DNA from: an uncultured Planctomycetales bacterium | Lineage (GTDB): Bacteria; Omnitrophota; Gorgyraeia; Gygaellales; Profunditerraquicolaceae | Reading direction: 5' to 3' | Length of the DNA: 64,000 nucleotides | Assembly: GCA_964545575.1 (NCBI GenBank) | Contig: CAZJFL010000001.1 | Span: forward strand, 294,178 to 358,177 | Part shown: positions 1 through 64,000 of the stretch, in pieces | Layout of the letters: each line of letters opens with the position of its first letter | How positions within the stretch are numbered: position 1 is the stretch's first letter | Program-made: the position numbers and the translations under genes | Notes under the pieces: generated by a model | Told to the model about the DNA's origin: nothing | Databases searched by the model: none | What the model saw: only the letters and a program-made list of their open reading frames with translations

Positions 1-3000
1 ACCCCACGCCTAAGAAATCAAATAACCTCTTTAGCCGGTAATTCTGTTGCGTATCGCCGGGCATTACCTTGGTCAGGCGGATATTCCTCCAGTTGAATAA
101 GACGCTTAAGAGCGTGGCAACCGCTCCCATAATAATGAAAGCCCCGGCCAATTGCGGCACGCTGATTCCCAGGGCCTGAGTAATGAGCCGGTTAATATAC
201 TGTACCGCAGGAGAGAACTTGACGGCAAGAGACAACATCAATCCTCCTATGCTGCCCAGATAACTCAACATCAGCGGCAGCCAGCTGGCTACAAATCTTG
301 GCCAAACCGCCGCGGCCTTTTTGTTGCCCTTACCTTTTAACCAGCAGGATAAATCCGTGAGGCTCGTATTTTTGGAAAACGCAGGCGTAATGTAATATCC
401 TTGCGCAAAGAGGATTACTGCGCTCAATACTGCTATTAGCGCGTTGCTTAAAACCGGCAGATGCAGCCCGGAATGCGCCAAAATCCACAGCCCCCCGCCT
501 ACCGGCCCGACAAAGAATAAACCTATAATTATCCCGATTGCCAGAAGAGCGACGGCCGCTTTTCCCGCGGGCACTCTTGCTCTGGATACTTTTCCTTTGG
601 TTTCTTCTCTTTGCGGCAATTCTGTGCCGGTCATTGTGCTTATGGCGCTGATTACCGGCGCAGTGACTTTACTAAGATCCGCCACGGTGCTCTCCAAGGC
701 TAAGTCCATCCCTGCTAAATGGCTGGCCGTGGTCTCGTGCTTGAAAATCCCCTGCCAGCGAGAGGTATGCCGGGCATCATATTCTAATTCCCGCGCATAG
801 TCATGCAAATGGGTAAAGAAATTGCCGATCTGGGAATCGATTAATTGCAGGGCGGCGCAGCTCAATTCTTCTTTTTGTTTATCGGTAAGTTTATCTTTGA
901 CCTCTTGGGCGCGACCGCTAAAACATTCGTCTATCAAAACATCTATCCCCCCAAGGACAATATGCCGGCGCATCTTGATCAATCTGCCTAACCAGAATCT
1001 TCCTGTCTCTTCCTGAATCGGCCGCTGCAACCGGAAACTGCGCATATTTTCTTCTGTTATCTTTCTCTGCATAATCGCGATGATTCTTTCCGTAGTTTTT
1101 AAGTCGCTACTGCCGGAGCTTAAGATTTCCCTGGCCTCGTTGGTTAAAGAAGGATGATCGCGGAAGATGGTATCCTTAAAAGTATAAACGCCCCGCCAAT
1201 ACGCATCTTCATCGGGATTTCTTGCGCCTCTGGCTTTAAATTGCGCGCTCTCCAAAGAGCTGTCAGACAAATCGGCGTCAATGAGGTAAATTTCTTTTCT
1301 TTGAACTTTTTCATCAAGCTCAAGCAAAATATTCACTCCGCGGTTGCCTACCAGCGTCAAAATGGTAATTTTACCGCTCCTCCCTGCTGCCTCGATAATC
1401 TGCCTTATTTTTTTTGGATCATTGGAAATGCGCGCGTCAACTATACGCACATTATCTACGCCCAAAACTCCTGCCAAACAGTCTGCGTGGAGTGATGAAC
1501 CCGCCTTAATCACAAACGGCTGTTCCCCGGTTCTCTGGTCATAGAGCTCTCTGATGCGCTCTCCCTGCTGCTCCCAAAGCTTTTTCAGATTTTCCAGCTC
1601 TTCCAGCTCATCGCAGTCCGGCACAAACTCTATACCCAGGGTGTACGCCCGGCCTCTTGCCGAACGCTCCTTGTATCTTTTAATTTTAGCCTGGGGATAA
1701 ACCTCCCCTACTACCCCGTCTTCAAGCGTGCCGCTTAAACCGATAAAACCGGCGAAATGTTCGGATTGAAGATAGGTTAACAAAGGCATCTGGGATACCG
1801 GCCTGTCTTCGCCGCTAAAAGGCAGTTCTTCAGCAAACTCAACGAAGAATTGCAGGTCCTCCCACCGTTTTCCGTATTCAGATTCTCCGGAGAGCTTTCC
1901 GTGGATTACCACTTTATCGTCCTCAACTTCGTACTCAACGCCTCTTTCATAATGACGGAATACCTTTAAGGCAGTTTCTACCCAGTAGAGATATAACCAT
2001 TGCTCTGCCGCCGGAGCGGAGGTGCAGGCGGGTATTTGTGCGCGCACATAATCTTCTCCTGCCTTATTCAGAATAACTTCTTTGTTTTCATCTTTAAAAT
2101 ATGTCGCATTATCTTTGATAGCCATGGCTACCTCGGCAGCCTGCAGTTTTTTCTCGTCTAACTTTCCCTTCTCTTGTAACTGGGAAATGATATGCGGAGT
2201 AAATGCCTCTGCCACCAAGGTCCGGTCTGCCTCATCCGCCATAATTACCCATCTATGTTCGGATTGCGCCAGTTCCTTAGTATAGGACAGGAGGTCTAAT
2301 TTCTGATAATCAAAGTTAAAGGTGGAAATCTGGCCGTAAATTACGTCTGCTCTATGATAAATATCTTTACGCTCGGCCAACTCTTGCCATTTTCCGGCGT
2401 CATAGATGAAAGTCTGGCCATCTCTGGTGACATAGCCTACCCTTATGCCAAAGCGGCTCAATAACTCCGCTGCCCGCTTGCCTTGGTCATAAGCAAAATG
2501 GTCGTTACAGACCACGGCAAATACTTTCAGGTTCTGGCGTTTTACGACGAGATAAGCTAAACCGGGCAGGATAACCGTGCTCTTTGTTCCGGCAAAATCT
2601 TTGACCACGAAGAGTTGGGGTGAAACCAAATGCCTGGCGAAAGTTTCCAGGATAGCGGTTTTTGCGTCCGCGAATTTTTCCGCGCTAAATGGTATTCCCT
2701 CGGCGCTAACTTGTTCTCTAACAGTTTGCTCGAATGCCTTTGCATCCAATAACTTTTCTGCTTCGGGAGCTGCCCTCGTGGGCGCGGTCGCAAGTTGCGC
2801 CTTGGTCCTGAGGGCACGGATACCGGCGGCGATGTTTTTGCGCTGTGCGATGGCGATGGCGGCGATGGCGGCGATGCCCAATATAGGTAAGAGACTAACG
2901 GTGCCTACCGTTGTGCCGCCAGAGGCAAAAGCCAGGTCGACGGCCAAAGCCGCAATGAGCAATACCACAGCGCCTGCCCCGCGGCGGTGGTCAGTAGAAG

Positions 3001-6000
3001 GTTTTTGCTTTCCGTTTAATATTTCAAACTTTAATTTCTTAGCAGCATCTGACAGGCCTATCTCGAGTGCCTTCTGGGCATTAGTGCCTTTTACAAGAAT
3101 ACCAACGACTCCTTCTGCGCGGTATCCTGTGCGATCATCAAATATAGTTAAATATACCCCTTGGTTTTTACAAACACGGTTAAATATCTTCTGTAATAAC
3201 TTTACTTTTTTCTCTAACTTTTGCCCGCGTTCTCTAAATTTTATCTCTACATAAGCGCTATCCGGGGCTGCGTCTACCGCCGCGCTGTCGGCGCGGGTTC
3301 GCTGGCTGCGCTCTAAGGCCGCAGCCCTTTTTGCCTCAATGATTCTCCAAATCATAATTCCGGAGAGAATTAATGCAGCGATGCTCACTATAGGTAAGAG
3401 GCCGATGACAACCGTTGCGCCGGTGCTTGCCTGCGCCAGGCCAAAGGCGATAAGCAGGCCGGCAACCACTGCGCCTGCTCCGCGACGAGGAGTTAATTTA
3501 TTAATAAGGGCGCCGACGGGGGTCGTCCCGGAGGTATGGGCCGTCGGACAGCCCTCATTATTATTAATATATGCCCGGTCAGAATTATCGCTAGAGGCAT
3601 CTTGATACTCCTCAAGAGGTTCAATGATTATACTTACCTTCATCCCTTTTTCGCTGCCATACGCTACATCATCTTTTTCCACTTCCACCCGCGCTAGAGG
3701 ATATTGTTTCCTGAGTTCTCCTTCAAACTTTCCCATAAGGAACTTGTGGCAGGAATATTCTACCGTAATAATTATCTGGCCTTCACTGTAAGCGTAGTTT
3801 ATGGTGGTTATATCCGCCGCCTCTCTGTTGAATCCGGCCGGACCAATAATGAATTCGTCTATAAAAGAATCCCGGGCTTGATGAGAGAACCCGCATTGCG
3901 CCAGATGAAGAGGGATTCTCTTTAATGCTGGATAATAATCAGAGACATCCCCTAATGGCCGCGGGCCTTGATAGTGATCCGTATCTAAACCAATAAACCC
4001 TCTTCTATATTTATATTTATATTCTCCTTCTCCCCGGAATAATAATCCCTGCAAATTATTGACCTCATGCGGCTTGCCGCTGCCTTCGTGCAGGATAATC
4101 TCTACAAGATGATAACCGTGGTGGGACGGATTAATAAAGACGTATTTACCGCTCTGGTCTTTGCAGGCCACCAGCCTTCTTCCGCCGGTCTCTTCTTGGA
4201 ACATCTGGAATAACTTTCTTACTTGTTTATCCTTCACAATCACCTGATCTTCTATTTGCCGAGCAAGTTCAGTCAAGCCATGGCTTCGCGCAAACTTAGT
4301 CGCATAGGGCTTGTAGCGAAGATAAATCTGCTGCTCTCCCTTATTCTCGCTTAAATGCGGGAAGAGCTTATTAATCAAGTCATCTAATTTTTCTATCTCC
4401 TGCGCGGTAAGCCCGTCTCCGTCATCAGTCATGGCGCGGTCGTAATGTCTTGTAGCACCACCTATCATCTTGCGGTCAGTAACCATCTTACGCTGCTCTA
4501 TTAATCCCTTTAATCCATCTATAAATTTATCCGAGAAGCCCGTAGCGCTATCTTCAGCAAAATAATCAAGGATCGCCGCCTCTTCCAGCCCTACCCTCAC
4601 ACGGCCCTGTAACTCTTTATAAATCCTAATTATCTCCTCTTTAGACAGACGCCCTGCCTTAACTTTCTTTAAGAAATCTTTGATCTCTTTACTCCGGATG
4701 CAGAAATCTACTCCCACGAGGCTCCAATGGCAAACTTCATCGTATAAAGAAAAGCCCCTCACAACGGCTGTGATAATTTTCCTCATGACAAGAGGGATAT
4801 TTGCCTTAAAGAATTCAAGCTCTAACTCTCTTTTAATTCCTGCGTTATGTATTCTTCGGAAGATCCGCGTTTCCCTTGTCCGTTTTTGCTCATCTGCTCT
4901 GGCCAGTCCAGCTAATGCCCTCTTCTGCTTCCTTTGATATTCTCTCCGCTTGGCATCTTCTGCCGCCAGCGCAGCCGCGCCCACCACGCTTGCCGCCGCG
5001 TAGAGGCCGAGGCCGCCTAAACCTAATAAATTCTCCGGCGCCAGGAACCCTGCCTGCTTGGCCGCTGTGCCGCCGAGCATATAGTGGTCTAAGAAGTATG
5101 CCCCGCCGGCCAAAAGCGTCAGGCCGATACCGGCGATAGTTCTTCTGTTATTGCGTCCGGATTTTTTGGGTATATGCTGAAGCTGACGCGTCTTTCTGGG
5201 CTGTAATTTAACTTGTGGCCGCTCGACCACCCCAATTACTCTTCTAGGAGCTAATAGTTGCTGCACTTCTACCTTACCTTTAATATAGAAATATCCGGAG
5301 ATGCCGCAATCCACAAACCAGGCGTTGCGGACATTAAATTCCTTAATCATAAAATCCGCCATCTGCGTGGTGGTAGGGAAGCCGCCGAAAAGCTTACCGT
5401 AGGTGAGATTATCGGCATCAGTAGAGACTAAAACCAGGTTGCCGCGCTGATCCACGCCTACCAGGGATTTAGCACCTTCCCAATTTTTCTTAGCTACATT
5501 TTTACCGTCTTTTACTGCCTGCGCAAATACCCTTAAATTTACGGTATCTCCCTGCCGGGTGGTAAACTGCGCCGGGTAGCCGCATTGTTCGTTAATATCG
5601 CCACTAAAAGGAGCTTCGGACATCGCTACCACTACTGGCGCGCTATCGCCTAAGTTATAAGCATGTTGTAGGCCGGCAGCGGCAAAATTATATACCCCCG
5701 GTTTATATCGACTTAAATCGATAGTCGCGGTATGAAGCAACAGCTCGTTTAATGCGGGATAAACAGCATAATTTATCCCCTCACATATCTCTTGCTTCTT
5801 TATCGTGTCGTGCGGTAATTTAAATATCGCCCCGAGCAGCGCGGATATAAACGCTGCCGCCATGGCAAAATTGATGGCCGCGCGCAGGCTCATCCGCATG
5901 CTTGTGTATTTATAATGAGAAGTGCCTTTACCTTTAGTAGCCTCCGCTCTCCAAAAACCTATAAAGGCGAAGGCGTTAGCTACGATCCCTGCAACTAAGA

Positions 6001-9000
6001 TATATATTTTTGCGTTGGTGGTTAAGATATATGCTCCGGAACCACCCGCGATAAGGTACAGCAAAAACGCGCCGGCAAAATCGCCTGCTAGCGTGATAAT
6101 TGCGATGGTGCCGATAATACCTTGGAGTATACTGGTGGAAGAAGTGACCAGATGCTGCCTGATTAACCATCTGATTCCCAGGAATAAAAAGAGGGCTGAG
6201 ACAAGCAGCAGTCCTGTTATCAACAACGGCTTTATCAATACCATTGGCCCGCTTAATTCTCTAATCATCTGCGGCGGTGCGCTAGCGCGAACAAAAGCAA
6301 AGATAACTAATATTCCTAAGAATAATTTTGACAGGATTCTCGTGAATAATGTGACGGGTAAAATTACTTCTTGCGGATTCACTTCTTTATTATCAATTGG
6401 CGCCAGAGCCGGCGGAGCCCGGGGAGCCTGAGTAACCGCTATTATAGATAAAACCAGTGCCGTCAAAATCATGAATCCGCTGAAGGCTGTCTGCGGCGGG
6501 ATATGCAGCATGCGGGATGCCGCCGGCACGCCGAATAACCCGGCCGCACCGATGCCTAAAACAACTATTAATAATTCCATTAAGGCAAATCTCTTGTCGC
6601 CGGTATTAACTGGGACCGTAGCGGCCTGTTCTCCTTGAATATCTGCTAGCATCTTACGCCCATCCAAAACTTCTACGCCAAAATGCTGCTTTTCGCAAGT
6701 AATGATAACCTCGCAATGCGGTTCTTGTCCGAGCCTATGCAGTATTCTCACTAAATCTCTAAAGGTATCCGTATCGGTGTCGCACACCAATCCTAACTTC
6801 CGCTCTAACTCAATTCTCTGCTCCTCTGTCAGGTTATCGCTAAATTGTAATTCCAGCTCAAAATGCACCCGGGCGAGTATCTGTCTTTCCTGTAATAATC
6901 TCTTCATTTCAGGCAAGTCTAAATAAACCATGCTTCCCACCTGCTGTTTAGTCTGGGAGTCGATCATTACCGTCTTATTATTAAAAGGAACTAAGCCGCA
7001 TTCACCGCTATCGTGCCTTGCCGTAATATAACAACCATATTCAAGCACGCCCCTAAGGCCCTCTTCTTGCCACTGCGCTCTCTGTTTTGCGTCAATAAAA
7101 CCTTCATTTTCTAACAGGGTAGGTAAATCTATACATTTGCCTTTATCGTTCAAAAGGGTAATACGATGCACCCGGGATGCTCCCCATGCTGTATGTATAT
7201 GTCCTCTATAAATAATATTGAGATGCCTTACCGCAGCGCCTCCTATAATATCTACTATTTCTATGGCCTCTCTGCGTAAATCAATCGTCAATATTTTCTC
7301 CGGTTCTAATTCAGTACCTTCCTGCCTTACTAATTCGAAAGAGATGCTCTGGTTAAATTCGGCCCGCCCTTTTAAAGCCATCATAACGCTATTGAAAATT
7401 AAACTTGTATACCTTTCTGTATCAAATCCTCCTGCGATGGAAGCAGAATACCTGCGCCCTAAAACCCACATGGCGCTTCTAATATCTCCCTTAAGCTTCA
7501 TGTTCCGGGCGTATTTTATTCTGCTGGCAAGTTCATAGTCTACTGCAATATCGGTTCTTTCTGCCACCGCCACCGCGCCCAAGGCCACAGGCGCCAAGCC
7601 AAGCAGGAAAGCCCCATTATTGCCTGCAGGAGCTTTGCCTAATAAAGTAGCGACTAACAAGGCATCGCCGATAATCGCTGCCCAGAAAAGTATCGAGCCT
7701 ATCGGTGAATCCAGGAATGCCATTATTTTATTAAATAAAGCCTTGGCCGAGCCATCCAAGATGCCGTCCGTGCCGCAAAAACCTAAGCTTACCATCTTCT
7801 TCCGTACCGCCGCCGTCGCGCCAACGGCGCCAGTAAATTTTTCTTCCAGTGGCAACACAATATCAGCGGTATCGACTCTGGCGGCGGCCGTCTCTAGCAA
7901 GCCAGAGGTGGAAATGGTCACCGCTACATCCTTCCACCAAGAAGGCTCCGGCGATGGTTTCCAGTCCTCGTATAACGTAGTATTGCCAAAAAGCAACAGA
8001 TGCCTACCCGTCGGAGAAAATGCAAAGATCAGCGGAACTTCATTTTTTTCTTTCTTTACTACCACAAGATTGTTCAGACCCATAAAGATATTGTGCCCTT
8101 TGAGTTGCGCAGAAAGCAGAAATACCTCAAGGAATTCCTTAATTCCATTCCTGGATGAGCAAGGATCGATGCCTAGAACCATTGGGATAGAACTCTGCCA
8201 ATTGATCCGCGCCTCACCGTCTGCAGCCAAAACACGATGTACCTCTTCCAAGGCACGTAACTGGTCGATTAGATACTCAAATGTCCGTACCGACATAGCA
8301 AAATGGAACTTACCAGTCCAATCATCAGGCATATCTTCCGCTAAAGACTTTTTCAAAGTAATGACGCCTTCCTCTTTAAAGGCCTCCCATAATCCTGCAC
8401 CTAATTCATCTACTCCTATATTTTCATCAAAATCGAGGCTTATTCCATAAAATTGGTATTTTTGTTTCAGCAACTGCGCTAACCTGCGGGTCTTTTGGGA
8501 ATCCTGAAGAACCTCTTTAAATATATCTGGTCTACTTCTATTTTTCAGGTCTTTGGTCAGCTCGGGCCATTCTCCTTTTGCAAGTAAATTCTGCGCAATA
8601 TACGCAGCAAGGTAAAAAAGCGCATATCCTTTGCCTGCCCCTATATCCAAAATCCGCATTGGCTCCTCTTCCCGCAACGCTCCGGCTGTAATCAAATCCT
8701 TTCTCCTCTTCATCAAAAGCGTATCACAATAAAGCCTGTATCCTTCTTTATCAATACCAAGTATGTAAGAATCATAATATTCATTATTAACACTTGCCTG
8801 AGATCTAAAGGGAAGCCTCGCCCCTCCCCCCAGTACCGTTCTAATATCCCTAACATCTCCTTGGTATGCAGCGACGTAATTATCCGCTGCAAAGCTCTGC
8901 AAAGCCCCCCTCGTTGAATCTCGGTCGGTATTCTTTTGACCACTATACCATCTCGCCACTACTCTATTTAGATTGCCCGCGGCCCTAAAAGGAATAACGG

Positions 9001-12000
9001 TTCTTTGCGACCCGCTAAAGGTTCTTATAGGAAACGGGTAAAAACGATCCCTGTATGCCTTTTCTAGTGTCCCTAAATCTCTCACTCCGTAGAAATCTAC
9101 GACTCTAGATCTTAATCTTCTCTTTGCTCTTTCATCGCCTGCAATTTTACCGAGTATATCTCTTGCTTCTTGGACTAATTTTGTTTCATCTCCGGCTAAC
9201 CTGGTCATTGCTTCGGCAATAGCTGCGAAGATGTCATATACATCTAAACCTAAAGGTCGATACTTATCAAAACGATCTATCTCAAAATGCTCGAGATAAA
9301 TTCTATGAACGTTGGCGTCTATTATAGACGGGGTTTCTGGCCATTTCATATTGCGTATCCGGTTAAATCTATCGATCTCTGCGCTAAGAGACGCTGGCAG
9401 TTGAGTGGCCTTTCCTTCGGCAAACTCTAATAGGCCTTCTGCTTCTTTTATTTTTATTTCTATCTCTTCTCCTTCGGCTTCTTCTTTTTTTGACATACCG
9501 AAAGCACCGGTAGGAATAAGGATGTTGCCATCATGGATAGCTGTCTTGAGTAACTCCATTGCCGTATATTTATCGGATTCTTTTTCGTAGTCAATGGGCC
9601 CTTTCCTCAATTTGTACACTTCGTACACTGCCAGTAATTTCGTTGCTTGTATTATCATTTGATACATGCCCGCTTTTGTAATAATAGTCCCGACAATTAA
9701 ACCCAGAGACGCCAGGCTAAGCGGGGAATTATGCGTGGCTGCGGGAGCTTTACCTAATAAAGTAGCGACTAACAAGGCACCGCCGATAATCGCTGCCCAG
9801 ATGATTGCAGCTCCGGGTAAAGTGTCCCAGAAAGATACGCGGGAAGAACGAGCGGCCCTATTTCCTCCGCTAGATAGAGCCGTTCGTCCCGTTGATCTTG
9901 TAGACTGGAATGCTACCGCGAACAGCAGCAAGACGAGCAAGAATTGTATCGCGGTGTGGGCCAGTGAGCTGTTCCCAGGAATCAGCCCGGCCGTTACGTG
10001 TGTAAACATTACCGGTAGCGTTGTTGATAAGAAATATCCTGAGATGGCCGTTACCGTTCTCGCGTGCAGCAGCAAAGATGGTAGAATCTTGACTAAACTC
10101 GACAATGTGGTCAAACTCCAGTGCATCAAACTTGACAGGGCACATGGTACACCTCCTTCTCTAATTAGTTGCCCTGCAGCCCCTACGTGGGTCGCCTCGG
10201 AGGTGAGGTACGCAAAGACTGCAGGAACAACTAAAATAGCCGCAAACACTACACCTGCCACGGTAAGTAGGAATTGCGGCTGGGTTAATAAAGCCTTGAA
10301 TGTCTTAACTATATTAGTAACGACTGCGCCAAAGTTCGGCGCGCGGGCAGCTCCCACTAAAGCGTGAATCTTTGCCCTTAATAATTGGGAACGGACGAGG
10401 AATGTAGCGGTAACGCCGATGGCTAAAGCGGCTAAACCAACAACTACCGGCAAACCGATTCCTGTGCCAAACAGCCACCCAGCTAAACCCAAGGCAACCG
10501 GCGTGCAATTGGCAGCCGGCACAGCAGGAGCGGTAGGCGCCTTTTCTCTTAACTCTGTAATCTGTAAGAATATTAATACTGCTTCTTTTCTGGTGAGGAT
10601 CAAATTATGACGGGGTTCTTTGCCCGGAGAAACAACAGTGATTGCGTATTTATCGTAATTTATTCCTGTTTCTTTTTGTCTACCTATCTCTTCCTGTGTC
10701 AAAACCTCTTTCCATTCTGACCATGTTCTTCTTTCTCCCGGCTGGGAAACTGAATCTTCCGGCTGCGGAATCATAGCCGGCTGAACTTTCTTTGTAGGAT
10801 TAGCTACCTTGGATTTAATGTTTACATACACCTGTCCAAGATGATTATCTCTGCTGAATCTAACGATTGCGTACAATGCGATAGCAACAGCTATGCCAAG
10901 AACCAGGTATAGCAATAATCTGACATCTGCAACGGAATTCTCAATAACGTCGCTCTTTGCCGCGATGCTGAATAATGATAGTGCTGCTACGGGAAGGATT
11001 CTAACAAAACGTCCGGCAGTCGGCGGGCTGCGGCCTTCGTAAGATACGTGCTCATCATTCTTCTGTGCTTTAGCCCTCAACATCTTTATGCCATAATAAG
11101 CCAAATTGAATAAAACAATTGCTATTACCGCGATAAGCGCTGCTTTATTGCTGGCGAACCCGAAACCAACTGCGCAACCTGACAAAGCCACCGGCATCGC
11201 AACCGGCTCAACCGCGCCGGTCTGAAGCGGAACTTTAGATTCTTCCAGTTTGCCGCTGGGGCTGATAGAGTAAACTTCTTGGATGTTCTTTGAGTCCTTT
11301 GAAATGTTTACTTTTACGATTCTGCCGGAAACCTCAAAATTAACCCTCTGGCCTTTATCAATAACTTTTACTCCGTCTTTGCCGAACACCTTTCTGAATT
11401 CCGGATTTAAAGCATCCTCGTATGCGTGACCGGATGCAGAAATCAAATTAATAACCTTTGCCTCTTCCGGCTTCATGCCCTGCCCTCTTAATATCTGCGC
11501 CAGATTACTGAAATATACACGGTCGTTTCTACGCGTAGGCCAATATGCTGTGCCGCGATGCTCTATCTGCCAAGGGCAAAGATGAATCACAGCGGCTTTA
11601 TCTTCAAACACAATCACCGCCCCTACGCATTGATATTCAAGCAGCGCGCTCGTCTTAACCACGCGCCCATCTGAAAGTGAGAATATTTTTACGAGATTTT
11701 CTGTTACGATGGTATCTTTTGCTATTAGACTGTCTGGATTATTTATATTATATGTAACTGGCAGCGTAATTGAATCAGCCTGCGGCAGGGCGCCGACATT
11801 CAACTCTGCTCCATAAGCGGGATTACCCAATGGACTACGGGCAACATCGCGCACAAAATTCAGCAGCGGGTTACCCTGCGGCCTGACCGCGCCGGTCTTT
11901 TTCGGCGCAGGAGCCTCTGTTCCATTATCGAAGACATGTTGCATAAAGAATTCCCTGCGGTCTTCGGAAGAACCCTCGTTGCTTATGTTGTAACCGGCAG

Positions 12001-15000
12001 GCCCGATCACGCCATCATCCAACCAAATCATATGCGCCACATCACCCATTAATACTATATGCATATAATCGGTAGCAAACCATTCTTCAATATATCCCGG
12101 GCCAAAACGCGAAAATCCTTGAGAACCTACTATCTTTATCCATTCCTGCTCTGCCGGCGTCCCCTTGACTAATTTCTTATAAACTTCTCTGCCAAAAACC
12201 ATCACCAATCTCTGTCCATCAGTGTAGGGTTCGCTTTGCAGATACTTAACTACTTTTAGCTTTAGCGGCTCTCCCGGCTTAGAACCTAAAATATCAGGAA
12301 TAGTATCGGTTACTTTACGTATGCCATTATGCGCTTCGATGCGGCAGCTATCCACTAAAGCGACGTGCTGCGGAACCGCGCTTCTTAATTTCTCCGCTAC
12401 TTCATCCAGAGTCAACTTCCGCATCTTTTCTTCCCGAACAGCATAATTATCAACGCTAAGTTGCGCTCCCGTTAATTCCGCTACCTTCTGGTTGAGTTCT
12501 CTTCTGGCGCTATCGCTTAAAACCGACGGCCGCATATCAAGAATCTCCTGTCCGAATGCGACCAGCTTTTCTCTTTTAACGCCATTGCCTATTTGAGCCG
12601 TTAAATTCGGGAAGTCATATTTAACTACAGCCTCAGCTGCTGCAGCGCCTCTTGCCCGGATAATATCCAATACGAAATCATACTCGACGCCAAAGGCATT
12701 ATTCATTCTGATAATCTGAGAGAAAGGAATCCGGCTGATTTCTTGATCGCTAAAGGTCTCAAGAACCAATTTCTTGGCCTGATCGAATCTGGATACAATA
12801 ATATGATTAATCTGTGGGTCTACTGAAATGCTGGTGATAGTGTGGGTCAGCTGGGCCAGATAAGCATTCGCCTCTATTTTTTTGGCTTCTTTAATTGTCT
12901 GCTGGCTGGCGCCGGATGCCTCTAATTTCTTGAGGAAGGCTGTGAACTCTGCGGGAGACATGCGCCCGACTTCATCTAAGTTAACTCTTAACTGCATGCT
13001 AGTCGTGGCAGCGCCTATTCCGGCATCGCTGTATTTATCATCCGGCAGGGCGCCGATGGCAGCCTGGGCCACGGCAAATGACATCAGGTTCGGATAGCCG
13101 CCGACTCCGGGTTCAACCATGCTGGTCTGAGGCGGGGCTTGCGGATGGCGCTGGCTCGCTAGCCGCTCTTGACGCATATGCTCCGCCTGCCCAAGCGTAG
13201 GCAGCACTGCCATTGCGCCGATAAAGAAAATGGCACCGGTAAGAATAACTGCCCTGCCGATTCTATTCTTACCTAATTTGGCGCCGGCATAACCTATGCC
13301 CAGCGTTAAAACGGCTAAAGCTAAATCGGCGGTTTTCGTATCGCTGTCGGCAATGCGCCTCTCCTGATTTGCCTCTAGTTTTCTGGCGGCATCATCAGCC
13401 TTAGTCGGATAAAAATGAATAAACCACTTTGTGACTTTGTCTTTCAATTCCCCAAGGCCCGCTGCGATAGCAACAGTCTCTTTATTTCCTTTAGTCAGAG
13501 TTAATGCCCGGTCTATTCTTTCCATGGCCTGAGTAAAATGCTCCGGGTTCCGGGCTAATCTGGCGCGGACTACCATTCTAATCGCGGCTTGTAATCTCGC
13601 GGCATTAATGCTCTCAACCTTAATGTAAATTTTACCGTTTTCAGTAACGGTGATTCGGCCTTTTCCATTTTTAACTACTATCTCTATCGGCCCGGCAATC
13701 AGATTCAACGGCAGGACGTGCCCTTCAAGAAGCAGGCCGTACTGACGGATAAATTTTGCGGCAGCCTCTTCAATCTTGCTGCTCTCTTCGGGAGTAAGCT
13801 CAACATAAGACTTTATTCTAAAATACTCTCTGGTAGTCTTAGTCGCCACCACTGCGCCCATTGCATCCGCCGCGCGGACAAAGCCCGCTCCCCAGTCGAT
13901 TTGCATAGGATTGGAGACGTTGCTTGAATCATCGGCGACTCTTTGGCCCTTGTTTCTTCCGGCGTTTTCGATGGTGAGTTTGAGCTGCCTGCGGCTGAGC
14001 TTATCTAACTCTGCGCGGATATGCTTTCTGGCATAGGTAAAGGTGGAAGGCGACACATCTAATTTAACCCGCGGAAACGCAGCAGCGCTCATTTGAGCAA
14101 TGTCCACCGCGTCACTAATTCCTATTACTGGACTTGGCCTGTATGGCCCGTATTGTCTTCTTCTCTCTATTAATCTTCGCGCCTGGGCATTTTTAAGCGC
14201 ATTTAATCTTGCTCTGTCACCAAAAGCAATGCTTACCCGACTGGCCAATACGCGGAGAACATTTTCCCGCATAGAAGGCTTACGGGTATTTAACCGGTGC
14301 GCGCCGGTGCTACGGTAAAGTTTTTCGATTTCTATATTATTATCATGTCCGCTCTTGCCGGAGAATGCGGGATGGAGGGTGCTAGCTAGTAACTCGTGCA
14401 ATATCCTGCAGACAACTTCTTCTTCGAGGTTTTTCTTTATAAGGTCGAAAGGTAGGTATACAACGACTGTTTCCTTGCCATTCAGCGGATCTGTGCAGGT
14501 TTCCCACCAAGCCCTGCCCTTTAAGCCAAATCTTAATTCGATGCGAACCCCTCTACCTCTGACTGCCCAGCCTAATCCTATAATCTTAAGGAACTCTCTA
14601 GCCTTGATAATCAGATGGCCATAACGGGGATTATCCGCGTCTATGGTGCCAGCATAAGCTGAATTGGCTATATCACTATCTCTGTCTTTCTTGGTACCAA
14701 AATCTGCGCCGAAATCAGGCGTAACGATAGGCGGACTACGTACACTCTGGGAACCGGTGGGGAATTGTGATGGTCTTGTAGTAGAGCCAGTAGGATCTCT
14801 ACGTGATAAAGACGACTCTGGTATCTTTACCTTTCTGGCACCTACACCCCGAGAACCTCTGCTTCTTCCATCCTTTGTAGTAGTAGCTGCTTGGGCAGCC
14901 GTAGCTTTTTCCATGCCTTTGCCGCCGGCTACTGCACCGAATGAGCGTCTAACCAATCTACCTAATTCAACTAGTTTAACTAATTTAACTAATTCAACTA

Positions 15001-18000
15001 AACCTTTGCGCGTTTGTCTGTAACCACGACCTGCGATTGCGCCAATCGCAGCCGCGCGCCACACGCCCGGGCTAAGCGTTCTTCTAGCCATTCCTAATTC
15101 TTTAATAAATTGCGCTGTCCCTATATAATCAACCGACTTCATTCCCCAGTTAAACGCGGGCTTCAAGCCAGCCGGCAAAGTACCCAACGCCCTGCTGATT
15201 CCCACGTTGCCTACTACCGAGCCAAACTCAGCCGCCGGCAAGCCTTCAGTGATGCCTTTCGGCGCAGCCTGCGCCGCCTGCTGTTGCTGCCGTCTATTAT
15301 TAAGCCATCCTTTTACCGCAGCCGCTGCTGTATCCCATAATTTCTGTAGTTCGTTTTTTGGTGCCCCTACCAATGCTTCCACCGGGTCAAACGAGCGCAG
15401 CGTAGAAGTGGAAGAGGTACCGGGATCCTCTAATCCCTCTAAGTCCAAATCGGATAAATCGCCGAAATCGCCTGAATCAACGCCGGCAAAATTACGCCCT
15501 GCCTGCGGCTGAGGTTGCGGCGCCGGCTGGCTGGCCTTATTAAGGTAAGGAGCGAGCAAGGCTAATCCTCCGGCAAGAATAAAGGTAGCGGTTAGTTCAG
15601 GAGGCAAATGCGGGATAGTGTGCGTAGCTTTAGCTACTGCCTGCATGCCGGTATTACCTAAGCCTGCGGCAAATAACCAATAGGGCACGCCCTTGATATC
15701 TTTAAATATCGTGCCGCCATCTAAGGGTTTAAGCGGAAGTAGGTTAAATACGGCCATGCCTAAGTTAACCGTAGTAAATAAATTCAGGGCGGTCTGTAGA
15801 TTCAAGCTGCCTTGCGCATTTACCCCGATATGCCCGCCCAAAGCCAAACCCGCGGCCATCAAGCCTAAGCTCACTAACGGGCCGGCCGCATAGACCAGCC
15901 TCTGCTTCCAATTACCGCGGGAATTTAAGCTATCCAGATCCTGTATGTTTGCTTTCCCTCCCAGCACACCCAGCTCTACCCCAGAAGTCTTGCGGCCAAA
16001 AATTCTGGCTACCAGGCCATGCCCGGCTAATTCGTGGCCTAAAACCGAAGCACCGATAATACCCGCGGATGCTAATCCGCCAATGAGACTGGTAGAAAGA
16101 TTATGATGGCCTAAGAATAAGCCAGCGGCAGCTAATACCGGTATAGCCAACGAAGTCCATTTAATAGTAAGATGATTGATCAAAGGCAAAGGTATGCTGA
16201 TTCCGGATTTATTGATGAATTTCGGCCGCGGCGCGGGTGCCTGGGCAGCTGCTTCCGGCTTAGCCGGATGGCCTTCCTGCCACTTTTTATCCCACTCTGC
16301 CTGCATGGACGCAAAGGCATCCACTGTGCCGGCTGCAGGCGTAAACTCTGCCTCGGCATCAAAAACTAACGGCTCTTCTGCCGTCGCCGCTGCCGGCTTC
16401 GGCGACAAGCGCTTGACTGTCGGTTTGCCGCTTAAAATTATCTCTCCTGTTTCTGCCTTGCTTGAAAATTCATCCCGCTTCACCTCGCAATATTTGCCGT
16501 TATCCATCACCCCGACATACTCTACCAGCGTGCCATCCGGAGCGACCTTAAGGATGCCTGTCTTGACCACTGCTACCGAGTGCGCCGTGCCATCGTGGCG
16601 GATAAAGGCAACAAAAGGAGCGGCTTCCTCCATTCTCTGCTTATCTACTTCATTTGCCTGCCTTACCTCCTGATTACGGGCGGATAAGGTCTCCTGATAG
16701 TCAGCCAATTCTTTCGCTAAATCCTTTAATTGCTTCTGGTCGTAGGCAATCACTCTATTCTTGAGCGAAGGAATCAGTTTCGCCAAAAGGTTATCCCGCC
16801 GGGTTGCCAATTGCCGGTTGTAACTGATATCACTTTCTAGGGCTTCTTTATACTGCTCCAGTTGCGTGAGTAAAACGCGCACCTCATCTTCCTGGAGACT
16901 CAAGAGGACCGAAATTAAAATACCGTCTAACCCTTTATAATAATTCAGCCACCTTCTATTCTGGGAGCGCACGCGCGGTATATCATTATCCAGCTGCCGG
17001 CTCAAATATCCCTGCAACACCCTGATTAAATACCCTAAATAAACATCGTCGACTTCTGCGGGAGGAATTGCCGTTTTGAATGCCCGCGGCATACCCTTGA
17101 AACGCGCAAGCACTTTCTGGGCGCTCTCTGTCTTTGGTGTGCCCGCAAGCTCGGCTAACTCTTGAATAGCCTCAATCGTGGCAGTTAATTCTTTTTCCCT
17201 TGCCTCTGCGTCGCTGGCAACGATAGCATCCTTTAAGCTAGCCGGCGGTTCTTTAACCGCAGCAGGCGCCGACTTCTTTAATGCCGCCAGGTTAGCCGCA
17301 TTTAAGCGCACTCCGTGCCGGCGGGCGATTTTTACGATATCGGAGACATACAACCCGATCTGATTGTCACGGCCCGCATTAATAACTATCCTTTTTCTGC
17401 CGTTATTGCTGTCACTGACCAAAATATCCAGAATATCGCGGGTAATCTCCTGAACAGCATCCGGACCCAATTTTCCCCTTTCCCGCAATAAAATTCCCAA
17501 GATCTGCGTGGCGCAGATGCTTAAGGCCCTGCCGCCGCCGTTAGAGAGGGTATTAAATAACTGCTCTAATTTATCAGGGGCCATCTTCAATAATTCACCT
17601 TGCCAGCGGCTTAAGCCGTTGCGACCAAGATAATCTTTTCTTCTCTGGATTACCTGCTTCCTTGCCTCAATCTTTTCCCTCTGTTTTCTTTCTTTGATAT
17701 TCTTTATCAGTACCTTCGCCCACTCAAACAGCCCCTTCTTAAACGAAGGTCTCTCCACGGCAGGGGCGCTGCGGTCGCCTTCCTTAACCACCTCATGATA
17801 TCGCCTCAGGTCTTCTGCTACCCTTTGCGCTTCCCGCTGTGAGGCATCAAACGTCTGGATGGTTATCTTATTCACCATCAGTTTATTCTGCTTCAAGGAG
17901 ATAAGCCGCTCTCCCAGTTCTTTTGTTGTAAGCTTCTCGTCAAAGACAATCTGTAACAACCCCAGCATATCTTTTTCCTCAACCCGGCCTTCTTCCTGCG

Positions 18001-21000
18001 CGGCCTTCAGCAAGTTGGCCTTTTCCTGAATATCCTTTAAGATGCCCTCTCCGGCAATCATCCTTTCTCTCTGCCATAATACTGACAACTTTTCTTGTGT
18101 TAAATCTTTCAAGAACTGCGTATATTCTTCTCGGGTAGTAATCTTTGCTAGTTTATCTGCGTATTTTACTATTCCTTCATATCTGCTACCTGCCAATAAA
18201 GCTTTTCTCTGGGCTTCTGCGGCGCCGGCTATCTGTTTCTGTGTCCCCTGGAATTCTTTTAAAGCCGCCGCTAGCGATAAAACCGCTTCTCTACCGATAC
18301 CGGCAAGCGTATGCATCAACGCGCCTATGCCAAAAACACCGCTTCTACGGAGAAACTCCCTATTATTTACCGCGCTGCGGCCATTCTTGATATACTCGGC
18401 GTACTTTTCAAGGGTATCGATAAGTTTAGAAATATCTTTTGGCCCTAAGACCACGCTGGATAAATCCCTAAAAAATACCGCGTTATAATAAGTTAACCTT
18501 TTGGGAAAAGTTAACCTTTTGGAAAGCGCCTGTCTTAAAGCACCCTGCTCTCTTTCTCTCTGCTTTCGCGTTATACCCTTATCAAACATAGCCAAATAAT
18601 TATGGAATGATTCCGTTATCTCCAGTAACTCTTTATCCTCTATGCCCTCTCTAGCGGATTTTAATGACTTATTTAATAGGTCTTGAACTAAGTCCCGGTA
18701 TTTATTTTTATTTTTGGATTCCTGCGAATAGTTATTATGAGAGACTAACCCGAAGGCCTGTAAAACATAAGTTATTATTTGAATTCTTCTGGCAACCATT
18801 TCCGCATCGCTCATCTGGGGTAAAACCGTCCCCGCCTTTTCTCTTTCTACGCTAGCAGCAATTTCTTTCGGCTTCTCTTTACCAAAAACAGTAATGGGTT
18901 TTGTCAAGTAAGGAATTTCTTCAAAGTCAATGGATGCAAACCCGTCATAGGTCTCGCCAAAGCCCAAACTGATTTTCTCTATGCCGTTCTCTTTGGTAAT
19001 GCTGAGGCGCGGCACTAAACCGCCCGCCACGTGGACCTGCGGATGACCGATAGAAAACAAGCGGCTGCCGCTGGCAGTATAAAGCGTGCTGTAGCCGGTC
19101 TGGCGCGTGCCGCCCTGCTGGGCGCTTACCAAGATAAACTGACCGCCTTTTACCTGAGAGACAATATATTCCTTGCCGTCTTTGGTCTTGAGCCTGAAAA
19201 GACGAGAAGTAGAGTTTTCTCCTTCCAGCGCCAAAATCTTCTGATTAGCTTCCTTTAACTCGCCTTCTATCCTGCTGATTTTTTCTTCCACCGGCCTGAT
19301 TAACGCCTGCGCACTCGGCGCATCTGCTAAGACAACATTCTCATCGTCAAGAATATCCTGCTTCTCTCTGCGGGCTGCTTCCAGCTTTACGAGCAAAGCT
19401 TCCTTCTGCTTTCGGGCTTGGGCTAAAAGAATTTCTGACTGGTAAGGTTGTATCCTTACGCTTGCTTCCTCAACCGCCTGAAGTTCTTCTTTCGCCAAAA
19501 TCTTCTGATTAATTTCTTTTAACGCGTTTTCTATCCTGCGGATTTTTTCTTCCACCGGCCTGATTAACGCCTGCGCACTCCTCGTATCTGCTAAAACAGT
19601 ATCTTCATTGTCAAGAATATCCTGTTTTTCTCTGCGGGCTACTTCCAGCTCTGCGAGCAAAGCTTCCTTCTGCTGCCGAGCCTGGGCTAAAAGAATTTCT
19701 TGCCCCTGTAATTGCGCTAACAAGTTTATCTTTCTGCGCTGTAAATCGGCAAAGTGTTCCGGCGCGATTACCTCAGCATCCTGAACATTCTCCGCACCGC
19801 CCAATAAACTAATCGCCGCCTTAAGGGTGTCTTTTTCGGCAAACCAGGCAGGCGCGCTCTTTGTGCCTTGCAATTGGGCCAAGGTTACCACCTGCGCTGC
19901 AGCATCGGGATATTGGAAAGTAAAATGCCTTCCTTGTGGGTCATAGGTAATGTTTAATGTAGTCTTGCCTGCCTTAAATTGCACCGGGGCGGATACCCAG
20001 CGCTTACCGGCGGTATCATAAAGTAACAGTTTCCCGCCGGAAACACACATCTCTACCTTCCGACCATTGGCTAAGCGCAAAACAAAAGGATTATCGCTGG
20101 AATAGCCATTTGCCTTTAGCTGCTGCTCTGCTAACTGCCGCTCCAATCTCTTTTGTTCTGCTTCTAAGGGAGCGCTCTCGGATTTGGCAGCCGCCTCTGC
20201 TGTGATGAGTTCCGCAGACTTGGCCATTAGCGTATCTACCGCCGGCAAAATTTCGGCTACGCTATGGCCATCCACCTTTCCTGCCAGCTGCGGCAGGCCG
20301 CCTAATCTCTTTAGCTGTTCTTGCAGCGCAGAAGCGGCAAAGGCGACAGCCGGCAAAAGACGTTCAGTAGCGTCCTCGGACCTTCTATTTATCACGACGG
20401 TCCTGCTCTCGACATCATTAATCTGGCCAGTTTGTTCTTCAGTCTCTATGTATCTGCGTGCTGCCCTGCGCGAAGTGCCGCGGTTGGCTGCGAGAATCAG
20501 TCCATCGATAGCTATGCTGACTTCGCTGAATGCCTGGCCGGCTTCTTTCTTCCCCAGCACTACCGGCAGGAAAACCTTGTTCCCATTTCCAGCTTCACAA
20601 TAGAGCGGGACGTTCAAACCCGCTTCTAATTCTAATTGATAAGGATTATTCTTGGAAAAATCGCGGCTTAGCGTCGCTGCATCAACCCAGAAAGCCTTGC
20701 CTTTATAAACAAAGCTCAGCTGTTTACCGGCGTATAATGTACCGGCGGTTAACTCCAATTCCACCCGCTCTACCACCGGCACCGTAACCTTAGCCCGCGC
20801 ATCTTTCTCTGCCGGCTGCGCGGCCTTTTTGGGCGTAGAAAAGACATCCTTCCAATTTTGCGCCAAAGGATCCAAAGAATCTCCTGCCACCGGCATAGAG
20901 ATCGTCAGTTGATTCTCAATCGAATGATAATATAAAGGAATCCTCGCCCCGCCTAACTCGATATAAGCCGGCGCCTTGGCCTTGCCATTTAAGTCGCTTG

Positions 21001-24000
21001 CCTTATTCGTTACTCTGGCGCCGTTGCCCTCAAAAATAAAGACACCTTGTTCATAGTCATAGCTTACGGTAACCTCAACCTTCTTGGCTGCCAGGGTGGT
21101 TACTTTCTGTCGAACATCCGGCTCGCCAAAATCCGGCACGCTGATATAGCCCCACGCCTGCCAATCCGCAGTTAAAGCAGCGGCGGCCTTGCCAATTGCT
21201 GCTCTTGCCTTCTCCAGCTCAGCGAGTAAATTGGCTAATTTCTCGCGCGCCTGCTTCACTTCAGCTTCTAAGCGCGTTTTTTCGGCGCCAGCCTCCCCCT
21301 CCCCGGCCTGCTTTTGTAATTCGGCGATTCTGGTTTGCAGGCGCTGGGTTTCCCATGCCTGCGCCACATTCATATCCTTACTTAATTGCACCAGCAGCGG
21401 CTGTGCGCTTAATTTATTCAGCGCTTCCAAGGGGTCATTGTCAAATCTAAGAGCCTCATCACTGATTAATTTTACCGCTTCAATAATCCCTCTTTGCTGG
21501 TTAGTTAAATACCCCCTGTCGACCAGGGAATCGATATTTTCATCGCTGGGATCGGATAAGCGCGCATTGATCGCCTGGGTTCTTAAGGTCATCCTTTGCC
21601 GGAAGGCTAAAGCTTTCTTATCATCTATCTGGGGAGTTAAAGCCGCGATGTCGGATAAATCGCCCATCACTGCCTGCTGGAACTGAGCTTTCTTCTGCTC
21701 CAGCGGAGAAACTGTTGCGCTGGTTTGCTCTGGGTGGGTGACCGGGGCCGGAGTCACCGGAGCTTCTACTTTCAGCTTTAGGGTTCCGTTATCCGCCAAT
21801 TCTAATCCGGCTTCCTTGCGCCGGGTCTCTACCAAATCCCGGACATATTTCTGTATTTTAGTGTCGGGAGTGGTAGCCAGTGCAAATAAATCATCATTAG
21901 CTAGATTAGTTAAGGAAATTGCTTTTTCTAATCCTGTGCCAGCTCGACGCACCTGCTGGTAACGTTCCCATAAATCAAATCTAGCCCCGCTACCTATACC
22001 TAAAAAGACCTTTTGCATTAATTCGCGGTTCTTGATATCCGGGGCCTTCTCCAAATAATCTTTGACTTGCTCGATCTCCTCGCCGGTTAAATCAAAGGTG
22101 CCTTTGTGCAAAGAGGCGATAATATCGCCTTCATTCTTTCCTTTCATCCTGGCAATCTCACCGGCGATTAAACGCATCTGCTTGTTAAGTTGCCTGTCAC
22201 TATAACCAAGGTCGCGGTTTGCATAACCGGCGAACCATTGCAATACTCCATAAACTACTTTCTTACCCAGGTTCCAATTTTCTCTGTTTTCGTTTGTAGC
22301 CATAAAAGTCAGGGACGTCTTTAACATATCTCCCCTGGCTACCTTTAAAAGCTGATCCTCGGTTACCTGCCGAGCGAGAGGCTTGCCGCTTGTAGCCGCT
22401 AAATCATTACGCACCTCAGCTGCTTTAACCAAAAGCTCTCTTGCCCGGACTAACTCTCTATCGGTCAAACTAAATCCCTGGTGCAGCTTAATCGCAAAAT
22501 TAATATCATCTATGCCGTAAGCTTTTGCCGAACCCTCTAAGGTCTTACCTGGTTTGCCGATATCTTTGGATAATTTGTATATCCGCTCGCTAAACTGCGC
22601 TGCCTGCCGCGGATGGAATACCCGGTTCAAGAAACTTCGGCTTTGCTTAATTACCTGATAAGGATTATCTGAAACCAAAAGATTCTGCAGCGTGGATAAC
22701 TTGACTTTATTTATAGCGGAATCCAACACGGGTGCCGTGTTTCTTGTCGTCACTGGCATGCCGAATATTCTTTTTACGCCACTGACTATGTTGCCAATAT
22801 TAAGCGACCCGGCCTCATCACTGAGCACATTAAGCGGATTGGATGTTTTTGTATAGATCTGCTGAATATATCCCAGATTTTTCTGCAGACCTGCCGCGCC
22901 TAATGCCGGAACTAATAAAGTAGCGAATTCCGCCGCGACTGCATTGTCATTTGATAAATTCAGCTCTTTCTTTATCTGTCCCCAGCTAATATTAGAATAT
23001 TGCTTGAGTGTCCTGGCTGAGCGGATAAGAGGCAGGCCATGCTTAATCTCAGAACCGGCTAATCTGCCAAAAGAAATAACCGATGAGATTGCATCGCTAG
23101 CAGACTTTCCTACTTTACCCTCGGATCGTAAACTAACCAACCATTTGCCAAATCTGTTCTCGCTAAAGAATCTCTGGGCGGTGGCCTGATAACGGTCCAT
23201 AGCGGCGGCACGCAGGTCTCGCGCTGCCTTTGCTTTATCCAGTAAGCCGCTGACTCGGCCGCTGCCAAAAGAAACCTTGAAATTATCGCGGGCATATCTG
23301 GCCAATGCCGTGCGGTCATTACCCTCTGGCCCGCCTTGGATTAAACCTACCATCTGAGATAGGCTGGGCAGTTCTCTACTATCAGAATTATGCTTTTCTA
23401 AAATCCCGTAAGTCTCAATGGCTGCCCGGGCAGTATGCAGGGAATAATCCGGATTTACTGCCGCATAAAGCACAGCTTCTATATCCGGATTGATTGCCTG
23501 ATACGGCGCAGCAACTTCATTTAACGCCTTGTGGGTAAGCTGGGTTCCGGAAGTAGCGGCAGCCTGGACTTTCTCTCCTAAATCTAACATCGCCGCATAT
23601 GAAGCCAGCTGCTTCTTTTCTTCGCCTTTAAGTTGGGTGAAATTATTTATATTGGGTTTAGTTAAGGGCGTTGTGGGGGTAGTGGTAGTTGTGGTAGATT
23701 GGGCCTGGTGGTAACGCTGGTATTCTGACATGGCGGCAGCCAGATGTACACCGACCGACTGGCTCAAATTCGGCCCGTTCGGCATATAAGAAGAAACAAA
23801 ATCAAACCAGACCTTATTCGGGGTCTCGGAATTCTGCGCCTCTGCTACCTTAGCCATGATTGCATCTCTACTTGGTAATTCGGCAACGCCCGCCTTTAGC
23901 ATCGCCTCCTGCACCCTGGCTACTTGTGCGCTAACCTTAGAATCCAAGTTAATATTTGTAGAAGGCATGATATTGCTGCCTAAGGCGCGCGCGGAAGCCA

Positions 24001-27000
24001 CCAGATCCCTAAATAACGGAGTTCTTGCCACATAGTCTAATTTTATGGCAATACTTTGATAATCCTTGATCCTGCCGTTCTCATAACCTATGTCTTGCAG
24101 GTTAGCTAAATATAAATCCAGAAGATTCTTGCCAGTTTTGGATTTTACATTTTTGCTTAACTCTCCATGTACATCGTAACCCTCTTTGACAATAGAAGAA
24201 ATCATCTCCCTTACCGCATCTTCAGCCGTACCCTTTAACGCATAGGGGCCCTTATGGAGAAGATCTACTTCCCGGGCTTCGTAATTTATCTTTTTCTCCA
24301 GTAATTCCTGGAAGCGGTTAGCATCTTTTAAGGCCTGCGGATCATCAGCAACAGAAGCGCGTAAGCGCTCCAGGCCTCTCTTTAAAGGATTGATCACAAA
24401 AAAGTCACGCATCTCTCTGATATTAAACAAGCTTGCTTCGCTTCTCTCGGAGTTTTGTTTATATTGCGAATTAAGACGTATTTTTTCTAAAGATGTCAGG
24501 CCGCCCTTCCCATCATAGGGTTTTTCTAACGCGCTTTTAACGAAATCCCGATCCGAATCCGAAGATACCCTTTGCATCCAATCCCTTAACTCGCTATCAG
24601 ATTTTACGCCTTCAAAATTGCTCTTGATTTTTGCATCATTAAAGTTTATCCTGAAATAGGCTGCCTCTCCGCTATGCCGCTGCGCCCTGGATAAAAGCTG
24701 GGTAAGGGTATTATCGGGGAGCAGCTCAGCATGGTTTAACACCAACAATTGATTCATTAGTCCGTTTTCCAGTATAAGCTTAGAAAGAAATTCACCATAA
24801 TCTAAACCGGTAAATGCCGACGGTCCCATTAAAAGCACCTGGCCTGCCTTAGCCTTTCTTGCTGCATCTACCAAGGAAACCCTATTATCCATGCCGGTCA
24901 TATCCACAACAACCTTATTAATTGCCCGCTCTGAAAGGCCCGCCTCTTTTAAGTTCTCGCTTAGTCTTGTTTTCATCTTGGACAGGCTTTCTGCGCTCCA
25001 GTCGGCATCGCCAAACATAAAAAGTCCCATACCTAGGGTTAACTTAACCCCTTGCCCGCGCTCCTGCCACTGCCGGCCGTCTCTAAGGATTCTTCCGGCA
25101 AGAAACTCCCTTGTCCCTTCTTTGGTCTGCATGCGTTCTCTTAAATAAGCGTCTCTGGCAGCTCCACTTAAACCCCGTTGATCGGCGGCCTGTTCAAGGC
25201 GACTGCGTCTTTCCGCAAGTTTTCCTTCTATAAACTTACCGGCCTCCTGCATTGCCCATTTCCATTCCCGACCGACAAAACCAGCAAAAGTCTCTGGCCC
25301 CATCCCCTTAAATATCTTCGCCAGCGTCTGCTCATAATGCTGCTCTACAAATTTGCCAATTGCTTCAGCCCCTTCTATGCCCTGCTGAACAGCTCTGCGC
25401 TGAAGGCCTATTCTTAACAGCTCTTCGATTTTTTCAGGAAAACTGGAGGCGCTTAAATTCATTGTCTTTGAACCGATCTTAAACAAGGTGAGCATATCTA
25501 AACCCGCGGTAGTCCCGGAGGCGCCGTGGGTCCAGGTAAAAGGATTAGCCAGGGTCATAGAAAGAGCGCTCTGATGAACGGTAGTCCCTTCCCGGCAAAG
25601 AAGGCGCGCTTTTTCTACGTCGCCGCCTTTAAGCTTTAAGGCGATCCCTAATTGTACATACGGGCTGCTAAATACGTTATTTTCTAAGACCCTGCCGGCA
25701 TGAGTAGGAACCAAATGCTGGTCTAGCCCCTCACCTACGAGCCGCCAGCCCTGAGCATTGTGCTTCGCCCCTTCTCCCATGTACATGCCTACCAAAAGAT
25801 CATTAACGATCCCGCTGTCTTTCCCGCGGCCGTGCTTGTTTATGTCTGCGACCGACTGCAATTCTTTTATTGCCGCTGAGGTAAGCTTATACTGCCCGTA
25901 TGCTTCTTCAATTACATACTTACCCCTATTTATCTGCTCGCCCTCCTCAGGGGTTAATTTTTTGCCACCGGCAGTATAAAAATCTTCTCCATGCCTATAG
26001 ACTATCGGGATATCTTTTAATACGGCGTAAAACTTACCGGATGATCTGACTTCTTTAGTACTCTCCAGCGGCTTGTGTCCGCCTAAACCCGCTTCTATGG
26101 CGGTCTCGGTGGCCAGAAGATGCAGATGGTGTTCATCAATCCCTCTCCAGTTCGTCTTAAACATCTCCAGCTTTAAAGCATAATCATTTGACCAGCGGTT
26201 CTCTAAAAACCCGTGGATCACGCTGCCCTCTAAAACCGTAACCACATTAGGATTGGCAAGCCAATCTTTCACTAAGTCGGCCCTATTCATGGTTTCTCTA
26301 TTGATCAGCTGAGGATTCAGCCCAGCGCTGGCAAATAATATTTTGGCTTCACCCTTAAGATATTGATCCGCCGCAGATTGAGGCACTAGCTGGCCCCGGA
26401 ATTTATCACCTAAGAAAAGACGGGCATTAATCTGGTCTAAAATAAAAATATAGGTTTTCCCGCCGGCGGTATTTACGCCGGCGTTATTATTTTGGGCAAA
26501 TTCTCCTAACATCAATTGCTGGGCTAAATATATTGTTTTGCCTTTGCCTAAAAAGCGGTTCAGGATAGTTTCCGCATAAGCCCGGGCCATAATGGGATCT
26601 ATCCCTTTGTTGACATCTTGAGAAATAGAGAATTCTTTAAAAATTTCCTCGGCTTGAGCTCCGCTTGTAATATAACCGCCCTTACCACCTACCTTGCTAT
26701 CTACTATTTCATTAATGTCCTTGGAACGGGCTTCAAATGTTTTAAGGGCATCCTGTGCCCCCTTCCGATAATCAGAATTTTGCCATTTCTCCCCCCAGCT
26801 GCCTTTTTCATACCCTCCTTCTTTTGCTCCCCACAATTTCTTTAACCCTTCTTGTTGCGCCTGGTTTAATTTATGTATTTGCGCGTACTCACTGAATTTC
26901 CCCTGGCTTTCCATTAAGCCTGCCAAGAGCGCTACATTAATTAACTCATTCTGCTTTGCTGCGTTATCTACCTTATCCTTTAACTCAGTATGCAGGGTAC

Positions 27001-30000
27001 GTAACATTATCGTATCCTGGGGTTTTAAACCATACCATAATCCCTGCAGTACCTTAGCGTTGTCTACCAAAGTTGAAATAAGGTGCGGCTGCTTTATCTC
27101 AACTTCTCCCAACTGGCCTAAGTTAAGCTTAAGCGCTTCACTAGGAACCACGCCATTAGATGTCCTGCTCAAAAGTTCCAAATTCATTTTTTTATCCACT
27201 TCAGATAAGTGTGCCATCATAAAAGCAGCGGTTTCTTCCAGCCAAGGGTCATTTTTTTCTAAGCTATTGTACCTTTCAACAAGCACTTTTGCTTGCCGCA
27301 GCGATAAAGTTCCGCCTGAAGATAGAAATTCCGTATTCAGAGACTGTTGCCTTAAAGCTTTTTCTAACCAACCAAAATCTCCGCTGCCAAGATCGATCAT
27401 CGCTCCTGCTAACTCTATATATTTTCCTTCTCTTAGTGTGGTGATCTTAGTTTTTATTTCTGCTAGATCACTCAAGGGAGATATATCTTTATTAAAAATC
27501 CTCTGGCGGGCCAGACCCGAGGTAAACGCATCAGCCTTCACATCTACTTTAATTTCCCCTACTTTAAAAGTTATCGGATTACCTTCTATGCTCGCCTGAA
27601 AGAGTTCTGTGGTGGTAAACCTGTTAACCTGAGCTGAGTTCAAAGACATTGCTAATGCTTGACGGTCAAACTTCAGCCCTGCAAAACCTAACTCCTGAGA
27701 GAGATCGACTGTTTCTCCGGGGGCAGAATTCGCTTTTTGTCCGATGATCTCTAATATTTTATCTTGGCCGAGCCTATTTTTGATCTGCATAGAAGCGGTT
27801 TGCCCGGTAGCCACAAATTCACCTGCTATATTATAGGCCATCTGGTGAAAGATAGCTGCTTTGCCGTCCAGAAATTGCCTGGATAGATTATCGGTCTTCA
27901 GCCGCGGCCTAACAACCCTTTCAACCAACCGCTCTGCGCCGGGCGTCTGCATATATTCCAGCGCAAACTGCTCCCTGTCCTGTACGGTCTTGCCCAGCCT
28001 CTCTGCTTTTTTATAGGCGAACTCTTTAACCCTGTTTACTGCCCAAGCCCGTTGCTGCGTATTATAGGTATCTCTCTCCTTCTCCCAGGAGCTCGATTGA
28101 TTTATCGTCTTCACCATTACTGCCTGAGCTGTTTCGCTGCGCGCTATATCTTTGCTGTTCAATCCCGCTACATCTTTGATCGCGCTGGCTAATGACATTA
28201 ATAGCTGAGCCTGCTGCGCCTTATCCAAAGAAGCGCCGCCATTACCCGAGAGCATTTGTTGACCGATCCTGATGGCCAATAAATTATTCTCTGTAGGGGC
28301 GATATTTGCCTTCATGAATAACCCTATCCAGCCACCGGCTTCCGCGTCAAAGCTAGAAAACCCTGTCCGGTATTTTTCTTCACCAAACTTATCAAACTTA
28401 GTAAAAATCTGTAAAGCTTGGTTTATCCCGCCTACAAAGCCGGAGATATATAGGTAGGAATCGAAACTGGCTAATTTAGCTCCGATCCCCATCCAACTCA
28501 GTTTTCCTAAAGCCCTATCTACCCAGGCGCCTTTAATGGTCATAGGAAGAACCCTGGCTAAACGCACTATTGCCTTTTGCTCAAGCTCTATTCCCTGGAC
28601 AAATAATTCCTTGCTTAACTGCTGCACGATTTCTTTTTTTACCGGCCCACCGATTATCCCAGACGCCTTTCCCAAAAACTCTATTTTTTTCAGGGCACTA
28701 CCAAAGAGCCCTCCACCAGATGCCAACGCACGTGAAGTATCCAGAATGATATCGCCTCCCAGTTCCTTTTGTACCAAGGGCCGGCTGCATAAAAATACCA
28801 ATAAGCCTATTTTCGCTCCGGTGCGCGGGGAGGTGATCATATTAGGGATCAATGATCGGGTGATGTATTCCACTAATCCCTGCTTCATTACTGTTTGGGT
28901 CTCTTCCCCTGTCCAAACGTTATATTCTCTTTGAATAGCATCATTTTTATATATACGGTTCCAGACTAAATAATCAAAGGCCCCGAAACCGAAAGAAACC
29001 ATCGGCCACCTTATCGCCTGTTGCAGCATGATCTTGTTTAAAAGATTTGGATTTTCAGCAAGCACCTCTAATTTAGGTAATATTCCTTCGGGCAATTTAC
29101 CGTCTATCAGGCCGAGCTGTTTAAGCTCACCGTTAATATTCATTTTTAAACTCATGCCCTTTAAATCTGGATTCGCTGCCCCGAATTTATTATTGCCGAA
29201 TAGATGCTCCTGGCCGGCAGTGCTGGCTAAATAGCGGAACAATAACCCGATGGCCGCTCCCTTAAGAGCGCTTCCTAAGAGATCCCGGGAAGAATACTCC
29301 TTCAATTTTCCTCTTGCTGCAAAAATAATAAGATCTTTAAGCGTGTTTACTTCTGCCCCTGCAAGGGCAAAGACAGCATTTTTACCTAACCAGATTCCTG
29401 CCCTGGGAAGGAAATGAGCCCCGGGCTCAGCGCGTAAATTGGCTAAATTCCTTACTCCTTTCGCGCGATAAAGCTGGTATGCGCCAAAAGCAACTACTCC
29501 CATACCTATATCCTGAACCAACCTCCATGTAGGATTGGGGTCACCGTAAGCACTATTTTTGCCTACTTTCCCATTCAATATCTGCGAGTCCTTAATTAAA
29601 TATGATTCTAGGCCGGTGAGTCCGGAAATACCTACAGAGCCGGTTAACCTCGCCAACCAAGGCGCTTTATTAAAAGCGACATTAAACCCCCTAACATTTA
29701 ATTTACCAGCTGTATAGCCGCCGGCAAAGCCGGTAGCCAAGCCTAAACCGGCATCAATAGCCGCATCGGTAAAGCTGTAATCTCTGCCTCTGATTTCCGC
29801 ATCCATCCAGCCCCTGACTAAACTCACTCCTGCGCCGGATACGCCCCATCTTATACCATTAGCAAAATTCGGGAATTTTCTGGCAAGAGCCGTATTACCC
29901 AATCCTAAGCCTATTGCCCGAGAAGCCACATTAAACACAATGCCTTCTGCCACTCCTGAAGCGAAATTATCTGCAGTGCCTAAAGTCAAATCTTCTATAA

Positions 30001-33000
30001 ACTGTCTGTCCCCATACTCTCCGCTATATTGCGGAGCACTTAAGGCATATTTATTGTATAATACCAGCGCTACATTAGTGGTAGCATTAATCCCGCCCAT
30101 GATTAGCCCGGTTTTAAGCGCTTCTGTGGCGAATTTAGCGGCTGCGGCATCAAAGCTAGCAGAACCAGCAAGCGTGGTACCGGGACCGGCGGCTATGCCC
30201 AGAGTAGCCAAAATCACTATTGCTCTTCCGCCGGTATACAGTATATCAAAACCGCTGCGGGTATATTTTTCCGGAGCCCGCCCAAAATTTAAAGTCCGTT
30301 GCCCCCAATAACTAAATTGTCCTGGAATTTTAATACCTGTGTCAACAAACAAAGGAGCATTTCTAACAATTCCTATCGTACGCAAAATAAGTTGGGGAAT
30401 AAATACTGGGTTGGGTAAATGCAAGCTAGTTTGAATCCGATCACCCTTTAAATCCGTCCAAAAAGTATTTACGTCATCCAGGCTTTGTGAGTAGGCAGAA
30501 AGCGAGCCGTTCATGCTCAGCCAAACCTTATTGAGCAACCTGTTCTCCTTATTCTCAAATAATGAACTGTTTTTTCTTTTCTGTTCGGTAAAAAGGGTGT
30601 CCAGCCTCTTTAATAATGTAGCGGGGTCCTTTATGTCTAACTGCCTGAGCATATCCTGTGTCTGCTGATTATACCCCTTGGCTACATCTTGATAGTTAGT
30701 TACGCCAAAAACATAGGCATCCCGGTAGCCAGGCGCCGCATCAGAAGCTAAGGGGCCGATTGCTGAGTACTGGGTTATAGTGTTTGCCAAAGCGAGTTTC
30801 TGGCCCACAACTCCTTCCACATCCATATAAATCTCGGATAAATCTTTTGCTGAAACTTGACCATTGCTGCCTATTGTTTGCTTGGAATTACGCGCATTAT
30901 ATTCTAGGATGGCTGTCTTAAGAACAGGTGGTAAGCTATTTATCTTTTGGCTCTTCCCGCTATTGTAAACATTGCTTACCGCTGCCATCTCCTGTGATAA
31001 ATTACCGTAGTATTCCCCCAGCGCATTGTGTAGCGAGCTTAATTGCTGTGCCTGAGTAGCTGGGGGATTAATAAATGTTTGGTAGCGAGCATTAAATAAT
31101 TCTTCATCGAGTAGGGGATCTGTTCGCATAAGTTGATTAAATCCGTCCATCCTCCCCTCCGCTGCTTTTGCTCTCCAGGAAAGACCGACTAAGGTATTGC
31201 TGTTGCCAACCATTGTTTCCTGCCGCTGGGCTTCTTCGAGTTGCTGGTTATTTATTTTTTCCGTTACCCCTACTCCCTGATTTAAAAACGATATCCGTAG
31301 CTTAGCGGTAGTCGATTGTAAATCGTCATTCCAATCCTTATAGGTTATCCCGGTAAAATCCCCTGCGCCTATCGTCTTTAGGTAAGCTGTATAGTTACGA
31401 AATGCTAGCGCAAAATCACCAAAAGAAAATTCCTTTCTAGTTGTAGCACTAAAAGGATCAGCCCCGGCTTTAACAGTGAACGGGACCAGCGCAGATGAAG
31501 TTGTGCCTACCTTGCGTCCCAGCCAGGATGATTTATTTCCCATTAAATTCTGGCGGCGTGAAGCGGTTTCCCACAGCGTCATGGACACAGTATACATTAC
31601 TGAATATCGTTTTAAGTCCTCCTCGCCGGCCTTAACATCTGGTGAATCTGACTTTAAGTTATTACGTAGATTCTCTAATCTACCCAGTAATTTTCTGAAG
31701 TCGATATTATTATCATTACCGCTTTGCTTGATTGATTTTTCCAAATCATCAATGCGTTTTAATAAGTAGTTCACTACTGCGATTTTATTTGGAGCGTTTA
31801 AAGCGCTGTTTACAGCCATACTAGAAGTCGTCCAGTTCTTGGTCTGGGCAAATACTTCAAAAAGCCGGCTGGCGTTGACTGACTCATCGGAAGTAAAAAT
31901 AGATACCCAGGGCGAAGAATTATTAAATCTCTCTACCATGGTCGTAGCTTTCCCGGCCCCTCCGGGAGCTTTCCCACCGCCCTTTAGGTTAATGCTCCAG
32001 TAGGCAAAAGGCGTGCCGGGCAAAATCGCAGCATTACCTAAATTAGAACCCTGACCTTCTTCTTGCCATTCTATCGGCACCGAGAACGCTTCGCCGTCCC
32101 ATTTCCCGAAATATTTCTTTTCGCTCAAAGGCAATATTTTATCGTTGATCAGGAAGCTATATTTGGCTATTTTATCTAACTGTTCATATTTAAGTTCTAG
32201 GGTCTTAGGCATATCTTTCTTGAAATCATCCAGAGAAATCCCCAATTCTACCAGGGCGGCATTTAGTAATGCCCCTTTTGCTCCGTCGGAATTCAACAGC
32301 CCCATTATCTCGTCCTGCGAATGGTTTTCCAGAGTGACCTTTAAGCTGTTAAACGCCAAAAGATATTTACTTACCGCCCCTAAAGATAAGTCTCCTAATC
32401 CTCTGGCTATCGGAGCAGTATTGCCGCGGTAATAAACATTCTGCTCACCGGTAGTTTTGTCCTGGAGAGTAACCACATCGTTCAATTTATAGCCAATCTG
32501 GCGGGTGATCATGCCGCCGGCATCCTTAAATCTAAAATAGGTGGTTTCCGGCAGCCAAATCACGCTGTTGACATCAAAACGCGGCGCGCCTTCTTTGCTG
32601 CGCACAACATAACTTTCCTTAGGCGCTGCCTGTCCCTGGCTCATCGGCTCTAAATATTTCGGGCCTCCAGCGAACTCGTAGCTATCCGGCCCCTGCGTGG
32701 TAAGAATCATCCTTCTTCCAATCGCTCCTGACTGGCCAAAAATATCCCTGGCTGCTCCTGTATATCCGCTTAATGGCGCCAGGCCGGTGCCCAAGACTGT
32801 TTCGCCGGTCAAAAGATCCTGTTGAGTTTCGTTCCAATTTTGGCCTTTGGGCATTAAAATACCGAAACTCTTATTGCCCTTTAGAGAAACCATTTCCCAG
32901 TCGCCGTAGGTGACATGGAAAGTAAGCGGGCCTCCGGTTCCTAATCCTTCCGAGGTTTCGCCATATTGGTCCTGGCCCTGATATCCAAAACCCATCAGCC

Positions 33001-36000
33001 CGCGGGAAAGAATAGCTACACCATTGGAAGAAACGTTTTTTGAACTGCCTTTATCATAGTTTCCCCGGCTGCCGCTAGCAGGACTACCGGCGTTAAGCTC
33101 AATCTGCGGATGCCTTTCGCCGATCAGAGCGCCTTTCCAAAGCGGCACGATTTCTTCTATGCCACCGCTAAGTTTATTAGTTACTTTCGATTCCGGCAAA
33201 GTTGCAGCACTTCCAGCGACTACTCTGCCGGTTATGGGATCCCGAACTACGCCGGCATAATCTCCCTTATTAATATCACCCTTACCTTTATAACGGTAGA
33301 ATAATACATCGTAGCGCGGATCCAGCGTGTTCACCGCCATAGGATTATCACTGCTGCCAAATTCCATCTTCGCTACGTCTTTTCCTAAAAATGTGTTGCC
33401 GTCGTAATAAGTATTCAAGATGCTGACGTCTCCGTAAATAGATGGCCGGGTGAGGCTGGCGTCAGAAAAAGGATGTTCCGCAGAAGCTCCGCCGATGCGC
33501 ATGCCGCCGGCAATGCTCTGCTGCATATCCAGGTCGCCATTATTATATACATCCTCGCCGAACTTGACCTGGGTGTATCTGGTGGTGCGGAAATTAGAAA
33601 CTACATATTGCTTGACCTGATAATCTTTGGTTTGCGGGAAAAGGTCCTGCGTGCCGGGTGAAACGGTGGTAAAATCATAGCCGCCGGGGATTTCTAGTTT
33701 GGAACCTATACCTAAATTCTCATAAGGACGTAAGCCTTTGCCTGATAAAACTAAAGAAACGCTTCCGGTAACCAGATGATTTCCCGCGGCGCTATGGTCT
33801 ATTACTCGCATCCGGCTGTTTCTTCCTTCCCAGGCTGACCCCCGCACATTAATTGCTTTCTGAGGATTCTGGGTATCCTCTCCTCCGTAAAATTGCGTTT
33901 CTCCGCTCTGGGCATTATTGGTGCTTGCGGCAAAACCCGAAGCCTCCATTGCCTGGGCATATTCTTCGGGATTGGTGCTGATATATCTGGTTTCGTGGGC
34001 AATGCCGTCTTTGGTGATAGTGCCGACTAACTCCAAGGCATATTTTGCTTTGCCAAAAGAATTATTACTGCCGCCCTCGGTGACTGCGCCCAGCCTTAAG
34101 TCGGCGTAGCCAGGGGATTTCTCCCAAACGCCAGCTATTTTTTCAAAGGTTACGAATTTATTATCCAAGTCTGAGCCGATGCCTACCAGCCCGATTTTAT
34201 TCTGAGCGATTAATTTTCTTACTGCGCCGACAGTCTCAGCGCCTTTTATGCCCCAAGCCTCTGAGGAATTAATCAACGGGTTTCCCAACTTATCGGTAAA
34301 CGGCTTTCCTGCCTCATCGGTGATTGTTTTCTCCAGCCTTCTCCAGACCATCGGATTGCTGCGGTCAAAATGTAATACGGTGGTAATTACTTTGGCTAAT
34401 TGAGAATCTCCCAGCACATCTACTGCCTGAATGGGAGCATATTCTACGGCTAAATTTTTGCTGTATGACTCAGGATGCAAATTGCCTTTGTAGGACACAT
34501 TAGCTTTTTGCTGCGGGTCTAAAGAATACATCCAGAAGCCGGTCAAGGGATCCGGCGCTCCCTGCTGGTTATAGCTTAAATTGCTGCCATAGGTAATATC
34601 TACGTGATTATCAACGACCGCTACCTGGCCTTTTAAAATTCCTCTGCGAGGCGCGCCGTCAACCAGCCAGCCGGAATTCTTATTCGCTAAATCTCTGCTC
34701 AAGGCGCCCACATCCGCCACTGTGCCGCCTACTTTCACTGTCCTTCCGTCGGCGCTGACCGCTCCTAATTTAGTTAGGCCAAAACTCTGGGCAGGATTAT
34801 TAAAACTAGGCGTAACCTCTGCCTCATTACGGACGGTCTTGCCAAAATCATACCTTACTTCCCCGAAAGCCCAGCCGTTAAAATGAATGCCGCCGGACTG
34901 GTCAATCATTAAACCTGCTTGTTGAAATTCGGGTTGCGCTTTCGGCGCTTCTAAGGGAAGAGAAACTTTTCCAGAAGAGGTTTGTTTCATCTCTACGCCG
35001 GCGAAAACCAAACCTTCGGGCTGAGCCTTTAATTTGTTAGTATAATCTTTGACTAATTGGGCGGCTGCTCCCCAATCTGCGGGCCCTGAGCCTGAGGAAG
35101 AAGCCTGCAGTAAATACCCGGCTACTTGTTCTCCTGAAACAATATAGCCGGTTTCTCTCAATGTCCGGTCTAAATCCTTTACTGCCTGTCTGTATTGTGT
35201 TGGGTCTTGGGAAGCATTAACCGGCCTAACCTCACTGCCGCTACCCACAACCAAGGTTTTATAAGTCCGCCCGGGTTTATCTATATCTCTTGCCTGCTCC
35301 ATCCCGGGTAAACTTGTGGTTTCCAATGGATTATCTAAATCTATTGGCCTGCCGGGCTCTAGCGCGTCATTAAGACGCTGAGAGTCAACGGTATATACCT
35401 TCCTAGTCAGGCCAGGATGCATTTTGCCTGCATTGGCTTGCTCTTTAAATTTGCTTAACTCTTTGTCATTCGTTAATCTGCCCTCTTTATTTAAATCAAA
35501 AGTCTGTGCATCTTTTGGCCGCGTAGATAACCGAGCAATTTCGCTCAGCTTGCCATTTTCATCAAAACTAAAATGCTTGCCGGTAAATATTATCCCGTCA
35601 ATATTCCCATCTCCCACATAGCGCCGGCCAGCCTCCATGCTTTTTCCTTCTGCCAGCTGGACAATAAAATCTTCTTCTATTCTTGCCCGGGTAAATCTGC
35701 CATTAGCAAGCCCCATCTCTCCGTACATTGATAAGCTAGGCCGCAGGCTTATTTTACCTTGGGAATCTTGGACTAAACCCAAGCCTGCGGGGTTATAATT
35801 GAAAGACACCTGCGAAATAGCCGTGGCATCGGGGCTGGCTGTTTTTTCCTCTAATGCGCCCCAGGTCTTAGGCCCGACTATGCCGTCCGGCTTAAGTCCA
35901 TTTGCGCTCTGAAAATCCGTAATCGCTTTCTTAGTCAGCGAACCTTTTATCCCGTCAGGCAGATAGGGATAAAAACCTGCTTTATTTAAGCTAGCTTGAA

Positions 36001-39000
36001 TTTGTCTAGCGGTAAGATTATCTGCTGAATATGCAGGCTCCGTTCCCCTTGTTCCGGCGGTGTTGCTAAAGCTACCCCACAAAATAACATCTTCCGGTTT
36101 ACCGGTAGGATTAAACTTTATGTTCCCGACAATGTAATCTATATCCCGGGCAGGCATTTCCTGTGTAGCAGCCAAAGCCAGGTAAGGCAGAAGGTCGCGA
36201 CCGACTTTCTTTTGTAAGGCATAAATTTTATTCTCCGGCTGCTTTTCCAACCCTTTTAAGGCATCGGCAAAAATTTTCCCTGTTCCCGAAATAGTCCTCT
36301 GAATGCCGGTCGTGCTACTTAGGCCATCTACATCGCTATACTGTTTCTCGATGATCTCTTGCGGGCTGATGCCAAAGGCCGCCGGAGTATTGTCAAAAGC
36401 TACGGTTACATATCCCGTAGCCGAGGAGCCGCTTTTTACTCCCTCAAGCACATCCAGAGTATTCATCTTTTTGTACTCTGTCTTTCTAATCTTATCGTCT
36501 TGGATACTGAGCATGCTGGGCTTCTCGGAATAACCCGGAGTAATATTGCGCCAGTTCGTCCCTAACGTCTCCTCTAATGCTAAATCTACTGCTTCGCCAT
36601 AACCGGTTCTTGACTCGGTCTTTTGTCCTACTAAGACATTTTTATTAAAGGTCTGGGAAGTCTGTATTGTTTTCATGTAAGTCCACCCAGTATTTCCGCG
36701 CAGAGAAGCATCCCTGCCTTTTACCGGCACTGCCCCGCCTTCGTTATACCAGTAAAGCCGCTTTCTATCGGAAGCCTTGATGCTCCCGGGTAGACCTTTA
36801 CCCTTCTCTGCTTCTTGATCTAAAATGTCCTTTCCGCTCCGCAAAGAGGTAGACCCGAAAATATAGATTTCTGAAGGGGTCTCCCGAGCCGCTACCGCTA
36901 CGTCACGGCTCATTGTTGCTTCAGCCGTAGAGCGTTGCCTGGTGCCTGTCTCTATTTCTTCTAAGGTAGTGGTCTGAGAAACCTTGAGGCGGTCCGGAAC
37001 GCTGACTTCCCGAACTATTACTTGTGTCTCGCCGGAATTTCCTTTCAGCGTCTCTGTCTTTTTGCCAAAGCTTACTTTAGAATCGGAAACGTCGGCTACC
37101 TTAATAGACGGCTTAATTGGCGCGCCGGGCAAAGAAACAACTTGCGGCTTAAGCTTAATTTCATTGGATCTGGTAGTGTGATCCTGCAAGGCGGCTTCAG
37201 CTAAAACAAGGGCGACATCTATATTTGGCCCTGTTGCGTCCGACATAACCATCTGCCTGATATCCTCCCACTGTTGTGCGGAAAATGCCGGGGAAACTCC
37301 AGCGTGCTTGGCGATACCAAACCCTGCTGCTTCGTTTACCGCCAGAGAAATAATTCCTGTAGCGAGGAAGAAGTCCTTGCTTTTACCCGCCTTCTTTGCA
37401 ATAACGCTGCTGATAAACTCCGTGGCAGAGTCTTTTGCAGTTATTTCTCCGCCGACCACGCTTACGATAGGATCGGGGCCGCTGATGCCTGGCAATTTAA
37501 AATCCATATTTCTGCCGGATATGGCGAATACCCTGTGGCCGTTTATCGCCGCCATTGCCAATAGCTTTGTGCCCCCCAGCGGCGCTGCATCTTTAAAAAT
37601 AAGCTTGTAACTATCATAAGAATATACGGTCGGGTTGCTTCCTCTGACTAAAGCCGCATAAATAAAATATGGACTCTCCAGCAATTTATTTTTATCAAGC
37701 TTCCACATACTCATGCTCTTGCGTCCGCTGGTTATTCCCTCGGCTATCTCCGGCATCCAAGTCGCTATGTAATGCTGATCGGCATCAAAATAGCGCTTAA
37801 ACTGGCCATCGCCCCAACCAAATCTTCCTCTCTCTACCGCCTCCCTGATCAACGGCAGGTCCGGCTGCCAGCCAGGCAGGTTCCATTGCACAAATTGTGC
37901 CGCTACGGGATTATTCTGAACTTTTTTATGCAAGATTCCGGTAGGATTTTTACCTATCGTCACCAGATAGAGCGCATGCTTTTTGGTGACTCCGGAAACA
38001 TCTATGGTAAAGGTATCCTTTGCGTCTTCATCAGATAGGTCAGCTTGCAACACTCCCATAGGAAGTTTGTCGCTAAGCTGGTCATTAAGCTTTTTCATGT
38101 CGAGCGGCTCAAATAACTCGCCTATTAGTTCCTCAGTTTTATCTTTATCCTCGGAAACAAGCACTATTGTCTTACTGTCTTCCCCGAGCTTTATGCGCTT
38201 GTTTGGATTTGATTTTTGGAGTTCAACTAACACCTTGATCTTTTGCACTTCGGAAGAACCTGTCAAATCAGGAGACTTCAAAATCTCATCTATCTTTGCG
38301 ATGTTTATTGTATCTTTTATCTTTTGGTAGCCGGTCACCGGGTTATGATTATCAAATATATTCCAGACAGTCCTCGCCAGCCTCCATAAATCAGAAGCGG
38401 CGGTGTAAGTAAACTCGCTTGCGTTCTGCGCCGCGGCTGAATGGAGAGTGGCTGCGCCGTATTCAATCATCGCATACTTCGGAAAAAGACTCTCCAAGTT
38501 TCCGTCCTTTACAAAATCTCTCCAGGCAGTCTGATAATCGCTATACTTTTCGGCGCGCTTTCTTGATTCGGAATCATGAAGATCATAGTCATAAGGTTTA
38601 AGGTAAAGCGGGTCTTTGTCTTTGTCAAAGGGCAGGTAACCCATCGCCCGCATCATCCGGTCGGCATTAGCTTGAAAATTGTCTATCCCCGCCATTTCAT
38701 TGACCTTGTTGATATACATATTTAGCGTCCAGCCTGCCATGCCTTCGGTATAAGCAGGAGATGTCCTACCTAAAGTGCCGTAATTGACAATGACTTTCTC
38801 CACAAAATTATCTTTGAAGTTATTGAGAATATTACCCCAATTCCCATGCCAGCCAGTCTGGTAGAGGACATTAACCAGAGCCGATCCAGAGTAGGCGATA
38901 AGCGCCATATCACTGCGTGTCAGGCCCCAGTCATTGCGGTATACCCCGTCCTCGCATCTTTTATATGTCCCGGCGAATTTGGTCAAGGTGGAATCGAGTA

Positions 39001-40859
39001 ACCACGTGCTTCCGGCACCGATTGCGCTATCCACTAATAGCGGCACTACCTTAACCGGCTGGCCGGCAGAGATCGCGCCCCCGACCCCACCGATAAAGGA
39101 ACCGGCAAACTCTCCCAAGCTCCGGGAGAAACTGTTACGGTTCGTCCATTCTTCGCGGTCTTCTTCGCTTAAATCCATCCATGTCGGCCGGCCATTTACG
39201 CTCTTATACTTAGGAAGCGCAGACTTTCTGTTCAAAAAATTTTCATAATCCTTATAATCTATACCCAAGCCGGCTATTTTCCCCAGAGATGAAGATACAA
39301 ACTGTACTTCTTTAATTGGGGCGGCGAGCCCGCGCCAAAAATCAGAGGAATTCCCTTTAGGCACAATCCCTACGAGTGCGCCGTCCTTCTTCCCCCAATA
39401 CCTGGTAAGCCCTGCTGAAGAAATAAAGCCGGAGGTTAAGCCATACGATAAAAAATCCGCGGTAAAGTTAGCTGTCTCAAGGGCAAGTTCAGGATTCTTT
39501 TTATAGAAAGCAGAGTCCTTTATTGACAGGTAAGCTATATATCTGGCTCCTGCTTTAAGTGCGCCCATTCCTAACCCTACCTGTAAACCCCGCGTAAAGG
39601 ACGATTGAGCGTTCCAAACGGCATCTTTAATGTGCATAAATTGCTTTGGCTCTATTTTGGTTGTGACGCCGTAAGAAAAAGCTGTAGTTGCCAGTGTGCT
39701 GATGGCTTGGACGAGCCCCGGATTCATTCCTGTTTTGGATAACCCATAAGTTGCTATCGTGCCTAATTGGCCGGTAAACTGCGCAACCGCTAAATCAGTG
39801 ATTCCTCCGCTGCAAATACCGGGTATAGCAGTTAACACCGTCATCCCTAAGTTGATTGCCGTTGCCCTCAAGTCTGGCTGTTGGAAAAGCGGGCTTAAAT
39901 CCGGGTACTTGCCTCTGTATCTCCTTGCCCCTAAAATAAGTTTGGCTTCACTATCAGCGATGGCGGTTAAGCCGACCGCCTCTTTTTTCTCGCTTAAAAT
40001 ATATCCGGAAAATCCTTCAAGGAACTTCTCGCTGGGCAGGAATTCTTCTTTATGCTCATCAATAAAATAAACCTTATCTCCAGAAATGCGGGCAACTAAG
40101 ACATAGTGATCGCCTTTTAAGTGGGCGATAAAAGGGACTGTCCCCGACAAGTCTATTAGTGTGTTATTCTTAGGGGACTGTCCCTGATTGAAGTCTATTT
40201 TTGCCGGGTAGAGTTTGTGGCCAAAGAATGCTGAAGCTTGAGATAAGGCAAATAATGAGTTTTTAATCACTTCCGGGTTACCTTCAGGCTTGACTACCCC
40301 GTTTAAAATATCCACGGTTAAGGCTAAAACCGCGATATCCTGCTCGGCTACCTGCGCGCCGGCATAAGTTAAATAATCATATAGCGCTTTTGTGCCGCAG
40401 GGCCTGCCTTTTAACCATTCGTAAATCTCATCTATTCGCTGCTTGCTGATGTTTAAGGGCTTTTCTAATTTTAAGGTGAGTTCCGGAGATAACCTGATAG
40501 CATTGACGGACTTACCGGAAATATCTTTAAGGATGTTCCTCACCGCCAGCGGAATGTCCAAACTGCGGGTATCTTTAAGATAGGCCGGGGCAAAAGTATT
40601 GAGTGTACCAACCGCAGGCCTCTGCCAGAGCACGCGCCAGTCATATTCTACTGCTTGAGCTACCTGCTGAGGAATAAAAATAGCCACTACTACAAAGGCT
40701 ACTACCCTGATCCAGGCCTTAAAGTTGGAGTGAAAATGCGGCTTCTCGTTCTTTCCCGTAAAAGAACTTACAGCAGAATCAGAAACCTCTACGGCTTCTC
40801 CGATCCTGCTTCCGCGGGATATTTCTTCTAATTTTTCTGTACGGGTTGCTTTTTCCATT
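1..40859 (-). CDS. Giant multidomain, multi-TM protein. The 3' end is outside the window. There are 13,589 or more codons in one frame from 40768 to 2, plus a 46-codon N-terminal ORF (40859..40722) in the adjacent frame, implying a frameshift or indel near 40720-40745.
   Basis: All plus-strand ORFs in 1-40.8 kb are short low-complexity antisense shadows. No complete minus-strand ORF of 60 aa or more is listed, so the coding frame has no stop before the window edge. I checked frame phase (codon top coordinate mod 3 = 1) at 40195, 35992, 16222, 8659, 2611 and 4, and all agree. ATG 40859 follows the upstream gene stop (40862) but hits TAA at 40719-40721. The long frame opens after a TAA at 40769-40771, and the two frames read together give a sensible N-terminus followed by a TM helix. 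The translated protein has recognisable motifs of several enzyme families (listed as separate features). Confidence 0.8.
1300..2640 (-). other. SecA-like DEAD-type motor (NBD) module of the giant protein
   Basis: Translation KDFAGTKSTVILPGLAYLVVKRQNLKVFAVVCNDHFAYDQGKRAAE...DVIYGQISTFNFDYQKLDLL...RWVIMADEADRTLVAEAFTPHIISQ...ILTLVGNRGVNILL lines up with four SecA blocks. These are SecA [77 protein letters not shown] and TNMAGRGTDI. I verified the DEAD block on the DNA (2180-2260). Confidence 0.65.
5280..5790 (-). other. Phosphodiester-glycosidase (NAGPA/DUF2233)-like module of the giant protein
   Basis: Translation ...AKSLVGVDQRGNLVLVSTDADNLTYGKLFGGFPTTTQMADFMIKEFNVRNAWFVDCGISGYFYIKGK resembles the family C-terminal block (...aIGid.dGrLllvvvDG...G.tl.ElA.lm..lGa.dAlNLDGGGSs). 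It matches at motif level only. Confidence 0.4.
7630..7690. repeat. Dispersed internal repeat, copy 1 (its partner is at 9743-9803)
   Basis: ggagctttgcctaataaagtagcgactaacaaggcatcgccgataatcgctgcccaga nearly matches 9743-9803 (ggagctttacctaataaagtagcgactaacaaggcaccgccgataatcgctgcccaga). Both encode WAAIIG.ALLVATLLGKAP in TM-rich parts of the giant protein, which suggests a duplicated membrane module. Confidence 0.8.
8190..8660 (-). other. Class I SAM-dependent methyltransferase-like module of the giant protein
   Basis: Motif I reads EEPMRILDIGAGKGYALFY (hh[DE]hGxGxG). Downstream lies FHFAMSVRTFEYLIDQLRALEEVHRVLAADGEARINW (post-I/II/III-like). The frame checks at 8659. Confidence 0.55.
9743..9803. 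repeat. Dispersed internal repeat, copy 2 (its partner is at 7630-7690)
   Basis: See the 7630-7690 feature. Confidence 0.8.
15690..16100 (-). other. Site-2-protease / peptidase M50-like membrane module of the giant protein, with an atypical HExxxH spacing
   Basis: Translation ...GIIGASVLGHELAGHGLVARIFGRKTSGVELGVLGG...LVYAAGPLVSLGLMAAGLAL...NLFTTVNLGMAVFNLLPLKPLDGGTIF. Compare RseP/SpoIVFB-type HEFGHfwvARrcG and the NLLPipvLDGG motif. I read the DNA codon by codon: cac gaa tta gcc ggg cat gives HELAGH, one residue longer than the canonical HExxH. Confidence 0.6.
19229..19756. repeat. Tandem duplication of about 264 bp (2 copies, roughly 90% identical) inside the giant ORF, encoding a duplicated coiled-coil segment
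   Basis: gccaaaatcttctgatta...ttcttccaccggcctgattaacgcctgcgcact...gcgggct(g/a)cttccagct...gcaaagcttccttctgct recurs with a period of about 264 bp (copy starts near 19231 and 19495). Both copies are in frame and translate to ...QSEILLAQARKQKEALL..LEAARREKQDILD.E..VLAD..SAQALIRPVEEKI.RIE..LKE.NQKILA.E. Confidence 0.8.
35850..35995 (-). other. Peptidoglycan-binding (PG_binding_1-like) module of the giant protein
   Basis: Translation LTARQIQASLNKAGFYPYLPDGIKGSLTKKAITDFQSANGLKPDGIVGPKTWGAL fits the PG_binding_1 consensus (L...GY.....DG.FG..T..A...FQ...GL..DG.vGp.Tw..L). Confidence 0.65.
40090..40420 (-). other. Peptidase C39-like (bacteriocin-processing / papain-like) domain of the giant protein
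   Basis: Translation reads ...RPCGTKALYDYLTYAG...(about 90 aa)...GDHYVLVARISGDKVYFIDEHKE. This matches the C39 Cys motif (CG.A.L..YYG-like) and the His-box (HYVV..I.gdkvyI.DP-like) in the right order and spacing. A TM helix lies just before it. Confidence 0.5.
40134..40184. repeat. Palindrome pair gggactgtcccc (40134-40145) and ggggactgtccc (40173-40184), in frame inside the giant ORF 5' region
   Basis: The element gggactgtccccgacaRgtct.ttattag.gt.tt.ttaggggactgtccctg is nearly identical at 42755-42806. Here it encodes ...QGQSPKNNTLIDLSGTVPF.... Confidence 0.85.
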
Positions 40860-40861
40860 TT

Positions 40862-41353
40862 TTATCTGTTTAAGTGCCCTATTTTGCCAATCTGTTTAAT
40901 CTCAATAACCGTACTCTTCATCGACTTATTTGCAGAAGTACGTTGTAAAGCGCTATTCGCGCGGTTTGAAGTAACTTTAGAAAACGCCCTTTCTCTATGC
41001 TTGCTCATACCCAGGTTAGTCTTTAAGGGGGCCTTTACTTCTTTTAAAAACGATCTTTGATTTATCTTTTTGATTGTAGGAACGCCGATTTTTTTATTCA
41101 ATTTTGGTATTTTGGCCCCAGCCGGAGGCTTAGCAGGCCTAATAATATTATACGGCCTCTCAAGTGGGTTAAAATCGCCGGGCCTTCTACTTGGCCTTTG
41201 GTGATCGCGCCATTGGTAACCGGCGCCTCCTATGCCTTTGACAATTGTAAATGCCGCCTTACCATTATTATTATTCATTCTAGCTCTTTCTGTCGGCCCC
41301 ATTATTCCAAAAACTCCAATCGCTGCTATCGCTATTATTACAAATATGCCCAT
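40862..41353 (-). CDS. Hypothetical basic protein with an N-terminal TM helix (163 aa). Its stop is 3 nt from the giant-gene ATG.
   Basis: It is an ORF-track ORF with the N-terminus MGIFVIIAIAAIGVFGIMG. It lies in an operon between the 393-aa gene and the giant gene and overlaps the upstream gene by 16 nt. Confidence 0.55.
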   Translation of the reverse strand: MGIFVIIAIAAIGVFGIMGPTERARMNNNNGKAAFTIVKGIGGAGYQWRDHQRPSRRPGDFNPLERPYNIIRPAKPPAGAKIPKLNKKIGVPTIKKINQRSFLKEVKAPLKTNLGMSKHRERAFSKVTSNRANSALQRTSANKSMKSTVIEIKQIGKIGHLNR

Positions 41354-42453
41354 TTCGCCCTCTCATTCCGCCTATTTAAGGCTTCAATTTTTACTTCTGG
41401 CTGGTTAACCGCTGCCTTTTTGTCCTCTATAAAACAAAAAAGGCCACAATTTTCTTGTGACCATCCAAGTTTGTACCCTGATTTTGCCTCTCTTTTCCCC
41501 TGATGGACGTATGCGAGGAGACATCCGTCCATCTGACTTATGTTAGGCGAACGCGCTCCAAAGATAACGCCGATACCGTTCTTTAACCTGCGTGAAATTT
41601 CACTGATAATCTGGCTTATTCTTCTTTTAGATGAAACCGGGAAATGTCCAAACAGGCCTAAAATCAAGGGCGCGGAAAAAGGACCATCTAAAACTCCGTG
41701 ATGATGCCCTGAATTATTGCTATTGGTGTTGCCGGTATTACTGCCGGTAGGTTGACTTATGGGATTGTTCGGAATTGAAGGCGCTACCGGTAAAACCGGC
41801 TGTCTTTCCCTTGAAGGAACTAGGGGGGGGATAGCCGGGCCGCGCATAGGAAGCCTGGCCGAATAATTCTGCTTGGGAATAAGTTTAAGCGCTCGCGCCT
41901 GTTTAAGATTAAGCGCGACTGGTTGCTTTAGCGCCGGAGTAAGCGTATTTATTTTACCCGAAGTAACTTTTATAATGGGAACTAAAGGAATGGTTGTTTT
42001 GGGAACAGCTAGATTCGGATTTGTTTTAAGCGCCTTGGGAGTAAAGCTATTTAATTTCGGAACTAACGGAACAGCTGTCTTGAAATTATTAATCTTGGCG
42101 ATAGGTATAACTGTAATGCGATTATTCAGTTTCGGGAAACTAGGCGCAATGGTTTTAATCGTGGGGGCACTGACTTTTATTTTTGGCACTAAAGGAGCAA
42201 AAGACTTGGCGGGTGCGATCCTTGTCGCAGGGGCAGTCAGAGATGGGATAACATTGAAATTATTGCCTCGCGAAGATCTACTAATGCTTTTTTGGTGACG
42301 GCTGTTTAATTGCAGGGTTTTGCTTTCGGCATAAAGAGGAGCAGCCGAGAAGATTGTCGCTATAATTAACAATAGAGCTATTTTTATAATATTAGCTCTA
42401 AACAATATTTCCCCCTTACCCCCATTTTTATAAGCTTTATTTTGGCTCTTCAT
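41338..42453 (-). CDS. Secreted Pro/Lys-rich repeat protein. The ORF track starts at TTG 42519, but the likely start is ATG 42453 (MKSQNK..., signal peptide IIKIALLLIIATIFSAAPLYA).
   Basis: It carries degenerate 11-aa repeats (APLVPKIKVS / AVPLVPKLNS / TIPLVPIIKV ...). The antisense plus-strand ORF 41873..42298 is its shadow. It is the first gene downstream of riboswitch A. Confidence 0.55.
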   Translation of the reverse strand: MKSQNKAYKNGGKGEILFRANIIKIALLLIIATIFSAAPLYAESKTLQLNSRHQKSISRSSRGNNFNVIPSLTAPATRIAPAKSFAPLVPKIKVSAPTIKTIAPSFPKLNNRITVIPIAKINNFKTAVPLVPKLNSFTPKALKTNPNLAVPKTTIPLVPIIKVTSGKINTLTPALKQPVALNLKQARALKLIPKQNYSARLPMRGPAIPPLVPSRERQPVLPVAPSIPNNPISQPTGSNTGNTNSNNSGHHHGVLDGPFSAPLILGLFGHFPVSSKRRISQIISEISRRLKNGIGVIFGARSPNISQMDGCLLAYVHQGKREAKSGYKLGWSQENCGLFCFIEDKKAAVNQPEVKIEALNRRNERAKWAYL

Positions 42454-42496
42454 CTTCGAGTTTTGCAAAGTCTTTTGAAAACTTCTTTTTAATCCC

Positions 42497-42628
42497 TTAA
42501 AAGAAAACCGGATTATCAAATACTCGATTTCGCATCGGTATTCGGTAACCCGGCTGTCTTTAAAAATCCCTTTTAAGACCCGTGGCTTTGTGCCCCCACC
42601 TCACGGTGGGTTTACCCTTTCGTCCCGT
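42497..42628 (-). promoter_or_regulatory. c-di-GMP-I (GEMM)-like riboswitch A in the 5' leader of the giant-gene operon. The aptamer is about 42538-42628. The terminator-like platform is about 42497-42550.
   Basis: The minus-strand transcript reads ACGAAAGGGUAAACC-CACC GUGA GGUG-GGGGCACAAAGCCACGGG-UCUUAAAAGGGAUUUUUAAAGAC-AGCCGGGUUACCGAAUACC. Compare the Vibrio Vc2 GEMM GGGCAAACC / GNRA hairpin / GGGACGCAAAGCC / P2 / GCGGGGUUACCGA. The conserved 3' strand CCGGGUUA can instead pair with UAAUCCGG, which is followed by UUUUCUUUU (a putative terminator). Confidence 0.6.
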
Positions 42629-42650
42629 GGCTTATCTTATTTACACGCAA

Positions 42651-42679
42651 AGTATAATATATAGAAGGTGGCTTGTCAA
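42651..42679 (-). promoter_or_regulatory. Sigma70-like promoter for the giant-gene operon. The -35 TTGACA is at 42674-42679, followed by a 17-nt spacer and a -10 TATACT at 42651-42656.
   Basis: I read the reverse complement base by base. The TSS would fall near 42643, about 15 nt before the aptamer. Confidence 0.5.
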
Positions 42680-42754
42680 GCATATTTTTATAGTTAAAAG
42701 GGAGCGTTTTCTTATCGCTGATCCGGGGTGTTTTATGCCTGCTAAAACCACTTA

Positions 42755-42804
42755 GGGACTGTCCCCGACAGGTCTCTTATTAGCTGTTCTTAGGGGACTG
42801 TCCC
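42755..42804. repeat. Palindrome pair gggactgtcccc (42755-42766) and ggggactgtccc (42793-42804). Degenerate extra copies ggggacagaccc and ggggacaatccc lie at 42862-42894.
   Basis: Direct reading. It sits about 75 bp upstream (on the minus strand) of the operon -35. Confidence 0.85.
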
Positions 42805-42885
42805 TGTTTTAGTCTCTATTTTAGGGTCAGCCCCCTTAGGAAGATAAGTAATGGCTCTGACGGGGACAGACCCTTCATTTACGGG

Positions 42886-42933
42886 GACAATCCCTTACAG
42901 ATTGGACATTTTTAAGCTTGCAGAGTGGACATT
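42886..42933. repeat. Recurrent intergenic module aatccct-tacag-attggacattttt, plus a second agtggacatttaa copy
   Basis: The 15-mer cagattggacatttt is shared with 57571-57586. A similar aatccctccattatggacatttt is at 56206-56229. Confidence 0.7.
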
Positions 42934-42934
42934 T

Positions 42935-43008
42935 AACTACGGATTTCACGGAAAAAATCCACGGATTTCACAGAGTATAACCGTAAAATCCGTGTGCAAT
43001 CCGTGTAA
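42935..43008. repeat. Cluster of five or more direct and inverted CACGGATTT / AAATCCGTG repeats immediately 3' of relE
   Basis: The sequence tacggatttcacggaaaaaatccacggatttcacag...gtaaaatccgtgtgcaatccgtgtaatc can form a long imperfect hairpin. It may be a factor-binding array or a terminator-like structure. Confidence 0.6.
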
Positions 43009-43311
43009 TCATTTATATGTATCTTCCCCTCTTTTTCTTAGGACAAATACCCAGATTATCTTCTGCGTTTCATCTACATCATATAAAACGCGATAATCGT
43101 CAATACGGAGTCGATATTGGGCAGTATACTGCACTAATTTAAGCGGCGGGGTAAGTTTTTTAAAAATATTCTTACCTTGCGGATAAGGATTTTCTGCGAG
43201 TCCTGCGGTAGCATCCATAATTGCATCTTGAACTTTACGAGGAAGTTTTACCAGCGCCTTATGGAATTTGTCTTCGAGAGAACGCGTTGGGAATAAAAGG
43301 CGGTATTTCAT
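43009..43311 (-). CDS. Type II toxin, RelE/ParE family (100 aa)
   Basis: The C-terminal block YRLRIDDYRVLYDVDETQKIIWVFVLRKRGEDTYK fits RelE/ParE. It overlaps the upstream antitoxin gene by 4 nt. Confidence 0.75.
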   Translation of the reverse strand: MKYRLLFPTRSLEDKFHKALVKLPRKVQDAIMDATAGLAENPYPQGKNIFKKLTPPLKLVQYTAQYRLRIDDYRVLYDVDETQKIIWVFVLRKRGEDTYK

Positions 43312-43601
43312 TTACGTGCCTTACGGGCTCTTGAGAACAGACGTAGTACAGATACGCCTTCTTTTTTCGCTTTGATTGCCTTTCGACCTTCTTCTACAGC
43401 TTTCAATGTCTCTAAATCCGTAGCTTCATCAATCAGATCGACCATCTCAATAGCTTCCGTATAAGGAATAACTACATCAACAGGAACCCCGCGTTCAGTA
43501 ATAATAAGGGGGTTACCGCCTTTTAAGAGTCTGGATAGGCGTGCTTTAAATTGTCTTATGCCTATGTGCGGTGCCTTTAATAGAATTGTCGCGAGAGTCA
43601 T
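43308..43601 (-). CDS. Phd/YefM-type antitoxin (97 aa)
   Basis: ...PLIITERGVPVDVVIPYTEAIEMVDLIDE... resembles Phd/YefM. A strong RBS AAGGAGG precedes the ATG. It pairs with the downstream RelE-like gene. Confidence 0.7.
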   Translation of the reverse strand: MTLATILLKAPHIGIRQFKARLSRLLKGGNPLIITERGVPVDVVIPYTEAIEMVDLIDEATDLETLKAVEEGRKAIKAKKEGVSVLRLFSRARKARK

Positions 43602-43641
43602 TTTTCTACCTCCTTATGTAGTCTCATTTGTGCCTACATAA

Positions 43642-43669
43642 AATATACCATAGGCTAAACACTTGTCAA
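43642..43669 (-). promoter_or_regulatory. Sigma70-like promoter for the TA pair. The -35 TTGACA is at 43664-43669, followed by a 16-nt spacer and a -10 TATATT at 43642-43647.
   Basis: Read from the reverse complement. It uses the same CTTGACAAG -35 context as the other minus-strand promoters. Confidence 0.45.
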
Positions 43670-43691
43670 GATAAAATTAAAGATTCTTGGT

Positions 43692-44576
43692 TTAAAATCC
43701 TTGTCCTTTTAAACCAAAACCGCCCTGCATAAATTGGATAAGGATAGGGCCGCCGACAATAATTGCCACTACCGGCATGATGAAGAAGATAAGGGGAAAG
43801 AGCATCTTAATCGGGGCTTGTAAAGCCAGGCGTTCACCTCTCTGGAACCTTTGACGGCGGGTTTCTTCGCCTAAGGCATTCAACACATCATAAACCGGAG
43901 TGCCCATACGGTCCGCAGAGACTAAGGTATTCACTAGAGAAAAAACCTCCGTAATATTTAAACGCCTGCTCATCGCCTTTAATGCCTCCTGCCGTGACTT
44001 GCCTACTTTAATTTCCTGAGTAACCATACTTAATTCCTTAATTAGGGGGCTGGGCTTTGAACGCTGGAGCACCCAATCTAGGCCTTGCATAAAATCTAGC
44101 CCTCCGCCGACGCAGAGAGTAAGCAAGTCGATCACATCAGGCAATACCTTTATAATAATCCGGTTACGCTTCTGAATACGTATCTTTAGATAAATATCCG
44201 GCAATAAAAATCCGATGCCAAAAATAATCAAACCCCACAAAGGCTCAAACCTTTTCAGCGTCAAATATACCCCTAAAAATAAACCCAGCATTAATAATTC
44301 TTTTATCCCTAAGTAATCTTCGGGCAGCAAATTTATCTCGGCGGATGACAATTTATCCATTACTGCCTGCCGTCTTAGCTTAGATAAAATAATCCGGTTA
44401 AGGGGAAAAAGCGGGCGGGTAAAAAATAAAGGGACCTTTATGAATTCATCCTTGGGGGATAATTTCGGGGCTTGCGGCTTCAGCTCGGGAGACAACTGCA
44501 TAGGCCGGCGCAAGACAAAAAAGAGCGAAATACTTAAGATCCCGCTAAATAGCAATACGTAGATTAAAACCGGCAT
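43692..44576 (-). CDS. tadC: TadC-like (T2SS-F / GspF domain) pilus inner-membrane protein. The likely start is ATG 44576 (MPVLIYVLL...), overlapping the tadB stop as TAATG with a GGAGGTG RBS.
   Basis: T2SSF-type block LPDVIDLLTLCVGGGLDFMQGLDWV...VSADRMGTPVYDVLNALGEE with flanking TM helices. The ORF track extends it to 44639. Confidence 0.8.
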   Translation of the reverse strand: MPVLIYVLLFSGILSISLFFVLRRPMQLSPELKPQAPKLSPKDEFIKVPLFFTRPLFPLNRIILSKLRRQAVMDKLSSAEINLLPEDYLGIKELLMLGLFLGVYLTLKRFEPLWGLIIFGIGFLLPDIYLKIRIQKRNRIIIKVLPDVIDLLTLCVGGGLDFMQGLDWVLQRSKPSPLIKELSMVTQEIKVGKSRQEALKAMSRRLNITEVFSLVNTLVSADRMGTPVYDVLNALGEETRRQRFQRGERLALQAPIKMLFPLIFFIMPVVAIIVGGPILIQFMQGGFGLKGQGF

Positions 44577-45424
44577 TACACCTCCACGCGGCTTAAACGA
44601 TTTAACATTACCGCTCCGATTACCTCCGAAACCACGCACCAGACCAAAAGAATCCTGCCCACTTCTGATTCTAACATCACATCAAAGAATTGCTTATTGG
44701 TGCTGATCACAAAAAAGGCAAAGATAATAGGCAAGACCGACATAATCATCCCCTGCCACCTCGCCTGCGTAGTCAGGGTTTTAATCTGATCATTGATTCT
44801 TTTTCTGATCCGGATATTCTCGCTTAAATGGGTAAAGATATCGGTCAGGTTTCCGCCGGTTTCCCGCGCTACCAGAATAGCGGTGCTCATTAAATTCAGG
44901 TCTTCAGAGCCCATCTTTTTATTCAGGCGCTCAAAAGAAGTCTCCAGGGGAACTCCCATTTTATTCTCTTTGACCATCAGCGCAAACTCCTGGGAGATGG
45001 GCGCAGGCATGTCTTCGGTTAAGACTTCCATTGCCTGGAGCAAGGATAGGCCGGCTTTTAAAGACTGGCTCAGGTTCACCAAGGCATCGCTTAGCTGGGC
45101 GCCAAACTTAGCCCTGCGGACTTTTTCCATCTGCCGGATGACCAGCATCGGCAGGATAAAACCGATCACAGCCCCGGCAAAAATCAAAATTATATTCTGG
45201 AATAAAAGGAAGGAGGCGACTGCGAAGACGATCGGGCTTACGGAAAAGTAGAGGGCGAGCTTCTTCTGCTCTACCCAGACATACATCTCTTCTAATTTCC
45301 CGGCGGCCCGCTTGGCTTCCTCTTTATGCGCGCGGCCATAGCGCGCAAGAAAGAAAGGCGCCAGCACATAAAAAAGCGAGGCCACTGCCCCGAAGCTAAA
45401 GAGAAAAATCAAAAATTTTAGCAC
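44576..45424 (-). CDS. tadB: TadB-like (T2SS-F domain) pilus inner-membrane protein
   Basis: QLSDALVNLSQSLKAGLSLLQAMEVL...LVARETGGNLTDIFTHLSENIRIRKRINDQIKTLTTQARWQGMIMSVLPI is typical of the TadB/GspF family. Confidence 0.8.
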   Translation of the reverse strand: MLKFLIFLFSFGAVASLFYVLAPFFLARYGRAHKEEAKRAAGKLEEMYVWVEQKKLALYFSVSPIVFAVASFLLFQNIILIFAGAVIGFILPMLVIRQMEKVRRAKFGAQLSDALVNLSQSLKAGLSLLQAMEVLTEDMPAPISQEFALMVKENKMGVPLETSFERLNKKMGSEDLNLMSTAILVARETGGNLTDIFTHLSENIRIRKRINDQIKTLTTQARWQGMIMSVLPIIFAFFVISTNKQFFDVMLESEVGRILLVWCVVSEVIGAVMLNRLSRVEV

Positions 45425-45451
45425 TGCCGGATAATTCTCCTAATTTTTCTG

Positions 45452-45631
45452 TTAGGGATGCGTTGTATAGGGATCGAATTGCCTACCGTGGCCAAAGGTA
45501 TCTCCCACTTCCCGCATCTTGCCTGAAATAGCCCGCTTCAGGTATATCGCCATCCCAATTAATGCTACCACAATTATGAGGATTAGGAAAGCGTATTCTA
45601 TTGAAATAAACGCCTTCTTGGCATTTTTCAT
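45452..45631 (-). CDS. flp: Flp-family pilin paralogue (59 aa, not in the ORF track). Its ATG at 45631 overlaps the upstream stop as ATGA.
   Basis: Translation MKNAKKAFISIEYAFLILIIVVALIGMAIYLKRAISGKMREVGDTFGHGRQFDPYTTHP. It shares the xxIEY + hydrophobic helix + YLKR..G motif with the tandem flp array. Confidence 0.65.
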   Translation of the reverse strand: MKNAKKAFISIEYAFLILIIVVALIGMAIYLKRAISGKMREVGDTFGHGRQFDPYTTHP

Positions 45632-46095
45632 TTTATCTCCACCACCTCTAAACCCACCAGTTTTCTCTTCTCGCCTTTAGCCAGGGTAAAGAGCATTCTT
45701 CTTTTGCCCGGGCGGTAGTCTGCGGCGATAACCACCCTCTCTCTTGTTTGGCTAAATATTCTCCAGTCAGCGAGGGCGTTCGGCTTCCCGCCGGTATAGG
45801 CAAACCCTAAGCTTACCCCCCTGATAAAGACCTCTTTATAATTACGCCGCTCTGCCTCATTAGGCGCCTTAGCGAAACCCGCTCCCACGTCAACTCCCAC
45901 GGCAATCAGCTTATTCCAATCGATAAATTCCCCTACCGAAGCCTTCCCTTCAATCATCCCCTTAAAGATTACGTCACGGCAGAACTCCACATCCTGTTTT
46001 TCTTTGTTCGTGAAAAACATAATCCCGGCAGCCAGGATACTGATAATAAAAACGTAGATAAGCAACCTGTAATCCTTATCCATCTTGATCACCAT
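45628..46095 (-). CDS. Hypothetical membrane-anchored protein (155 aa) inside the tad operon
   Basis: It is an ORF-track ORF with an N-terminal TM (LLIYVFIISILAAGIMFF) and no family recognised. It is tightly packed between the TadG-like gene and flp. Confidence 0.5.
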   Translation of the reverse strand: MVIKMDKDYRLLIYVFIISILAAGIMFFTNKEKQDVEFCRDVIFKGMIEGKASVGEFIDWNKLIAVGVDVGAGFAKAPNEAERRNYKEVFIRGVSLGFAYTGGKPNALADWRIFSQTRERVVIAADYRPGKRRMLFTLAKGEKRKLVGLEVVEIK

Positions 46096-48596
46096 TGGCT
46101 TGTTTTTTCTTTAATTTTCACAAACGGCCTATAACTTGCTCCTTGGTATAATCCATACTCTACCTTTGTCTTACGGGTAACCCTAAGCCACTCACCATCC
46201 ACATGATAATTCGCCCAGGGGTTCCACACCCCCAGCAAGCCCGCTGACTTGCGCGCCTCATCCATCCGCGTCACCTTCACCCAGTGGTCATTGCCTGAGC
46301 CGCTATAATGGTCAAGATAAAAACAAATTTCTTTGACATAATTATTAAAACTATCTTTTTCTGACATCTCCATACGCGCAAAATCAAAGTAGGCCGGCAT
46401 CTCTACGCTTACGGAGTGCTTGCCGCGGGAATCAGTCCAATTATAATAAGCCGGGGAAAAGTAGTAATACCGGCCATAAACAGGATGCGGGGGATCAAAG
46501 CTCAACCCTTGCTCTAATTGATCTAACCAATTTCTTATCCCATAGTCGCCCCCTGGATATTCACCCGGACCGTAGAGCGTATAGAGATATTGATTGAAAG
46601 CAGTAAATAAGGGGACATATTGCTCTACAATAAATTGCTTTTCAATCGTTGCCTTGATATCCTTTGAATAAAGACCACCGCCGGGGGGATACGGAACAGC
46701 AACGACCTCGTAGCTATGACCATTCCAGCTATAATTCTTGCAGGGGACAGGATTGGGCGGCAATATAAAGCCAGTAGTGGGATCGACAACGCAGGCAGTA
46801 AGACTCTCCATTTTGCTCTGTATCTTATTCCTAAGAGCTTCTAAGCCCGGAAACGGATTCGCCCACCCGGGCGGAGTCCCGTAAAATACTACTTCGGGTA
46901 GCGGCTTATCATCCTTATAAGGAGCTTGGGAAAACTGGTCAAACCAGAACCGCCAGTCAGAAATTACCGTGTAAAAAGAGTTCTGCGTCCCTTCATCTAT
47001 TAACTCTTCCAGCGATTCATCCAGTTGCTGCAAGTTGTACCATATCAGGTCCATTGTATCCACGGGCGTCTGCCCCAACTGTGCCGGCCGGCTCCCTGAA
47101 AAAAGCTTTTTTTCCTCATCGGTGTTCCATAACCCTATATCCATCAGGCGGCGCAGGAAAAAAATAACCGGACTATCCTGCCACAGGTTACCCTTAATAC
47201 AACAAAGGTTTTCCTTATTGTTCTGCCTACAAAAAATGCCCGGGGCCCTCGGAGGCGATTCGAGTTCGACGTTGGAAATCAAACCCTTGAGAAACGCTTT
47301 AAACTCTGGTAAATTACGCTGCTTTGGAACGGGGTCACGATAAATATACCCTTTGAGAAAATCTTTTATCTTATCGACTTTTATTTTCTGCATATTAAGC
47401 CGATCCAGCCACCAATAAGCAAACATAGGCGTGGATTCTGTGTAATTGCCGTCTCCGTCAACATCGCAGGGGTCGCGGCCCACTTCAAACTGCGGGTCGA
47501 TAGACCCATCATGATTGCAGTCATATTCGAATGTGCTGTTTGTCATCTGCGGGTCGTCAACAATATTACTTAATACCTGCAGGGCTATTCCTTCTTTTAT
47601 CTGATCGGGCTGAGGCAGGCCTCTTAATGCCCGGGCAAAAGAGCTAAAGGCAGCGGCGAGGTTCTTTAAGCCCTTCTGTCCTATCTCTACTGATTGTCTA
47701 AAGGATAGGTATTGCGCGCCTCCGGTAAGTAGTATGGCAGCTACCAATGCTTCCGGCACCAAAATCGATGCTACTCCTGGCATAGTAATCGTTACCTGGG
47801 TCAAGCCTGTGATAACAGGAGCGAACAGGTCTGATGCCGCCGGAATCATTGAAGCCTTAGCGCCGGCTGCCGTAGCTTCGGCGGCCTTAGTCAAGGCTTC
47901 AGAAAAACCAACAACGCTTGTGCTAACTTGCGGTGGGGCAGCAGCAACGCCTACGCCGGTAAAGACGCACGCTCCCCCGACAGCTAAACCCATTGCTAGC
48001 CCTATAGCCATACCGCTTAGCGCGCTGTTCCAAGTTGACGCGCCCCCCCATCTAAATCTATCTCCCGCAGCAGTCACCCGCGACTGCAACCCTCCTCCTA
48101 TATAACCACCTATCCCCCCTCCTAATAAGCCTGCTCCAGCAAGCACAGCTACTAACACAGGCGCTGCCAAGCCGCCAGTTAAAATTACGATAACCAGGGT
48201 CGCTAATATTACTATGGCGGCTACGATAAACCCCAAAATAACATCCAATATACCATTAGATTTGCATATTTTGGGAGGCGAAGTTTCCGTTCCTTCTATA
48301 TAAGTACCTCCCGGAAGCGGCTGCCTCATTATATTGCGAAAATGCGCTGCCCGCGAAAGCAGCTGTGAGCCAAGGGAAAGCGCAGCCGCGTCGGCAACGG
48401 TAGAGACCTTGGTGGCGGTCAAAGCGACTTCCCCGATATTTACAAAGACCATAATCAATATCAGGACGACCACAAGGATCAGGAGAATAAAAGTGGCTAT
48501 CTGGCCGGCGCAGTCCCCGCACCTGAGATTTCTCAATGAGGTTGTCTTGCTTAATTTATTTATCATCGCCCTATTTTCCTTTAGGCCAATTCTCAA
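46089..48596 (-). CDS. TadG-like pilus-associated protein (835 aa) with a Gly-rich TM region and a large extracellular C-terminal domain
   Basis: The N-terminus ...FILLILVVVLILIMVFVNIGEVALTATKVSTVADAAALSLGSQL matches the TadG/Tad N-terminal domain (hydrophobic segment plus the aDaAALAga motif). Confidence 0.65.
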   Translation of the reverse strand: MRIGLKENRAMINKLSKTTSLRNLRCGDCAGQIATFILLILVVVLILIMVFVNIGEVALTATKVSTVADAAALSLGSQLLSRAAHFRNIMRQPLPGGTYIEGTETSPPKICKSNGILDVILGFIVAAIVILATLVIVILTGGLAAPVLVAVLAGAGLLGGGIGGYIGGGLQSRVTAAGDRFRWGGASTWNSALSGMAIGLAMGLAVGGACVFTGVGVAAAPPQVSTSVVGFSEALTKAAEATAAGAKASMIPAASDLFAPVITGLTQVTITMPGVASILVPEALVAAILLTGGAQYLSFRQSVEIGQKGLKNLAAAFSSFARALRGLPQPDQIKEGIALQVLSNIVDDPQMTNSTFEYDCNHDGSIDPQFEVGRDPCDVDGDGNYTESTPMFAYWWLDRLNMQKIKVDKIKDFLKGYIYRDPVPKQRNLPEFKAFLKGLISNVELESPPRAPGIFCRQNNKENLCCIKGNLWQDSPVIFFLRRLMDIGLWNTDEEKKLFSGSRPAQLGQTPVDTMDLIWYNLQQLDESLEELIDEGTQNSFYTVISDWRFWFDQFSQAPYKDDKPLPEVVFYGTPPGWANPFPGLEALRNKIQSKMESLTACVVDPTTGFILPPNPVPCKNYSWNGHSYEVVAVPYPPGGGLYSKDIKATIEKQFIVEQYVPLFTAFNQYLYTLYGPGEYPGGDYGIRNWLDQLEQGLSFDPPHPVYGRYYYFSPAYYNWTDSRGKHSVSVEMPAYFDFARMEMSEKDSFNNYVKEICFYLDHYSGSGNDHWVKVTRMDEARKSAGLLGVWNPWANYHVDGEWLRVTRKTKVEYGLYQGASYRPFVKIKEKTSQW

Positions 48597-48999
48597 ATAT
48601 ATTCAGCTTCGGATAATCCTGCTCATTCTGTTCATCGACTATCCCCGGCGTAGAGTCAGGAGGCGTAACATAGCGCCATGCCTTGCAAATGTAAGGGCGG
48701 TTACAAGGATCTGGCGGTTGTATTTCCCTTCCGTTTAGGACGTCTAAACACTTAGTGCACACGAGCTTGGGTGTGGACACCTCTACGCTTCCTGCGGCAA
48801 CAGCTGTAGCTTCATAATCCACTTGTCGCTGAACCATCCGGCTGCTCAGCCAGACAAATATCCTTGCTGTAGCTACCAGCAAAAGCAGCATAAGAAAAAT
48901 ACTAATACTCAGCTCCAAGGTAACCTGCGCCTTTCTCTGGCTCCTGCGGCCGGCTACGGCGGTAGAAAATAATAAACTCTTCTTCGCCCTAACACACAT
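48571..48999 (-). CDS. TadE-like pseudopilin (142 aa)
   Basis: The N-terminus RRSQRKAQVTLELSISIFLMLLLLVATARI is a TadE-like N-terminal segment. Confidence 0.65.
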   Translation of the reverse strand: MCVRAKKSLLFSTAVAGRRSQRKAQVTLELSISIFLMLLLLVATARIFVWLSSRMVQRQVDYEATAVAAGSVEVSTPKLVCTKCLDVLNGREIQPPDPCNRPYICKAWRYVTPPDSTPGIVDEQNEQDYPKLNIFENWPKGK

Positions 49000-49024
49000 C
49001 TGCTTTTTAGTTCTCCTGCGCTAA

Positions 49025-50467
49025 TTACTTCCTCGTCTTATTGGACCAATCCATATCTATGGTCCGGTTACTGTAAAGCCAGTCTATGCTCGACGTAGGC
49101 CTATCTGGACGCAGCAGATACCCTCCGTCGCTCACTTGATTAAGGTAGTGGATCTGCCTCACTGTGGCCTGGTTCAGATAAACGCTGTCCCTGGTTTGAA
49201 TCTGCTGCAGGAGCTCTCTTTTGCTTAAAGTCTCGGTTTTATTAGTTGTGGTAAGCAAATCCGGGCTTAAGCCCATTGCTTTAGCTTTATATGTGTGGCG
49301 GAAGATTTCCTCTATCACCGGAAAATCAAAGGTGTCATAGCGGACTGTGCCTTCATGGTACCTCACGTAGTCTCCGCAATACCAGGCGCCGCCATAATGA
49401 TCATTATAGTATTGCTCCCGTTGCTCGTTAGGGCGGTTAGTGCTCTCAATACATATTTCATCGCAACGCGTCAAATTCTCCGCCTCCGTTTGTCCTAACA
49501 TTCTAGCCTTGTTGCACTCATCGAAACAGAACTGCCTATCCACGATCATCCGGCACTGCGCGGTCAGGGAATCCTTATCTATAATCTCTGCGGCTGTAGT
49601 ATCGAGTATATATATGGGAAAGGTGTAGTCAAGACACCGCCAACCCCAAGGACCACGGAGACAGCTTCCCGGAGGATAATTTCTGGCCTCCTCAAAAGAT
49701 GTTAAAGTGCAATTGTCGCCTCCAATACTTATACCTACCAACTCCTTCCAGCATTCCGCACAGACACCATTCTGCCTTGGGCCTTTACACCAATAATAGT
49801 TATTAGCGGAAGGATTAGCCCCTAAGTCCATCATAGCATATCCGGTATACGGCTGAAAAAAATTACATTCTGCATTGCCTTGTGGAGCTGGCTCCCACCC
49901 GATATTCCTGCAATCACTACATTTGCGGTAATTTCTGTTCGCCAGGTCCGGCTCCAGATCGTCCCACCAGACATTGCTTGCTCCGTATATCTCCTCGTAT
50001 TTTTCGTACTGGCGCTCGTTGACATCGCGCTCCGTCCTGAAGGCCTGAGTCTTAAAGGATTGGGTAGAATAGCCGGCCGGGCTGCCCGGCTGATATTTAC
50101 CGTCGGAGACGTGGATATCCATCCGGTTTAATTCCAGCGCGTTTTCCGGATTCTCGTATAACCGGTGCGAACGTATCGGGCTGGTTGCTGAACTGGCAAC
50201 CGGGAAAATCTGCCCGATTCCTGTAGGGCTGGAAGGGTCAGGTACGTGTATATCTTTAATCATTATACTGGAAACGCTGGAGGGCTTATTGTCTTGTGCC
50301 GAATATTCCGCATCATAAAGCGCCTGCCTGAAAACCCGCCAGCTGACTTGATGCTGAAAATTATACCTTAAGCCATAATTTATCAAAACACCCAGAAGCA
50401 TGATTAAAAGCGAGCCGAAAATTGCCAGCTCCAATAATGACTGGGCTTTATTATTTACCTTATTCAT
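49025..50467 (-). CDS. TadE/TadF-like pseudopilin with a large Cys-rich C-terminal domain of about 17 Cys (480 aa)
   Basis: The N-terminus MNKVNNKAQSLLELAIFGSLLIMLLGVLINYG is a prepilin-like leader plus hydrophobic helix. The C-terminal 380 aa are rich in C, W, Y, N and G. Confidence 0.6.
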   Translation of the reverse strand: MNKVNNKAQSLLELAIFGSLLIMLLGVLINYGLRYNFQHQVSWRVFRQALYDAEYSAQDNKPSSVSSIMIKDIHVPDPSSPTGIGQIFPVASSATSPIRSHRLYENPENALELNRMDIHVSDGKYQPGSPAGYSTQSFKTQAFRTERDVNERQYEKYEEIYGASNVWWDDLEPDLANRNYRKCSDCRNIGWEPAPQGNAECNFFQPYTGYAMMDLGANPSANNYYWCKGPRQNGVCAECWKELVGISIGGDNCTLTSFEEARNYPPGSCLRGPWGWRCLDYTFPIYILDTTAAEIIDKDSLTAQCRMIVDRQFCFDECNKARMLGQTEAENLTRCDEICIESTNRPNEQREQYYNDHYGGAWYCGDYVRYHEGTVRYDTFDFPVIEEIFRHTYKAKAMGLSPDLLTTTNKTETLSKRELLQQIQTRDSVYLNQATVRQIHYLNQVSDGGYLLRPDRPTSSIDWLYSNRTIDMDWSNKTRK

Positions 50468-50855
50468 CGAAAAGTGATGACCCCAATTTTCTCACGTTTT
50501 CATTGCCGCTGGTATTGGTCCATCCTTTATTAAGTATGCTGTTTGTTTCGGTAGCAAATACATCTGTATCGTCAAAATCTCCATCGTCATTAAAGTCAAT
50601 TTGCGTGCCGTGCGCTTCATTATATGCCTTCTCGCTCCAAGTTATTACCGTATCTGTCGTGTTGCTATAGGAATAAACTACAGATGAGCCGGTAGTCTTT
50701 TTCGGGGCATACTGCTCACCCAATTCATCGGCCAGCTGCCTGAACCTGCCCTGCATGCCGCGCTTAAGATAGACTGCCATTGCTATTAAAGCAGCTACGA
50801 TGCAGGTAATTAACACCGCCACTTCTAAGGTTGTTTGAGCCTTATTCTTTTTCAC
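50460..50855 (-). CDS. flp: Flp-family pilin paralogue 10 (131 aa)
   Basis: MKKNKAQTTLEVAVLITCIVAALIAMAVYLKRGMQGRFR... Confidence 0.65.
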   Translation of the reverse strand: MKKNKAQTTLEVAVLITCIVAALIAMAVYLKRGMQGRFRQLADELGEQYAPKKTTGSSVVYSYSNTTDTVITWSEKAYNEAHGTQIDFNDDGDFDDTDVFATETNSILNKGWTNTSGNENVRKLGSSLFDE

Positions 50856-51198
50856 TCCACATCCCCTGAGAAAGAATTCCCTCTTTTTTAAACCGCTCGT
50901 CTCTTTCAGTCGTTACCCTTCCTTCTAAGTCTTTATTTATCTTTTTATAAGGAACCTGGTGTTCATCCACCGTAGTACTTATATTTGAATAACCTTTCAT
51001 TTTCCAGAGAAGGTCGTAATCAACTTCTACTAAGCCCTTTTTCTGGTCGCCGATAGCGTCGGCGGCCACCTGCACTACTCCCTGCACGCCGCGCTTCATA
51101 TAGGTCTGCATCCCTATGAGCGCGGCAGTAACAACCGCAATAAGCAAAACATACTCGGACAGACTCTGAGCTCTGCTATTTCTTCTTAGTTTTACCAT
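50842..51198 (-). CDS. flp: Flp-family pilin paralogue 9 (118 aa)
   Basis: ...SRAQSLSEYVLLIAVVTAALIGMQTYMKRGVQGVVQ... Confidence 0.7.
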   Translation of the reverse strand: MVKLRRNSRAQSLSEYVLLIAVVTAALIGMQTYMKRGVQGVVQVAADAIGDQKKGLVEVDYDLLWKMKGYSNISTTVDEHQVPYKKINKDLEGRVTTERDERFKKEGILSQGMWSEKE

Positions 51199-51246
51199 TT
51201 TTGCGCTATTTTGTCTATACCTATATCGCTTAGTTGCCTTGTGACC

Positions 51247-51582
51247 CTACGGTTTAATCCCGCTCAGCGGCTTCCAACTTGCAACATCTTCTGCGCTCTT
51301 TTCTTTTGTTTCACCGCCCGACTGTAAGGTAGACGTAGTTACTCGATTCTGGATTGTCTGCACGCTGGTTGTATCTTTCGTTGTCTCAAAGTCTACCTGA
51401 TTAGAGGTTGCGTTAGCCTCAAATTGCGCTCCGATATCGTCAGTGGACTGGCGCAGTTTTCCCTGCACGCCGCGTTTCATATAAATTTGTATGGCGAATA
51501 ATGCCGCTACCACCACAGCGACAATTATGGCATATTCCAAGGTGCTTTGGCCTTTTTTGTGCATACACATCGCTATACTCAC
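51247..51582 (-). CDS. flp: Flp-family pilin paralogue 8 (111 aa; the likely start is the internal MHKKGQ...)
   Basis: ...MHKKGQSTLEYAIIVAVVVAALFAIQIYMKRGVQGKLRQ... Confidence 0.7.
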   Translation of the reverse strand: MSIAMCMHKKGQSTLEYAIIVAVVVAALFAIQIYMKRGVQGKLRQSTDDIGAQFEANATSNQVDFETTKDTTSVQTIQNRVTTSTLQSGGETKEKSAEDVASWKPLSGIKP

Positions 51583-51600
51583 CTCCTTATTGGCTTATGG

Positions 51601-51915
51601 CTACTGTTGTACCGGTACCTTTACTGTTTGGGCCCCGCTACGCTCTGTCCTCCTATCAAGAGACTGACGGCTGACCGCGCCACCTAATTTGGTCTCATCC
51701 GTCTCGGTGTAGCCTTTTTCAGTATTGGTATAACTAGATTCGAGATAATACGGTTCATACTGGCCCGTGACATTAGCGGCTTTATCTACGGCGTATCTTA
51801 TACCGCCCTGCATACTTCTCTTTAAATACACCTGCATGGCCATAGCCGCCCCAACAACCAAAGCAATCACAATAGCATACTCGGCAGTGCTTTGGGCCCT
51901 TTTATGTCTTAACAT
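51601..51915 (-). CDS. flp: Flp-family pilin paralogue 7 (104 aa)
   Basis: MLRHKRAQSTAEYAIVIALVVGAAMAMQVYLKRSMQGGIR... Confidence 0.7.
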   Translation of the reverse strand: MLRHKRAQSTAEYAIVIALVVGAAMAMQVYLKRSMQGGIRYAVDKAANVTGQYEPYYLESSYTNTEKGYTETDETKLGGAVSRQSLDRRTERSGAQTVKVPVQQ

Positions 51916-51936
51916 TATTGTTCACCTCCTTAGTTA

Positions 51937-52323
51937 TTATTCGTATAGCTTTTCGTCCTTTAAATCCGTATTCACCTTTTCGGCGTCGTTTCCTAAGGCG
52001 CTTCTTTTTACGTCAGCCGGAGTTACTACGTCATATCTAGATGTGCCCACTCCTAGCTCCTGTGTGCCAAATCGTTCCGTTGTAACCTGATCGCCTGTCT
52101 GTGTAGTGGTATATTTGGAAGTCATACGGCCGGCGGAATACTGTTCGCCGATTTTATCTGTGGATTCACGCAGTTTTCCCTGCACGCCGCGGCGCATATA
52201 TATCTGTATGGTCAATAAAGTTCCCACTACTACTGCAATAATCACCGCATATTCCAGAGTGCTTTGTCCCAGCTTATTTTTAGGCATCACTTTATCACCT
52301 CCCTTAATCCCTGCTAAAAACAC
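51937..52323 (-). CDS. flp: Flp-family pilin paralogue 6 (128 aa; the likely start is the internal MPKNKLGQ...)
   Basis: ...MPKNKLGQSTLEYAVIIAVVVGTLLTIQIYMRRGVQGKLRE... Confidence 0.7.
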   Translation of the reverse strand: MFLAGIKGGDKVMPKNKLGQSTLEYAVIIAVVVGTLLTIQIYMRRGVQGKLRESTDKIGEQYSAGRMTSKYTTTQTGDQVTTERFGTQELGVGTSRYDVVTPADVKRSALGNDAEKVNTDLKDEKLYE

Positions 52324-52356
52324 TATCTTAACCGCTCACAAACCTTTGCTTAAGAT

Positions 52357-52767
52357 TTAAGGCGGATTCTGATTTCCCGGCTCACCAAAGCGATATTCCT
52401 GATAATCATCTTTTGCCTGCCTAGTCGTCTGATCAGTAGTACGTGCTACTTTACCTCCCTTGTCCATCTTTGAAGTATCCTTCGAACCGGCTACGGTTGT
52501 CGAAGTTGACACAGCGCTCAGCCCCTCAGGTTCGTACTGATTACTTAGCTCCACGCCCTGCTTAGCGCCAATATCATTCCAATAGTCCTGATGATCTTCA
52601 AGTGCTTTCACAGACTGATCACTTGCATCCTTATATCTACCCTGTATGCCTCTTTTAACATAAGTCTGCATCCCGACTACTGCTGCTATTACTAAGCCGA
52701 TGAGAATCGCGTATTCAGCGGTGCTCTGGGCCTTTTTATTCCTGAATAACCTTAGCATTTTTTTCAC
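52357..52767 (-). CDS. flp: Flp-family pilin paralogue 5 (136 aa)
   Basis: ...NKKAQSTAEYAILIGLVIAAVVGMQTYVKRGIQGRYK... Confidence 0.7.
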   Translation of the reverse strand: MKKMLRLFRNKKAQSTAEYAILIGLVIAAVVGMQTYVKRGIQGRYKDASDQSVKALEDHQDYWNDIGAKQGVELSNQYEPEGLSAVSTSTTVAGSKDTSKMDKGGKVARTTDQTTRQAKDDYQEYRFGEPGNQNPP

Positions 52768-52790
52768 CTCCTTGGCTTTTGGTCGATATT

Positions 52791-52961
52791 TTAGAACTTC
52801 TTCGCTACATTCTGAATCGCAGTATCCGCATCAGTAAGGGTTTTATTTACGGCCGGCTTAATATACTCTTTAGCCGCGAAGAGAATAACCCCGATGATAG
52901 CGGTAATTACCAACACATATTCCAAGATGCTCTGGCCTCTTCCGTATCTTACTCTTGCCAT
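52791..52961 (-). CDS. flp: Flp-family pilin paralogue 4 (56 aa, below the ORF-track cut-off)
   Basis: I derived MARVRYGRGQSILEYVLVITAIIGVILFAAKEYIKPAVNKTLTDADTAIQNVAKKF from the reverse complement. An RBS AAGGAG lies 7 nt upstream of the ATG at 52961. Confidence 0.6.
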   Translation of the reverse strand: MARVRYGRGQSILEYVLVITAIIGVILFAAKEYIKPAVNKTLTDADTAIQNVAKKF

Positions 52962-52987
52962 ATCTTCTCCTTTCCAATCATTCTTCT

Positions 52988-53179
52988 TTATTTTGTCATA
53001 TTCAATATCTCCCCCGAGCTGTCCCCAATTTTTGTCGCTGATTTATTCATTAACTGCCCTACACCGGTGCTACTGGGATCTTGTTTCATAGTGAACACAA
53101 AAGCGGCAACTACACCAACGACTAGCGTCAGAATAATGATGTACTCCAATGTATTCTGCCCTTTCTTCTTTCTTAACAT
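52988..53179 (-). CDS. flp: Flp-family pilin paralogue 3 (63 aa)
   Basis: MLRKKKGQNTLEYIIILTLVVGVVAAFVF.... An RBS GGAGGTGA lies upstream. Confidence 0.7.
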   Translation of the reverse strand: MLRKKKGQNTLEYIIILTLVVGVVAAFVFTMKQDPSSTGVGQLMNKSATKIGDSSGEILNMTK

Positions 53180-53203
53180 GTACTCACCTCCTTATTTTTT
53201 ATA

Positions 53204-53356
53204 CTATGGCCTGACTACTTCTGCGTTAACCTGATCTTCTATAACTTTAAGGTTTGCGTTAAGGCTGCGCTGCACATAGGTGCTCATTGCCATTAGCGCT
53301 GCTACCACTACCGCAATAATCACTGAATATTCCAATACGCTTTGGCCTTTTTTCAT
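53204..53356 (-). CDS. flp: Flp-family pilin paralogue 2 (51 aa, below the ORF-track cut-off)
   Basis: I derived MKKGQSVLEYSVIIAVVVAALMAMSTYVQRSLNANLKVIEDQVNAEVVRP from the reverse complement of 53204-53356. Confidence 0.55.
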   Translation of the reverse strand: MKKGQSVLEYSVIIAVVVAALMAMSTYVQRSLNANLKVIEDQVNAEVVRP

Positions 53357-53359
53357 CTT

Positions 53360-53575
53360 TTACCCCGGATTAATTATGCGAGAGGCGACCCTCCCAAAGA
53401 ATCCCACGGTTAGTCTTGTTCCTTGCAAAGTTCTTTTTACATTTACCAAAAAATTTAATCCCGGGCCTACCGACGCAATTGTTAGGGCTGTAATCACCGC
53501 GAAAAGAACAAAATATTCTATAGCCGCCTGTCCTTTTTTGCCTTTGCGGATTTTTAAAGACTTTATAAAACTCAT
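53360..53575 (-). CDS. flp: Flp-family pilin paralogue 1 (71 aa), the first gene of the tad operon
   Basis: MSFIKSLKIRKGKKGQAAIEYFVLFAVITALTIASVG... shows the Flp G/xxxxEY processing-site motif. Confidence 0.7.
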   Translation of the reverse strand: MSFIKSLKIRKGKKGQAAIEYFVLFAVITALTIASVGPGLNFLVNVKRTLQGTRLTVGFFGRVASRIINPG

Positions 53576-53580
53576 TTCTA

Positions 53581-53745
53581 ATCCTCCAATAAAAAAACCG
53601 TTTTACCAAAATATTTTCGGCTTTCGGTAACCCGGCTTAAAGTCCTCGCTTCCGACCCTAAAGCAGTTTGCATCCAAATTGTTGACGAGCACCGCCGTGG
53701 CTTTTCTCTCCACTTAACCTCCTTAAGTGGATCATCCGTTGCCGT
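53581..53745 (-). promoter_or_regulatory. Candidate c-di-GMP-I (GEMM)-like riboswitch C in the leader of the flp/tad operon. The aptamer is about 53608-53745. The terminator alternative is about 53581-53626.
   Basis: The transcript reads CGGCAACGGAUGAU-CCACUUAA GGAGG UUAAGUGG-AGAGAAAAGCCACGG-(long P2)-GGACUUUAAGCCGGGUUACCGAAAGCC. It shares AAAGCCACGG and GCCGGGUUACCGAA with riboswitch A and with the GEMM 3' consensus GCGGGGUUACCGA. CCGGGUUACC can alternatively pair with GGUAAAACGG, which is followed by UUUUUUU (a terminator). The match is weaker than for A and B, with a pentaloop in place of the GNRA loop. Confidence 0.4.
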
Positions 53746-53770
53746 CTTTTATTGTTTCAACTACAGTTAA

Positions 53771-53799
53771 AATATAGCATTTATAACTAGCGCTGTCAA
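53771..53799 (-). promoter_or_regulatory. Sigma70-like promoter for the flp/tad operon. The -35 TTGACA is at 53794-53799, followed by a 17-nt spacer and a -10 TATATT at 53771-53776.
   Basis: Read from the reverse complement. It has the same architecture as the promoters of the other two riboswitch-controlled units. Confidence 0.5.
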
Positions 53800-53833
53800 T
53801 GATATTTCGCTACTTTAAGAAACCGCTTTCTTA

Positions 53834-53883
53834 GGGACAGTCCCCTTAGGATTCAATAGCTTAGCTCTGGCGGGGACAGTCCC
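53834..53883. repeat. Palindrome pair gggacagtcccc (53834-53845) and ggggacagtccc (53872-53883), 35 bp upstream of the flp promoter -35
   Basis: Direct reading. The second copy abuts the stop codon of the 773-aa gene. Confidence 0.85.
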
Positions 53884-56204
53884 TACGCTAAGAACCAGAG
53901 CCGCTTGCCCCCGGTGAAAATAATCTCCTTTTCATTCAGCCTGCGGCAGGCGTATTCCAGCGCCTTTAAATACGGATATCCCGCAGGGGGTTGAAAGGTC
54001 ACCAAAAGGCTATCCTCTTGCGCCTCCATCCGGCAGGTTAAGCCATAAAACTGCTCTTTTGCCGTCGGGAAATCCTTATCCTCATAGCCGATAGGCAGGA
54101 GGTGCCAGCGGGCATAGAGATCCAGGGCTTTCAGGTAATAACTGAATATCGCGCTGATATCAAAATCCGCTCCCTTGGGCAATTCCAGGTTCTCCGTCGA
54201 GAAAAAGCGCTGGGAGGTGGCGGTGTAGGTGAACAATTCGACTTTGCGGCTATAATCCTGAAAGGCCTCTTCCAAGTTTGGCCAGCGGTTAAGATAAGTA
54301 GAAGCCAGCTCTTCCAGATTTAATTTTTCCGCGGGGAAATTGCTCAGGATCAAGAGCCGCGCCTTCTCGGCAGGACCGGCCTTTAAGGCACAGCCTCTTA
54401 ATGTAACACTTTTATTTGCATCAGGTTGTATCAAGTCTAATTCTATATTCGCCAGATAAAAGTCCTTTTTTAAAGGCGCGAAATGAAAGGGCTTAAACTC
54501 GCCCAACGTCTTGACCTGACGGTATTCGGCAAACTGCCAGGGCCAGAGGCCAAAGATAAAATGGCGCTTTTTCATCGGGTTTACCCGTATAATTTCTATC
54601 TCTTCAAACCTGTTGCTGTAAAGGCCTAAGCTCATAATCCGCTTTTCATCCCCCTCTAAACCTAAGATAAAATCAAAAAACTCTTTGGTCGGCAAATCAT
54701 AACCCGGAGCCATAAAAAGCACGAAAGGCGCGTCCTCCTGAAAATATCTTTTTACGTAAGTCTTTATATTATAAATAGTTGTGGAAAAATTATAGGGGAT
54801 ATGCACCGTGGACCAGGCTGTATGCAGCTGGCCGTCTAAATAGACTGCTGTGCCGTCGGATAAGTTTACTTTGATCCCACGCACTTCCTGCAAGACACTG
54901 GCAATTGTGCGCAGTATGTCCATTGGCAAGGCTTTAATTGCCTGTAATTCATTCAGATAACCTGACAGCTCTTCAGGGCTGAACCTATAATTTAACAGCG
55001 GCCATAAGCCGTAATCCGGCTTGCTCTGGGCAACGACTGATACTTCAAAGAGGCTATTGTAGATGAAAAACTCAGTTTTGGCTAAAAACTCTTTTTCTTC
55101 GTTTTTCAAGCGGCTGTTGATTACATCAGCAATAAAGCGGCTTCCGCCTAAAAGATAATCCGCGGATTTCAGCAAAATCGCCCCTAAACCCGTAAATGTG
55201 CCTTCAGTTTGGACAATTTTAGCGGCTTTAAGATTAGCTTCCTCTACAGCCCTGGCCTTGGCTTCGGCTTCAGCTGCAGCTTTTCTTTCTGTTTCTACCT
55301 GAGCCTTTAATGCGGCTTCGAACTTTGCCTTTTCTTCTGCTTCCCTGCGGGCTATTTCTTCGGCTAAGCGCTTTTCGCGGGCCTCGACTTCTGCGCGCGC
55401 GCGCTCATCCGCTTCATGCTTGGCCTTGACTTCGGCTTCTGCTTCTTGGCGCGCTTTCTCCTCCGCTTCTATGCGCGCTTTTTCTTCGGCTTCTGCCTTA
55501 GCTTTTAATTCCGCTTCTTCTCTGGCCCTAGCTTCCGCTTCCTCTTTGGCTTTTCTTTCCGCTTTAAGCTTTGCTTTTTCTTCGGCTTCTTTGCGCGCTT
55601 TTTCTTCGGCTTCTGCCTTAGCTTTAGCCTCTGCTTCCTGACGCGCTTTTTCTTCTGCCTCTCGACGAGCCTTCTCTTGCGCCTCAGCTTCGGCTTTGGC
55701 GCGTGCTTCTGCTTCTAGCCGCGCCTGTTCTTCTGCTTTAATTCTGGCTTCTTCCTCGGCCCTGGCTTTTGCCTCGGCTTCGGCCTTTGCCTTTACCTCA
55801 GCTTCAGCTTTCAGCTTCGCTTCTTCTGCTGCCTCGGCTTCGGCTTTAAGCTTGGCTTCCTCTGCTACCCTAACTTCGGCAGAAGGCGGGGGCGCCGGCA
55901 TTTCTATCGGCTTAGTTACTTCTGGCGGAAATTCCAAAACAGGGACAGTCCCCTTCGGGGACAGTCCCTTTTCAATCACACCTTTGAGCTTAAGGGCATA
56001 CTTTCTCTTGGTGCGCCTTCTACCCACCGGCATGCTTAAGCTGTTCTCTTTAAACAAAGCGTTAATGCTGGACTTAGAGACTTTAGCCTGAAACTTAGTT
56101 TCTATCAAGGCGGCCATACTGCGGCAGCTGAGCTTAGGATCGGCTTTTTTGCTCTCCAGAATAAAAGTGACTATTTCCGGTTTTAATTTATAAATTACGC
56201 CCAC
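53883..56204 (-). CDS. 773-aa protein with an N-terminal HTH-like segment, an E/A/K-rich coiled-coil low-complexity region of about 230 aa, and a C-terminal globular domain of about 430 aa. Its GTG start has a strong GGAGGG RBS.
   Basis: It is an ORF-track ORF. The N-terminus reads KPEIVTFILESKKADPKLSCRSMAALIETKFQAKVSKSSINALFKEN (helix-turn-helix-like). The middle reads AEEAKLKAEAEV.AKAEAEAKARAEEEAR.... The C-terminus contains ...STYLNRWPNLEEAFQDYSRKV. It has no TM segment. Confidence 0.7.
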   Translation of the reverse strand: MGVIYKLKPEIVTFILESKKADPKLSCRSMAALIETKFQAKVSKSSINALFKENSLSMPVGRRRTKRKYALKLKGVIEKGLSPKGTVPVLEFPPEVTKPIEMPAPPPSAEVRVAEEAKLKAEAEAAEEAKLKAEAEVKAKAEAEAKARAEEEARIKAEEQARLEAEARAKAEAEAQEKARREAEEKARQEAEAKAKAEAEEKARKEAEEKAKLKAERKAKEEAEARAREEAELKAKAEAEEKARIEAEEKARQEAEAEVKAKHEADERARAEVEAREKRLAEEIARREAEEKAKFEAALKAQVETERKAAAEAEAKARAVEEANLKAAKIVQTEGTFTGLGAILLKSADYLLGGSRFIADVINSRLKNEEKEFLAKTEFFIYNSLFEVSVVAQSKPDYGLWPLLNYRFSPEELSGYLNELQAIKALPMDILRTIASVLQEVRGIKVNLSDGTAVYLDGQLHTAWSTVHIPYNFSTTIYNIKTYVKRYFQEDAPFVLFMAPGYDLPTKEFFDFILGLEGDEKRIMSLGLYSNRFEEIEIIRVNPMKKRHFIFGLWPWQFAEYRQVKTLGEFKPFHFAPLKKDFYLANIELDLIQPDANKSVTLRGCALKAGPAEKARLLILSNFPAEKLNLEELASTYLNRWPNLEEAFQDYSRKVELFTYTATSQRFFSTENLELPKGADFDISAIFSYYLKALDLYARWHLLPIGYEDKDFPTAKEQFYGLTCRMEAQEDSLLVTFQPPAGYPYLKALEYACRRLNEKEIIFTGGKRLWFLA
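55230..55900. repeat. Low-complexity GC-rich repeat tract (gcttcTgcttc / ggcttcggc units) encoding the E/A/K coiled coil
   Basis: The plus-strand ORFs 55420..55641 and 55696..56091 (ASASS.AF...) are antisense shadows of this tract. Confidence 0.8.
55942..55968. repeat. Palindrome pair gggacagtcccc / ggggacagtccc separated by 3 nt, in frame inside the 773-aa gene (it encodes KGLSPKGTVPV)
   Basis: Direct reading. Confidence 0.85.
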
Positions 56205-56205
56205 A

Positions 56206-56229
56206 ATCCCTCCATTATGGACATTTTAA
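56206..56229. repeat. Module aatccctccattatggacattttaa overlapping the RBS of the 773-aa gene. A further tttggacattc copy is at 56280-56290.
   Basis: Compare 42886-42914 and 57563-57586. Confidence 0.6.
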
Positions 56230-56375
56230 TCTCAATTAAAGCCTATCATAATCATCTGTTTTTGTCAAGTTCTATTTAGTTTGGACATTCTTTATTAATA
56301 CCTGGCACGAAAGTAATCGGGTTCCTTGTACCTAAGCGAGGACACCCTGCCGATTGGTAGAAAGGGTGTTCCTAA

Positions 56376-56403
56376 AAGATTTTACTTGACAACTCCAAAA
56401 ATA
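56376..56403 (+). promoter_or_regulatory. Sigma70-like promoter for the AAA ATPase gene. The -35 TTGACA is at 56376-56381, followed by a 16-nt spacer and a -10 TAAAAT at 56398-56403. The mRNA would be near-leaderless.
   Basis: Direct reading. The ATG at 56420 is only about 10 nt from the predicted TSS. Confidence 0.4.
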
Positions 56404-56419
56404 TATGTAAAATGGAACT

Positions 56420-57559
56420 ATGTATTCCAGATTAATAATACCCCCGGAAGATAAAAGTTTCTTTTTATTCGGGCCCCGCGGCACAGGAAAAACGACTTGG
56501 GTTAAATCAAAATTTACCAAGGGCATCTATTTAGACCTCCTTGAAGCCGAGCTTTTTAATGACCTTCTGGCCAATCCTCAAAGGTTGGAAAACCTTATAC
56601 CAAAGAATTTTGATGACTGGATTATTATAGATGAAATCCAGCGAGTCCCAGAACTTCTGAACGAAGTTCATCGGCTTATCGAAAAGAATAAGTATAAGTT
56701 TATTTTAACCGGTTCCAGCGCCAGAAAAATAAGAAGAAAAGGAATAAACTTATTAGCCGGGCGTGCCTTATCATATCATCTCTATCCGCTCACTGCCGCG
56801 GAACTCGGAGAGGACTTTAACCTCGACCATTCGCTGAGCTACGGCCAGCTTCCTTGCGTTTATACCGAAGAAGATCCCAAGGCTTATTTAGAAAGCTATG
56901 TCAAAACTTATCTTGAGGAAGAAGTACAGCAGGAGGGATTTACCAGAAACCTGGGGGCATTTTCCAGATTTTTAGAGGCGGCCAGCTTTTCGCAAGGCTC
57001 GGTCCTAAATATCTCGTCGGTGGCGCGCGATTGCAGCGTAGAGCGAAAAGTGGTAGAAAATTATTTCTCAATATTGAAAGACCTGCTCATCGCTTATAGA
57101 ATCCCCGTCTTTACAAAAAAGGCTAAAAGGCGCCTGGTAACGCATCCTAAATTTTATTTCTTTGACGTTGGGCTTTATCGCGCACTAAGACCAAGGGGCC
57201 CTCTTGATAGTCCGGAAGAAATCGGCGGCCATGCATTTGAAACGCTCTTTCTGCAAGAGTTGGTGGCAATCAATGCCTATTTGAAATCAGGCTACAATAT
57301 ATTTTATTGGAGGGCTTACAATAATACCGAAGTAGATTTCGTGCTGTACGGAAGTAAAGGCATCCTGGCTTTTGAAGTTAAAAGGACAGGTAAAATTTCT
57401 AACTCAATGCTTAGAGGATTGAGGGCTTTTCAAAAAGATTATCCCGGCTCCAAGCTGCATTTCATTTATGGCGGAGAACGCCATCTTCGGGAAGGAGAGA
57501 TCGTAATCCTTCCCATAAAAGATACCTTAACAGAGCTTCCGAAAATACTTTCCCGTTAA
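56420..57559 (+). CDS. AAA-family ATPase (AAA_14 N-terminal domain plus a DUF4143-type C-terminal domain), 379 aa
   Basis: A Walker A FGPRGTGKTT, a Walker B/sensor IIIDEIQRVPELLNEV, and an overall architecture typical of this widespread stand-alone ATPase family. Confidence 0.85.
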   Translation: MYSRLIIPPEDKSFFLFGPRGTGKTTWVKSKFTKGIYLDLLEAELFNDLLANPQRLENLIPKNFDDWIIIDEIQRVPELLNEVHRLIEKNKYKFILTGSSARKIRRKGINLLAGRALSYHLYPLTAAELGEDFNLDHSLSYGQLPCVYTEEDPKAYLESYVKTYLEEEVQQEGFTRNLGAFSRFLEAASFSQGSVLNISSVARDCSVERKVVENYFSILKDLLIAYRIPVFTKKAKRRLVTHPKFYFFDVGLYRALRPRGPLDSPEEIGGHAFETLFLQELVAINAYLKSGYNIFYWRAYNNTEVDFVLYGSKGILAFEVKRTGKISNSMLRGLRAFQKDYPGSKLHFIYGGERHLREGEIVILPIKDTLTELPKILSR

Positions 57560-57562
57560 AAG

Positions 57563-57586
57563 AATCCCTGTCAGATTGGACATTTT
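57563..57586. repeat. Module aatccctgtcagattggacatttt
   Basis: It shares cagattggacatttt with 42899-42914. Confidence 0.7.
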
Positions 57587-57593
57587 CTAATAC

Positions 57594-57674
57594 GGGGACA
57601 GTCCCCGCAGGAGGCGGGGCACCAAACCATCCGATAGGTTTGGGTGCCTACTCGTTGCCTAAGGGGACAGTCCC
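57594..57674. repeat. Palindrome pair ggggacagtcccc (57594-57606) and ggggacagtccc (57663-57674) flanking a hairpin ggcaccaaacc/ggtttgggtgcc. It lies 35 bp upstream of the riboswitch-B promoter -35.
   Basis: Direct reading. Confidence 0.85.
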
Positions 57675-57709
57675 TGTTCAACAAAAAAGCTAAAAAAGGG
57701 GTGTGTAAG

Positions 57710-57738
57710 TTGACAAGTTGCACAAGGAATGATATACT
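57710..57738 (+). promoter_or_regulatory. Sigma70-like promoter. The -35 TTGACA is at 57710-57715, followed by a 17-nt spacer and a -10 TATACT at 57733-57738.
   Basis: I read it base by base. Both hexamers are near consensus. Confidence 0.55.
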
Positions 57739-57779
57739 TTATATGTAAAGAATATAGTTCTTTCAGAATAAAGGGAAGA

Positions 57780-57926
57780 CGATAAAGGTAAACTATCCGA
57801 AAGGATGGGGCGCAAAGCTATAGAGCCTAATCTCCGCGTAAGCGCGGGGCATGGCAGTCAGTTGCCGAAATCAAGATACGAAATGCTATAAGCCCATTCT
57901 AATAGGATAGAGTGGGCTTTTTTATT
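57780..57926 (+). promoter_or_regulatory. c-di-GMP-I (GEMM)-like riboswitch B with an intrinsic terminator, upstream of the RHH and adhesin genes
   Basis: AAAGGUAAAC-UAUCC GAAA GGAUG-GGGCGCAAAGC-UAUAGAGCCUAAUCUCCGCGUAAGCGCGG-GGCAUGGCAGUCAGUUGCCGAAAUC, compared with Vc2 CAGGGCAAAC-CAUUC GAAA GAGUG-GGACGCAAAGCC-...-GGUAGGUAGCGGGGUUACCGAUGG. The GNRA tetraloop hairpin, the GCGCAAAGC block, the GCC-UAA block and the 3' receptor-like region are all in the right order. Confidence 0.6.
57891..57926 (+). terminator. Rho-independent terminator (11-bp stem agcccattcta/tagagtgggct with one G-U pair, a 6-nt loop, then TTTTTTATT)
   Basis: Direct reading. It lies between the aptamer and the RBS AGGAG of the next gene, consistent with being the riboswitch expression platform. 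Confidence 0.7.
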
Positions 57927-57938
57927 AGGAGAAATAAA

Positions 57939-58202
57939 ATGACTAAATTAAGGACAGTCACTTTTTTGACGCGGGAGCAAATTGATTTTCTGGATAAATT
58001 AGGAAAGGACGCATTGTTTTATAAAGGCTCAAAGCTTTCGCGCGCGCATATCCTTGCCGAGCTGGTCGATTTATTAATGGAGCTAGGAATCGACGTGAAG
58101 CAGATAGACTTAGCCCATGGTCACTTAGCAGGCGAAATATTAAAGGCAATGAACAACGGGCATAATGGGCAGGAGAAAAATGAAGAAACACATTTTCACT
58201 AA
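57939..58202 (+). CDS. Small putative ribbon-helix-helix-like DNA-binding protein (87 aa from ATG 57939; the ORF track starts at 57912)
   Basis: An RBS AGGAG lies 8 nt upstream. The N-terminus reads KLRTVTFLTREQIDFLDKL...SRAHILAELVDLLMELG, a beta-strand followed by two helices as in RHH/CopG-like proteins. The assignment is tentative. Confidence 0.45.
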   Translation: MTKLRTVTFLTREQIDFLDKLGKDALFYKGSKLSRAHILAELVDLLMELGIDVKQIDLAHGHLAGEILKAMNNGHNGQEKNEETHFH

Positions 58203-61200
58203 AATCGGCTTGATTATTTTAAGCGCGGGTTTATTACTGGCGACGGCGGGAAGCCCTAGCTTTGCCTTGCCTACAGACCCCACCGTAGCCGCAGGGACAG
58301 CCACCTTTTCTAATCCTGACCCGAATACCTTAGCCATTAATGCTTCCAACCAGGCGATCATCAACTACGGCTCATTCAGTATCGGCAGCGGCGAGTCGGT
58401 AATCGTGCGCCTGCCTTCAGTGGATAGCTCTATTTTAAACCGCGTCTTAGGCAACCTCCCCAGCGATATCTTAGGTAATTTAAGCTGTAACGGCTTATTT
58501 ATTCTGGTAAACGCAAACGGCATCTTTATCGGGCCGAATGCCAATATAGATGTGGGAAGTTTGATTGCTTCCACCCGCGATATCACCAATTCTGATTTCT
58601 TAAGTTCCAAATATGTCTTTGAAAAACTCTCTAAAGAGCAGCTGGATATGTTGCTACGCAACCAGGGGACTATTACCGTCAGGGACGGCGGCTTCGGCGT
58701 TTTAATTGCCGGCGCGATCGAGAACCAAGGCACGATCATTGCTAAAGTCGGGACTATCGCCCTGGCCAGTGGCGATAAGGTTACTTTAAATATGGCTGGT
58801 AACAGCCTTATTTCTGTGGCAATAGACAAAGAGGTGGCGGCAGGAGTCTATGATCAAGACGGTAAACCCATCCTTGACCAGATTAAAAATACAGGCAGAT
58901 TAGAGGCTGATGGCGGGGTAGTGATGCTAAAGGCAGAGAGTATATCCGGCATCTTTAGGTCCGCCATCAACCTGGAAGGTTATGTCAAAGCAACTAAAGT
59001 AGCCGAGCGTGACGGTAAAATCACCATCGTAACGCAGCGGGATGTAGTAATAGATGCGGCTCTGGAAGCCACGGAAATCGAAATCGGCAAAGCCGATGAG
59101 GCAGTGCCGGAGAATGTCTACTTAGCCGGATTCTTAGCGGCAGAAAAAGCCATCACCGTGCTGGCGCAAAATGATATCCAGACCTCTGCGGAAATCACCG
59201 CCCAAAGCGGCGATGTCAGATTATTTGCCGATTATGACGGTAACGGCGCGGGAGAGTTTACCCAAAGCGCCGGGGTGATTGAAGCCAAAGGTAATGGTAA
59301 TGTCTATATTGACGGCTCAGAAACCATGACCTTGGGCGAGATCAGGACAGAAGAGGGAGCAATCAAGATCGGCACAGAGAGAACTCCTTCAGCTATTGCC
59401 GGCGAACCCAAATATGTCCACACTGCTGGAGATATTAAAATTACCGAAAAGGAAACTACCAATAATGTAGTCACTATGGAAACCGATAGAGGCGATGTTT
59501 TAAAATATAATCCTTCAGGCAAACTTACTCTTGAAGCAACAGCTGGCTTAATCCAAGACTTGACTCTTACTCCTCTGGCAGCGGATTATTTAAAATTAAT
59601 TGCTAATGGCTTTATGGTTAATTCCTCAGCTCTCACCACTGAGCTCTACAAGAATACCGGGGACCTGGTAATCAGAAGCTCTACACCCCAGGACTCCAGC
59701 GTGGCCTTAGAAGGTGAAGGGATCAATGTCACTTACCTGAAAGACAGTGCCTTGACCCTAAGGTCAGATAATGCAGTCAGGACCAGCCCGGGAGTGATCA
59801 TCCAAGCTAATCAGGTCAAGGTCATTGCCAATCAGTTCGGAACCCAAGAAGTTCCTTTAAATGTCCAGGCTAACCATACCTATTTTACTAGACTAAACGG
59901 CAGTATTGATATTATGGAGAGTTTAGGCTTAGGCTCAAGCATCATGCTGCGCGGCCCTCCGGACGGCTTTGGCTATATTATCTATTCTTATGCTACAAAC
60001 CTCTACTTAGATGCTCAAAGTGTAAACCTCTTAGGTACAAATCCTACCTATTTATACGGTAACATTAATTTTAATAACTTTAACTGCACCATACCGGGAA
60101 AAGAAATCTATTTTGAAGCCGGAAAAACCTATACCTTCCAAGGCAATACCCATATCGAAGGCAGTATTAAAAATATACCTATATACCTTTATTCCGGCCA
60201 AGCCGGCACTCCTTACTACACTAACTTTGAACAATCTATTACTTTAGCCTTACGCTACGTAAACTTACGCGATGCTTATAATTTAGGGGTGCCTATCACG
60301 CTGATACCGGGAAAGAACCAGGGAAATTGCGCCGGCTGGATCTTTGACCCGCTCTGGACCGGCTTAGCCGGAAGCGAAATTTGGTCTGATGCGGGAAACT
60401 GGTGGGGAGGAGATGTGCCGGAGGACGGCGAACCGGTGACCTTTGACGCTACTGCAACCGGCCTGGTCTCGCTGATGGATATTGCCGGCCTGAATCTTCT
60501 CTCTTTAACTATCGATGGCTATACCGGAACCATCACTCTGCAGGCCGACCTTGATGCCGGTGCCTACAGCCAAAATAACGGGACATTTAATACTACATTT
60601 GCTGCTCACAGCTATAGCTTAAATGTGAGCTCTTTTGACATGGCAACAGGAGGAGTCTTTAACGCCGGAGCCTCCACTATCACCTGCAGCGGAAACTGGT
60701 CTATCGGAGCGAGCACCTTTAACCATATGACCAGCACGGTAATTTTTAATAAGGATGTCGGCACGCAAACTTTGGATTGCGGCCCTGACGGAGGGATAGC
60801 GCCCACTTTTTATAAACTTACCCATTCAGGAACAGGCATCTTACAATTAATTAACAATCAAATGCAGCTGGAGAGCGATTTCCTGAATTCCGCAGGCACT
60901 TTTGACTCTAATAACCAAAATATGATCTTTGCCGGGAACTGGACGAATAGCGGCATTGCCACCTTTACCAGGGGAAGCGGGGCTTTAGCCTTTATCGAAA
61001 CCACAACACTTACCAATTCCTCCTCTAATGCCGAAGATCTAAAGGCAGTGGTTATTACCGGCGCAGTAACCTTAGGCTCAAACGTGACTATGACCTCAGT
61101 CAGCGGTGCTGGAACGCTCAATTTAGGAACCGGCGGCTACACGCTTACCCTTTCCGGAATCAACACGCCTTTAGCCGTAACTACTTTTAATAAGGGCAGC

Positions 61201-64000
61201 GGCGGCTCCACGGTTAACTATACCGGCTCAGGCGGCATTATCGGCGTGAGCGCGGTAGCCTATCATAATCTAAGTTTTACGCCGACTGTTGCCGCTACCT
61301 ATAATCTGCTCGGCGATCTGACCGGGGCAAATGCCCTAAGCGGAAGCCTGACTATCGGCGCAAATGCTACCTTAGATGTGCAGGATCCCCGCACTATGGT
61401 TGAAGTTTACAATATAGAGCTGGCCGGCGACTGGACTAATAACAATATATTTATCTGCAGGACCGGCACGGTGACATTTAACGGCATCGCCGCCAAGCAG
61501 AATTTTAACCCCGGAGCATCTGCTTTCAATGAGGTGATTATCTCCAATGCCCACGCTGACGGAGTGCAGCTGAACACCAATCCTTTGATCGCCTCCAACC
61601 TTAGCATAAGTCCGCTTAGCACCTTTGATATACAAAATCTGGACTTAAACTTATCCGGCGGCCTAAACATTCGCGGAACGCTAAGACTGATCGGAAACCA
61701 GGCAGTGACCTATTTCGCGCTAACCCCATGGGCTGGCAGCAGCGTGGACTATTACGGCAGCGAAAACTACACCAACCTGGCTGTAGGAGCAACCTATTAT
61801 AACCTTAAAATAAGCGGCGGCGGAACTTACGATATAATAGCAACCCTAGGCACGATCGCAGTCGGCGGAGACTTAACCATCTCAAGCGGGACACTGGACT
61901 TAGGGGGGAACAACTTGAGCATGAACCCCGCTGGCACGAGTAATTTTTATAATGACGGCACGTTAAGGTTGCATGGAGACGAAGTATTTACCCGTTTTGA
62001 TAACGATACCGATTCCGGCACCATAGTCTTTGACGGAAGCCTGGCCTATGCCGGGCCGTGGACCAGCACCACTAAAGGCGGAGCAATATTAACCGGCCTG
62101 ACCACCGGGCAGAATTATAACAAACTTACCTTTAACGGCACTGGCAGCTGGACGGCAAATAATACGCTGGATATAAACAGCGACTTTGCGATTACTCGGG
62201 GCACATTAAACACTAACTTTGATATGACTGTAGGGGGCAGCTGGACAGTTGCGCCGAGTCCGACTGCGGCCTTTACTTCCGGAGTTAATATCGTCGTTTT
62301 TGACGGCGCAGGTTTGCAGCTCTTAAGCTCAGGCGGAATAGATGCTGACCATGATTTCAATCAGCTTGCCTATGCCGGAACGGATACCTTAAGACTTATA
62401 GATTACGCTTTAGATGTGGATGGAAGATTATGTATTGGTACATCGCTAGGGACTTTCGATGCTAGGGCTCAGAGTGTAACTGCGGGCAGCCTATGGATGC
62501 TAGGTGGAATACTCCAAGCTCCCAATTCACCGGCTACGCTCATTGTAAACGGTGATTGCATTTTTGATAACGGCGGAGGCCACCCCACCCCCTACGCTAC
62601 TGGAGATATCACTTATACCGGAGGCTCAGGAGCAGTCAATATTACCGGGGATTTGGCTCTCTATAGGATAACAGACGGTTCGCTATTGCTGAATTTTACC
62701 GCAGGAAACGCGGCCGCAAGGGGCGTGGTGACAGTCAACGGCCAGTATATAAACGGCGGAAGACCTACTGTTGACTGGATCACCAACCAAGGCAAGCTTT
62801 ATATGCGGTCTGATATTGGCCAGACTCTGCCGAACAACGACTATTATCATTTGGAGCTCGATCATAACCTCGTAGGAGTTACTGCATACGGATTAAGCGG
62901 CACAAGCACTAATATAAATGGTAATTTAGATATAGACGCAGGCGCAGAACTAGATGTCAGCGCTACGCCGGGTTATGCGATTAACTTAAAGGGAAATTGG
63001 TATGATGACGGGATATTTATGGCAGGGGACAGCAGCGTCGTTACCTTAAACGGTGAAGGCGCGCAGACTATTGACGCTCATTTTGTCTATATTGCCCAGG
63101 AAATTACCCCTAAGGCATTCTACAATCTAATCATCGCTAATACAGGCGCTGGAGTGCAGTTAGTCAATACTGATTTTGGCGTACGCGGCACCTTCGAGCT
63201 GCAGCAGGGCTCTTTTGACGCTAATAGCCTGGATCAGTATTACCTCGGCGCAGATTTTACGTTAGATCCAGGCACCACCTACCTTAAAGGCGGCACCCTT
63301 TACTTTTTCGGCGACTTAAACTTTGCCGACCATACTGACCCCTTGCAGAATCTCGGCACCGTAGTAGTCGGCTCAAGCCCGGACACGGTAATCCTGACCA
63401 CCGATATGTCCGCCGACTCTTTGACCATTAACGATGGGGACGGCGTGGCCACCGATGGCTTTGATATCACCTTGACTGACTTCCTGACGATTATGCCTGA
63501 TGCCGGTTTAGGCGGCGGACTGCTTGATGCTACTACAAGCTTGGTGACCAGAAACTCCACGATTAGCTTAGGCGGGGATTGGACTAACTACGGCAACTTT
63601 ATTGCCGACGCAAGCACCGTAGTCTTAAATAGCGCAGGTGACCAAGCCATCAACGGCTCAACCACCTTCTATAACTTTACCGCCATAGGCGTACGTACCC
63701 TGACCTTCGAAGCCGGCTCGACCCAGACCATCACCAATATCACCATCCTACAAGGCGATGGAGCAGTTAGCCTGCTTTACTTAAGAAGCTCTGATCCAAG
63801 CGTAACCCAATGGATGATTGCTCCTGCCGAAGCAGGCAGAAGCATCAGCTATGTGGATGTGCAGGATTCTATAAATTTAATCCCCCCGACGATCAACCCA
63901 GCTGATTCCAATAATAGCGGGAATAATATCTTCTGGTTTGGAATATATGATATTTTAGGCAGGGTTTACCAAGACACGGGCGTAAACCCCATCGGGCCGA
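58180..64000 (+). CDS. Large secreted adhesin/exoprotein with a filamentous-haemagglutinin N-terminal (TPS) domain and a beta-helical repeat body. It has more than 1,940 aa and its 3' end is outside the window.
   Basis: An RBS AGGAG precedes ATG 58180. The signal peptide is MKKHIFTKIGLIILSAGLLLATAGSPSFA. The TPS block reads ...ILNRVLGNLPSDILGNLSCNGLFILVNANGIFIGPNANIDVGSLIASTRDITNSDF, with the hallmark NPNGI-type motif. It then has about 1,700 aa rich in G, T, N and S with repeated ...G.L.L.G / NxxxG motifs. There is no in-window stop, so it is absent from the ORF track, and only short antisense minus-strand ORFs are listed here. Confidence 0.85.
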   Translation, partial: MKKHIFTKIGLIILSAGLLLATAGSPSFALPTDPTVAAGTATFSNPDPNTLAINASNQAIINYGSFSIGSGESVIVRLPSVDSSILNRVLGNLPSDILGNLSCNGLFILVNANGIFIGPNANIDVGSLIASTRDITNSDFLSSKYVFEKLSKEQLDMLLRNQGTITVRDGGFGVLIAGAIENQGTIIAKVGTIALASGDKVTLNMAGNSLISVAIDKEVAAGVYDQDGKPILDQIKNTGRLEADGGVVMLKAESISGIFRSAINLEGYVKATKVAERDGKITIVTQRDVVIDAALEATEIEIGKADEAVPENVYLAGFLAAEKAITVLAQNDIQTSAEITAQSGDVRLFADYDGNGAGEFTQSAGVIEAKGNGNVYIDGSETMTLGEIRTEEGAIKIGTERTPSAIAGEPKYVHTAGDIKITEKETTNNVVTMETDRGDVLKYNPSGKLTLEATAGLIQDLTLTPLAADYLKLIANGFMVNSSALTTELYKNTGDLVIRSSTPQDSSVALEGEGINVTYLKDSALTLRSDNAVRTSPGVIIQANQVKVIANQFGTQEVPLNVQANHTYFTRLNGSIDIMESLGLGSSIMLRGPPDGFGYIIYSYATNLYLDAQSVNLLGTNPTYLYGNINFNNFNCTIPGKEIYFEAGKTYTFQGNTHIEGSIKNIPIYLYSGQAGTPYYTNFEQSITLALRYVNLRDAYNLGVPITLIPGKNQGNCAGWIFDPLWTGLAGSEIWSDAGNWWGGDVPEDGEPVTFDATATGLVSLMDIAGLNLLSLTIDGYTGTITLQADLDAGAYSQNNGTFNTTFAAHSYSLNVSSFDMATGGVFNAGASTITCSGNWSIGASTFNHMTSTVIFNKDVGTQTLDCGPDGGIAPTFYKLTHSGTGILQLINNQMQLESDFLNSAGTFDSNNQNMIFAGNWTNSGIATFTRGSGALAFIETTTLTNSSSNAEDLKAVVITGAVTLGSNVTMTSVSGAGTLNLGTGGYTLTLSGINTPLAVTTFNKGSGGSTVNYTGSGGIIGVSAVAYHNLSFTPTVAATYNLLGDLTGANALSGSLTIGANATLDVQDPRTMVEVYNIELAGDWTNNNIFICRTGTVTFNGIAAKQNFNPGASAFNEVIISNAHADGVQLNTNPLIASNLSISPLSTFDIQNLDLNLSGGLNIRGTLRLIGNQAVTYFALTPWAGSSVDYYGSENYTNLAVGATYYNLKISGGGTYDIIATLGTIAVGGDLTISSGTLDLGGNNLSMNPAGTSNFYNDGTLRLHGDEVFTRFDNDTDSGTIVFDGSLAYAGPWTSTTKGGAILTGLTTGQNYNKLTFNGTGSWTANNTLDINSDFAITRGTLNTNFDMTVGGSWTVAPSPTAAFTSGVNIVVFDGAGLQLLSSGGIDADHDFNQLAYAGTDTLRLIDYALDVDGRLCIGTSLGTFDARAQSVTAGSLWMLGGILQAPNSPATLIVNGDCIFDNGGGHPTPYATGDITYTGGSGAVNITGDLALYRITDGSLLLNFTAGNAAARGVVTVNGQYINGGRPTVDWITNQGKLYMRSDIGQTLPNNDYYHLELDHNLVGVTAYGLSGTSTNINGNLDIDAGAELDVSATPGYAINLKGNWYDDGIFMAGDSSVVTLNGEGAQTIDAHFVYIAQEITPKAFYNLIIANTGAGVQLVNTDFGVRGTFELQQGSFDANSLDQYYLGADFTLDPGTTYLKGGTLYFFGDLNFADHTDPLQNLGTVVVGSSPDTVILTTDMSADSLTINDGDGVATDGFDITLTDFLTIMPDAGLGGGLLDATTSLVTRNSTISLGGDWTNYGNFIADASTVVLNSAGDQAINGSTTFYNFTAIGVRTLTFEAGSTQTITNITILQGDGAVSLLYLRSSDPSVTQWMIAPAEAGRSISYVDVQDSINLIPPTINPADSNNSGNNIFWFGIYDILGRVYQDTGVNPIGP

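Follow-up and report, generated by a model that had tools for sequence, protein, structure and literature searches.

Introduction

How a bacterial transcript of 40 kb to more than 100 kb is gated is a general question, and it is raised directly by the locus analysed here, in which the decision apparently falls within the first 130 nucleotides. Giant genes beside Tad-pilus loci are already known from Omnitrophota (Seymour 2023, PMC10066038; West-Roberts 2023; Nielsen & Lui 2026), and 24-28% of the contigs of this phylum encode one or more proteins that reach 10,000 residues (Nielsen & Lui 2026, bioRxiv 10.64898/2026.06.07.730766). The carriers of these giant membrane-protein genes are known to be tiny, host-attached bacteria. 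The near-universal c-di-GMP riboswitch that we describe for one large clade of giant genes is a first concrete regulatory handle on them, open to in vitro work without growing the organism.

Results

A giant open reading frame on the minus strand

In a six-frame scan of the window (the whole stretch of DNA analysed, 64,000 nucleotides long), one minus-strand frame is stop-free from 40861 down to 2, that is, over 13,620 codons. The first-pass annotation had described an uninterrupted frame of more than 13,580 codons in this phase (40858 mod 3 = 1) and had asked for a search for stops on the minus strand; both the phase and the openness of the frame hold, no stop having been met. The upstream ORF ends with a TAA (40864-40862), three bases past which lies the first ATG (40858-40856), and from this ATG the giant ORF (2..40858, minus strand) extends for 13,619 codons, giving a product of at least 13,619 residues with no stop within the window and with its C-terminus past the window edge. 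Its absence from the ORF list is due solely to the fact that ORFs leaving the source sequence go unlisted, as had been supposed. The second-longest open stretch in the window has 1,949 codons and corresponds to the plus-strand TPS gene, which also leaves the window, and the remaining four frames are open for at most 303 codons over 1-40.8 kb.

The coding signal is uniform along the whole frame: G occupies codon position 1 at a frequency of 0.34-0.38 in each 1,000-codon block, blocks of the same length in the other five frames contain 18-97 stops, and codon usage correlates with that of the neighbouring genes (r 0.71-0.77) for every third of the gene. Given the base composition, a run of 13,620 codons would be stop-free by chance with a probability of about 1e-343. 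The giant frame is confirmed as real coding sequence. The rarity that had been attributed to an ORF of this size stands for bacteria generally and falls for Omnitrophota, where such ORFs are common (Nielsen & Lui 2026).

Affiliation

The affiliation is drawn from homologues, as the window holds no marker gene. Among the 454 TadC homologues, all the named ones belong to Candidatus Omnitrophota/Omnitrophica (47-65% identity), and Omnitrophota MAGs or SAGs likewise make up the best ~55 genome loci, some of these being filed as 'uncultured Planctomycetales/Planctomycetia'; an early guess at Omnitrophota, made from the letters alone, is borne out by both sets. The visible part of the gene, 40.9 kb long and coding for 13,619 residues, exceeds two of the sizes by which such genes have been delimited (20 kb in Seymour 2023, 10,000 residues in Nielsen & Lui 2026), and the product falls within the class of giant envelope proteins already known from Omnitrophota, whose genes lie beside Tad-pilus loci.

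The upstream unit and the Tad locus

The giant gene is the distal gene of a minus-strand unit headed by a riboswitch, with gene junctions that overlap or span 3 nt, in the order promoter-like site, c-di-GMP-I aptamer, 355-aa ORF, 163-aa ORF and giant gene. The promoter-like site (TTGACA-17-TATACT, 42651..42679), identified by consensus match only, lies 25 nt 5' of the aptamer. The first gene past the riboswitch is the 355-aa ORF (41338..42405, with a signal peptide), which overlaps by 16 nt the 163-aa ORF (40862..41353), whose basic product has an N-terminal hydrophobic helix and whose stop is separated from the giant ATG by 3 nt. No Pfam or NCBIfam family was found for either protein; the 355-aa protein has three relatives only, and its homologues P0003 and P0004 likewise have an aptamer upstream. 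A terminator-like hairpin is located within the 355-aa ORF (41462-41442, minus strand), and between 42651 and 40858 the same strand has only two promoter-like matches, both 9/12, at 41296 and 41101.

Upstream of this unit, and also on the minus strand, are tadC (43692-44576, 294 aa) and tadB (44576-45424, 282 aa), both assigned to the Tad pilus platform through Pfam T2SSF and JGI cluster names, and, further upstream, the rest of a Tad-like operon (45452..53630), which includes a TadE/G-like gene of 825 aa (46089-48566) and further ORFs of 480, 142, 154 and 59 aa. Small pilin-like genes form a run in this operon, and one of them has a weak class III signal-peptide match. In the Tad neighbourhood noticed at first sight, TadB and TadC are recognisable together with a TadE/G-like protein and the small pilin-like genes, and the giant gene lies directly downstream; no Tad ATPase (CpaF/TadA) and no RcpA secretin were recognised within the window. 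The order tadC-then-giant-ORF recurs in ~20 Omnitrophota genome loci and in none of 24 non-Omnitrophota loci, as well as in 49 of the 62 assessable metagenome loci.

A predicted c-di-GMP-I riboswitch and its conservation

The aptamer of the unit (riboswitch 1; 42540..42625, minus strand) scores 65.9 bits with Rfam RF03167 (gathering score 59), and 92 and 85 bits with our own models. A second one (riboswitch 2), preceding the adjacent TPS giant gene, scores 70 bits with RF01051 (gathering score 35), so that both lie above the gathering scores of this aptamer class (clan CL00126). Riboswitch 1 is best described by the GGC variant model of Rfam, yet it has the canonical A in GC(A)AAGCC; we take this A to be the adenine that stacks on the ligand, and the GGC variant to have G in its place. 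The core GG[C/U]AAAC ... GC-A-AAGCC ... [G/A]CCGAA is present, with A at GC(A)AAG in 28 of 28 scorable aptamers. When 30 of these two-helix aptamers were aligned, 98.9% of the cells were paired (27-44% in slid controls) and compensatory changes were found in 12 of the 18 pairs, in an alignment that was fitted to the model and therefore favours the structure.

The expression platform (42499..42553, minus strand) was obtained from folding, and comprises a terminator hairpin, CCGGGUUACCGAAUACCGAU...AUCGAGUAUUUGAUAAUCCGG, followed by UUUUCUUUU. In this fold the terminator draws its 5' arm from the aptamer 3' strand. The terminator is kept in 42 loci, with compensatory UA/CG and GC/AU pairs and a U-run, and the use of the aptamer 3' strand as an arm of a conserved, covarying terminator implies an ON switch. 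Riboswitch 1 is a predicted c-di-GMP-I sensor, whose ligand binding and switch direction are deduced from sequence and fold.

Among relatives, the aptamer precedes the N-terminus of the giant gene in 74 of 80 metagenome loci (74 of 77 assessable ones, as three of the six misses have no upstream sequence) and, where the N-terminal module of a genome locus is 37-62% identical, in all 12 cases. In 13 distant giant-gene loci (22-31% identical) there is at most one weak aptamer match, and a search for an alternative riboswitch class in this distant subfamily found none. The first ORF begins a median of 169 nt past the aptamer, 79 of these 86 ORFs leaving their contig, and in ~80 relatives the aptamer stands immediately before the giant gene with no intervening gene. 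Additionally, we infer a third c-di-GMP riboswitch in relatives, heading the pilin/tad operon. A c-di-GMP riboswitch before this gene and ~85 relatives seems to be previously unreported, the word riboswitch being absent from West-Roberts 2023, Seymour 2023 (PMC10066038) and Nielsen & Lui 2026.

Domains and topology of the giant protein

Hydrophobic segments were identified by Kyte-Doolittle hydropathy alone, and topology by hydropathy and charge. The protein starts with a membrane anchor (40673..40729, minus strand; residues 44-62) in a region whose motif F-K-x-W-I-R-x-V-A is kept in homologues, and the charges flanking the anchor suggest that the N-terminus lies inside the cell. It is followed by a C39-type cysteine protease domain (39983..40399, minus strand; residues ~154-292; Pfam PF03412, E 5.8e-7), detected in 22 of 24 homologues, in whose alignment Cys154 is invariant and His251 nearly so. 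Foldseek relates an AF2 model of this domain to PCAT double-glycine proteases (TM 0.68), and the fold matches 6mpz, 3b79 and 3k8u; based on the modelled papain-like fold and on the retained Cys and His, the domain is a predicted protease of the Peptidase C39 type. Its detection depends on the length of the query, since Pfam on chunks of 4,700 residues missed it and on pieces of 340-1,200 residues found it. The family of this N-terminal module comprises 272 representative clusters, among which long fragments are frequent.

The ~8,000 residues after the protease domain are non-repetitive and mostly unannotated. They include a PG_binding_1 peptidoglycan-binding domain (35852..36007, minus strand; residues 1618-1669; Pfam E 1.2e-16), a region that matches endolysin and L,D-transpeptidase entries in the PDB. 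An L,D-transpeptidase after it, hinted at by PDB 4lpq, was ruled out by the lack of any cysteine in residues 636-4023. An AlphaFold model of residues 301-900 (from a 15-sequence alignment) is all-helical, with a pLDDT of 69; it had no significant PDB match, and its likeness to polytopic transporters is at chance level.

Four further modules are found towards the C-terminus, all on the minus strand. The first is a membrane domain similar to M50 (site-2 protease) (15695..16060; residues 8267-8388; Pfam E 2.3e-11, score 43.9 for a cut-off of 27.2; PDB 3b4r), in which motif 2 is intact (NLLPLKPLDG, for NxxPxxxxDG) and motif 1 reads HELAGH (HExxxH), not HExxH; given this substitution, the domain may be inactive. 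It is followed by a SAM-dependent methyltransferase-like domain (8213..8695; residues 10722-10882; Pfam Methyltransf_11, 23.0 bits for a cut-off of 21.2) with ILDIGAGKG as motif I, and by a NAGPA-like phosphodiester glycosidase segment (5258..5521; residues 11780-11867; Pfam 27.2 bits for a cut-off of 25). The last is a SecA-like motor (1220..2530; residues ~12777-13213; Pfam SecA_DEAD E 1.2e-14, SecA_PP_bind E 7.4e-7), formed by a partial NBD1 (DEAD at 12875), the preprotein cross-linking domain and NBD2, with E values down to 9e-14 to SecA chains in the PDB. When homologues of the last 1,200 residues of the protein were sought, an ordinary SecA was the sole match. DEAD is present, and a search for GxxxxGK[ST] over the whole giant protein found none, the equivalent SecA position reading DFAGTKST (a degenerate Walker A). 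We thus describe the motor as SecA-like and not as a bona fide SecA, and it may be inactive, having no canonical Walker A. No scaffold or wing match was found in the ~400 residues after it, at the end of which the window edge truncates the protein.

Of the 34 hydropathy peaks, ~30 are located within residues 9,200-13,600. Multi-TM segments had been thought to alternate along the protein with coiled coils and enzyme-like modules; instead, the hydrophobic segments are clustered in this last third, and a crude heptad scan gave one coiled-coil segment, with no excess over shuffled sequence. About 95% of the protein has no Pfam match. Rescanning it whole in pieces of 1,200 residues gave no new domain type (the extras, all weak and sub-threshold, were SecA P-loop/NBD2 and additional methyltransferase models), and matches in sequence searches of the PDB with the whole protein were limited to the PG-binding, M50 and SecA regions. 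A tandem-repeat scaffold architecture was also considered, and excluded: the protein has no internal repeats, and the DNA has only two, both short (215 nt and 66 nt).

Discussion

A probable c-di-GMP-controlled attachment module

Taking these results together, we hold with reasonable confidence that the window contains the first 40.9 kb of an Omnitrophota giant gene (at least 13,619 codons) behind a c-di-GMP-I riboswitch, in a c-di-GMP-controlled attachment module. In the mechanism that we propose, the c-di-GMP-bound aptamer would hold the strand that it shares with the terminator, the terminator could not form, and RNA polymerase would read into the giant gene; at low c-di-GMP, transcription would halt before commitment to a transcript of more than 41 kb. 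For the gene of the window we only infer this read-through, since two small ORFs and the hairpin at 41462-41442 stand between it and the riboswitch. That the locus is most likely an attachment module follows from the riboswitches before the giant gene, before the TPS giant gene and (in relatives) before the pilin/tad operon. Tad pili and adhesin would contact a host or prey cell, and the giant protein, with an inner-membrane anchor and its first ~8,000 residues probably outside the cytoplasm, would bind and modify the target envelope; this function in attacking a host or prey is drawn from the literature and not from the sequence of the window. An internal SecA-like motor that exports the protein's own segments, with C39 and M50 cutting the protein, is the proposal of West-Roberts 2023.

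We also lean, if slightly, towards a broader reading, in which one c-di-GMP ON riboswitch would be the conserved master gate of one whole clade of giant genes in Omnitrophota, making these the longest cistrons known to be under riboswitch control, and would form, together with the riboswitches of the Tad pilin operon and the TPS adhesin, an RNA-based c-di-GMP regulon coupling host or prey contact to giant-protein deployment. Such a riboswitch would account for the PilZ genes downstream of giant genes and the GGDEF domains inside them (both described in West-Roberts 2023), and its control fits the three-fold higher level of giant-ORF peptides that a passage of Seymour 2023 (PMC10066038), citing Kizina 2022, gives for attached V. 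archaeovorus cells.

Alternative explanations

Two alternatives concern the integrity of the gene and its link to the riboswitch. It is extremely improbable that the gene is an assembly artefact in which unrelated fragments were chimerically joined with the frame kept by chance, although the cross-assembly comparison covers only window 30862-51353, and scans of genome and metagenome contigs with the last 900 residues of the protein gave no match. The compared part is 100% identical in independent assemblies from other samples, whose gene calls leave the giant ORF open for 4,848 and 4,903 residues, as far as the contig ends; over the first 10 kb, three independent assemblies agree in full, and the frame stays open in them for about 4,900 codons. 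Besides the chance of about 1e-343 and the uniform coding statistics and codon usage, a repeat-driven mis-join is unlikely given that the protein has no repeats and the DNA just two short ones, and the domain order (C39 first, SecA-like late) is that of published giant proteins. It is, in turn, improbable that the riboswitch governs the 355-aa and 163-aa genes alone, or is an OFF switch, with the giant gene on its own signals. The two intervening ORFs, the hairpin within the first of them and a switch direction deduced from structure only are in favour of this. However, the aptamer directly adjoins the giant gene in those ~80 relatives, the junctions in the window are overlapping or 3 nt long, no promoter-like site beyond the two 9/12 matches is found from 42651 to 40858, and a terminator 5' arm that is the aptamer 3' strand and covaries with its partner is what is expected of an ON switch.

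The other two alternatives concern the protein. It may be a polyprotein, the translated frame being cut by its own C39 and M50 domains or by other proteases into many envelope proteins and the gene being a fused operon, a possibility that we regard as doubtful and that is compatible with our preferred explanation. Processing was put forward by West-Roberts 2023, and is in line with a protease domain that keeps its Cys/His at the extreme N-terminus across the family, with a second, membrane-embedded protease-like domain and with a string of unrelated enzyme modules that shows no repeats; against it, the M50 motif is non-canonical, and published proteomics leave the question unsettled. It is rather unlikely that the giant protein is the bacterium's own coat or envelope scaffold (as suggested by the name Velamenicoccus, 'coated coccus') and not a weapon directed at a host or prey wall. 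The membrane anchor and the many hydrophobic segments would suit a coat, the peptidoglycan-binding domain could hold the cell's own wall, a statement in Nielsen & Lui 2026 has peptidoglycan synthesis intact in the phylum, and a passage of Seymour 2023 (PMC10066038) cites a coat proposal. Co-regulation with adhesion genes via c-di-GMP riboswitches, the glycosidase-like and protease-like modules and the higher abundance reported in attached cells point away from it, although each of these is compatible with a coat.

Comparison with known systems

The giant protein has its closest counterpart in the Archaeovorin type, the 39,678-aa protein of Velamenicoccus archaeovorus LiM (West-Roberts 2023, bioRxiv 10.1101/2023.11.21.568195; PMC10066038). 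They have in common the phylum, an N-terminal C39 domain beside a signal anchor, many transmembrane segments, divergent SecA_DEAD and preprotein-binding domains, methyltransferase, glycosidase-like and peptidase modules, and Tad/T2SS-like genes with small class III signal-peptide genes immediately upstream. Differently from that type, no glycosyltransferase, NUDIX or GGDEF domain is found in the visible 13,619 residues. The size that defines it (a gene of more than 90 kb, West-Roberts 2023) concerns a 3' end that lies here outside the window, as does the downstream region in which the Archaeovorin type has PilZ genes, solute-binding proteins and glycosyl hydrolases. Among the 916 Omnitrophota proteins catalogued from 10,000 residues upwards (Nielsen & Lui 2026), clusters with a Peptidase_C39 and SecA_DEAD architecture share with the protein its length of at least 10,000 residues, the membrane anchor, a 'multi-enzyme' character, the lack of a dominant repeat and the flanking secretion/pilus genes. 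In contrast to these clusters, with which it was compared by architecture, it has just six Pfam families despite its length.

In Vibrio and Clostridioides, c-di-GMP-I (GEMM-I) riboswitches precede adhesin and pilus genes. The aptamer class (RF01051/RF03167 clan), the transcription-terminator platform and the c-di-GMP control of surface-attachment genes are common to those systems and to the present locus, whereas here the cistron under predicted control spans at least 41 kb and the linkage is near-universal in one giant-gene clade; we know of no riboswitch-controlled gene that approaches this length. The LapA-type giant adhesins of Pseudomonas are also under c-di-GMP control, through LapD/LapG, and share with the giant protein the very large size of a surface protein, a c-di-GMP-dependent deployment (here a predicted one) and a dedicated cysteine protease. 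LapA is a repetitive protein that depends on a type I system for its export and is regulated post-translationally; the giant protein, unlike it, is non-repetitive and polytopic, would be controlled at the level of transcription and has its protease domain built in.

The giant reading frame

In a six-frame scan of the window, the minus-strand frame from 40861 to 2 is free of stops over 13,620 codons, a run whose chance, estimated from the base composition of the region, is about 1e-343. Its first ATG (40858) lies 3 bases past the TAA of the preceding ORF, and the translation (13,619 residues, zero stops) is still open at the window edge, which bears out the uninterrupted frame of more than 40 kb claimed in the first-pass annotation. 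The coding signature is uniform along the ORF: G occupies codon position 1 at 0.34-0.38 in each 1,000-codon block, the other five frames carry 18-97 stops per block, and codon usage, compared third by third with the neighbouring genes, gives correlations of r 0.71-0.77. Positions 30862-51353 are 100% identical in independent contigs from other samples (ENA ERZ27248920 and ERZ27248937, Logan SRR8437217 and SRR8437218), where the called giant ORF is still open when the contig stops, after 4,848-4,903 residues. The window comes from an NCBI contig of 364,647 bp; searches with the C-terminal residues turned up no contig that reaches the 3' end of the gene.

No internal repeats were found at the protein level in the giant protein, and the gene holds just two DNA repeats, both short. 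One is an in-frame pair of 66 nt (7621-7686 and 9736-9801, 94% identical, 2,115 nt apart) coding for two near-identical transmembrane helices, AAIIWAAIIGGALLVATLL and ILFWAAIIGDALLVATLLG; the other, within 19222-19700, is a 215-nt pair (87% identical, spacing 264 nt).

Domains and topology of the giant protein

The chain opens with a membrane anchor (residues 44-62, from hydropathy) and a Peptidase_C39 domain (residues ~154-292), the latter recognized by Pfam (E 5.8e-7; also matched in 22 of 24 homologues), by an AlphaFold model searched with Foldseek, and by alignment of the 24 homologues, in which Cys154 is invariant and His251 nearly so. The core of the model has pLDDT >90, and its top Foldseek matches are PCAT/ComA double-glycine proteases (TM 0.68). 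Further along, Pfam matches PG_binding_1 (1618-1669), Peptidase_M50 (8267-8388, with HELAGH instead of HExxH and NLLPLKPLDG intact), a SAM methyltransferase (10722-10882, motif ILDIGAGKG) and a NAGPA-like glycosidase (11780-11867). A SecA-like motor (residues ~12777-13213) aligns to SecA residues ~160-570; DEAD is kept, Walker A is degenerate (DFAGTKST), GLSGTL replaces GMTGTA and GNRGVNI replaces AGRGTDI.

Roughly 95% of the chain is unmatched in Pfam. Residues 301-900 are predicted to form long helices, a model with no match among solved structures, and the coiled coils proposed at first pass found no support in a crude heptad scan. There are 34 hydropathy peaks, about 30 of them within residues 9,200-13,600. 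The charges flanking the first helix suggest a cytoplasmic N-terminus, in which case the C39 and peptidoglycan-binding domains would sit outside the cytoplasm.

Family, neighbourhood and host lineage

The N-terminal module (anchor, PEQVAQAVEYDWRVLW motif and C39 domain) has matches in 272 representative clusters; many of these are fragments cut short by contig ends, the longest with 7,821 residues. About 20 Omnitrophota genome loci have a huge open frame that begins on the same strand 0.8-2.5 kb past tadC, as against none of 24 non-Omnitrophota loci, and tadC stands upstream of the giant ORF in 49 of the 62 assessable metagenome loci. The window holds no marker genes; its TadC (43692-44576, minus strand) has 454 homologues, of which all the named ones belong to Candidatus Omnitrophota/Omnitrophica (47-65% identity), and a genome scan with the TadC alignment gave its best loci in about 55 MAGs and SAGs of Omnitrophota, some of which are deposited as 'uncultured Planctomycetales/Planctomycetia'; the closest is SAG AM-311-A19 (65%). 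These names and the scan support the Omnitrophota affiliation guessed earlier, and the analysis supports the first-pass interpretation as a whole.

Between tadC and the first riboswitch described below lie, at 43009-43601 (minus strand), genes for a ParE/RelE-type toxin of 100 aa and a Phd/YefM-type antitoxin of 97 aa. The cluster of the toxin counts 30 members, which come from many samples. A 773-aa ORF (53883-56204, minus strand), whose only matches are weak, low-complexity and TolA-like, stands first in the run of minus-strand genes, ahead of the promoter-like site of the pilin genes. Divergent from the tad operon, and between both riboswitch units, is a gene for an AAA_14/DUF4143 ATPase with a weak NERD match (56420-57559, plus strand).

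A riboswitch linked to the giant genes

Riboswitch 1, an aptamer of the c-di-GMP-I class (42540-42625, minus strand, Rfam 65.9 bits) preceded by a promoter-like TTGACA-17-TATACT, is followed by two ORFs, one of 355 aa with a signal peptide and one of 163 aa, and then by the giant gene; the junctions overlap or measure 3 nt. The 355-aa protein has two known relatives, of 72% and 64% identity, and both carry a near-identical aptamer. When a covariance model made from hits was run over all fetched loci, all 12 of the 12 genome loci that share 37-62% identity with the window in the N-terminal module had the aptamer in the interval from tadC to the giant ORF; among 13 distant loci (22-31% identical) the aptamer was missing in 12 and weak in the other, and Rfam found no RNA family of any kind in seven of the 13. 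Metagenome loci collected by N-terminal alignment carry it upstream in 74 of 80 cases, three of the six exceptions having less than 300 nt of upstream sequence. Rfam confirmed 7/7 of the genome hits re-tested, and in 30 aptamers 98.9% of cells are paired, with compensatory changes at 12 of 18 pairs. The next ORF starts at a median distance of 169 nt, and 79 of 86 such ORFs run off their contig.

A few Omnitrophota tad loci have the aptamer downstream of tadC (L038 6822-6946, L020 7589-7723, L052 19887-19982 and L056 10992-11074) followed by ORFs that do not match the N-terminal module of the window (1,489+ aa in L038), so the riboswitch also serves other large genes at that position. At four metagenome loci (L137, L101, L143 and L157), riboswitch-preceded genes with the N-terminal module stop after 781-2,085 codons, so either the family includes members that are split or not giant, or the early stops are sequencing errors.

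Expression platform and ligand

The leader in the window folds into a long hairpin, CCGGGUUACCGAAUACCGAU...AUCGAGUAUUUGAUAAUCCGG, followed by UUUUCUUUU, and the 3' strand of the aptamer is at the same time the 5' arm of this terminator hairpin. The overlap is kept, with a U-run, in 42 aligned loci, where terminator pairs change in a compensatory manner (UA 33 / CG 7; GC 40 / AU 2), and a cruder scan recovers it in 55 of 86 loci. Since aptamer and terminator are mutually exclusive, ligand binding should block termination, and we infer that riboswitch 1 is an ON switch. All scorable aptamers have the canonical A in GC(A)AAGCC, which we take to be the ligand-stacking adenine (the GGC variant presumably having G in its place); its presence points to c-di-GMP as the likely ligand, also in aptamers for which the GGC-variant model gives the top score.

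Most of 73 leaders also share a conserved stretch between terminator and start codon, ~20-60 nt past the U-run, reading (G)CTTAnTAAGnAGTTTTAnAAA in relatives and AAGGGATTAAAAAGAAGTTTTCAAAAG in the window (~42460-42495, minus strand), possibly a translation signal or a further regulatory element.

Other c-di-GMP elements and a paired palindrome

Riboswitch 2, another c-di-GMP-I aptamer (57777-57869, plus strand, Rfam 70 bits), belongs to a unit (57710-64000, plus strand; also locus L001, 11359-21140) that begins with a promoter-like TTGACA-17-TATACT (57710-57738) and has a strong terminator (57890-57919) without overlap with the aptamer. An 87-aa ORF (57939-58202) and a second giant ORF (from ATG 58180) follow. 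This second giant ORF encodes a signal peptide and an FhaB-like domain of the two-partner secretion (TPS) type; 1,940+ aa of it fall inside the window, an independent contig extends it to 3,226+ aa, and no TpsB partner was seen.

In relatives, strong c-di-GMP-I aptamers head the tad/pilin operon (L091, L094, L097, L114, L122 and others). The window has an aptamer-like element at 53622-53746 (minus strand; 21.7 bits with our own model, under the Rfam thresholds), just past a promoter-like site (53799-53771) and upstream of small pilin genes, which aligns with these aptamers. With GGCAA and the GCGCAAAG core lost, it is probably a decayed aptamer copy.

The window contains 10 copies of the palindromic 11-mer GGGAC(A/T)GTCCC, where 0.02 would be expected; all of them come in pairs, with a spacing of 16-70 nt (40134/40174, 42755/42794, 53834/53873, 55942/55958 and 57595/57664). 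The 11-mer is also found in 25 related loci, and relatives have pairs at equivalent places. Two readings fit it: an operator recognized by a shared regulator, or a small, mobile palindromic element that tolerates in-frame insertion. Pairs lie upstream of all three promoter-like sites; one falls within the 773-aa ORF, and, among relatives, L018 has them in the variable loop of an aptamer. Another pair in the window is in frame in the giant ORF, where it encodes GQSP and GTVP within a variable C39-domain loop; the mobile-element reading likens this to the in-frame insertion of Rickettsia palindromic elements.

A possible attachment module and comparison with known giant genes

Riboswitches for c-di-GMP precede the giant gene and the adjacent TPS-domain giant gene and, in relatives, also the head of the pilin/tad operon. 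Judged from sequence, the best-supported mechanism for the locus would be an attachment module under c-di-GMP control, with the giant envelope protein made only at high c-di-GMP. We count as support that PilZ genes sit downstream of giant genes and that some giant genes contain GGDEF domains (West-Roberts 2023), and that giant-ORF peptides were three-fold higher in attached cells, as Seymour 2023 (PMC10066038), citing Kizina 2022, reports. The word riboswitch is absent from West-Roberts 2023, Seymour 2023 and Nielsen & Lui 2026, and a literature search of limited coverage found nothing relevant linking a riboswitch with Omnitrophota, Omnitrophica or Velamenicoccus.

Published Omnitrophota giant genes have an N-terminal C39 domain, many transmembrane regions and a divergent SecA_DEAD/PPXD, and are preceded by T2SS/Tad genes and by genes with class III signal peptides (West-Roberts 2023; Nielsen & Lui 2026; Seymour 2023, PMC10066038). 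The gene in the window matches this description in its C39 domain, its richness in transmembrane segments, its SecA-like motor and its upstream Tad genes, and thus belongs to an already known class; the giant ORF itself is ordinary for Omnitrophota, and it is the near-universal riboswitch linkage, rather than the ORF, that is worth pursuing.

Follow-up and report, generated by a model that had tools for sequence, protein, structure and literature searches.

Giant proteins of Omnitrophota are already known to carry SecA-like domains. West-Roberts et al. (2023, bioRxiv 10.1101/2023.11.21.568195) described divergent SecA_DEAD and SecA_PP_bind domains near the C-terminus of such proteins, located after transmembrane anchors, assigned to a separate phylogenetic clade and encoded near T2SS-like genes; the giant-protein types with SecA-like domains are designated 'Archaeovorin-type' and 'Dockerin-type'. 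In that account, the scaffold and wing are said to be lacking, the same genomes are reported to encode SecYEG as well, and the domains are suggested to export either the giant protein or accessory proteins. Walker motifs, riboswitches and c-di-GMP do not figure in the preprint. A PF07517 architecture cluster is available from Nielsen & Lui (2026, bioRxiv 10.64898/2026.06.07.730766), whose catalogue comprises 916 proteins.

Here, we report an analysis of a 64,000-nucleotide stretch of DNA (hereafter, the window) that contains a further example of these domains. The initial annotation of the window had called attention to a SecA-like motor fused into a giant membrane protein and had regarded this arrangement as unusual. 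The fusion is borne out, the motor domain being encoded in-frame between transmembrane helices; for proteins of this kind, however, it is not unusual, given the SecA-like domains reported in 2023. The coordinates of the features discussed below are collected in Table 1.

Table 1. Features of the giant open reading frame and its SecA-like module (positions are those of the window)
Feature	Position	Strand	Evidence or remark
Giant ORF, >13,600 codons	2..40858	(-)	ATG at 40858; C-terminus lies past the window start
Two transmembrane helices, residues 12628-12646 and 12654-12672, directly upstream of the module	2846..2980	(-)	Kyte-Doolittle 19-residue means 2.28 and 2.39
SecA-like module of 755 aa (residues 12673-13427, with the frame's first codon as residue 1)	581..2845	(-)	Pfam, NCBIfam, hhalign, PDB profile, AF2, Foldseek
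Walker A, deviant, FAGTKSTV	2573..2596	(-)	Lys kept; Gly before Lys replaced by Thr (codon ACA)
VVCNDHFAYDQG NDY block	2480..2515	(-)	aligned to SecA 'VTVNDYLARRDA'
YGQISTFNFDYQ block	2303..2338	(-)	aligned to SecA 'YGTNNEFGFDYLRD'
MADEADRTLVAEAFTPHIIS, Walker B and next motif	2183..2242	(-)	aligned to SecA counterpart; D-E pair intact
PPXD within NBD1	1856..2143	(-)	SecA_PP_bind match; aligned to canonical PPXD (phmmer, hhalign)
GFIGLSGTLE, just upstream of NBD2	1721..1750	(-)	
NBD2	1106..1615	(-)	hhalign and PDB profile alignment
Motif V, ILTLVGNRGVNILL, in NBD2	1322..1363	(-)	Arg kept, Asp replaced by Asn; reads GNRGVNI vs canonical AGRGTDI
Motif VI, AQFKARGARNPDED, in NBD2	1205..1246	(-)	2/3 Arg kept; reads QFKARGARN vs canonical QLRGRxGRQG
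Scaffold helix, 51 residues	950..1102	(-)	AF2 model residues 582-632; first helix of the SecA helical scaffold domain
C-terminal helical hairpin, two long helices	629..883	(-)	AF2 model residues 655-693 and 700-739
Polytopic membrane domain, start	2..556	(-)	helices 500-556, 404-460 and 95-151 (hydropathy); extends past the window

The giant gene occupies a stop-free minus-strand frame of 13,620 codons (window positions 2-40861). A plus-strand gene was considered and rejected: all three plus frames are rich in stops over positions 1-3000, which places the gene on the minus strand. The ATG lies 3 nt past the stop of the upstream ORF. The encoded protein has a signal-anchor helix near its N-terminus (residues 53-71) and about 30 more hydrophobic helices, with transmembrane clusters detected by hydropathy at residues 9900-12672. 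Its other Pfam matches are PG_binding_1, Peptidase_M50 and NAGPA, along with a weak match to Methyltransf_23. Just upstream of the giant gene, the same strand carries a pair of T2SSF (TadB/C-like) genes (43692-45424) together with a TadG-like gene (46089-48596), 'tight adherence protein B' being the name of one cluster member. A c-di-GMP riboswitch is predicted at the head of the operon (42540-42625), next to a promoter-like site at 42651-42679. No rRNA or tRNA was found in the 64-kb window.

Homology of the module to SecA is evident from sequence profiles and from the predicted structure. Pfam SecA_DEAD matches the module with 55.9 bits (E 5.1e-15; cut-off 24.6) and SecA_PP_bind with 31.5 bits (cut-off 23.5), and SecA or SecA2 accounts for 24 of the 25 phmmer matches in the PDB (best E 1.1e-13). 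A profile of the clade described below aligns with canonical SecA at an hhalign probability of 100% (E 1.6e-67, 554 columns), and a PDB profile search with the same clade profile reaches E 1.3e-88. The AlphaFold (AF2) model of the module (pLDDT 76.6, pTM 0.76), used as a Foldseek query, retrieves SecA structures with E-values of 2e-26 and TM-scores that reach 0.69, and the best 35 PDB matches, down to E 5.3e-10, are all SecA or SecA2. By these measures, the similarity is far above chance and extends beyond the residues of the P-loop. The domain is specifically of the SecA type, complete with the preprotein cross-linking insertion, and not a generic DEAD helicase. The early reading of it as SecA-like rather than as a generic P-loop is upheld by Pfam, NCBIfam, phmmer, the fold search, hhalign and the PDB profile alike.

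It could still be argued that the region is a generic SF2/DEAD-box nucleic-acid helicase, a chance P-loop likeness, or a housekeeping secA gene joined to the giant frame by an assembly error. The DEAD tetrapeptide is indeed present, and one relative (P0010) has a weak Pfam DEAD-family match (24.6 bits, under the cut-off). In the fold search, however, XPD, DinG and RapA appear at E 1e-7 or worse with TM of about 0.3, and SF2 helicases other than SecA score at least 16 orders of magnitude worse. The NCBIfam secA equivalog TIGR00963 yields 91 bits against a cut-off of 800, which means that the module is no housekeeping gene; PRK12904 yields 89 bits against 814, and the SecA2 models 45-64 bits against cut-offs of 725-1100. 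Judged by these scores, the module is not a SecA orthologue. Moreover, an identical in-frame arrangement is seen again in MAGs of independent origin, and the flanking transmembrane segments are conserved between the window protein and its relatives. Taken together, the PPXD insertion, the fold matches, the equivalog score and this recurrence refute all three variants of the argument, to which we assign a negligible probability.

The relatives in long proteins were identified by an exhaustive HMMER scan. Word-indexed searches, whether started from the module alone or from the clade alignment, returned canonical SecA only and no relatives from long proteins, and exact peptides of the module had no match in GTDB representative genomes or stored JGI metagenome contigs. 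The best relatives sit inside long proteins or fragments, the closest being P0004 (3077 aa, E 2.7e-96), followed by P0009, P0016, P0011, P0012 and P0010, and are named as proteins of Candidatus Omnitrophota/Omnitrophica MAGs. A genome scan with a three-sequence alignment added four loci with 36-44% identity in Omnitrophota- and 'Planctomycet*'-labelled MAGs; two loci carry the label Planctomycetales/Planctomycetia and one the label Deltaproteobacteria. At one of the related loci, L017, the frame ends about 580 aa past the module, and the end of the gene is ambiguous because a second frame, of 2,750 codons, opens 18 nt before that stop.

In a neighbor-joining (NJ) tree, computed quickly from distances and carrying no support values, the window module and P0004 fall in a clade whose 12 members are all modules of long proteins or of fragments (981-6,470 aa), and 41 canonical or short SecA-like sequences stand apart from it. 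The bit scores agree with the tree: P0004 scores 417, the other long proteins score 73-126, and canonical SecA scores 50-70. The module thus groups with SecA-like modules that belong to other very long proteins, most of them encoded in Omnitrophota MAGs.

The four collinear blocks that the initial annotation had ascribed to the nucleotide-binding domains of SecA all exist, on the minus strand and within one stop-free frame. Its placement of the module at 1300-2640 fell short of the full extent, with motif VI, the scaffold helix and the C-terminal hairpin all lying outside that interval (Table 1). Present in the module are NBD1, the preprotein cross-linking domain, a probable NBD2 and a long scaffold helix. 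The Walker B DExD and the downstream motif of canonical SecA are matched by MADEADRTLVAEAFTPHIIS, and D204, E205 and P217 are invariant in a nine-sequence clade alignment. Among the domain models that had been proposed as a check, SecA_DEAD finds its target and Pfam SecA_SW (PF07516) has no match in the module. Pfam P-loop_SecA over NBD2 attains 18.6 bits, under the cut-off of 27 (43.9 bits in the relative P0004); the NBD2 region is nonetheless aligned by both hhalign and the PDB profile.

In the C-terminal part of the module, hhalign pairs the scaffold helix with its canonical equivalent, 'AQKKVEG-NFD-RK--VEYDDVMN-QR', in an alignment that extends to template column 671, and the PDB profile alignment reaches residue 680 of T. 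maritima SecA. As only about 22 residues separate the scaffold helix from the next long helix in the AF2 model, there is no wing domain. The SEC-C Zn-binding motif (PF02810) and the C-terminal linker likewise have no match, and transmembrane helices follow directly after the module. The C-terminal hairpin may be the counterpart of the IRA1 two-helix finger of SecA: two methods place it in the same register as the IRA1 region, neither of them significantly (hhalign E 0.12; hmmsearch domain 3 i-Evalue 0.86).

The replacement of GKT by GTKST, recognized at the outset, proves to be a loss of the Gly that precedes the Walker Lys. Of the catalytic residues of the Walker motifs, the D-E pair of Walker B is intact, and in Walker A the Lys and the Ser/Thr are kept and the Gly is replaced by Thr. 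GK[ST] is found in 82/82 relatives that are full-length at the Walker A site, and no indel separates the AGTKST of the window copy from its counterparts in the nearest relatives, AGGKST, ASGKST, SAGKST and AFGKT. Compared with these 82 relatives and the four closest loci, the change from Gly to Thr is seen only in the window, so that, within this sample, it is a lineage-specific loss of an otherwise invariant residue. Because Thr (ACA) requires two nucleotide changes, a single-base error is not the cause. In addition, the RDA triplet after the NDY block, which all four of the nearest relatives share, is DQG in the window (R120D, D121Q, A122G). Across the clade, the Walker B D-E and the Gln and two Arg residues of motif VI are retained, as is GK[ST] in every relative; the motif V Arg is lost in the clade members P0007, P0008, P0012 and P0016.

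With the Walker A Gly lost, 'motor' activity of the window copy is uncertain, and the Walker A Thr, the DQG in place of RDA and the Asn in motif V suggest that ATP binding or hydrolysis may be impaired. The module might therefore be a pseudo-ATPase, a SecA fold kept as a polypeptide clamp, scaffold or regulator in the giant protein's membrane base, with no ATP turnover. Besides these substitutions and the loss of the motif V Arg elsewhere in the clade, AF2 confidence drops at the P-loop, where block 81-90 has a pLDDT of 69 between blocks of about 90. We nevertheless consider this possibility rather unlikely, in view of what is retained: Lys and Ser/Thr in Walker A, the D-E pair in Walker B, the Arg of motif V and two Arg residues of motif VI. 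A general decay of the module was considered as well and rejected: in a leave-one-out comparison at positions invariant in the four nearest relatives, the window copy deviates at 24.7%, not appreciably higher than L017 (23.8%) and L016 (20.4%), both of which have a canonical GK[ST], and its frame is intact.

On both sides, the module is bordered by membrane segments. The upstream transmembrane pair is followed by a K/R-rich stretch, QRKNIAAGIRALRTK, which, under the positive-inside rule, is consistent with a cytoplasmic module. The region after the module is homologous to its counterpart in P0004 (33.5% identity, E 9e-21) and also to those in P0005 and P0016, and the homology chains further via P0009, P0010, P0011, P0012 and P0008; the post-module region is thus homologous among the relatives and to the C-terminal 220 residues of the window protein. 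In all relatives with enough downstream sequence (7/7), a cluster of hydrophobic helices, with about 7-11 hydropathy peaks, lies right behind the module. A Pfam scan of this domain in all eight members found no family. A structure model of it (P0004 residues 1151-1620, eight-sequence alignment) reached a pLDDT of 44.3 and is unusable. Since the model is unusable and the domain matches no family, its coupling to the motor amounts to an association only.

This association invites the proposal of a self-contained, SecYEG-independent export device, in which the motor would work with the downstream membrane domain as its channel. The linkage between the module and the homologous membrane domain in every clade member with enough sequence, and the loss of the wing domain and C-tail of canonical SecA, both favor such a device. 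We regard it as improbable, however: no similarity of the membrane domain to SecY, YidC or TatC was found, nor to any Pfam family; the motor, as modelled with AF2, is closest to SecY-bound SecA (3dl8, 3din, 6itc and 5eul, TM 0.65-0.69), which is equally compatible with docking on SecYEG; and SecYEG is also encoded in such genomes (West-Roberts et al. 2023). Equally improbable is the combined proposition of a dedicated SecYEG-independent translocon within the giant protein, in an operon switched by c-di-GMP and with a motor that uses a non-canonical P-loop (AGTKST).

The reading we favor, with a probability of roughly 0.6, is that of a SecA-derived ATPase module, belonging to a clade of such domains in giant membrane-embedded proteins from Omnitrophota and related bacteria, that serves as a membrane-tethered polypeptide-handling motor. 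The nucleotide-binding and polypeptide-clamping parts of SecA are kept (NBD1 with its PPXD insertion, a probable NBD2 and the long scaffold helix), and nothing is left of its helical wing domain, C-terminal tail or Zn finger. Instead of docking on SecYEG as soluble SecA does, the module would be held at the cytoplasmic face of the membrane, with the transmembrane hairpin on its N-terminal side and the conserved domain of about 8-9 predicted membrane helices (the count is uncertain) on its C-terminal side. From this position, it would most likely act as a motor that translocates or otherwise handles polypeptides, presumably driven by ATP, with the giant protein or co-expressed proteins as putative substrates. 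Located at residue ~12,700, the module can be of no help to the co-translational export of its own upstream regions. More than 12,600 residues are synthesized before it, so its targets are probably met in trans, in the form of other copies or other substrates, and not in its own N-terminal part.

The window example leaves the picture drawn in the 2023 preprint unchanged. The SecA-like module is the only recognizable export-related element built into these proteins of 10,000-100,000 residues, and the window adds to it a construct of 755 aa whose limits are well defined and for which there is a usable structure model. The tightly linked downstream membrane domain becomes a candidate partner of the motor. 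Furthermore, GGKST in the relative L014 and GTKST in the window form a natural Walker A pair that is suited to testing the need for ATP turnover.

In common with canonical SecA (3din, 3dl8, 1m6n and 2fsf), the module has an NBD1 with a Walker B DExD, a PPXD inserted in NBD1, a probable NBD2 that keeps the Arg of motif V and Arg residues of motif VI, and a long scaffold helix. Collinearity between the two extends across 554 profile columns and TM reaches 0.69, at an identity of only 19-25%. The Walker A of the module (FAGTKST) departs from the GxxxxGK[ST] of canonical SecA (MxTGEGKT); the module has no wing domain, C-terminal linker or Zn finger, and the two-helix finger is not significantly detectable. 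Finally, whereas canonical SecA is a soluble protein of about 800-900 aa, the module is a covalent part of a protein that exceeds 13,600 aa, with membrane segments on either side.

Some SecA2 proteins have a reduced wing domain, among them M. tuberculosis SecA2 (PDB 4uaq). This structure and a second SecA2 structure, 6sxh, are matched by the module in the fold search and, like the accessory SecA2 of the mycobacterial, clostridial and Listeria types, the module is a second, diverged SecA paralogue with presumed dedicated substrates. In contrast to the module, SecA2 is soluble and stand-alone and has a canonical Walker A; the module scores far under every SecA2 cut-off, and the accessory SecY2/Asp context of SecA2 is absent here.

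With the SecA-like domains of giant Omnitrophota proteins, the module shares overlapping SecA_DEAD and SecA_PP_bind matches without a SecA_SW match, a location towards the C-terminus, after transmembrane anchors, in a protein rich in transmembrane helices, high divergence, membership in a clade apart from canonical SecA, and T2SS/Tad-like genes nearby. The window protein itself was not among the relatives retrieved, the best match being 44% identical. At variance with the account of West-Roberts et al. (2023), AF2, hhalign and the PDB profile concur that the scaffold helix is in fact retained. This helix, the homologous membrane domain behind the module, the Walker A Thr and the predicted c-di-GMP riboswitch are new details that extend the description of these domains beyond the preprint.

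The region 1300-2640, where the initial annotation had placed a SecA-like ATPase motor, corresponds to residues ~12,740-13,187 of a giant protein encoded on the minus strand by a single stop-free frame of 13,620 codons, which runs from 40861 to the window start. Its ATG, at 40858, lies 3 nt past the stop of a 163-aa ORF, and its C-terminus is beyond the window start; residues are numbered from the first codon of the frame, with Met as codon 2. Plus-strand coding over 1-3000 was rejected, given the stop codons throughout all three plus frames. The features of the protein and of the neighboring genes are listed in the table.

Features identified in the window
Feature	Position	Strand	Details
Walker A block FAGTKSTV	2573-2596	-	
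NDY block VVCNDHFAYDQG	2480-2515	-	
Third motif block YGQISTFNFDYQ	2303-2338	-	
Walker B and following motif MADEADRTLVAEAFTPHIIS	2183-2242	-	
NAGPA phosphodiester glycosidase	5258-5521	-	residues 11781-11868; 25.6 bits
Methyltransf_23, weak	8213-8695	-	residues ~10723-10883; 21.8 bits, below cut-off
Peptidase_M50 (site-2 protease) motif	15695-15838	-	residues 8342-8389; 40.6 bits
PG_binding_1	35852-36007	-	residues 1619-1670; Pfam, 58.9 bits
N-terminal signal-anchor helix of giant protein			hydropathy
c-di-GMP-I-GGC riboswitch aptamer, Rfam RF03167	42540-42625	-	65.9 bits (gathering score 59)
Promoter-like site TTGACA-17-TATACT	42651-42679	-	just upstream of RF03167 aptamer
Two small overlapping ORFs	43009-43601	-	100 and 97 aa; between Tad genes and riboswitch
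Tad/Flp-pilus-like gene set	43692-52767	-	upstream of giant gene, same strand
AAA_14/DUF4143 ATPase gene	56420-57559	+	between two divergent large-gene regions
Second c-di-GMP-I riboswitch, RF01051	57777-57869	+	70 bits
Long open frame past RF01051	58153-63999	+	1,949+ codons; runs off window end

All four motif blocks originally described are present and collinear, and the SecA likeness exceeds chance by several independent lines of evidence (Pfam, NCBIfam, phmmer against PDB, profile-profile comparison and predicted fold), so that the SecA-like interpretation is supported in its core. Pfam matches SecA_DEAD (55.9 bits, E 5.1e-15; cut-off 24.6) and SecA_PP_bind (31.5 bits; cut-off 23.5), with P-loop_SecA, representing the second nucleotide-binding domain (NBD2), under its cut-off (18.6 versus 27 bits). 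All eight NCBIfam matches are SecA or SecA2 models, as are 24 of the 25 phmmer matches to PDB sequences (best E 1.1e-13). When a 9-sequence profile of the module and its long-protein relatives was compared with a 13-sequence canonical SecA profile using hhalign, the probability was 100% (E 1.6e-67, 554 columns), the alignment extending from upstream of Walker A across the preprotein cross-linking domain (PPXD) and NBD2 and reaching into the long scaffold helix; in hmmsearch, the same clade profile matched Thermotoga maritima SecA (3din) with E 1.3e-88. Judged by its sequence, the module is a SecA homologue and an orthologue of neither SecA nor SecA2, because the NCBIfam scores reach only 45-91 bits against cut-offs of 725-1493. 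These low scores, along with the relatives in other genomes, also led us to reject an assembly chimera with a housekeeping secA.

Modelling of the 755-aa module (581-2845) with AlphaFold2, from a 9-sequence alignment, gave a mean pLDDT of 76.6 and a pTM of 0.76. In a Foldseek search of PDB, SecA and SecA2 structures account for all of the best 35 matches (E 2e-26 to 5e-10), and the top TM-scores, 0.65-0.69, belong to SecY-bound SecA (3dl8, 3din, 6itc and 5eul); other SF2 enzymes, XPD, DinG and RapA, are matched no better than E 1e-7, with TM ~0.3. Chance similarity was rejected on the Pfam and NCBIfam matches, the fold search and the relatives, and a nucleic-acid helicase on the SecA/SecA2 family matches and the far weaker SF2 fold matches. 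A 51-residue helix (model residues 582-632) is aligned by both hhalign and hmmsearch with helix 1 of the SecA helical scaffold and is followed, at the place of the SecA wing domain, by ~22 residues of short helices only. Two more long helices, 655-693 and 700-739, fall on the two-helix finger region (IRA1) in one register by the two methods, at non-significant scores (hhalign E 0.12; i-Evalue 0.86). Of the parts of SecA, the module retains NBD1, PPXD, NBD2 and the scaffold helix and lacks the wing domain, the C-terminal linker and the Zn finger.

When 1.84 billion representatives were scanned exhaustively with HMMER, 1,360 matches had E up to 0.001. The best relatives are parts of long proteins (P0004, P0009, P0016, P0011, P0012 and P0010), named in their sources as Candidatus Omnitrophota/Omnitrophica MAG proteins; they include P0004, a 3077-aa fragment with 39% identity to the module (E 2.7e-96), P0009 (5423 aa) and P0016 (6368 aa). 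Another relative, P0008, is labelled Deltaproteobacteria. A genome scan added four loci with 36-44% identity, two labelled Omnitrophota and two Planctomycetales/Planctomycetia. In a quick neighbor-joining tree, the window groups with P0004 in a clade whose 12 members are modules of long proteins or fragments and which excludes the remaining 41 sequences, canonical or short SecA-like ones.

The scan also recovered many short stand-alone SecA-like proteins (~600 aa; for instance P0013, P0014, P0020, P0026 and P0029, with 570-660 aa) that match the module as well as full-length SecA does; they carry a canonical GEGKT Walker A and are too short for a full wing/scaffold region. P0005, a 617-aa metagenomic fragment, has an NBD2 insertion of ~80 residues (~130-215), found in neither the window nor the other relatives, that contains VGDYVVTGEERSISKVIEIK followed by VRFENGVTLRVPDGHRFFTTEGEE and that we take to be reminiscent of a Hint/intein-like element. 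At L017, one of the genome-scan loci, the giant frame stops ~580 aa past the module, and, at L017 6080-6098, another open frame of 2,750+ codons starts 18 nt ahead of that stop, which would mean a frameshift or two large genes side by side.

Among the catalytic motifs, Walker B (D-E-A-D) and the subsequent TPHIIS are intact; motif V (GNRGVN) retains Arg with Asp changed to Asn, motif VI (QFKARGAR) retains two of three Arg, and the RDA triplet past the NDY block is DQG. The Walker A deviation noticed at the outset, GTKST in place of GKT, is borne out: the module reads A-G-T-K-S-T. GK[ST] is found in all 82 relatives not cut short at Walker A, out of 84 aligned there, and the four closest loci have AGGKST, ASGKST, SAGKST and AFGKT, without an indel, indicating that the invariant Gly preceding the Lys is replaced by Thr specifically in the window's lineage. 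The Thr codon, ACA, is two base changes away from Gly. The main rival explanation is impaired catalysis in the window's copy, which would then function as a clamp or scaffold; the lost Gly points this way, the intact Walker B the other, and ATP turnover cannot be assumed for this copy. Where the other four close relatives are invariant, the window deviates at 24.7% of positions; the values for L017 (23.8%) and L016 (20.4%) are similar, from which we infer no overall decay.

By hydropathy, two transmembrane helices (residues 12628-12672) directly precede the module, and three or more come after it (13436-13454, 13468-13486 and 13571-13589). On the module side, these helices are flanked by K/R-rich stretches, consistent with a cytoplasmic loop under the positive-inside rule. 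A predicted transmembrane cluster of ~7-11 hydropathy peaks, some overlapping, immediately follows the module in each of the seven relatives whose downstream sequence is long enough. The C-terminal 220 residues in the window share 33.5% identity with P0004 (E 9e-21), and homology of this membrane domain also links P0009, P0010, P0011, P0012, P0016 and P0008. It matched no Pfam family, and its AlphaFold2 model was unusable (pLDDT 44).

The module is SecA-derived, with nucleotide-binding and polypeptide-clamping parts, covalently tethered between membrane segments and invariably accompanied by a conserved polytopic membrane domain. It would sit at the cytoplasmic face and, as an ATPase, handle polypeptides destined for export or membrane integration, either docking on SecYEG or working jointly with the membrane domain behind it. 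Because more than 12,600 residues are translated ahead of it, it comes too late to help export the preceding part of its own chain co-translationally, and it more plausibly acts in trans, on other copies or other substrates.

Elsewhere in the giant protein, transmembrane clusters are dense from residue ~9,900 onwards (hydropathy). The Peptidase_M50 motif adjoins a hydrophobic helix and could mediate intramembrane cleavage of the polypeptide, and the PG_binding_1, Methyltransf_23 and NAGPA content fits the cell-wall-directed enzymes reported for giant proteins. The giant-gene operon may be controlled by c-di-GMP, or a variant ligand, because the RF03167 aptamer directly precedes ORF 41338-42519, which is followed by ORF 40862-41353 and then by the giant gene. 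The frame past RF01051, for which an ENA contig has a 3,226-aa gene call, encodes a TPS (two-partner secretion) domain at its N-terminus. The Tad-like set consists of two T2SSF (TadB/C-like) genes, a gene for a TadG-like protein of 835 aa, an ORF of 480 aa and a series of small ORFs without a Pfam match. The two overlapping ORFs are probably a toxin-antitoxin pair, since the 100-aa product has a precomputed ParE_toxin match. The AAA_14/DUF4143 protein recurs in identical form on one NCBI contig and on contigs from a number of ENA, JGI and Logan samples.

Modules of this kind have already been described (West-Roberts et al. 2023, bioRxiv 10.1101/2023.11.21.568195), and the window is a further example; a PF07517 architecture cluster of 20 proteins has also been reported among 916 long proteins (Nielsen & Lui 2026, bioRxiv 10.64898/2026.06.07.730766). 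In the 2023 preprint, which makes no mention of Walker motifs, riboswitches or c-di-GMP, the SecA-like domains lie near the C-terminus, past transmembrane anchors, form a long-branched clade apart from normal SecA, which the same genomes encode along with SecYEG, and may serve to export the giant protein itself or accessory proteins; T2SS-like genes are often near giant genes. The window module fits this description, including its T2SSF/TadG-like neighbors, but keeps the scaffold helix, whereas the preprint's domains are said to lack both scaffold and wing. Added here are the exact module boundaries, this retained helix, the conserved downstream membrane domain and the lineage-specific Walker A change.

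Follow-up and report, generated by a model that had tools for sequence, protein, structure and literature searches.

On the minus strand of the window analysed here, a stretch of 64,000 nucleotides, lies the 5' part of a single, real giant gene, open without interruption for 13,619 codons. The gene very probably belongs to an Omnitrophota bacterium and specifies a protein that is anchored in the membrane, built of many modules and of the 'Archaeovorin'-like multi-enzyme type. Few known coding sequences are as large as the giant genes of Omnitrophota. Pfam tiling of the giant protein in 1000-aa tiles recovered every one of the six families named in the original prediction (C39 peptidase, PG_binding_1, M50/site-2 protease (S2P), SAM-methyltransferase (SAM-MTase), NAGPA and SecA-like ATPase), each at the position foreseen and, at profile level, in the order foreseen along one polypeptide; tiling with NCBIfam models added no further module to the Pfam set. 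The interval to which the mosaic had been assigned (5280-40420) was too narrow, since a start at 5280 leaves out the SecA-like module that the prediction itself lists, and the true object occupies 2-40860 and extends past the window. The features recognised, with the originally predicted span in brackets where there was one, are the following.

2-40860, minus strand: giant ORF that starts with the ATG at 40858-40860 and spans at least 13,619 codons, its C-terminus lying beyond window position 1
40646-40717, minus strand: N-terminal hydrophobic signal-anchor, aa ~48-71 in Met1 numbering (KD and GES hydrophobicity scans)
39962-40564, minus strand: C39 cysteine-peptidase module (Pfam, alignment, AF2, Foldseek) [40090-40420]
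38417-39874, minus strand: helical 'head extension', all-alpha and G/S/T/A-rich, aa ~330-815, conserved and outside known families
35852-36007, minus strand: PG_binding_1 peptidoglycan-binding domain, aa 1619-1670 (Pfam) [35850-35995]
15539-16165, minus strand: M50/site-2-protease-like intramembrane module (Pfam PF02163) [15690-16100]
9668-11209, minus strand: TM cluster of ~11-12 helices, aa 9885-10398 (hydrophobicity scans)
8213-8695, minus strand: class I SAM-methyltransferase-like module (Pfam Methyltransf_23 and Methyltransf_11) [8190-8660]
5819-6577, minus strand: TM cluster of 7-8 helices, aa 11429-11681 (hydrophobicity scans)
5258-5521, minus strand: partial NAGPA/DUF2233 (phosphodiester glycosidase)-like module (Pfam) [5280-5790]
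2846-3481, minus strand: pair of TM hairpins ahead of the SecA-like module, aa 12461-12504 and 12628-12672, flanked by K/R-rich segments (hydrophobicity and charge scans)
581-2644, minus strand: SecA-like ATPase module with NBD1, preprotein-crosslinking domain and weak NBD2 (Pfam) [1300-2640]
89-559, minus strand: TM bundle after the SecA-like module, aa 13435-13591 (scans), conserved jointly with that module

The stop-free minus-strand frame runs from window position 40861 to position 2 over 13,620 codons, a length whose chance occurrence in random sequence we estimate at ~10^-284. The ATG at 40858 is its sole plausible start, and window position 1 cuts the C-terminus, leaving in view the 5' 40.9 kb of the gene. 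GC content is uniform and GC skew negative along the whole length. Window positions 39025-60467, which include the gene's first ~1.8 kb, recur at 99.97-100% identity in independent assemblies, and ENA contig k141_273047 encodes a 4,848-aa product of the giant gene that continues beyond the stretch retrieved. The population occurs in samples ERZ27248895, JGI 3300028299 and SRR8437217. For the C-terminal ~8,800 aa no other collection searched yielded a counterpart, so that contiguity there depends on the present assembly. A homologue search with the last 1,221 aa gave no match among 8,000 candidates, a set probably saturated by TM-rich words, and a scan of JGI metagenomes with the last 500 aa likewise gave none. 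Neither a tRNA nor a marker gene lies in the window. Self-BLAST found a single 58-aa internal duplicate in an otherwise essentially non-repetitive protein, and a repeat-protein architecture was therefore rejected.

The protein begins with a signal-anchor whose sequence is kept in 47 relatives and whose K/R bias weakly favours an N-in orientation. Because this anchor precedes the C39 module, the latter is probably extracytoplasmic. PCAT C39 domains act in the cytoplasm, whereas the anchor orientation puts the present one outside, an observation that runs against the overall explanation favoured below. The Peptidase_C39 profile (PF03412) matches 39983-40279 (E 3e-6, 27.5 bits against a gathering score of 22), and Cys154 (in PCGTK, nt 40388-40402) and His251 (in GDHYV, nt 40100-40114) are invariant across a 47-sequence alignment. 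The core blocks of the AF2 model mostly reach pLDDT 72-96, and Foldseek returned PCAT/ComA C39 domains as the best matches (E 1.7e-5, TM 0.70), with 6mpz, 3b79, 5xe8 and PCAT1 among the matches. A profile score above the cut-off, a papain-like predicted fold and the presence of both Cys and His place the module in the C39 family, as judged from sequence and model. The head shares 45-63% identity with its relatives. In the head extension that follows, homology to ~8-10 relatives stops at aa ~815; AF2 predicts long helices there (pLDDT 64), several of which are moderately hydrophobic in the GES scan. An AF2 model of aa 300-830 gave no significant match in a PDB fold search, the weak matches all being polytopic membrane proteins, and the helical region (aa 330-815) could itself be membrane-embedded.

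The N-terminal stretch comprises ~7,400 lineage-specific, Cys-poor residues that are nearly devoid of strongly hydrophobic helices and contain one peptidoglycan-binding domain; Cys is ~6-fold rarer in aa 1-9500 than in the remainder. The PG_binding_1 match (E 5.5e-17, 62 bits) covers positions 6-57 of the 57-position profile and identifies this three-helix domain, and NCBIfam matches to SleB and PG hydrolases were confined to the PG-binding part. The TM bundles that had been said to separate the modules are real, but are limited to the last ~5,400 aa save for the one N-terminal anchor: ~38 strongly hydrophobic helices follow aa 8230, as counted by home-made KD/GES scans rather than DeepTMHMM, and membrane side was assigned by positive-inside and TopPred-like parity. 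The C-terminal third thus consists of these helices with the S2P-like, SAM-MTase-like, NAGPA-like and SecA-like modules inserted among them. The TM cluster at aa 9885-10398 gave no family match in Pfam or NCBIfam. Coiled coils, the other proposed spacers, were rejected as general separators, a crude heptad test detecting only two coiled-coil-like segments of ~40 aa (0.6% of residues as against ~0.1% in shuffles).

Within the M50 module, Peptidase_M50 matches 15695-16060 (E 1e-11, 45 bits against a gathering score of 27). The module contains HELAGH at nt 16019-36 and NLLPLKPLDGG, with PLDGG at nt 15713-27. Alignments with PDB 3b4r and SpoIVFB read HELAGH as HExxH with one inserted residue, while the LDG third ligand is present; the HExxH is intact in 14 of the 14 nearest S2P homologues, and the giant protein departs from this canonical motif. 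Even the nearest homologues, which are free-standing S2Ps, match at no better than E~1e-8, and the membrane side is ambiguous by TM-helix parity.

The methyltransferase-like module scored E 2.9e-5 with Methyltransf_23 and 23.8 bits with Methyltransf_11 (GA 21.2), five other methyltransferase models remaining below their cut-offs. Motif I (ILDIGAGKG, nt 8627-8653) is followed by a ~70-aa insertion, and matches to PDB methyltransferases were weak. This loop is flanked by homologous TM hairpins and is predicted to be cytoplasmic by the positive-inside rule. The NAGPA-like match (PF09992; E 4e-6, 27.6 bits above a GA of 25) is partial, covering profile positions 71-153 of 169, and a PDB sequence search with it gave no match. 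Its membrane side is ambiguous by TM-helix parity in the TopPred-like model; NAGPA-type domains are usually extracytoplasmic.

The SecA-like module is recognised by SecA_DEAD (E 2.6e-14) and SecA_PP_bind (E 4e-7) over a Pfam span of about 1285-2530, and by PDB SecA matches at E 1e-13. It contains a DEAD box (nt 2225-2236) and a Walker A motif, AGTKST (nt 2576-2593). P-loop_SecA (NBD2) reached 18 bits, below its GA of 27; SecA_SW (scaffold/wing) gave no Pfam match at E<=1, and the relatives are alike in this; and NCBIfam SecA models scored 72-83 bits against an equivalog cut-off of 800. The module has neither the full SecA domain set nor an equivalog-level score. AGTKST departs from the canonical GxxxxGK[ST] by a one-residue insertion that is unique among relatives, GK[ST] being found in 5 of the 5 closest genomic relatives and in 104 of 106 representatives. 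With AGTKST and HELAGH both non-canonical, it is doubtful that the present member contains an active translocation motor or protease, and catalysis by its M50 and SecA modules may be impaired, as far as their sequences indicate. These two insertions caution against taking each Pfam match in proteins of this class as an active enzyme. The loop bearing the SecA-like module, with its K/R-rich hairpin flanks, is placed in the cytoplasm by the positive-inside rule.

Across relatives only two units proved to be conserved: the Tad-linked C39 head and, together with its TM bundle, the SecA-like module. The intervening body is lineage-specific. The SecA/TM unit is 33-40% identical to its relatives, and tblastn homology to five of the related loci (L005-L009) covers aa ~12700-13620; a contig scan with the single SecA-like protein as query gave no match. 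Five GTDB contigs carry SecA-like relatives; the titles of two read Omnitrophota/Omnitrophica, those of the other three 'uncultured Planctomycetales'. The N-terminus has 51 homologues at 34-64% identity, nearly all those with a named source being annotated as partial C39 proteins of Candidatus Omnitrophota/Omnitrophica, and JGI metagenomes contain 178 relatives. Of 29 loci that extend 9 kb or more downstream, 28 keep the frame open to the locus end. In three relatives hardly any domain can be recognised over the ~3,300 aa after C39: two have no other match, and the third (L044) has a single Metallophos domain, at aa ~3011-3226. Two other relatives (L005 and L009) carry PEP-utilizers, PGK and TPR.

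The mosaic had been taken for a self-contained, envelope-spanning machine. Its catalytic and binding composition and the order of its modules are borne out at profile level, with insertions in two of the catalytic motifs; its self-containment is not supported, as a conserved Tad/T2SS-like pilus operon ends with the giant gene. Two features lie upstream.

43692-53575, minus strand: Tad/T2SS-like pilus cluster (Pfam)
43012-43601: ParE/Phd toxin-antitoxin pair (Pfam)

The pilus cluster comprises two T2SSF genes, a TadE/G-like gene of 835 aa and ~9 small pilin-like ORFs with class III signal peptides, whose N-termini read K(K/G)(A/G)QS/TxxEY; no GspD or GspE homologue was found within the window. 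Both T2SSF genes lie upstream in 41 of 45 related loci, and the synteny also holds in L010 and L011. The C39 head was considered as a processor of the neighbouring small ORFs and rejected in that role, their N-termini being class-III prepilin-type signals and not double-glycine leaders.

Giant membrane-anchored Omnitrophota proteins have already been described (West-Roberts et al., bioRxiv 10.1101/2023.11.21.568195; Nielsen & Lui, bioRxiv 10.64898/2026.06.07.730766), the type of the class being the giant protein of Velamenicoccus archaeovorus. Their published traits are an N-terminal C39, a domain-poor N-terminal region, many TM helices, SecA_DEAD and PP_bind with scaffold/wing missing, and, upstream, a T2SS/Tad locus whose genes include some with class III signal peptides (10.1101/2023.11.21.568195; 10.64898/2026.06.07.730766). 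Genes for PilZ and an SBP transporter downstream are a further mark of the 'Archaeovorin' type, and West-Roberts et al. (10.1101/2023.11.21.568195) reported beta-helix tubules. Length cut-offs of >=10,000 aa (Nielsen & Lui, 10.64898/2026.06.07.730766) and >30,000 aa (West-Roberts et al., 10.1101/2023.11.21.568195) have been used; the present protein exceeds the former, and its visible part measures at least 13.6 kaa against the latter, the gene being cut by the window.

A role at the envelope or at a prey surface, the published hypothesis for this class, is plausible for the present protein also, judging from the PG_binding_1 domain within a Cys-poor stretch, the NAGPA-like module, the cytoplasmic placement of the MTase and SecA-like loops and the link to a pilus operon. 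The PG_binding_1 and NAGPA-like modules, lying in the lineage-specific body, support this cell-wall or prey-surface hypothesis. In the mechanism we propose, the signal-anchor would send the long N-terminal region to the periplasm or to the surface of the cell. Wall polymers, be they the cell's own or those of a host or of prey, would there be contacted by the PG-binding domain and perhaps also by the NAGPA-like glycosidase. In the polytopic C-terminal third, TM hairpins would staple the protein to the cytoplasmic membrane and keep the modules that require SAM and ATP on its cytoplasmic side. Acting in cis or together with SecYEG, the SecA-like module might help to thread the protein's own long extracytoplasmic stretches, or might merely dock it, and the C39 head might process the giant protein or a partner. 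We give the explanation as a whole, an Omnitrophota giant protein with the proposed function, a probability of roughly 0.6; the mechanism with all its steps taken jointly is tentative and falls somewhat short of even odds.

Alternatively, the ORF may encode a polyprotein that is translated once and then cleaved, by the C39 head, the S2P-like module or both, to release individual membrane and secreted proteins; the 'machine' would in that case amount to independent enzymes that share one gene. The head is the most conserved part and its catalytic dyad is invariant, the TM hairpins between modules could anchor single products, and the body past the head is not conserved, as would be expected of exchangeable cargo; West-Roberts et al. 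(10.1101/2023.11.21.568195) raised the same possibility. We nevertheless consider it unlikely, as cleavage sites were not found (with Gly at 8.5% of residues, Gly-Gly is too common to inform), the M50 zinc motif is disrupted, and C39 and the cytoplasmic modules are predicted on opposite sides of the membrane.

A second alternative is a tethered scaffold facing the cytoplasm, with most of the polypeptide inside, including the N-terminal 8,000 aa, which would organise enzymes there without direct contact with wall or prey; this corresponds to the 'TM-only' reading of Nielsen & Lui (10.64898/2026.06.07.730766), who predicted 46% of long Omnitrophota proteins to be TM-only. The charge bias at the anchor is indeed weak, and the MTase and SecA-like modules need cytoplasmic cofactors. 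The cytoplasmic location of PCAT C39 domains points the same way. Such a scaffold would, however, leave the strong PG_binding_1 domain at aa 1619-1670 without a ligand, and it accords poorly with the Cys depletion of aa 1-9500, with the normally extracytoplasmic location of NAGPA-type domains and with the linkage of the gene to a pilus/secretion operon; we regard it as improbable. An artefact of assembly or gene calling, by which several genes or strains were joined chimerically into one apparent ORF, could account for the unmatched C-terminal two-thirds, but is highly improbable given the 13,620 stop-free codons of even composition, the near-identical sequence and 4,848-aa product in independent assemblies, the relatives whose entire contigs are single open frames (28 of 29 loci open for at least 3,000 aa) and the presence of such genes in published complete long-read genomes.

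A further idea, which we hold to be a long shot, is that the Tad-like operon and the invariant head that always follows directly downstream of it (signal-anchor, active C39 peptidase and ~500-aa helical, G/S/T-rich domain) together form a dedicated export-and-processing device, the lineage-specific body being threaded out with the aid of the in-cis SecA-like motor and cut at defined sites into separate surface effectors. If true, this would be a bacterial 'secreted polyprotein' system with cargo swapped freely among lineages.

Among known systems, the C39 module shares its predicted fold, Pfam family and Cys-His dyad with the double-glycine peptidase domains of the peptidase-containing ABC transporters, or PCATs (PCAT1, ComA, LahT), but differs in having no ABC transporter fusion, no oxyanion Gln at the usual position (from sequence) and a signal-anchor ahead of C39. 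The M50 module has the TM core and the NxxPxxxLDG motif in common with the site-2 proteases (MjS2P 3b4r, SpoIVFB); unlike them it has HELAGH for HExxH, lacks PDZ or CBS domains and is embedded in a giant protein. With the SecA translocase the present module shares an NBD1 with DEAD box and 'EAxTPxIIS', a PPXD inside NBD1 and an NBD2-like region, whereas it lacks the helical scaffold, wing and C-terminal domains, is set between TM hairpins and has an inserted Thr in Walker A. Compared with the 'Archaeovorins', aa 1-13,620 contain no GT, HEAT, TPR, NUDIX or glycolytic Pfam families; the M50/S2P-like, NAGPA-like and PG_binding_1 modules do not appear in the main text of either class paper, and the one-residue insertions in Walker A and HExxH also set the present protein apart from the described giants. 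With the Omnitrophota giants it nonetheless shares a C39 beside a signal or anchor, a long domain-poor N-terminal stretch, dozens of TM helices, divergent SecA_DEAD and PP_bind, methyltransferase and peptidase modules, an upstream T2SS/Tad-like locus, closest homologues annotated as Omnitrophota and a body sequence unique to its lineage. The present member leaves the established view of the class unchanged and offers a compact, testable picture of it.

The minus strand of the window holds 13,620 stop-free codons, from position 40861 to position 2 (open-frame scan). The sole start candidate upstream of the first hydrophobic segment, ATG 40858, lies 4 bases past the stop of the preceding ORF, and the C-terminus of the giant protein lies past the window edge. 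The original prediction had named six modules on this polypeptide, and a Pfam search in 1,000-aa tiles recovered all six where it had placed them; NCBIfam tiling yielded nothing beyond the Pfam modules. In the following list residues are numbered from the open-frame codon at 40861.

aa 195-293: Peptidase_C39, E 3e-6; Cys-His dyad intact, invariant
aa 1619-1670: PG_binding_1, E 5e-17
aa 8268-8389: Peptidase_M50, E 1e-11; NLLPLKPLDGG retained; HExxH (window 16019-16036, minus) reads HELAGH, a one-residue in-frame insertion
aa 10723-10883: Methyltransf_23/11 (MTase), E 3e-5; motif I ILDIGAGKG present
aa 11781-11868: NAGPA (partial), E 4e-6
aa 12778-13192: SecA_DEAD / SecA_PP_bind / weak P-loop_SecA, E 3e-14; DEAD box and 'AEAFTPHIIS' present; Walker A (window 2576-2593, minus) reads AGTKST, a Thr inserted

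The modules had also been described as separated by transmembrane (TM) bundles and coiled coils. The TM bundles are real in hydrophobicity scans and are limited, besides one N-terminal anchor, to the last ~5,400 aa; widespread coiled coils found no support in a crude heptad test. Self-comparison showed the protein to be non-repetitive, with one 58-aa internal duplicate. This duplicate (window 9719-9892 and 7604-7777, minus; aa 10324-10381 and 11029-11086; 45% identity) is a TM hairpin whose copies flank the methyltransferase-containing loop, and two hairpins (aa 12461-12504 and 12628-12672) ahead of the SecA-like module have a common 'GAGAVV...LLPI' pattern. A 9-nt tandem repeat, TAACTAATT x5.8 with 79% matches, occupies window 14950-15001 of the ORF.

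The N-terminal 999 aa matched 51 proteins; of those with a source name, nearly all are annotated 'cysteine peptidase family C39 domain-containing protein, partial [Candidatus Omnitrophota/Omnitrophica]'. For the 50 strong matches, top local alignments span 21-80% of the query at 34-64% identity. In a 47-sequence alignment the first ~340 aa of this head are 45-63% identical, the anchor is conserved, and the catalytic Cys154 and His251 (numbered from Met1) are invariant. Against the PDB, the AF2 model of the C39 head (mean pLDDT 75.7; core blocks mostly 72-96) matches best the double-glycine C39 peptidase domains found in PCAT/ComA transporters (TM 0.70, E 1.7e-5). Homology with about ten relatives reaches aa ~815 and then ends even where their sequences continue; the extension, aa ~330-815, is predicted by AF2 to be all-helical (pLDDT 64), and its model gave no fold match. 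Scanning metagenomes with the head alignment turned up 178 relatives, from which 80 loci were retained. Of the 29 that extend 9 kb or more downstream, 28 keep the frame open to the locus end, and none of the head-related loci has homology to the giant protein past aa 830.

When the SecA-like module was searched against 1.84 billion representatives, only four matches reached E<1e-30, the best being a 3,077-aa fragment at 39% identity. The closest protein relative extends ~1,900 aa beyond the module, to a C-terminal end that by eye resembles a GH5 glycoside hydrolase ('FINEPEW'; no Pfam call at E<=1e-4). Five GTDB contigs (two titled Omnitrophota/Omnitrophica, three 'uncultured Planctomycetales') carry relatives 33-40% identical across aa ~12,700-13,620. 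Four are one open frame end to end; in the fifth, L009, the giant frame spans 16.7 kb and another large ORF follows. The L009 frame stops ~1,400 aa past the point equivalent to window position 1, and the ORF 3' of it (16546-21921, plus) exceeds 1,790 aa. Comparison of module order across these giant genes, which had been proposed as a check, found the SecA-like/TM unit kept and the modules 5' of it different (Pfam): one relative has PEP-utilizers, ICMT/PEMT and TPR, another PGK and signal peptidase II. The giant protein is thus built of a conserved head, then a body that varies, then a SecA-like/TM unit that is again conserved.

Walker A is GK[ST] in all five closest genomic relatives and in 104 of 106 representatives, versus AGTKST here, and HExxH is canonical in 14 of 14 aligned M50 homologues and both solved S2Ps, versus HELAGH; neither insertion was found in any relative examined. 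With NCBIfam SecA models, which have a cut-off of 800, the SecA-like module reaches 72-83 bits, and profile searches (Pfam/NCBIfam) showed no scaffold/wing domain in it. The nearest relatives of the M50 module are ordinary free-standing S2Ps (E~1e-8), with no giant-protein relatives in the searched database. Because of the motif insertions, the sub-cut-off SecA score and the absent scaffold/wing, both modules may be impaired or non-canonical in this member.

Upstream of the giant gene the window contains two T2SSF genes and a TadE/G-like gene (Pfam), together with the following.

43012-43601, minus: inserted ParE toxin / Phd-YefM antitoxin pair (Pfam)
50460-53575, minus: ~9 paralogous pilin-like ORFs (50-136 aa), N-terminus K(K/G)(A/G)Q-S/T-x-x-EY, then a hydrophobic helix
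53883-56204, minus: 773-aa ORF with a ~250-aa K/E/A-rich stretch from degenerate 24- and 36-nt tandem repeats
56420-57559, plus: AAA_14 / DUF4143 ATPase gene, with the pilus cluster on one side and the TPS gene on the other
58153-63999, plus: second large ORF (>1,949 aa, past window end), N-terminal TPS secretion domain, E 8e-23

Of the 45 head-related loci that extend 8 kb or more upstream, 41 have homologues of both T2SSF genes there on the same strand, and two relatives on 140-kb contigs have the window's upstream arrangement. The pilin-like N-termini are class-III (archaeal/Tad-type) prepilin signals; neither a prepilin peptidase nor a T2SSE ATPase was seen within the window. The ParE/Phd pair, located between the T2SSF genes and two unannotated ORFs preceding the giant gene, is missing at the equivalent place in one of those two relatives (L011). 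The 773-aa ORF received no family assignment; in 17 of the 45 related loci, homologues of it precede the giant gene. The TPS domain is of the two-partner-secretion exoprotein type; at the matching position ENA contig k141_273047 has a 3,226-aa product overrunning the fetched locus end, presumably the same gene.

As best supported, the giant protein would be a membrane-stapled surface or envelope protein, expressed together with a Tad-like pilus. The long ectodomain, specific to its lineage, would contact cell-wall polymers, the head peptidase would process the protein itself or a partner, and the SecA-like unit would aid, or merely mark, the protein's own insertion. A rival reading makes the product a polyprotein precursor; another makes it a cytoplasm-facing scaffold, and here topology bears. 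Cys is ~6-fold rarer in aa 1-9,500, where PG_binding_1 falls, than afterwards (about 12 versus about 32 in the last 4,120 aa), consistent with two parts in different compartments. The N-in charge bias at the N-terminal anchor is weak. The MTase loop, like the SecA-like module, lies between TM hairpins with K/R-rich flanks, from which we infer that both are probably cytoplasmic, as their cofactors require; a charge-consistent model places the NAGPA-like loop outside only at the price of two ad hoc adjustments. An assembly artefact is very unlikely: independent assemblies from ENA, JGI and Logan match window 39025-60467, which takes in the first ~1.8 kb of the giant gene, at 99.97-100% identity, and on k141_273047 a 4,848-aa product of the giant gene overruns the fetched locus end.

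What the sequence shows is the identity and architecture of the protein, and this architecture matches a giant-protein class already described (West-Roberts et al., bioRxiv 10.1101/2023.11.21.568195; Nielsen & Lui, bioRxiv 10.64898/2026.06.07.730766). Three points are particular to this member: the M50-like, NAGPA-like and PG_binding_1 modules, which the main text of neither paper mentions; the extent of the conserved head, shared as far as ~815 aa with some of its relatives; and the in-frame insertions in two catalytic motifs.

Follow-up and report, generated by a model that had tools for sequence, protein, structure and literature searches.

Inverted pairs of an 11-nt palindrome in an Omnitrophota genome probably represent a REP/REPIN-like repeat tolerated in frame within genes

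In REP/REPIN-RAYT systems, short GC-rich palindromic units occur in many copies, mostly between genes (Bertels & Rainey 2011, PMC3116915; Bertels et al. 2017, PMC5581495; Quentin et al. 2018, PMC6006769). REPINs are inverted doublets of such units that form one imperfect hairpin and leave no target duplication, and units are found beside RAYT genes of the IS200-like Y1/HUH type. REPs tagged with GTAG or CGTC were described in coding regions by Di Nocera et al. 2013 (PMC3733652), who observed that their position differs between homologous genes, argued for flexible linkers and reported RAYT genes with REPs or terminal inverted repeats at their flanks (REPtrons, TIRtrons). Rickettsia palindromic elements (RPEs) are referred to in the same paper as "selfish DNA in protein-coding genes" (Ogata et al. 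2000, cited in PMC3733652). In that account they are Rickettsia-restricted repeats of ~100-150 bp that lie in frame in functional genes, encode a peptide at a surface-exposed tolerant position and have copies in non-coding DNA too. Bacterial MITEs (Coxiella, PMC5896051; review PMC10969869) are small non-autonomous elements of 70-300 bp that derive from DDE insertion sequences, have terminal inverted repeats, produce target-site duplications, can lengthen or disrupt ORFs and can be translated within host proteins.

The stretch of Omnitrophota DNA analysed here (64 kb, below called the window) contains 10 exact GGGAC[A/T]GTCCC units arranged in five pairs (Table 1). By chance 0.02 would be expected, and none of 100 shuffled sequences reached 10 units. 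Together with three degenerate units, which look like decayed copies that lengthened an array, they fall within 18 kb of the 64 kb of genome examined, and three of the five pairs are intergenic. Each pair (GGGACAGTCCC type) is a 13-nt inverted repeat (AGGGACWGTCCCC ... GGGGACWGTCCCT) around a spacer of 3-58 nt. The pairs are probably copies of a miniature, non-autonomous, selfish palindromic repeat of the REP/REPIN type, present both between genes and in frame inside them. They are best read as a new REP/REPIN-like family that is tolerated in frame in the manner of RPEs.

Table 1. Positions of the repeat units, doublets and host genes in the window
Feature	Position	Strand	Description
Host gene 1, giant ORF, N-terminal Peptidase_C39	2..40858	minus	>13,620 codons, continues beyond window edge
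Host gene 2, 773-aa ORF	53883..56204	minus	HTH-like N-terminus, long EAKAK coiled coil, conserved C-terminal domain without Pfam match
Exact units, T centre on plus strand	40134, 40174, 42755, 42794		
Exact units, A centre	53834, 53873, 55942, 55958, 57595, 57664		
Doublet in giant ORF	40134..40184		51 nt; units 40134-40144 and 40174-40184; encodes GQSPKNNTLIDLSGTVP on minus strand
Tail 3' of second unit	40185..40205		TGATTGAAGTCTATTTTTG; homologous to 42805-42826
Intergenic doublet, twin of 40134 composite	42755..42804		50 nt; one nucleotide shorter than twin
Three degenerate units	42824..42894		GGGTCAGCCCC at 42824, GGGACAGACCC at 42863, GGGACAATCCC at 42884
Intergenic doublet	53834..53883		50 nt; distal unit overlaps TAG stop of 773-aa ORF (GTAG followed by GGACTGTCCCC, minus strand)
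Compact doublet in 773-aa ORF	55942..55968		27 nt, layout 12-3-12; encodes GLSPKGTVP
Intergenic doublet	57595..57674		80 nt; encloses inner hairpin GGCACCAAACC..GGTTTGGGTGCC

All five doublets show the inverted pairing around a short spacer that is typical of REPINs and fold as one hairpin, a single stem of 12-13 bp (free energy -10.5 to -25.7 kcal/mol; z -2.4 to -4.8). Since both units of a pair share the centre base on one strand, the stem has one central A·A or T·T mismatch. Flanking target duplications, which the initial annotation had proposed to look for, were not seen: no direct repeats of at least 3 nt flank the five window pairs, nor the insertions in MiaB described below. Rfam yielded no family over the elements, whether in the window or in 12 unit-rich loci, and no match to the exact unit string was found in the microbial literature searched.

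Several features set the repeat apart from classical REPs. The units measure 11-13 nt rather than 20-40 nt, coding insertions are frequent, and the GTAG tag is mostly missing. It is present at one of the five window pairs (53883-53886), while the other four have TTAG, AAAG, AAAG and CAGG. Among 1,104 flanks, GTA or GTAG was detected in ~2% and CGTC in 0.1%, and a GTAG/CGTC tag was therefore rejected as a general feature, though GTAG is present in one sub-family (L113, L012, L084). Compared with the survey of Di Nocera et al. 2013 (PMC3733652), neither tag is consistent here, and the host phylum, the sequence family and the unit string are absent from that survey. In-frame palindromic insertion into functional genes at tolerant surface positions is shared with the RPEs as they are portrayed in PMC3733652. 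This likeness is functional alone and was judged without sequence alignment: at 27-51 nt (9-17 residues), in a free-living or predatory Omnitrophota bacterium and with a core common to many phyla, the elements fall outside the RPE-1..8 families on size and host. Inverted ends are shared with MITEs, but there is no target-site duplication and no parent insertion sequence with these ends was found.

The two pairs inside genes are in frame with the minus-strand reading, and they lie in coding 5' regions as the initial annotation had described. Its coordinates were correct for the first copies and one nucleotide off for the second (40174, not 40173; 55958, not 55957). The resemblance it had noticed between the 40134 and 42755 composites, spacer included, was borne out. 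These composites (51 and 50 nt) lie 2.6 kb apart and are identical at 44/51 positions (86%), with spacers identical at 20/27, and the likeness continues for ~20 nt past the second unit. Because the tail at 40185..40205 has a homologous counterpart, the repeated module is ~75 nt long and thus larger than two units. The coding copy has one nucleotide more than its intergenic twin. Coding doublets span 27, 36 or 51 nt, and the intergenic ones in the window 50, 50 and 80 nt. A span divisible by 3 was dropped as a universal rule: it is true of the C39 and 773-aa sub-family, but in sub-families whose boundaries reach past the units, such as the 31-nt spans in MiaB, the unit span is uninformative.

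As direct repeats with 86% identity, the two composites could also be sites of recombination, at which inversion or deletion would, for example, swap or excise the giant gene's 5' end, between 40134 and 42755. The opposite centre-base orientation of pairs on either side of about 48 kb and the compact 12-3-12 layout, loosely like recombinase core sites, would fit such a role. However, the window has no recombinase or invertase gene, spacers of such different lengths are unlike a fixed crossover core, the units are scattered over unrelated genes and phyla, and the three assemblies with the 773-aa gene region (L001, L002, L302) show the same pairs in the same arrangement. Site-specific recombination, which had been offered initially, is therefore very improbable, and nothing specific was found in its support. 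The DNA of L302 is 100% identical, so this comparison is uninformative on strain-level presence or absence; no such polymorphism was found between these close strains.

The first host gene is a giant gene of the Omnitrophota "Archaeovorin" type, and its units are confined to the first 730 nt. The segment encoded at 40134 (..NQGQSPKNNTLIDLSGTVPFIAH.. on the minus strand) lies in a loop that joins the region of the C39 catalytic Cys to the PFIAH..H strand. In the AF2 model, residues 222-242 form a coil between two strands, and pLDDT falls from about 95 to 69-74. Among 59 homologues of the C39 N-terminus, 15 carry 18 element-type segments, located at three different variable loop sites. DNA was examined for three homologue loci (proteins 47-59% identical), and in each of them the segments are encoded by exact GGGAC[AT]GTCCC. 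All 18 segments are in one reading frame and read G[LQ]SP..GTVP. The initial claim that the pairs always yield GTVP therefore stands for the C39 family but not for other genes, in which units are read as GDSP, GQSP or GDCP. A single frame would not be predicted by independent random insertion, unless selection or few founding events were involved.

In the second host gene, the pair at 55942 (..EKGLSPKGTVPVLEF.. on the minus strand) is situated in the variable linker behind the N-terminal HTH-like domain. GLSPKGTVP was found in none of 48 homologues of the protein, and an element-type peptide of any kind is absent from 47 of the 48. The 773-aa ORF was itself considered as the parent transposase and rejected: it has no Pfam transposase match, the units do not bracket it, and it belongs to a conserved Omnitrophota family with homologues that lack units.

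In the C39 domain the Pro of GTVP falls, by alignment, on an almost invariant Pro (xPFIAH), as would be expected if GTVP/GLSP were a conserved functional peptide motif and the palindrome a coincidence of codon choice. Only this Pro is conserved, however. Most homologues lack the remainder of the segment or differ in it, the segment occupies three different sites, the exact palindrome is present in the DNA of distant homologues, and identical units are found in non-coding DNA. Along with the 773-aa family, these comparisons refute the motif, and we give it practically no credence. The initial annotation had asked whether homologues lack the insert, and had set against insertion an ancient GTVP motif written with other codons. 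The C39 homologues without the segment or with it at other sites, the result in the 773-aa family and the peptide-encoding palindrome in homologue DNA all went in favour of insertion. By sequence comparison, the pairs are thus insertions and not an old protein motif.

Outside the window, pairs were found in viral contigs and in genomes from more than 15 phyla, at a total of more than 120 genome loci. Classical REPs, in contrast, are lineage-specific, while here the 11-nt core is the same across these phyla and the viral contigs. In viral contigs, three control palindromes gave 22, 7 and 4 loci, and the core had pairs at 54, a moderate excess; the count of more than 120 in the genome collection could likewise be in part the background for any GC-rich palindrome pair. 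Units interrupt MiaB in two Omnitrophota and one Planctomycete, and at one site both a fresh copy and a decayed one are present. They also occur inside GT4 genes in Saccharibacteria, in a phage terminase linker and between the argF, argG and argH cistrons. In an all-against-all BLAST of ORFs less than 1.5 kb from pairs at 120 loci, no neighbour gene common to the neighbourhoods was detected, only assorted housekeeping genes.

The intergenic pairs of the window are positioned close to promoters. The region's three best promoters each match 11/12 consensus positions, and each has one of these pairs upstream of its -35 box, at distances of 35, 76 and 36 nt. The 53834 doublet is 35 nt from the -35 box of a Flp-pilin operon promoter, and the 42755 doublet 76 nt from that of the promoter driving the giant ORF together with two small ORFs and a c-di-GMP riboswitch. 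The 57595..57674 doublet, which begins 36 nt past the stop of an AAA_14/DUF4143 gene, ends 36 nt upstream of the -35 box serving a second c-di-GMP riboswitch and a giant ORF with a TPS domain. Two of the three pair-associated promoters are therefore followed by c-di-GMP-I riboswitches. A purely selfish model does not predict that all three intergenic pairs would be just upstream of strong promoters. This placement, and the perfect dyad of the motif, suit an operator or upstream activating site at which a dimeric transcription factor would act on the Flp-pilus operon and two riboswitch-gated giant-gene operons, with the coding copies as internal regulatory sites. Half-sites 6 bp apart from centre to centre are unusual for helix-turn-helix dimers. 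Two more 11/12-consensus promoters (43669 and 56386) have no pair, and the regions upstream of the two riboswitches, which were compared for homology, are mostly unrelated apart from the units. Moreover, the insertions in coding loops of MiaB, glycosyltransferases and phage terminase and those between arg cistrons without promoters are left unexplained. The spread over more than 15 phyla and the lack of a shared neighbour gene also count against an operator. An operator, which had also been proposed initially, draws weak positional support from the distances of 35-76 nt and is unlikely.

The pairs could instead be RNA or DNA structures that the host retains for a function in cis (a terminator, an mRNA-stabilising hairpin or an RNase III site), which would be compatible with a mobile origin. 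A-runs and T-runs resembling bidirectional terminators flank many units in other genomes (e.g. L106, L061, L074), flanks are A-rich at -3 to -6, and intergenic pairs of the window follow gene ends, one overlapping a stop codon and one shortly past a stop. Yet no T-run that would give a good terminator was found 3' of the window doublets, and a canonical terminator of its own (42994-42960) serves the toxin-antitoxin operon adjoining the 42755 pair. The elements match no Rfam family, a terminator within an essential gene or a giant gene would be harmful, and the insertion polymorphism in coding loops is not explained. Retention for such a function seems improbable.

For the mobile REP/REPIN-like repeat, a link to RAYT-type transposases was found in other genomes. 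Matches to NCBIfam REP_Tyr_transpos adjoin exact units at three loci: units are present on both sides of the gene in L141, upstream of it in L048, and as an upstream array plus one unit in the 3' part of the gene in L043. In a RayT clade that includes the cultured Maledivibacter halophilus, inverted CCAG-GGGAC[G/C]GTCC-TTGACA units lie on both sides in four further loci, with weaker matches in the M. halophilus flanks. This G/C-centred variant of the unit flanks RAYT genes in L231 and L298-L301, and more weakly in L297; the named relatives of the L231 RayT are Firmicutes. GGGAC-type flanking units were found for 2 of 80 metagenomic RAYT relatives, so the RAYT link is limited to sub-clades. Unlike in classical REP systems, RAYT has not yet been seen in Omnitrophota: neither the 64-kb window nor the ~100 kb of Omnitrophota DNA examined contains a RAYT-like gene (PF01797 / NF047646).

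A RAYT-type HUH/Y1 single-strand transposase from the IS200 superfamily would copy such elements around a genome in trans and leave no target-site duplication, and we infer that such an enzyme mobilises the copies in this Omnitrophota genome. Most copies would land in intergenic DNA. A coding copy would persist if the frame is kept, no stop codon arises and the site is a tolerant surface loop or linker, and it would be translated as a short Gly/Pro/Ser/Thr-rich segment. In the surviving frame the first unit would give G-[Q/L]-S-P and the second G-T-V-P. Because the unit is near-palindromic, both orientations would be read alike in that frame, and GTVP would thus follow from the DNA sequence and not from selection for a protein motif. 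The coding copies would be neutral passengers. Of the possibilities raised in the initial annotation, the small mobile palindromic element tolerated in frame agrees with the homologues in which the insert is absent or elsewhere, the palindrome-encoded peptide, the unrelated genes hit and the flanked RAYT-type genes.

That RAYT-type genes of distant phyla have the same 11-nt core beside them points to a single hairpin as the target that a widely transferred single-strand transposase recognises. More tentatively, and with somewhat less than even probability, GGGACWGTCCC may be the hairpin core of an undescribed REP superfamily in at least 15 bacterial phyla and phage contigs, served by horizontally moving RAYT-like HUH enzymes and routinely colonising gene loops and linkers. 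Its insertion targets would then range from essential genes (MiaB) and phage genes for structure and packaging to the N-termini of giant Omnitrophota genes. Such a superfamily would be a general source of short Gly/Pro-rich linker insertions, an RPE-like phenomenon on the scale of the bacterial domain. On the preferred reading, in-frame palindromic invaders, classically known from Rickettsia, also occur in an uncultured phylum and can be very short. Recurrent GLSP..GTVP in the giant "Archaeovorin"-type proteins of Omnitrophota and in other genes would be the footprint of selfish DNA and not a functional motif, which bears on the annotation and modelling of these poorly understood giant proteins. 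Repeats of this kind also break metagenome assemblies. Many unit matches are located at contig ends.

The 11-mer GGGACAGTCCC or its T-centred complement is found ten times in the window, where shuffles predict 0.02 occurrences, and all ten copies are paired. A cluster at 42.8 kb is prolonged by three degenerate units. In all five pairs an extra C follows the first unit and an extra G precedes the second; the base before the first unit is A in four pairs and G in the remaining one, and the base after the second unit is always T. Each pair is therefore a 13-nt inverted repeat, AGGGACWGTCCCC ... GGGGACWGTCCCT. Both units of a pair also share the same centre base on one strand (5/5 pairs), as do pairs reached independently through protein homologues, so that a single-stranded doublet folds into one hairpin, interrupted by just one A·A or T·T mismatch. 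The hairpin stems of the window doublets are 12-13 bp long, with free energies of -10.5 to -25.7 kcal/mol and z of -2.4 to -4.8. The spacers measure 3, 26, 26, 27, and 58 nt, and no direct repeats flank any of the five pairs. As the initial annotation proposed, the composites at 40134 (51 nt) and 42755 (50 nt) are nearly the same, spacers included (44/51 positions identical), and their similarity runs ~20 nt beyond the second unit. Taken together with the evidence from other genomes, the pairs probably constitute a new REP/REPIN-like repeat family whose copies form hairpins.

Coordinates of the palindrome pairs and neighbouring features in the window
Feature	Position	Strand	Details
Pair 1	unit starts 40134/40174		inside giant ORF
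Pair 2	unit starts 42755/42794		intergenic
Pair 3	unit starts 53834/53873		intergenic
Pair 4	unit starts 55942/55958		inside 773-aa ORF
Pair 5	unit starts 57595/57664		intergenic
Giant ORF, N-terminal C39 peptidase domain	2-40858	-	>13,620 codons, leaves window
c-di-GMP-I riboswitch aptamer	42540-42625	-	Rfam, 65.9 bits
ParE-toxin/Phd-antitoxin module	43009-43601	-	own promoter (43669), terminator (42994-42960)
Tad/Flp-type pilus operon	43692-53575	-	between two giant genes
773-aa ORF	53883-56204	-
c-di-GMP-I riboswitch aptamer	57777-57869	+	Rfam, 70 bits
Giant ORF, TPS (two-partner secretion) domain	58153-63999	+	>1,949 codons, leaves window

Two pairs had been placed in frame inside genes, and translation confirmed both; the positions also held, except for two second-unit starts that were off by one. 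The first host gene is one minus-strand open frame from 40861 to past the window start. Its N-terminus carries a Peptidase_C39 domain. The host belongs to the Omnitrophota, and nearly all source-named homologues of this region are labelled Omnitrophota C39 peptidases; the gene type was already described in the giant-gene literature. The 40134 pair falls within the C39 domain and is read as ..QGQSPKNNTLIDLSGTVPFIAH.., while the 55942 pair in the 773-aa ORF is read as ..KGLSPKGTVPV... Units are confined to the first 730 nt of the giant gene, the other 40 kb being free of them, and the N-terminal C39 region is a unit hot spot across Omnitrophota. AlphaFold2 predicts C39 residues 222-242 to be a coil between two strands, where pLDDT drops from ~95 to 69-74.

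Comparison with homologues shows that the encoded segment is an insertion. In an alignment of 36 C39 homologues, G[LQ]SP..GTVP segments are found at three variable sites (one behind YLTY, one just ahead of PFIAH, and one behind SGYAL), and at the YLTY and SGYAL sites they are added residues relative to homologues without them. Among 59 homologues, 15 carry a total of 18 such segments. In all three C39 homologues whose DNA was fetched, the segments are encoded by copies of GGGAC[AT]GTCCC that are either perfect or carry one substitution, despite protein identities to the window protein of only 47-59%. One homologue locus (L124) contains seven units within 350 nt. The GLSPKGTVP segment of the 773-aa protein lies in a variable linker behind the conserved N-terminal domain and is present in none of 48 homologues. 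Because the segments are absent or located elsewhere in homologues, and because the palindrome itself encodes them, they are DNA-level insertions. The suggestion of a small mobile palindromic element tolerated in frame is thereby supported, and the alternative of an ancient conserved protein motif with non-palindromic codons is contradicted.

With the same 48 homologues, one of them called 'TolA' at NCBI, the 773-aa protein makes up a family conserved in Omnitrophota. The protein combines an invariant 60-aa HTH-like N-terminus with a KRK patch and with an EAKAK coiled coil whose length varies greatly; its C-terminal domain of ~430 aa, without a Pfam match, holds YLNRWPNLEEAF, reminiscent of DDE-transposase signatures.

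The frame that survives splits the first unit into G-GGA-CWG-TCC-CC (G, Q or L, S, P) and the second into GGG-ACW-GTC-CCT (G, T, V, P). Since the unit is near-palindromic, both orientations encode the same peptide save for Q versus L. The remaining two sense frames of the 51-nt sub-family run into TAA or TAG in CCCCTAAG, and those of T-centred compact forms encode Cys. Coding copies in C39 and 773-aa genes have unit-to-unit spans of 27, 36, or 51 nt, and the intergenic window copies have spans of 50, 50, and 80 nt; the coding copy at 40134 is one base longer than its intergenic twin. All 18 C39 segments use one common frame, which may reflect selection or just a few founding insertions at three sites. 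Other genes and lineages use other frames, resulting in GDSP, GQSP, or GDCP. The initial claim that the pairs always yield GTVP is thus correct only for the C39-type gene family.

A genome scan (one genome per species, two units 5-35 nt apart) uncovered at least 120 loci. The matches listed include Planctomycetota, Omnitrophota, Actinomycetota, Verrucomicrobiota, Bacillota, Bacteroidota, Acidobacteriota, Nitrospirota, Patescibacteria, Proteobacteria, and others. In viral contigs, pairs were found at 54 loci, and three composition-matched control palindromes gave 22, 7, and 4; the excess is real yet moderate. The core is constant, and flanks and inner hairpins split into lineage-specific sub-families. 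No gene common to the neighbourhoods of unit loci was found, and no Rfam family matched the units.

In-frame copies also occur in MiaB of two Omnitrophota and one Planctomycete. One MiaB site is filled in both phyla, and at another the copy is fresh in one genome but decayed in the other. In a single Omnitrophota MiaB gene (L061, 4037-5377), doublets are present in frame at three separate places; two are near-identical 45-nt copies (AAAAATGGGGACAGTCCCCAAAAGGCGGGGACAGTCCCCATTTTT) within the UPF0004 and Radical_SAM domains. Further in-frame units were detected in GT4 glycosyltransferases of a Saccharibacterium and in the linker of a phage terminase. At another Omnitrophota locus (L113), argF, argG, and argH are set apart by copies whose flanks are identical. 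The argF stop codon there comes from the element's GTAG, as does that of the 773-aa ORF in the window.

This distribution makes it improbable that the palindrome is an operator, i.e. a regulatory site upstream of promoters. The best argument for an operator is promoter proximity: each of the three strongest promoters has an intergenic pair upstream of its -35 box, at distances of 35, 76, and 36 nt, and two of these promoters precede c-di-GMP-I riboswitches. However, copies are also found in coding loops and between cistrons, the units are spread over many phyla with no co-occurring regulator gene, and two nearby promoters of equal quality lack pairs. Two of these intergenic doublets stop 35-36 nt short of the -35 hexamer (53834 vs 53799, 57674 vs 57710), with the centre of the proximal unit near -75, and the third is ~40 nt farther off. 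The similar spacing of the two may be a coincidence or an exapted upstream site. Some sub-families elsewhere are flanked by A-runs and T-runs, and for them a role as terminator or RNA structure is plausible. In the window this role is unsupported, the adjacent operon having a separate terminator, and we consider it unlikely overall. Site-specific recombination at the pairs is very unlikely, as no recombinase was found in the window and every assembly of the region has a single arrangement.

The reading as REP-like repeats is connected to known systems by RAYT, the IS200-like transposase of REP elements. A profile of RAYT-like proteins, run against all DNA fetched, detected RAYT-like genes immediately beside exact units at three loci. 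The gene of an AT-rich viral contig (L141) has unit pairs to either side, that of a Kiritimatiellae contig (L043) an array upstream and one unit inside its 3' part, and that of a Planctomycetia contig (L048) units upstream. The clade of a metagenomic relative (L231) bears the annotation 'REP element-mobilizing transposase RayT' and counts the cultured Maledivibacter halophilus among its members. Inverted CCAG-GGGAC[G/C]GTCC-TTGACA units flank the gene on both sides in L231 and in 4/5 further clade loci examined, with weaker matches in M. halophilus. This is the REPtron arrangement, which defines REP-RAYT systems (PMC3733652, PMC5581495). RAYT-like proteins with flanking GGGACNGTCCC units are a subset of RAYT relatives, which mostly have other flanks (GGGAC-type units in only 2/80). 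No RAYT gene was found in the 64-kb window or in the Omnitrophota loci searched, so a RAYT enzyme acting in the source genome is one that we infer. Tolerance in frame is shared with Rickettsia palindromic elements and some REPs (PMC3733652). Unlike classical REPs, the window family has a very short unit, generally lacks the GTAG tag, and has a core common to many phyla.

The L043 RAYT-like gene (546-1088) carries its in-frame unit (..PSGDSPSP..) close to the 3' end, and its upstream array comprises six units. The L141/L213 contig (IMGVR_UViG_3300008418_000052, ~32% GC) has 15 exact units, and more at one or two mismatches, within the initial 4 kb of the locus, an unusually high density for an AT-rich genome. 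Grouped into pairs with 15-nt spacing, they surround small genes, among them a RelE/ParE-like pair and the RAYT-like gene.

Another short repeat, AATCCCT[TA/GT]CAGATTGGACATTTT, whose first bases resemble half of a decayed unit, is found at 42889-42913, 42917-42934, and 57562-57586, adjoining the palindrome clusters that lie upstream of the two riboswitch promoters. No mention of riboswitches was found in the Omnitrophota giant-gene preprints checked. Both aptamers lie downstream of a TTGACA-17-TATACT promoter and ahead of a giant-gene operon, which starts with the TPS-domain ORF on the plus strand and with 393-aa and 163-aa ORFs before the C39 giant ORF on the minus strand. The two giant ORFs are divergently transcribed around an 18-kb island. 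The Tad/Flp operon inside it contains two T2SSF/TadB-C-like genes, TadE/G-like genes, and at least seven small Flp-like pilin paralogues with a QSTxEYA motif, and the ParE/Phd module is immediately upstream of the 42.8-kb palindrome cluster.

Follow-up and report, generated by a model that had tools for sequence, protein, structure and literature searches.

The giant-gene operon of an uncultured member of the Omnitrophota is very probably governed by a canonical class-I c-di-GMP riboswitch that acts as a transcriptional ON switch. The leader, GGGACGAAAGGGUAAACCCACCGUGAGGUGGGGGCACAAAGCCACGGGUCUUAAAAGGGAUUUUUAAAGACAGCCGGGUUACCGAAUACCGAUGCGAAAUCGAGUAUUUGAUAAUCCGGUUUUCUUUU, occupies positions 42628-42497 on the minus strand of the 64-kb stretch of DNA analysed here (the window). 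A first-pass annotation had read it, from the letters alone, as a c-di-GMP-I-like riboswitch, a reading now supported by a covariance-model match, by covariation among homologues and by a terminator that overlaps the aptamer. The motifs quoted in that annotation as GEMM hallmarks (GGGUAAACC, the hairpin CACC-GUGA-GGUG, GGGGCACAAAGCC and AGCCGGGUUACCGA) are all found on the minus strand where it had placed them, as are its two terminator strands, CCGGGUUA and UAAUCCGG, and the span that it marked out, 42497-42628, comprises exactly the aptamer plus the terminator.

When the whole 64-kb window was scanned with cmscan against Rfam 15 (4227 families, gathering thresholds), two matches were returned. 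One of these lies at 42540-42625 on the minus strand and is to RF03167 (c-di-GMP-I-GGC), with 65.9 bits against a gathering score of 59 and an E-value of 2.4e-13, or 2.2e-15 when the scan is limited to 600 nt; the match covers model positions 1-80 of 80, which is the full length. Taking the curated threshold of a member of Rfam clan CL00126 as the minimum for calling an aptamer, that threshold is reached through RF03167. The first-pass annotation had named RF01051 as the model to search with; a covariance-model match is indeed significant, but the top-scoring clan member is RF03167 and not RF01051. The same element scores 90.8 bits with a covariance model of our own, described below. Folding points in the same direction, with a z-score of -5.2 for the 161-nt leader and none of 200 shuffles folding as well, and a signal far beyond chance is confirmed. 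The first stem-loop, P1a, is CCCACC-GUGA-GGUGGG (42610-42595, minus strand), and the P1 helix of the window copy is short, at about 2 base pairs. Taken on the Rfam match, our own model and the covariation, the element at 42625-42540 (minus strand) is a canonical class-I c-di-GMP (GEMM-I) aptamer of full length.

Homologous loci were collected by alignment of the N-terminal region of the giant protein, which yielded 80 loci from species-representative genomes, nearly all of them from Omnitrophota. Rfam was run on 11 of these loci, and in 10 an aptamer of the c-di-GMP-I clan is present upstream of the giant gene and on the same strand, labelled RF03167 in eight cases and RF01051 in two (61.8 and 57.8 bits; threshold 35). 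Our own covariance model was built from 12 sequences with the Rfam architecture. An RNAalifold structure of the 12-sequence alignment paired GGY with a 3' RCC instead of forming the accepted two-pair base of P1a, and was dropped. Searching with the covariance model gave 74 aptamers. An aptamer stands upstream of the giant gene in 71 of the 80 loci; counting just the 77 loci whose upstream sequence is 250 nt or longer, the figure is 71 of 77, and 69 of 75 distinct assemblies are covered. Six loci have no aptamer even when the search filters are off, and the association is not universal. In most loci, the distance from the end of the aptamer to the start codon of the giant gene is 100-200 nt.

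The aptamer helices are well preserved in this collection. In the alignment of 74 sequences and 21 base pairs, standard pairs fill 98.3% of cells. Both partners vary at 11 of the 21 pairs (198 cells), among them every one of the six pairs of P1a. None of 500 shuffles reached a value as high, and sliding the partners left 28-45% paired; since the sequences were aligned by means of the model and the shuffles take no account of phylogeny, these figures are to be read as strong evidence and not as formal statistics. The covariation whose absence from homologues would, by the first-pass annotation's own account, have spoken against a riboswitch is accordingly present.

The ligand pocket is described here in the numbering of Vc2 from V. 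cholerae, transferred by aligning the Vc2 sequence to the Rfam consensus. In Vc2, c-di-GMP is contacted by G20, A47 and C92, whereas C44 and G83 form a pair between the helices (roles in PMC4744006 and PMC6140456). The equivalents of all five nucleotides are found on the minus strand of the window: G20 at 42616 (G in 72 of 74 homologues), A47 at 42589 within CACAAAGCC (A in 74 of 74), C92 at 42545 (C in 73 of 74), C44 at 42592 (C in 73 of 74) and G83 at 42554 (G in 74 of 74). Ligand binding by the window aptamer would be expected from this pocket, and binding is predicted to be selective for c-di-GMP. The same fold and Rfam clan would be expected of a GEMM-Ib riboswitch for 3'3'-cGAMP, such as Gs1761 of Geobacter, or of a riboswitch for both ligands, and natural GEMM-Ib members can bind the two (PMC6140456). 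The cGAMP-selective members, however, have an A at position 20 (PMC6140456), and this mark of GEMM-Ib is absent from the window, where the position is G as in nearly all homologues; a cGAMP sensor is thus highly improbable.

The RF03167 label raises the further question of whether the aptamer belongs to the GGC variant class and senses a ligand other than c-di-GMP. That class gives the top score within the clan, above its gathering score, for the window aptamer and for eight of the 10 homologues in which Rfam found an aptamer, and the window element resembles it in having a short P2 with an A-rich loop and a near-identical 3' strand. The two consensus lines, GACGCGAAgCc for RF03167 and GACGCAAAgCc for RF01051, differ at the A47 equivalent, and it is exactly here that the window mismatches RF03167, leaving a blank in the match line. 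The letters 'GGC' presumably stand for positions 20, 47 and 92, as judged from the two consensus lines and the naming of the variant. The conserved G of the variant at the A47 equivalent occurs neither in the window nor in any of the 74 homologues, all of which have A, and for this reason the window aptamer is not filed under the GGC variant. The high RF03167 score is instead driven by features outside the binding site, namely the short P2, whose A-rich loop of 4-61 nt is for the most part without structure, and the shared strings CCACGGGUC and AGCCGGGYUGCCGAA, by which the P2 and 3' strands are near-identical. In addition, the lower-scoring clan matches at gathering level that clan competition suppresses number one in the scan of the window and eight in the scan of the homologues, the same as the numbers of matches labelled RF03167, which implies that RF01051 also exceeds its own threshold at each of these sites. 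Membership of the GGC class with a different ligand is therefore very unlikely. As judged from the binding-site nucleotides, the label is an artefact of clan competition and the pocket is the canonical G20/A47/C92 one. An Rfam 'GGC' label on canonical aptamers of Omnitrophota could mislead automated annotation.

Outside the pocket, the P1a loop of the window reads GUGA, and 72 of the 74 homologues have a GNRA tetraloop there. The classical 11-nt tetraloop-receptor motif is absent from P2. In its place, the third base of the P1a loop co-varies with one base pair of P2: in 64 of 72 cases, a C-G pair accompanies GNAA and a U-A pair accompanies GNGA (Fisher p 8e-10, in a test that ignores the kinship of the sequences). 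This pattern fits the Costa-Michel helical-receptor rule and also agrees with the receptor-less 'type 2' GEMM group. To judge from these substitutions, the P1a loop may dock into P2 by way of a simple helical receptor, in which one pair changes together with the loop.

Transcription of the leader is predicted to begin at a sigma-70 promoter on the minus strand at 42651-42679, consisting of TTGACA (42679-42674), a 17-nt spacer and TATACT (42656-42651), an 11/12 match to consensus. The predicted start lies near 42644, about 19 nt 5' of the aptamer. A strong terminator at 42994-42960 ends the preceding genes, making the riboswitch and operon an independent transcription unit. Downstream, the minimum-energy fold of the leader keeps P1a and replaces P2 by a long hairpin at 42554-42508 (minus strand), an intrinsic terminator with the stem GCCGGGUUA(C)CGAAUACCGAU / AUCGAGUAUUUGAUAAUCCGG(U), in which the core CCGGGUUA (42553-42546) pairs with UAAUCCGG (42515-42508) and is followed by the U-tract UUUUCUUUU (42507-42499). 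The terminator has a folding energy of -24.4 kcal/mol, and its 5' arm begins 14 nt inside the aptamer. This arm, at 42554-42540, is made up of the 3' strand of P2, the C92 equivalent and the 3' strand of P1.

Such sharing of one strand between two structures is the basis for assigning ON-switch logic to the element, since the 5' arm of the terminator is the aptamer's own 3' strand. The fold containing the terminator is the more stable one (-53.4 versus -36.2 kcal/mol for the fold in which the aptamer is enforced), and termination would therefore be the default state, with the aptamer needing to be stabilised during transcription. The mechanism may be pictured as follows. A transcript would start from the strong near-consensus promoter about 19 nt 5' of the aptamer. 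If c-di-GMP is lacking, the aptamer's 3' strand GCCGGGUUACCGA would pair with the downstream UCGAGUAUUUGAUAAUCCGG, and the long hairpin followed by UUUUCUUUU would stop RNA polymerase about 95 nt before the first gene, ORF1. If c-di-GMP is bound between the equivalents of G20, A47 and C92, the 3' strand would be held in P2 and P1, the terminator would be blocked, and transcription would enter ORF1, ORF2 and the gene of more than 40 kb that follows. With a near-consensus promoter directly ahead of an ON riboswitch, initiation may well be largely constitutive, in which case it would be at the terminator that the making of the long transcript is decided. The direction of regulation and its operation in vivo are likewise read from this arrangement, and would be those of a switch that opens when c-di-GMP is high.

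The same architecture recurs in the homologous loci. A hairpin with a U-tract starts 10-26 nt inside the 3' end of the aptamer in 69 of 74 homologues, and an overlap of hairpin and aptamer is seen in 70; the reach of the hairpin scan was 75 nt, and the overlaps missing from this count are those of L007, L014, L068 and the second window aptamer (see below). Tracking of alignment columns gives a similar picture, with aptamer columns 197-210 pairing with downstream sequence in 72 of 74 homologues. Exchanges within the terminator helix are such that pairing is retained, as evidenced by one position with U-A in 39 sequences versus C-G in 17, and by another with G-C in 64 versus A-U in five; the C92 equivalent is bulged out of the terminator helix. 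The mutually exclusive terminator proposed by the first-pass annotation thus stands, being favoured in energy when ligand is absent and showing compensatory changes in these 72 homologues. A promoter of the form TTGACA-N16-18-TATACT with an 11/12 match is located 20-30 nt 5' of the aptamer in 63 of 72 loci, as compared with mostly 7-8 of 12 in shuffled controls. The order of promoter, aptamer and overlapping terminator is kept in 70-72 of the 74 homologues, and the predicted promoter-aptamer-terminator unit is conserved before this giant-gene family in about 70 genomes.

Two related elements are also located in the window. The second Rfam match, to RF01051 (c-di-GMP-I) with 70 bits, is an aptamer at 57777-57869 on the plus strand, ahead of a two-partner-secretion adhesin. 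A GEMM-like leader at 53622-53741 (minus strand) scores 14.9 bits and has lost the P1a junction. Rfam gives no c-di-GMP match for it, its likeness to the other aptamers is confined to the 3' strand and terminator, and it was not counted as a third riboswitch. This apparently decayed leader stands before a Flp pilin cluster, and upstream of the giant operon lie genes for Tad/type II secretion together with a cluster of about ten paralogous Flp-type pilins. The leader at 53622-53741 bears on the aptamer of the giant operon in so far as it appears to be a decayed copy, and the giant-gene aptamer might itself have decayed into a constitutive attenuator or leader that no longer senses a ligand. There, by contrast, the nucleotides of the ligand and tertiary contacts have all been kept, strong purifying selection acts on them in 69 genomes, and compensatory changes are found in every helix, which makes decay extremely improbable.

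The first gene behind the switch is ORF1 (42405-41338, minus strand), which encodes 355 aa, starts with TTG after AAGGGGG and has a proline-rich product with a signal-peptide-like N-terminus; a 355-aa ORF1 was independently called on a public contig. The second, ORF2 (41353-40862, minus strand), encodes 163 aa with a hydrophobic segment at the N-terminus, and its exact sequence is present on metagenome contigs from ENA, JGI and Logan. Neither ORF1 nor ORF2 matches a Pfam family. By tblastn on the homologous loci, homologues of ORF1 are found only in L007 and L008, where they stand between the aptamer and the giant gene, and none are found for ORF2. The third gene is the giant ORF (40858-2, minus strand), free of stops over at least 13,619 codons and cut short by the edge of the window. 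Its product has Pfam matches to Peptidase_C39 (aa 195-292), PG_binding_1 (about aa 1620), Peptidase_M50 (about aa 8270), NAGPA and a methyltransferase, and SecA_DEAD and SecA_PP_bind (about aa 12,780-13,000). For the first 700 residues there are 55 homologues, nearly all of them named as C39-domain proteins of Candidatus Omnitrophota/Omnitrophica and nearly all partial. No GGDEF, EAL or PilZ domains were found in the 13,619 visible residues or in the other proteins scanned. In its length, N-terminal C39 domain, SecA DEAD-like domain and Omnitrophota homologues, the predicted protein matches the Archaeovorin type.

Direct control of a giant gene, as the first-pass annotation had it, is supported by the packing of the operon and by the homologous loci, but in the window the giant ORF comes third, after the 355-aa and 163-aa ORFs. 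With two ORFs (1.55 kb) intervening, the switch could govern ORF1 and ORF2 only in the window genome, leaving the giant gene to a promoter of its own. Such an arrangement would agree with a hairpin within ORF1 that resembles a terminator (41462-41442) and with two weak promoter-like sites (41296-41267 and 41101-41073; 9/12 match), which could free the giant gene of this genome from control by the switch. However, sites of this kind are expected by chance, shuffled sequences giving 5.5 promoter-like and 3.7 terminator-like ones, and the genes are tightly packed, with an overlap of 16 nt between ORF1 and ORF2 and the stop codon of ORF2 lying 3 nt ahead of the ATG of the giant gene. The homologous loci also argue against a separate promoter. 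In most of the 71 loci with an aptamer, the aptamer is directly before the giant gene, other ORFs intervening only in the window, L007, L008, L036 and L063; in the closest relatives, L007 and L008, the order of aptamer, ORF1 homologue and giant gene is kept. Exclusive control of the two small ORFs is thus unlikely, and read-through from the riboswitch as far as the giant gene would be expected.

Comparison with known systems places the element among ordinary members of its class. With Vc2 of V. cholerae (RF01051), it shares the paired stem-loops, the GNRA tetraloop on the first of these, the G20/A47/C92 pocket, the C44-G83 pair and the position in a 5'-UTR. The two differ in that P2 of the window element is short, with an A-rich, largely unstructured loop, and lacks the 11-nt receptor. 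The regulatory logic is also different, Vc2 being reported to act as an OFF switch on tfoY and the window element having the ON logic predicted from its terminator. ON-type riboswitches ahead of genes for adhesion or colonisation include Bc2, which precedes a collagen-adhesin gene in Bacillus thuringiensis. Another is Vc1, which lies before gbpA in V. cholerae and is an ON-type c-di-GMP riboswitch (PMC4744006). In these cases, as would be the case here from the sequence, c-di-GMP turns on a gene for a secreted or surface protein by way of a GEMM-I element in the 5'-UTR. The target is different, being here a putatively membrane-spanning, multi-domain ORF of the Archaeovorin type with at least 13,619 codons, and the promoter-aptamer-terminator unit is kept across a set of uncultivated species.

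The Archaeovorin genes described by West-Roberts et al. (2023, bioRxiv 10.1101/2023.11.21.568195) resemble the giant gene of the window in the N-terminal C39 peptidase and SecA DEAD-like domain of their products, and in an adjoining Tad/type II secretion locus whose pilins have class III signal peptides. That study also reports that pilZ genes lie downstream and that some Archaeovorins contain GGDEF domains (10.1101/2023.11.21.568195); the visible residues of the window protein, with no GGDEF domain, differ from the latter. A c-di-GMP circuit around the giant genes is plausible because of these downstream pilZ genes and internal GGDEF domains. The word 'riboswitch' does not occur in West-Roberts et al. 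2023 or in the 2026 preprint on complete Omnitrophota genomes, and a search of the full-text literature for Omnitrophota or Omnitrophica together with riboswitch returned only unrelated papers on ComFB. The RNA class is a known one, of which the window aptamer is an ordinary c-di-GMP-I member, and ON-type c-di-GMP riboswitches before adhesins are also known. What is newly noticed is the conserved link between a riboswitch and the giant genes of Omnitrophota, which was not found reported in the literature searched.

The giant genes of Omnitrophota, some of them longer than 30,000 codons, are a recent puzzle, with a costly transcript and hosts that are almost all uncultivated. A conserved riboswitch provides a concrete regulatory input to these genes, one that is open to in vitro assays of binding and termination and whose output could be followed in metatranscriptomes through the read ratio across the terminator. 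As a mechanism, the switch is textbook; its presence here makes the regulation of the largest bacterial genes testable. The switch would tie the giant proteins to a second messenger that, in other bacteria, is that of attachment, and its physiological meaning may be a sessile or adhesive one. Such a link to c-di-GMP fits the proposed role of the proteins in prey adhesion as well as the known pilZ and GGDEF elements. A broader and decidedly tentative possibility is that a near-constitutive promoter and a c-di-GMP ON riboswitch form the main gate for Archaeovorins across Omnitrophota and that, together with the adhesin aptamer, the decayed pilin leader, GGDEF and pilZ, they make up a positive-feedback switch for commitment to attachment to, and predation on, host cells. 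If this were true, expression of the largest known bacterial genes would become predictable, and testable in vitro, for organisms that are uncultivated.

A second c-di-GMP-I aptamer in the window, full-length and matching RF01051 at 70 bits, lies on the plus strand at 57777-57869, upstream of another very long ORF (58153-63999, plus strand) that encodes at least 1949 amino acids before continuing past the window edge, and that carries at its N-terminus a TPS (two-partner secretion, haemagglutinin-type) domain. The hairpin AAGCCCAUUCUA...UAGAGUGGGCUUU, followed by the U-tract UUUAUU, starts about 20 nt 3' of this aptamer. Among the homologous giant-gene loci, one (L086) likewise possesses an extra aptamer (L086 3023-3115, plus strand, 65.9 bits with our own covariance model), located about 2.6 kb upstream of the aptamer that precedes its giant gene.

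A further, GEMM-like leader in the window, at 53622-53741 on the minus strand, is preceded by a promoter at about 53796-53768 (minus strand; TTGACA-17-TATATT) and lies 5' of the first (53575-53360, minus strand) of about ten Flp-type pilin paralogues. The base of P2, the second stem, is retained as AAAGCCACGG ... AGCCGGGUUACCGAAA, as is a terminator with U7, and a hairpin with a GGAGG loop stands in place of the P1a junction GGYAAAC/GGCRC. Likeness to other aptamers is confined to the 3' part of the leader. The leader scored 14.9 bits (E 0.02) with our own covariance model, and an Rfam search of it found no c-di-GMP match. It could be a decayed aptamer copy or an undescribed variant.

The pilin paralogues form a cluster of about ten short genes (50460-53575, minus strand) bearing the Flp/class III signal-peptide motif (K/R-G-Q-S-x-L-E-Y and then a hydrophobic helix), and are separated by repeated DNA segments (repeat families D4-D6 and D10). 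Tad genes lie 3' of the cluster on the same strand, one encoding a TadG-like protein and two encoding TadB/C (T2SSF) proteins. Genes for an antitoxin-like protein (97 aa) and a ParE-family toxin (100 aa) separate these Tad genes from the riboswitch promoter; their position, about 43009-43601 on the minus strand, was converted to window coordinates from the genes called on L001, a public contig of identical sequence.

The palindrome GGGGACAGTCCCC is present in 28 copies in the window (at most 2 mismatches) versus 2.7 expected, all of them within 40.1-58.3 kb and most of them paired. The clusters are found at 40133-40185, 42754-42895, 53833-53884, 55941-55969 and 57594-57675, with a 58-nt two-palindrome unit common to 40133-40191 and 42754-42811. 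The riboswitch promoter has one cluster 75-230 nt to its 5' side, the pilin-leader promoter is preceded by another, and a third precedes the second aptamer by 100-180 nt. One palindrome pair falls within the C39 domain of the giant gene, where the two copies are read in different frames, as QGQSP and SGTVP, which points to selection on these copies as DNA or RNA; in at least 10 other species, the part of the giant gene that encodes the N-terminus contains similar pairs of the motif. A binding site for a regulator and a REP-like element are both possibilities for the palindrome.

Other repeats and hairpins lie within coding sequence. DNA with a 24-nt period (55200-55860; at least 12 overlapping copies, repeat families D1-D3) is found inside a 773-aa ORF (53883-56204, minus strand) for which a Pfam search gave no match, and presumably encodes an 8-residue repeat. 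In the 3' part of ORF1, the first gene of the giant-gene operon, a terminator-like hairpin GGUCACAAGAAAAUUGUGGCC is followed by UUUUUUGUUU (41442-41462, minus strand); this may be a chance match, or may attenuate read-through to ORF2 and the giant gene.

The aptamers of this lineage are canonical at the ligand-contacting positions (G20/A47/C92), and Rfam clan competition gives them the label RF03167 (c-di-GMP-I-GGC). The label was assigned to the window aptamer and to 8 of the 10 homologous loci tested, with scores of 61-70 bits versus a threshold of 59. Automated annotation would call a variant riboswitch at sites that lack the GGC-defining nucleotide.
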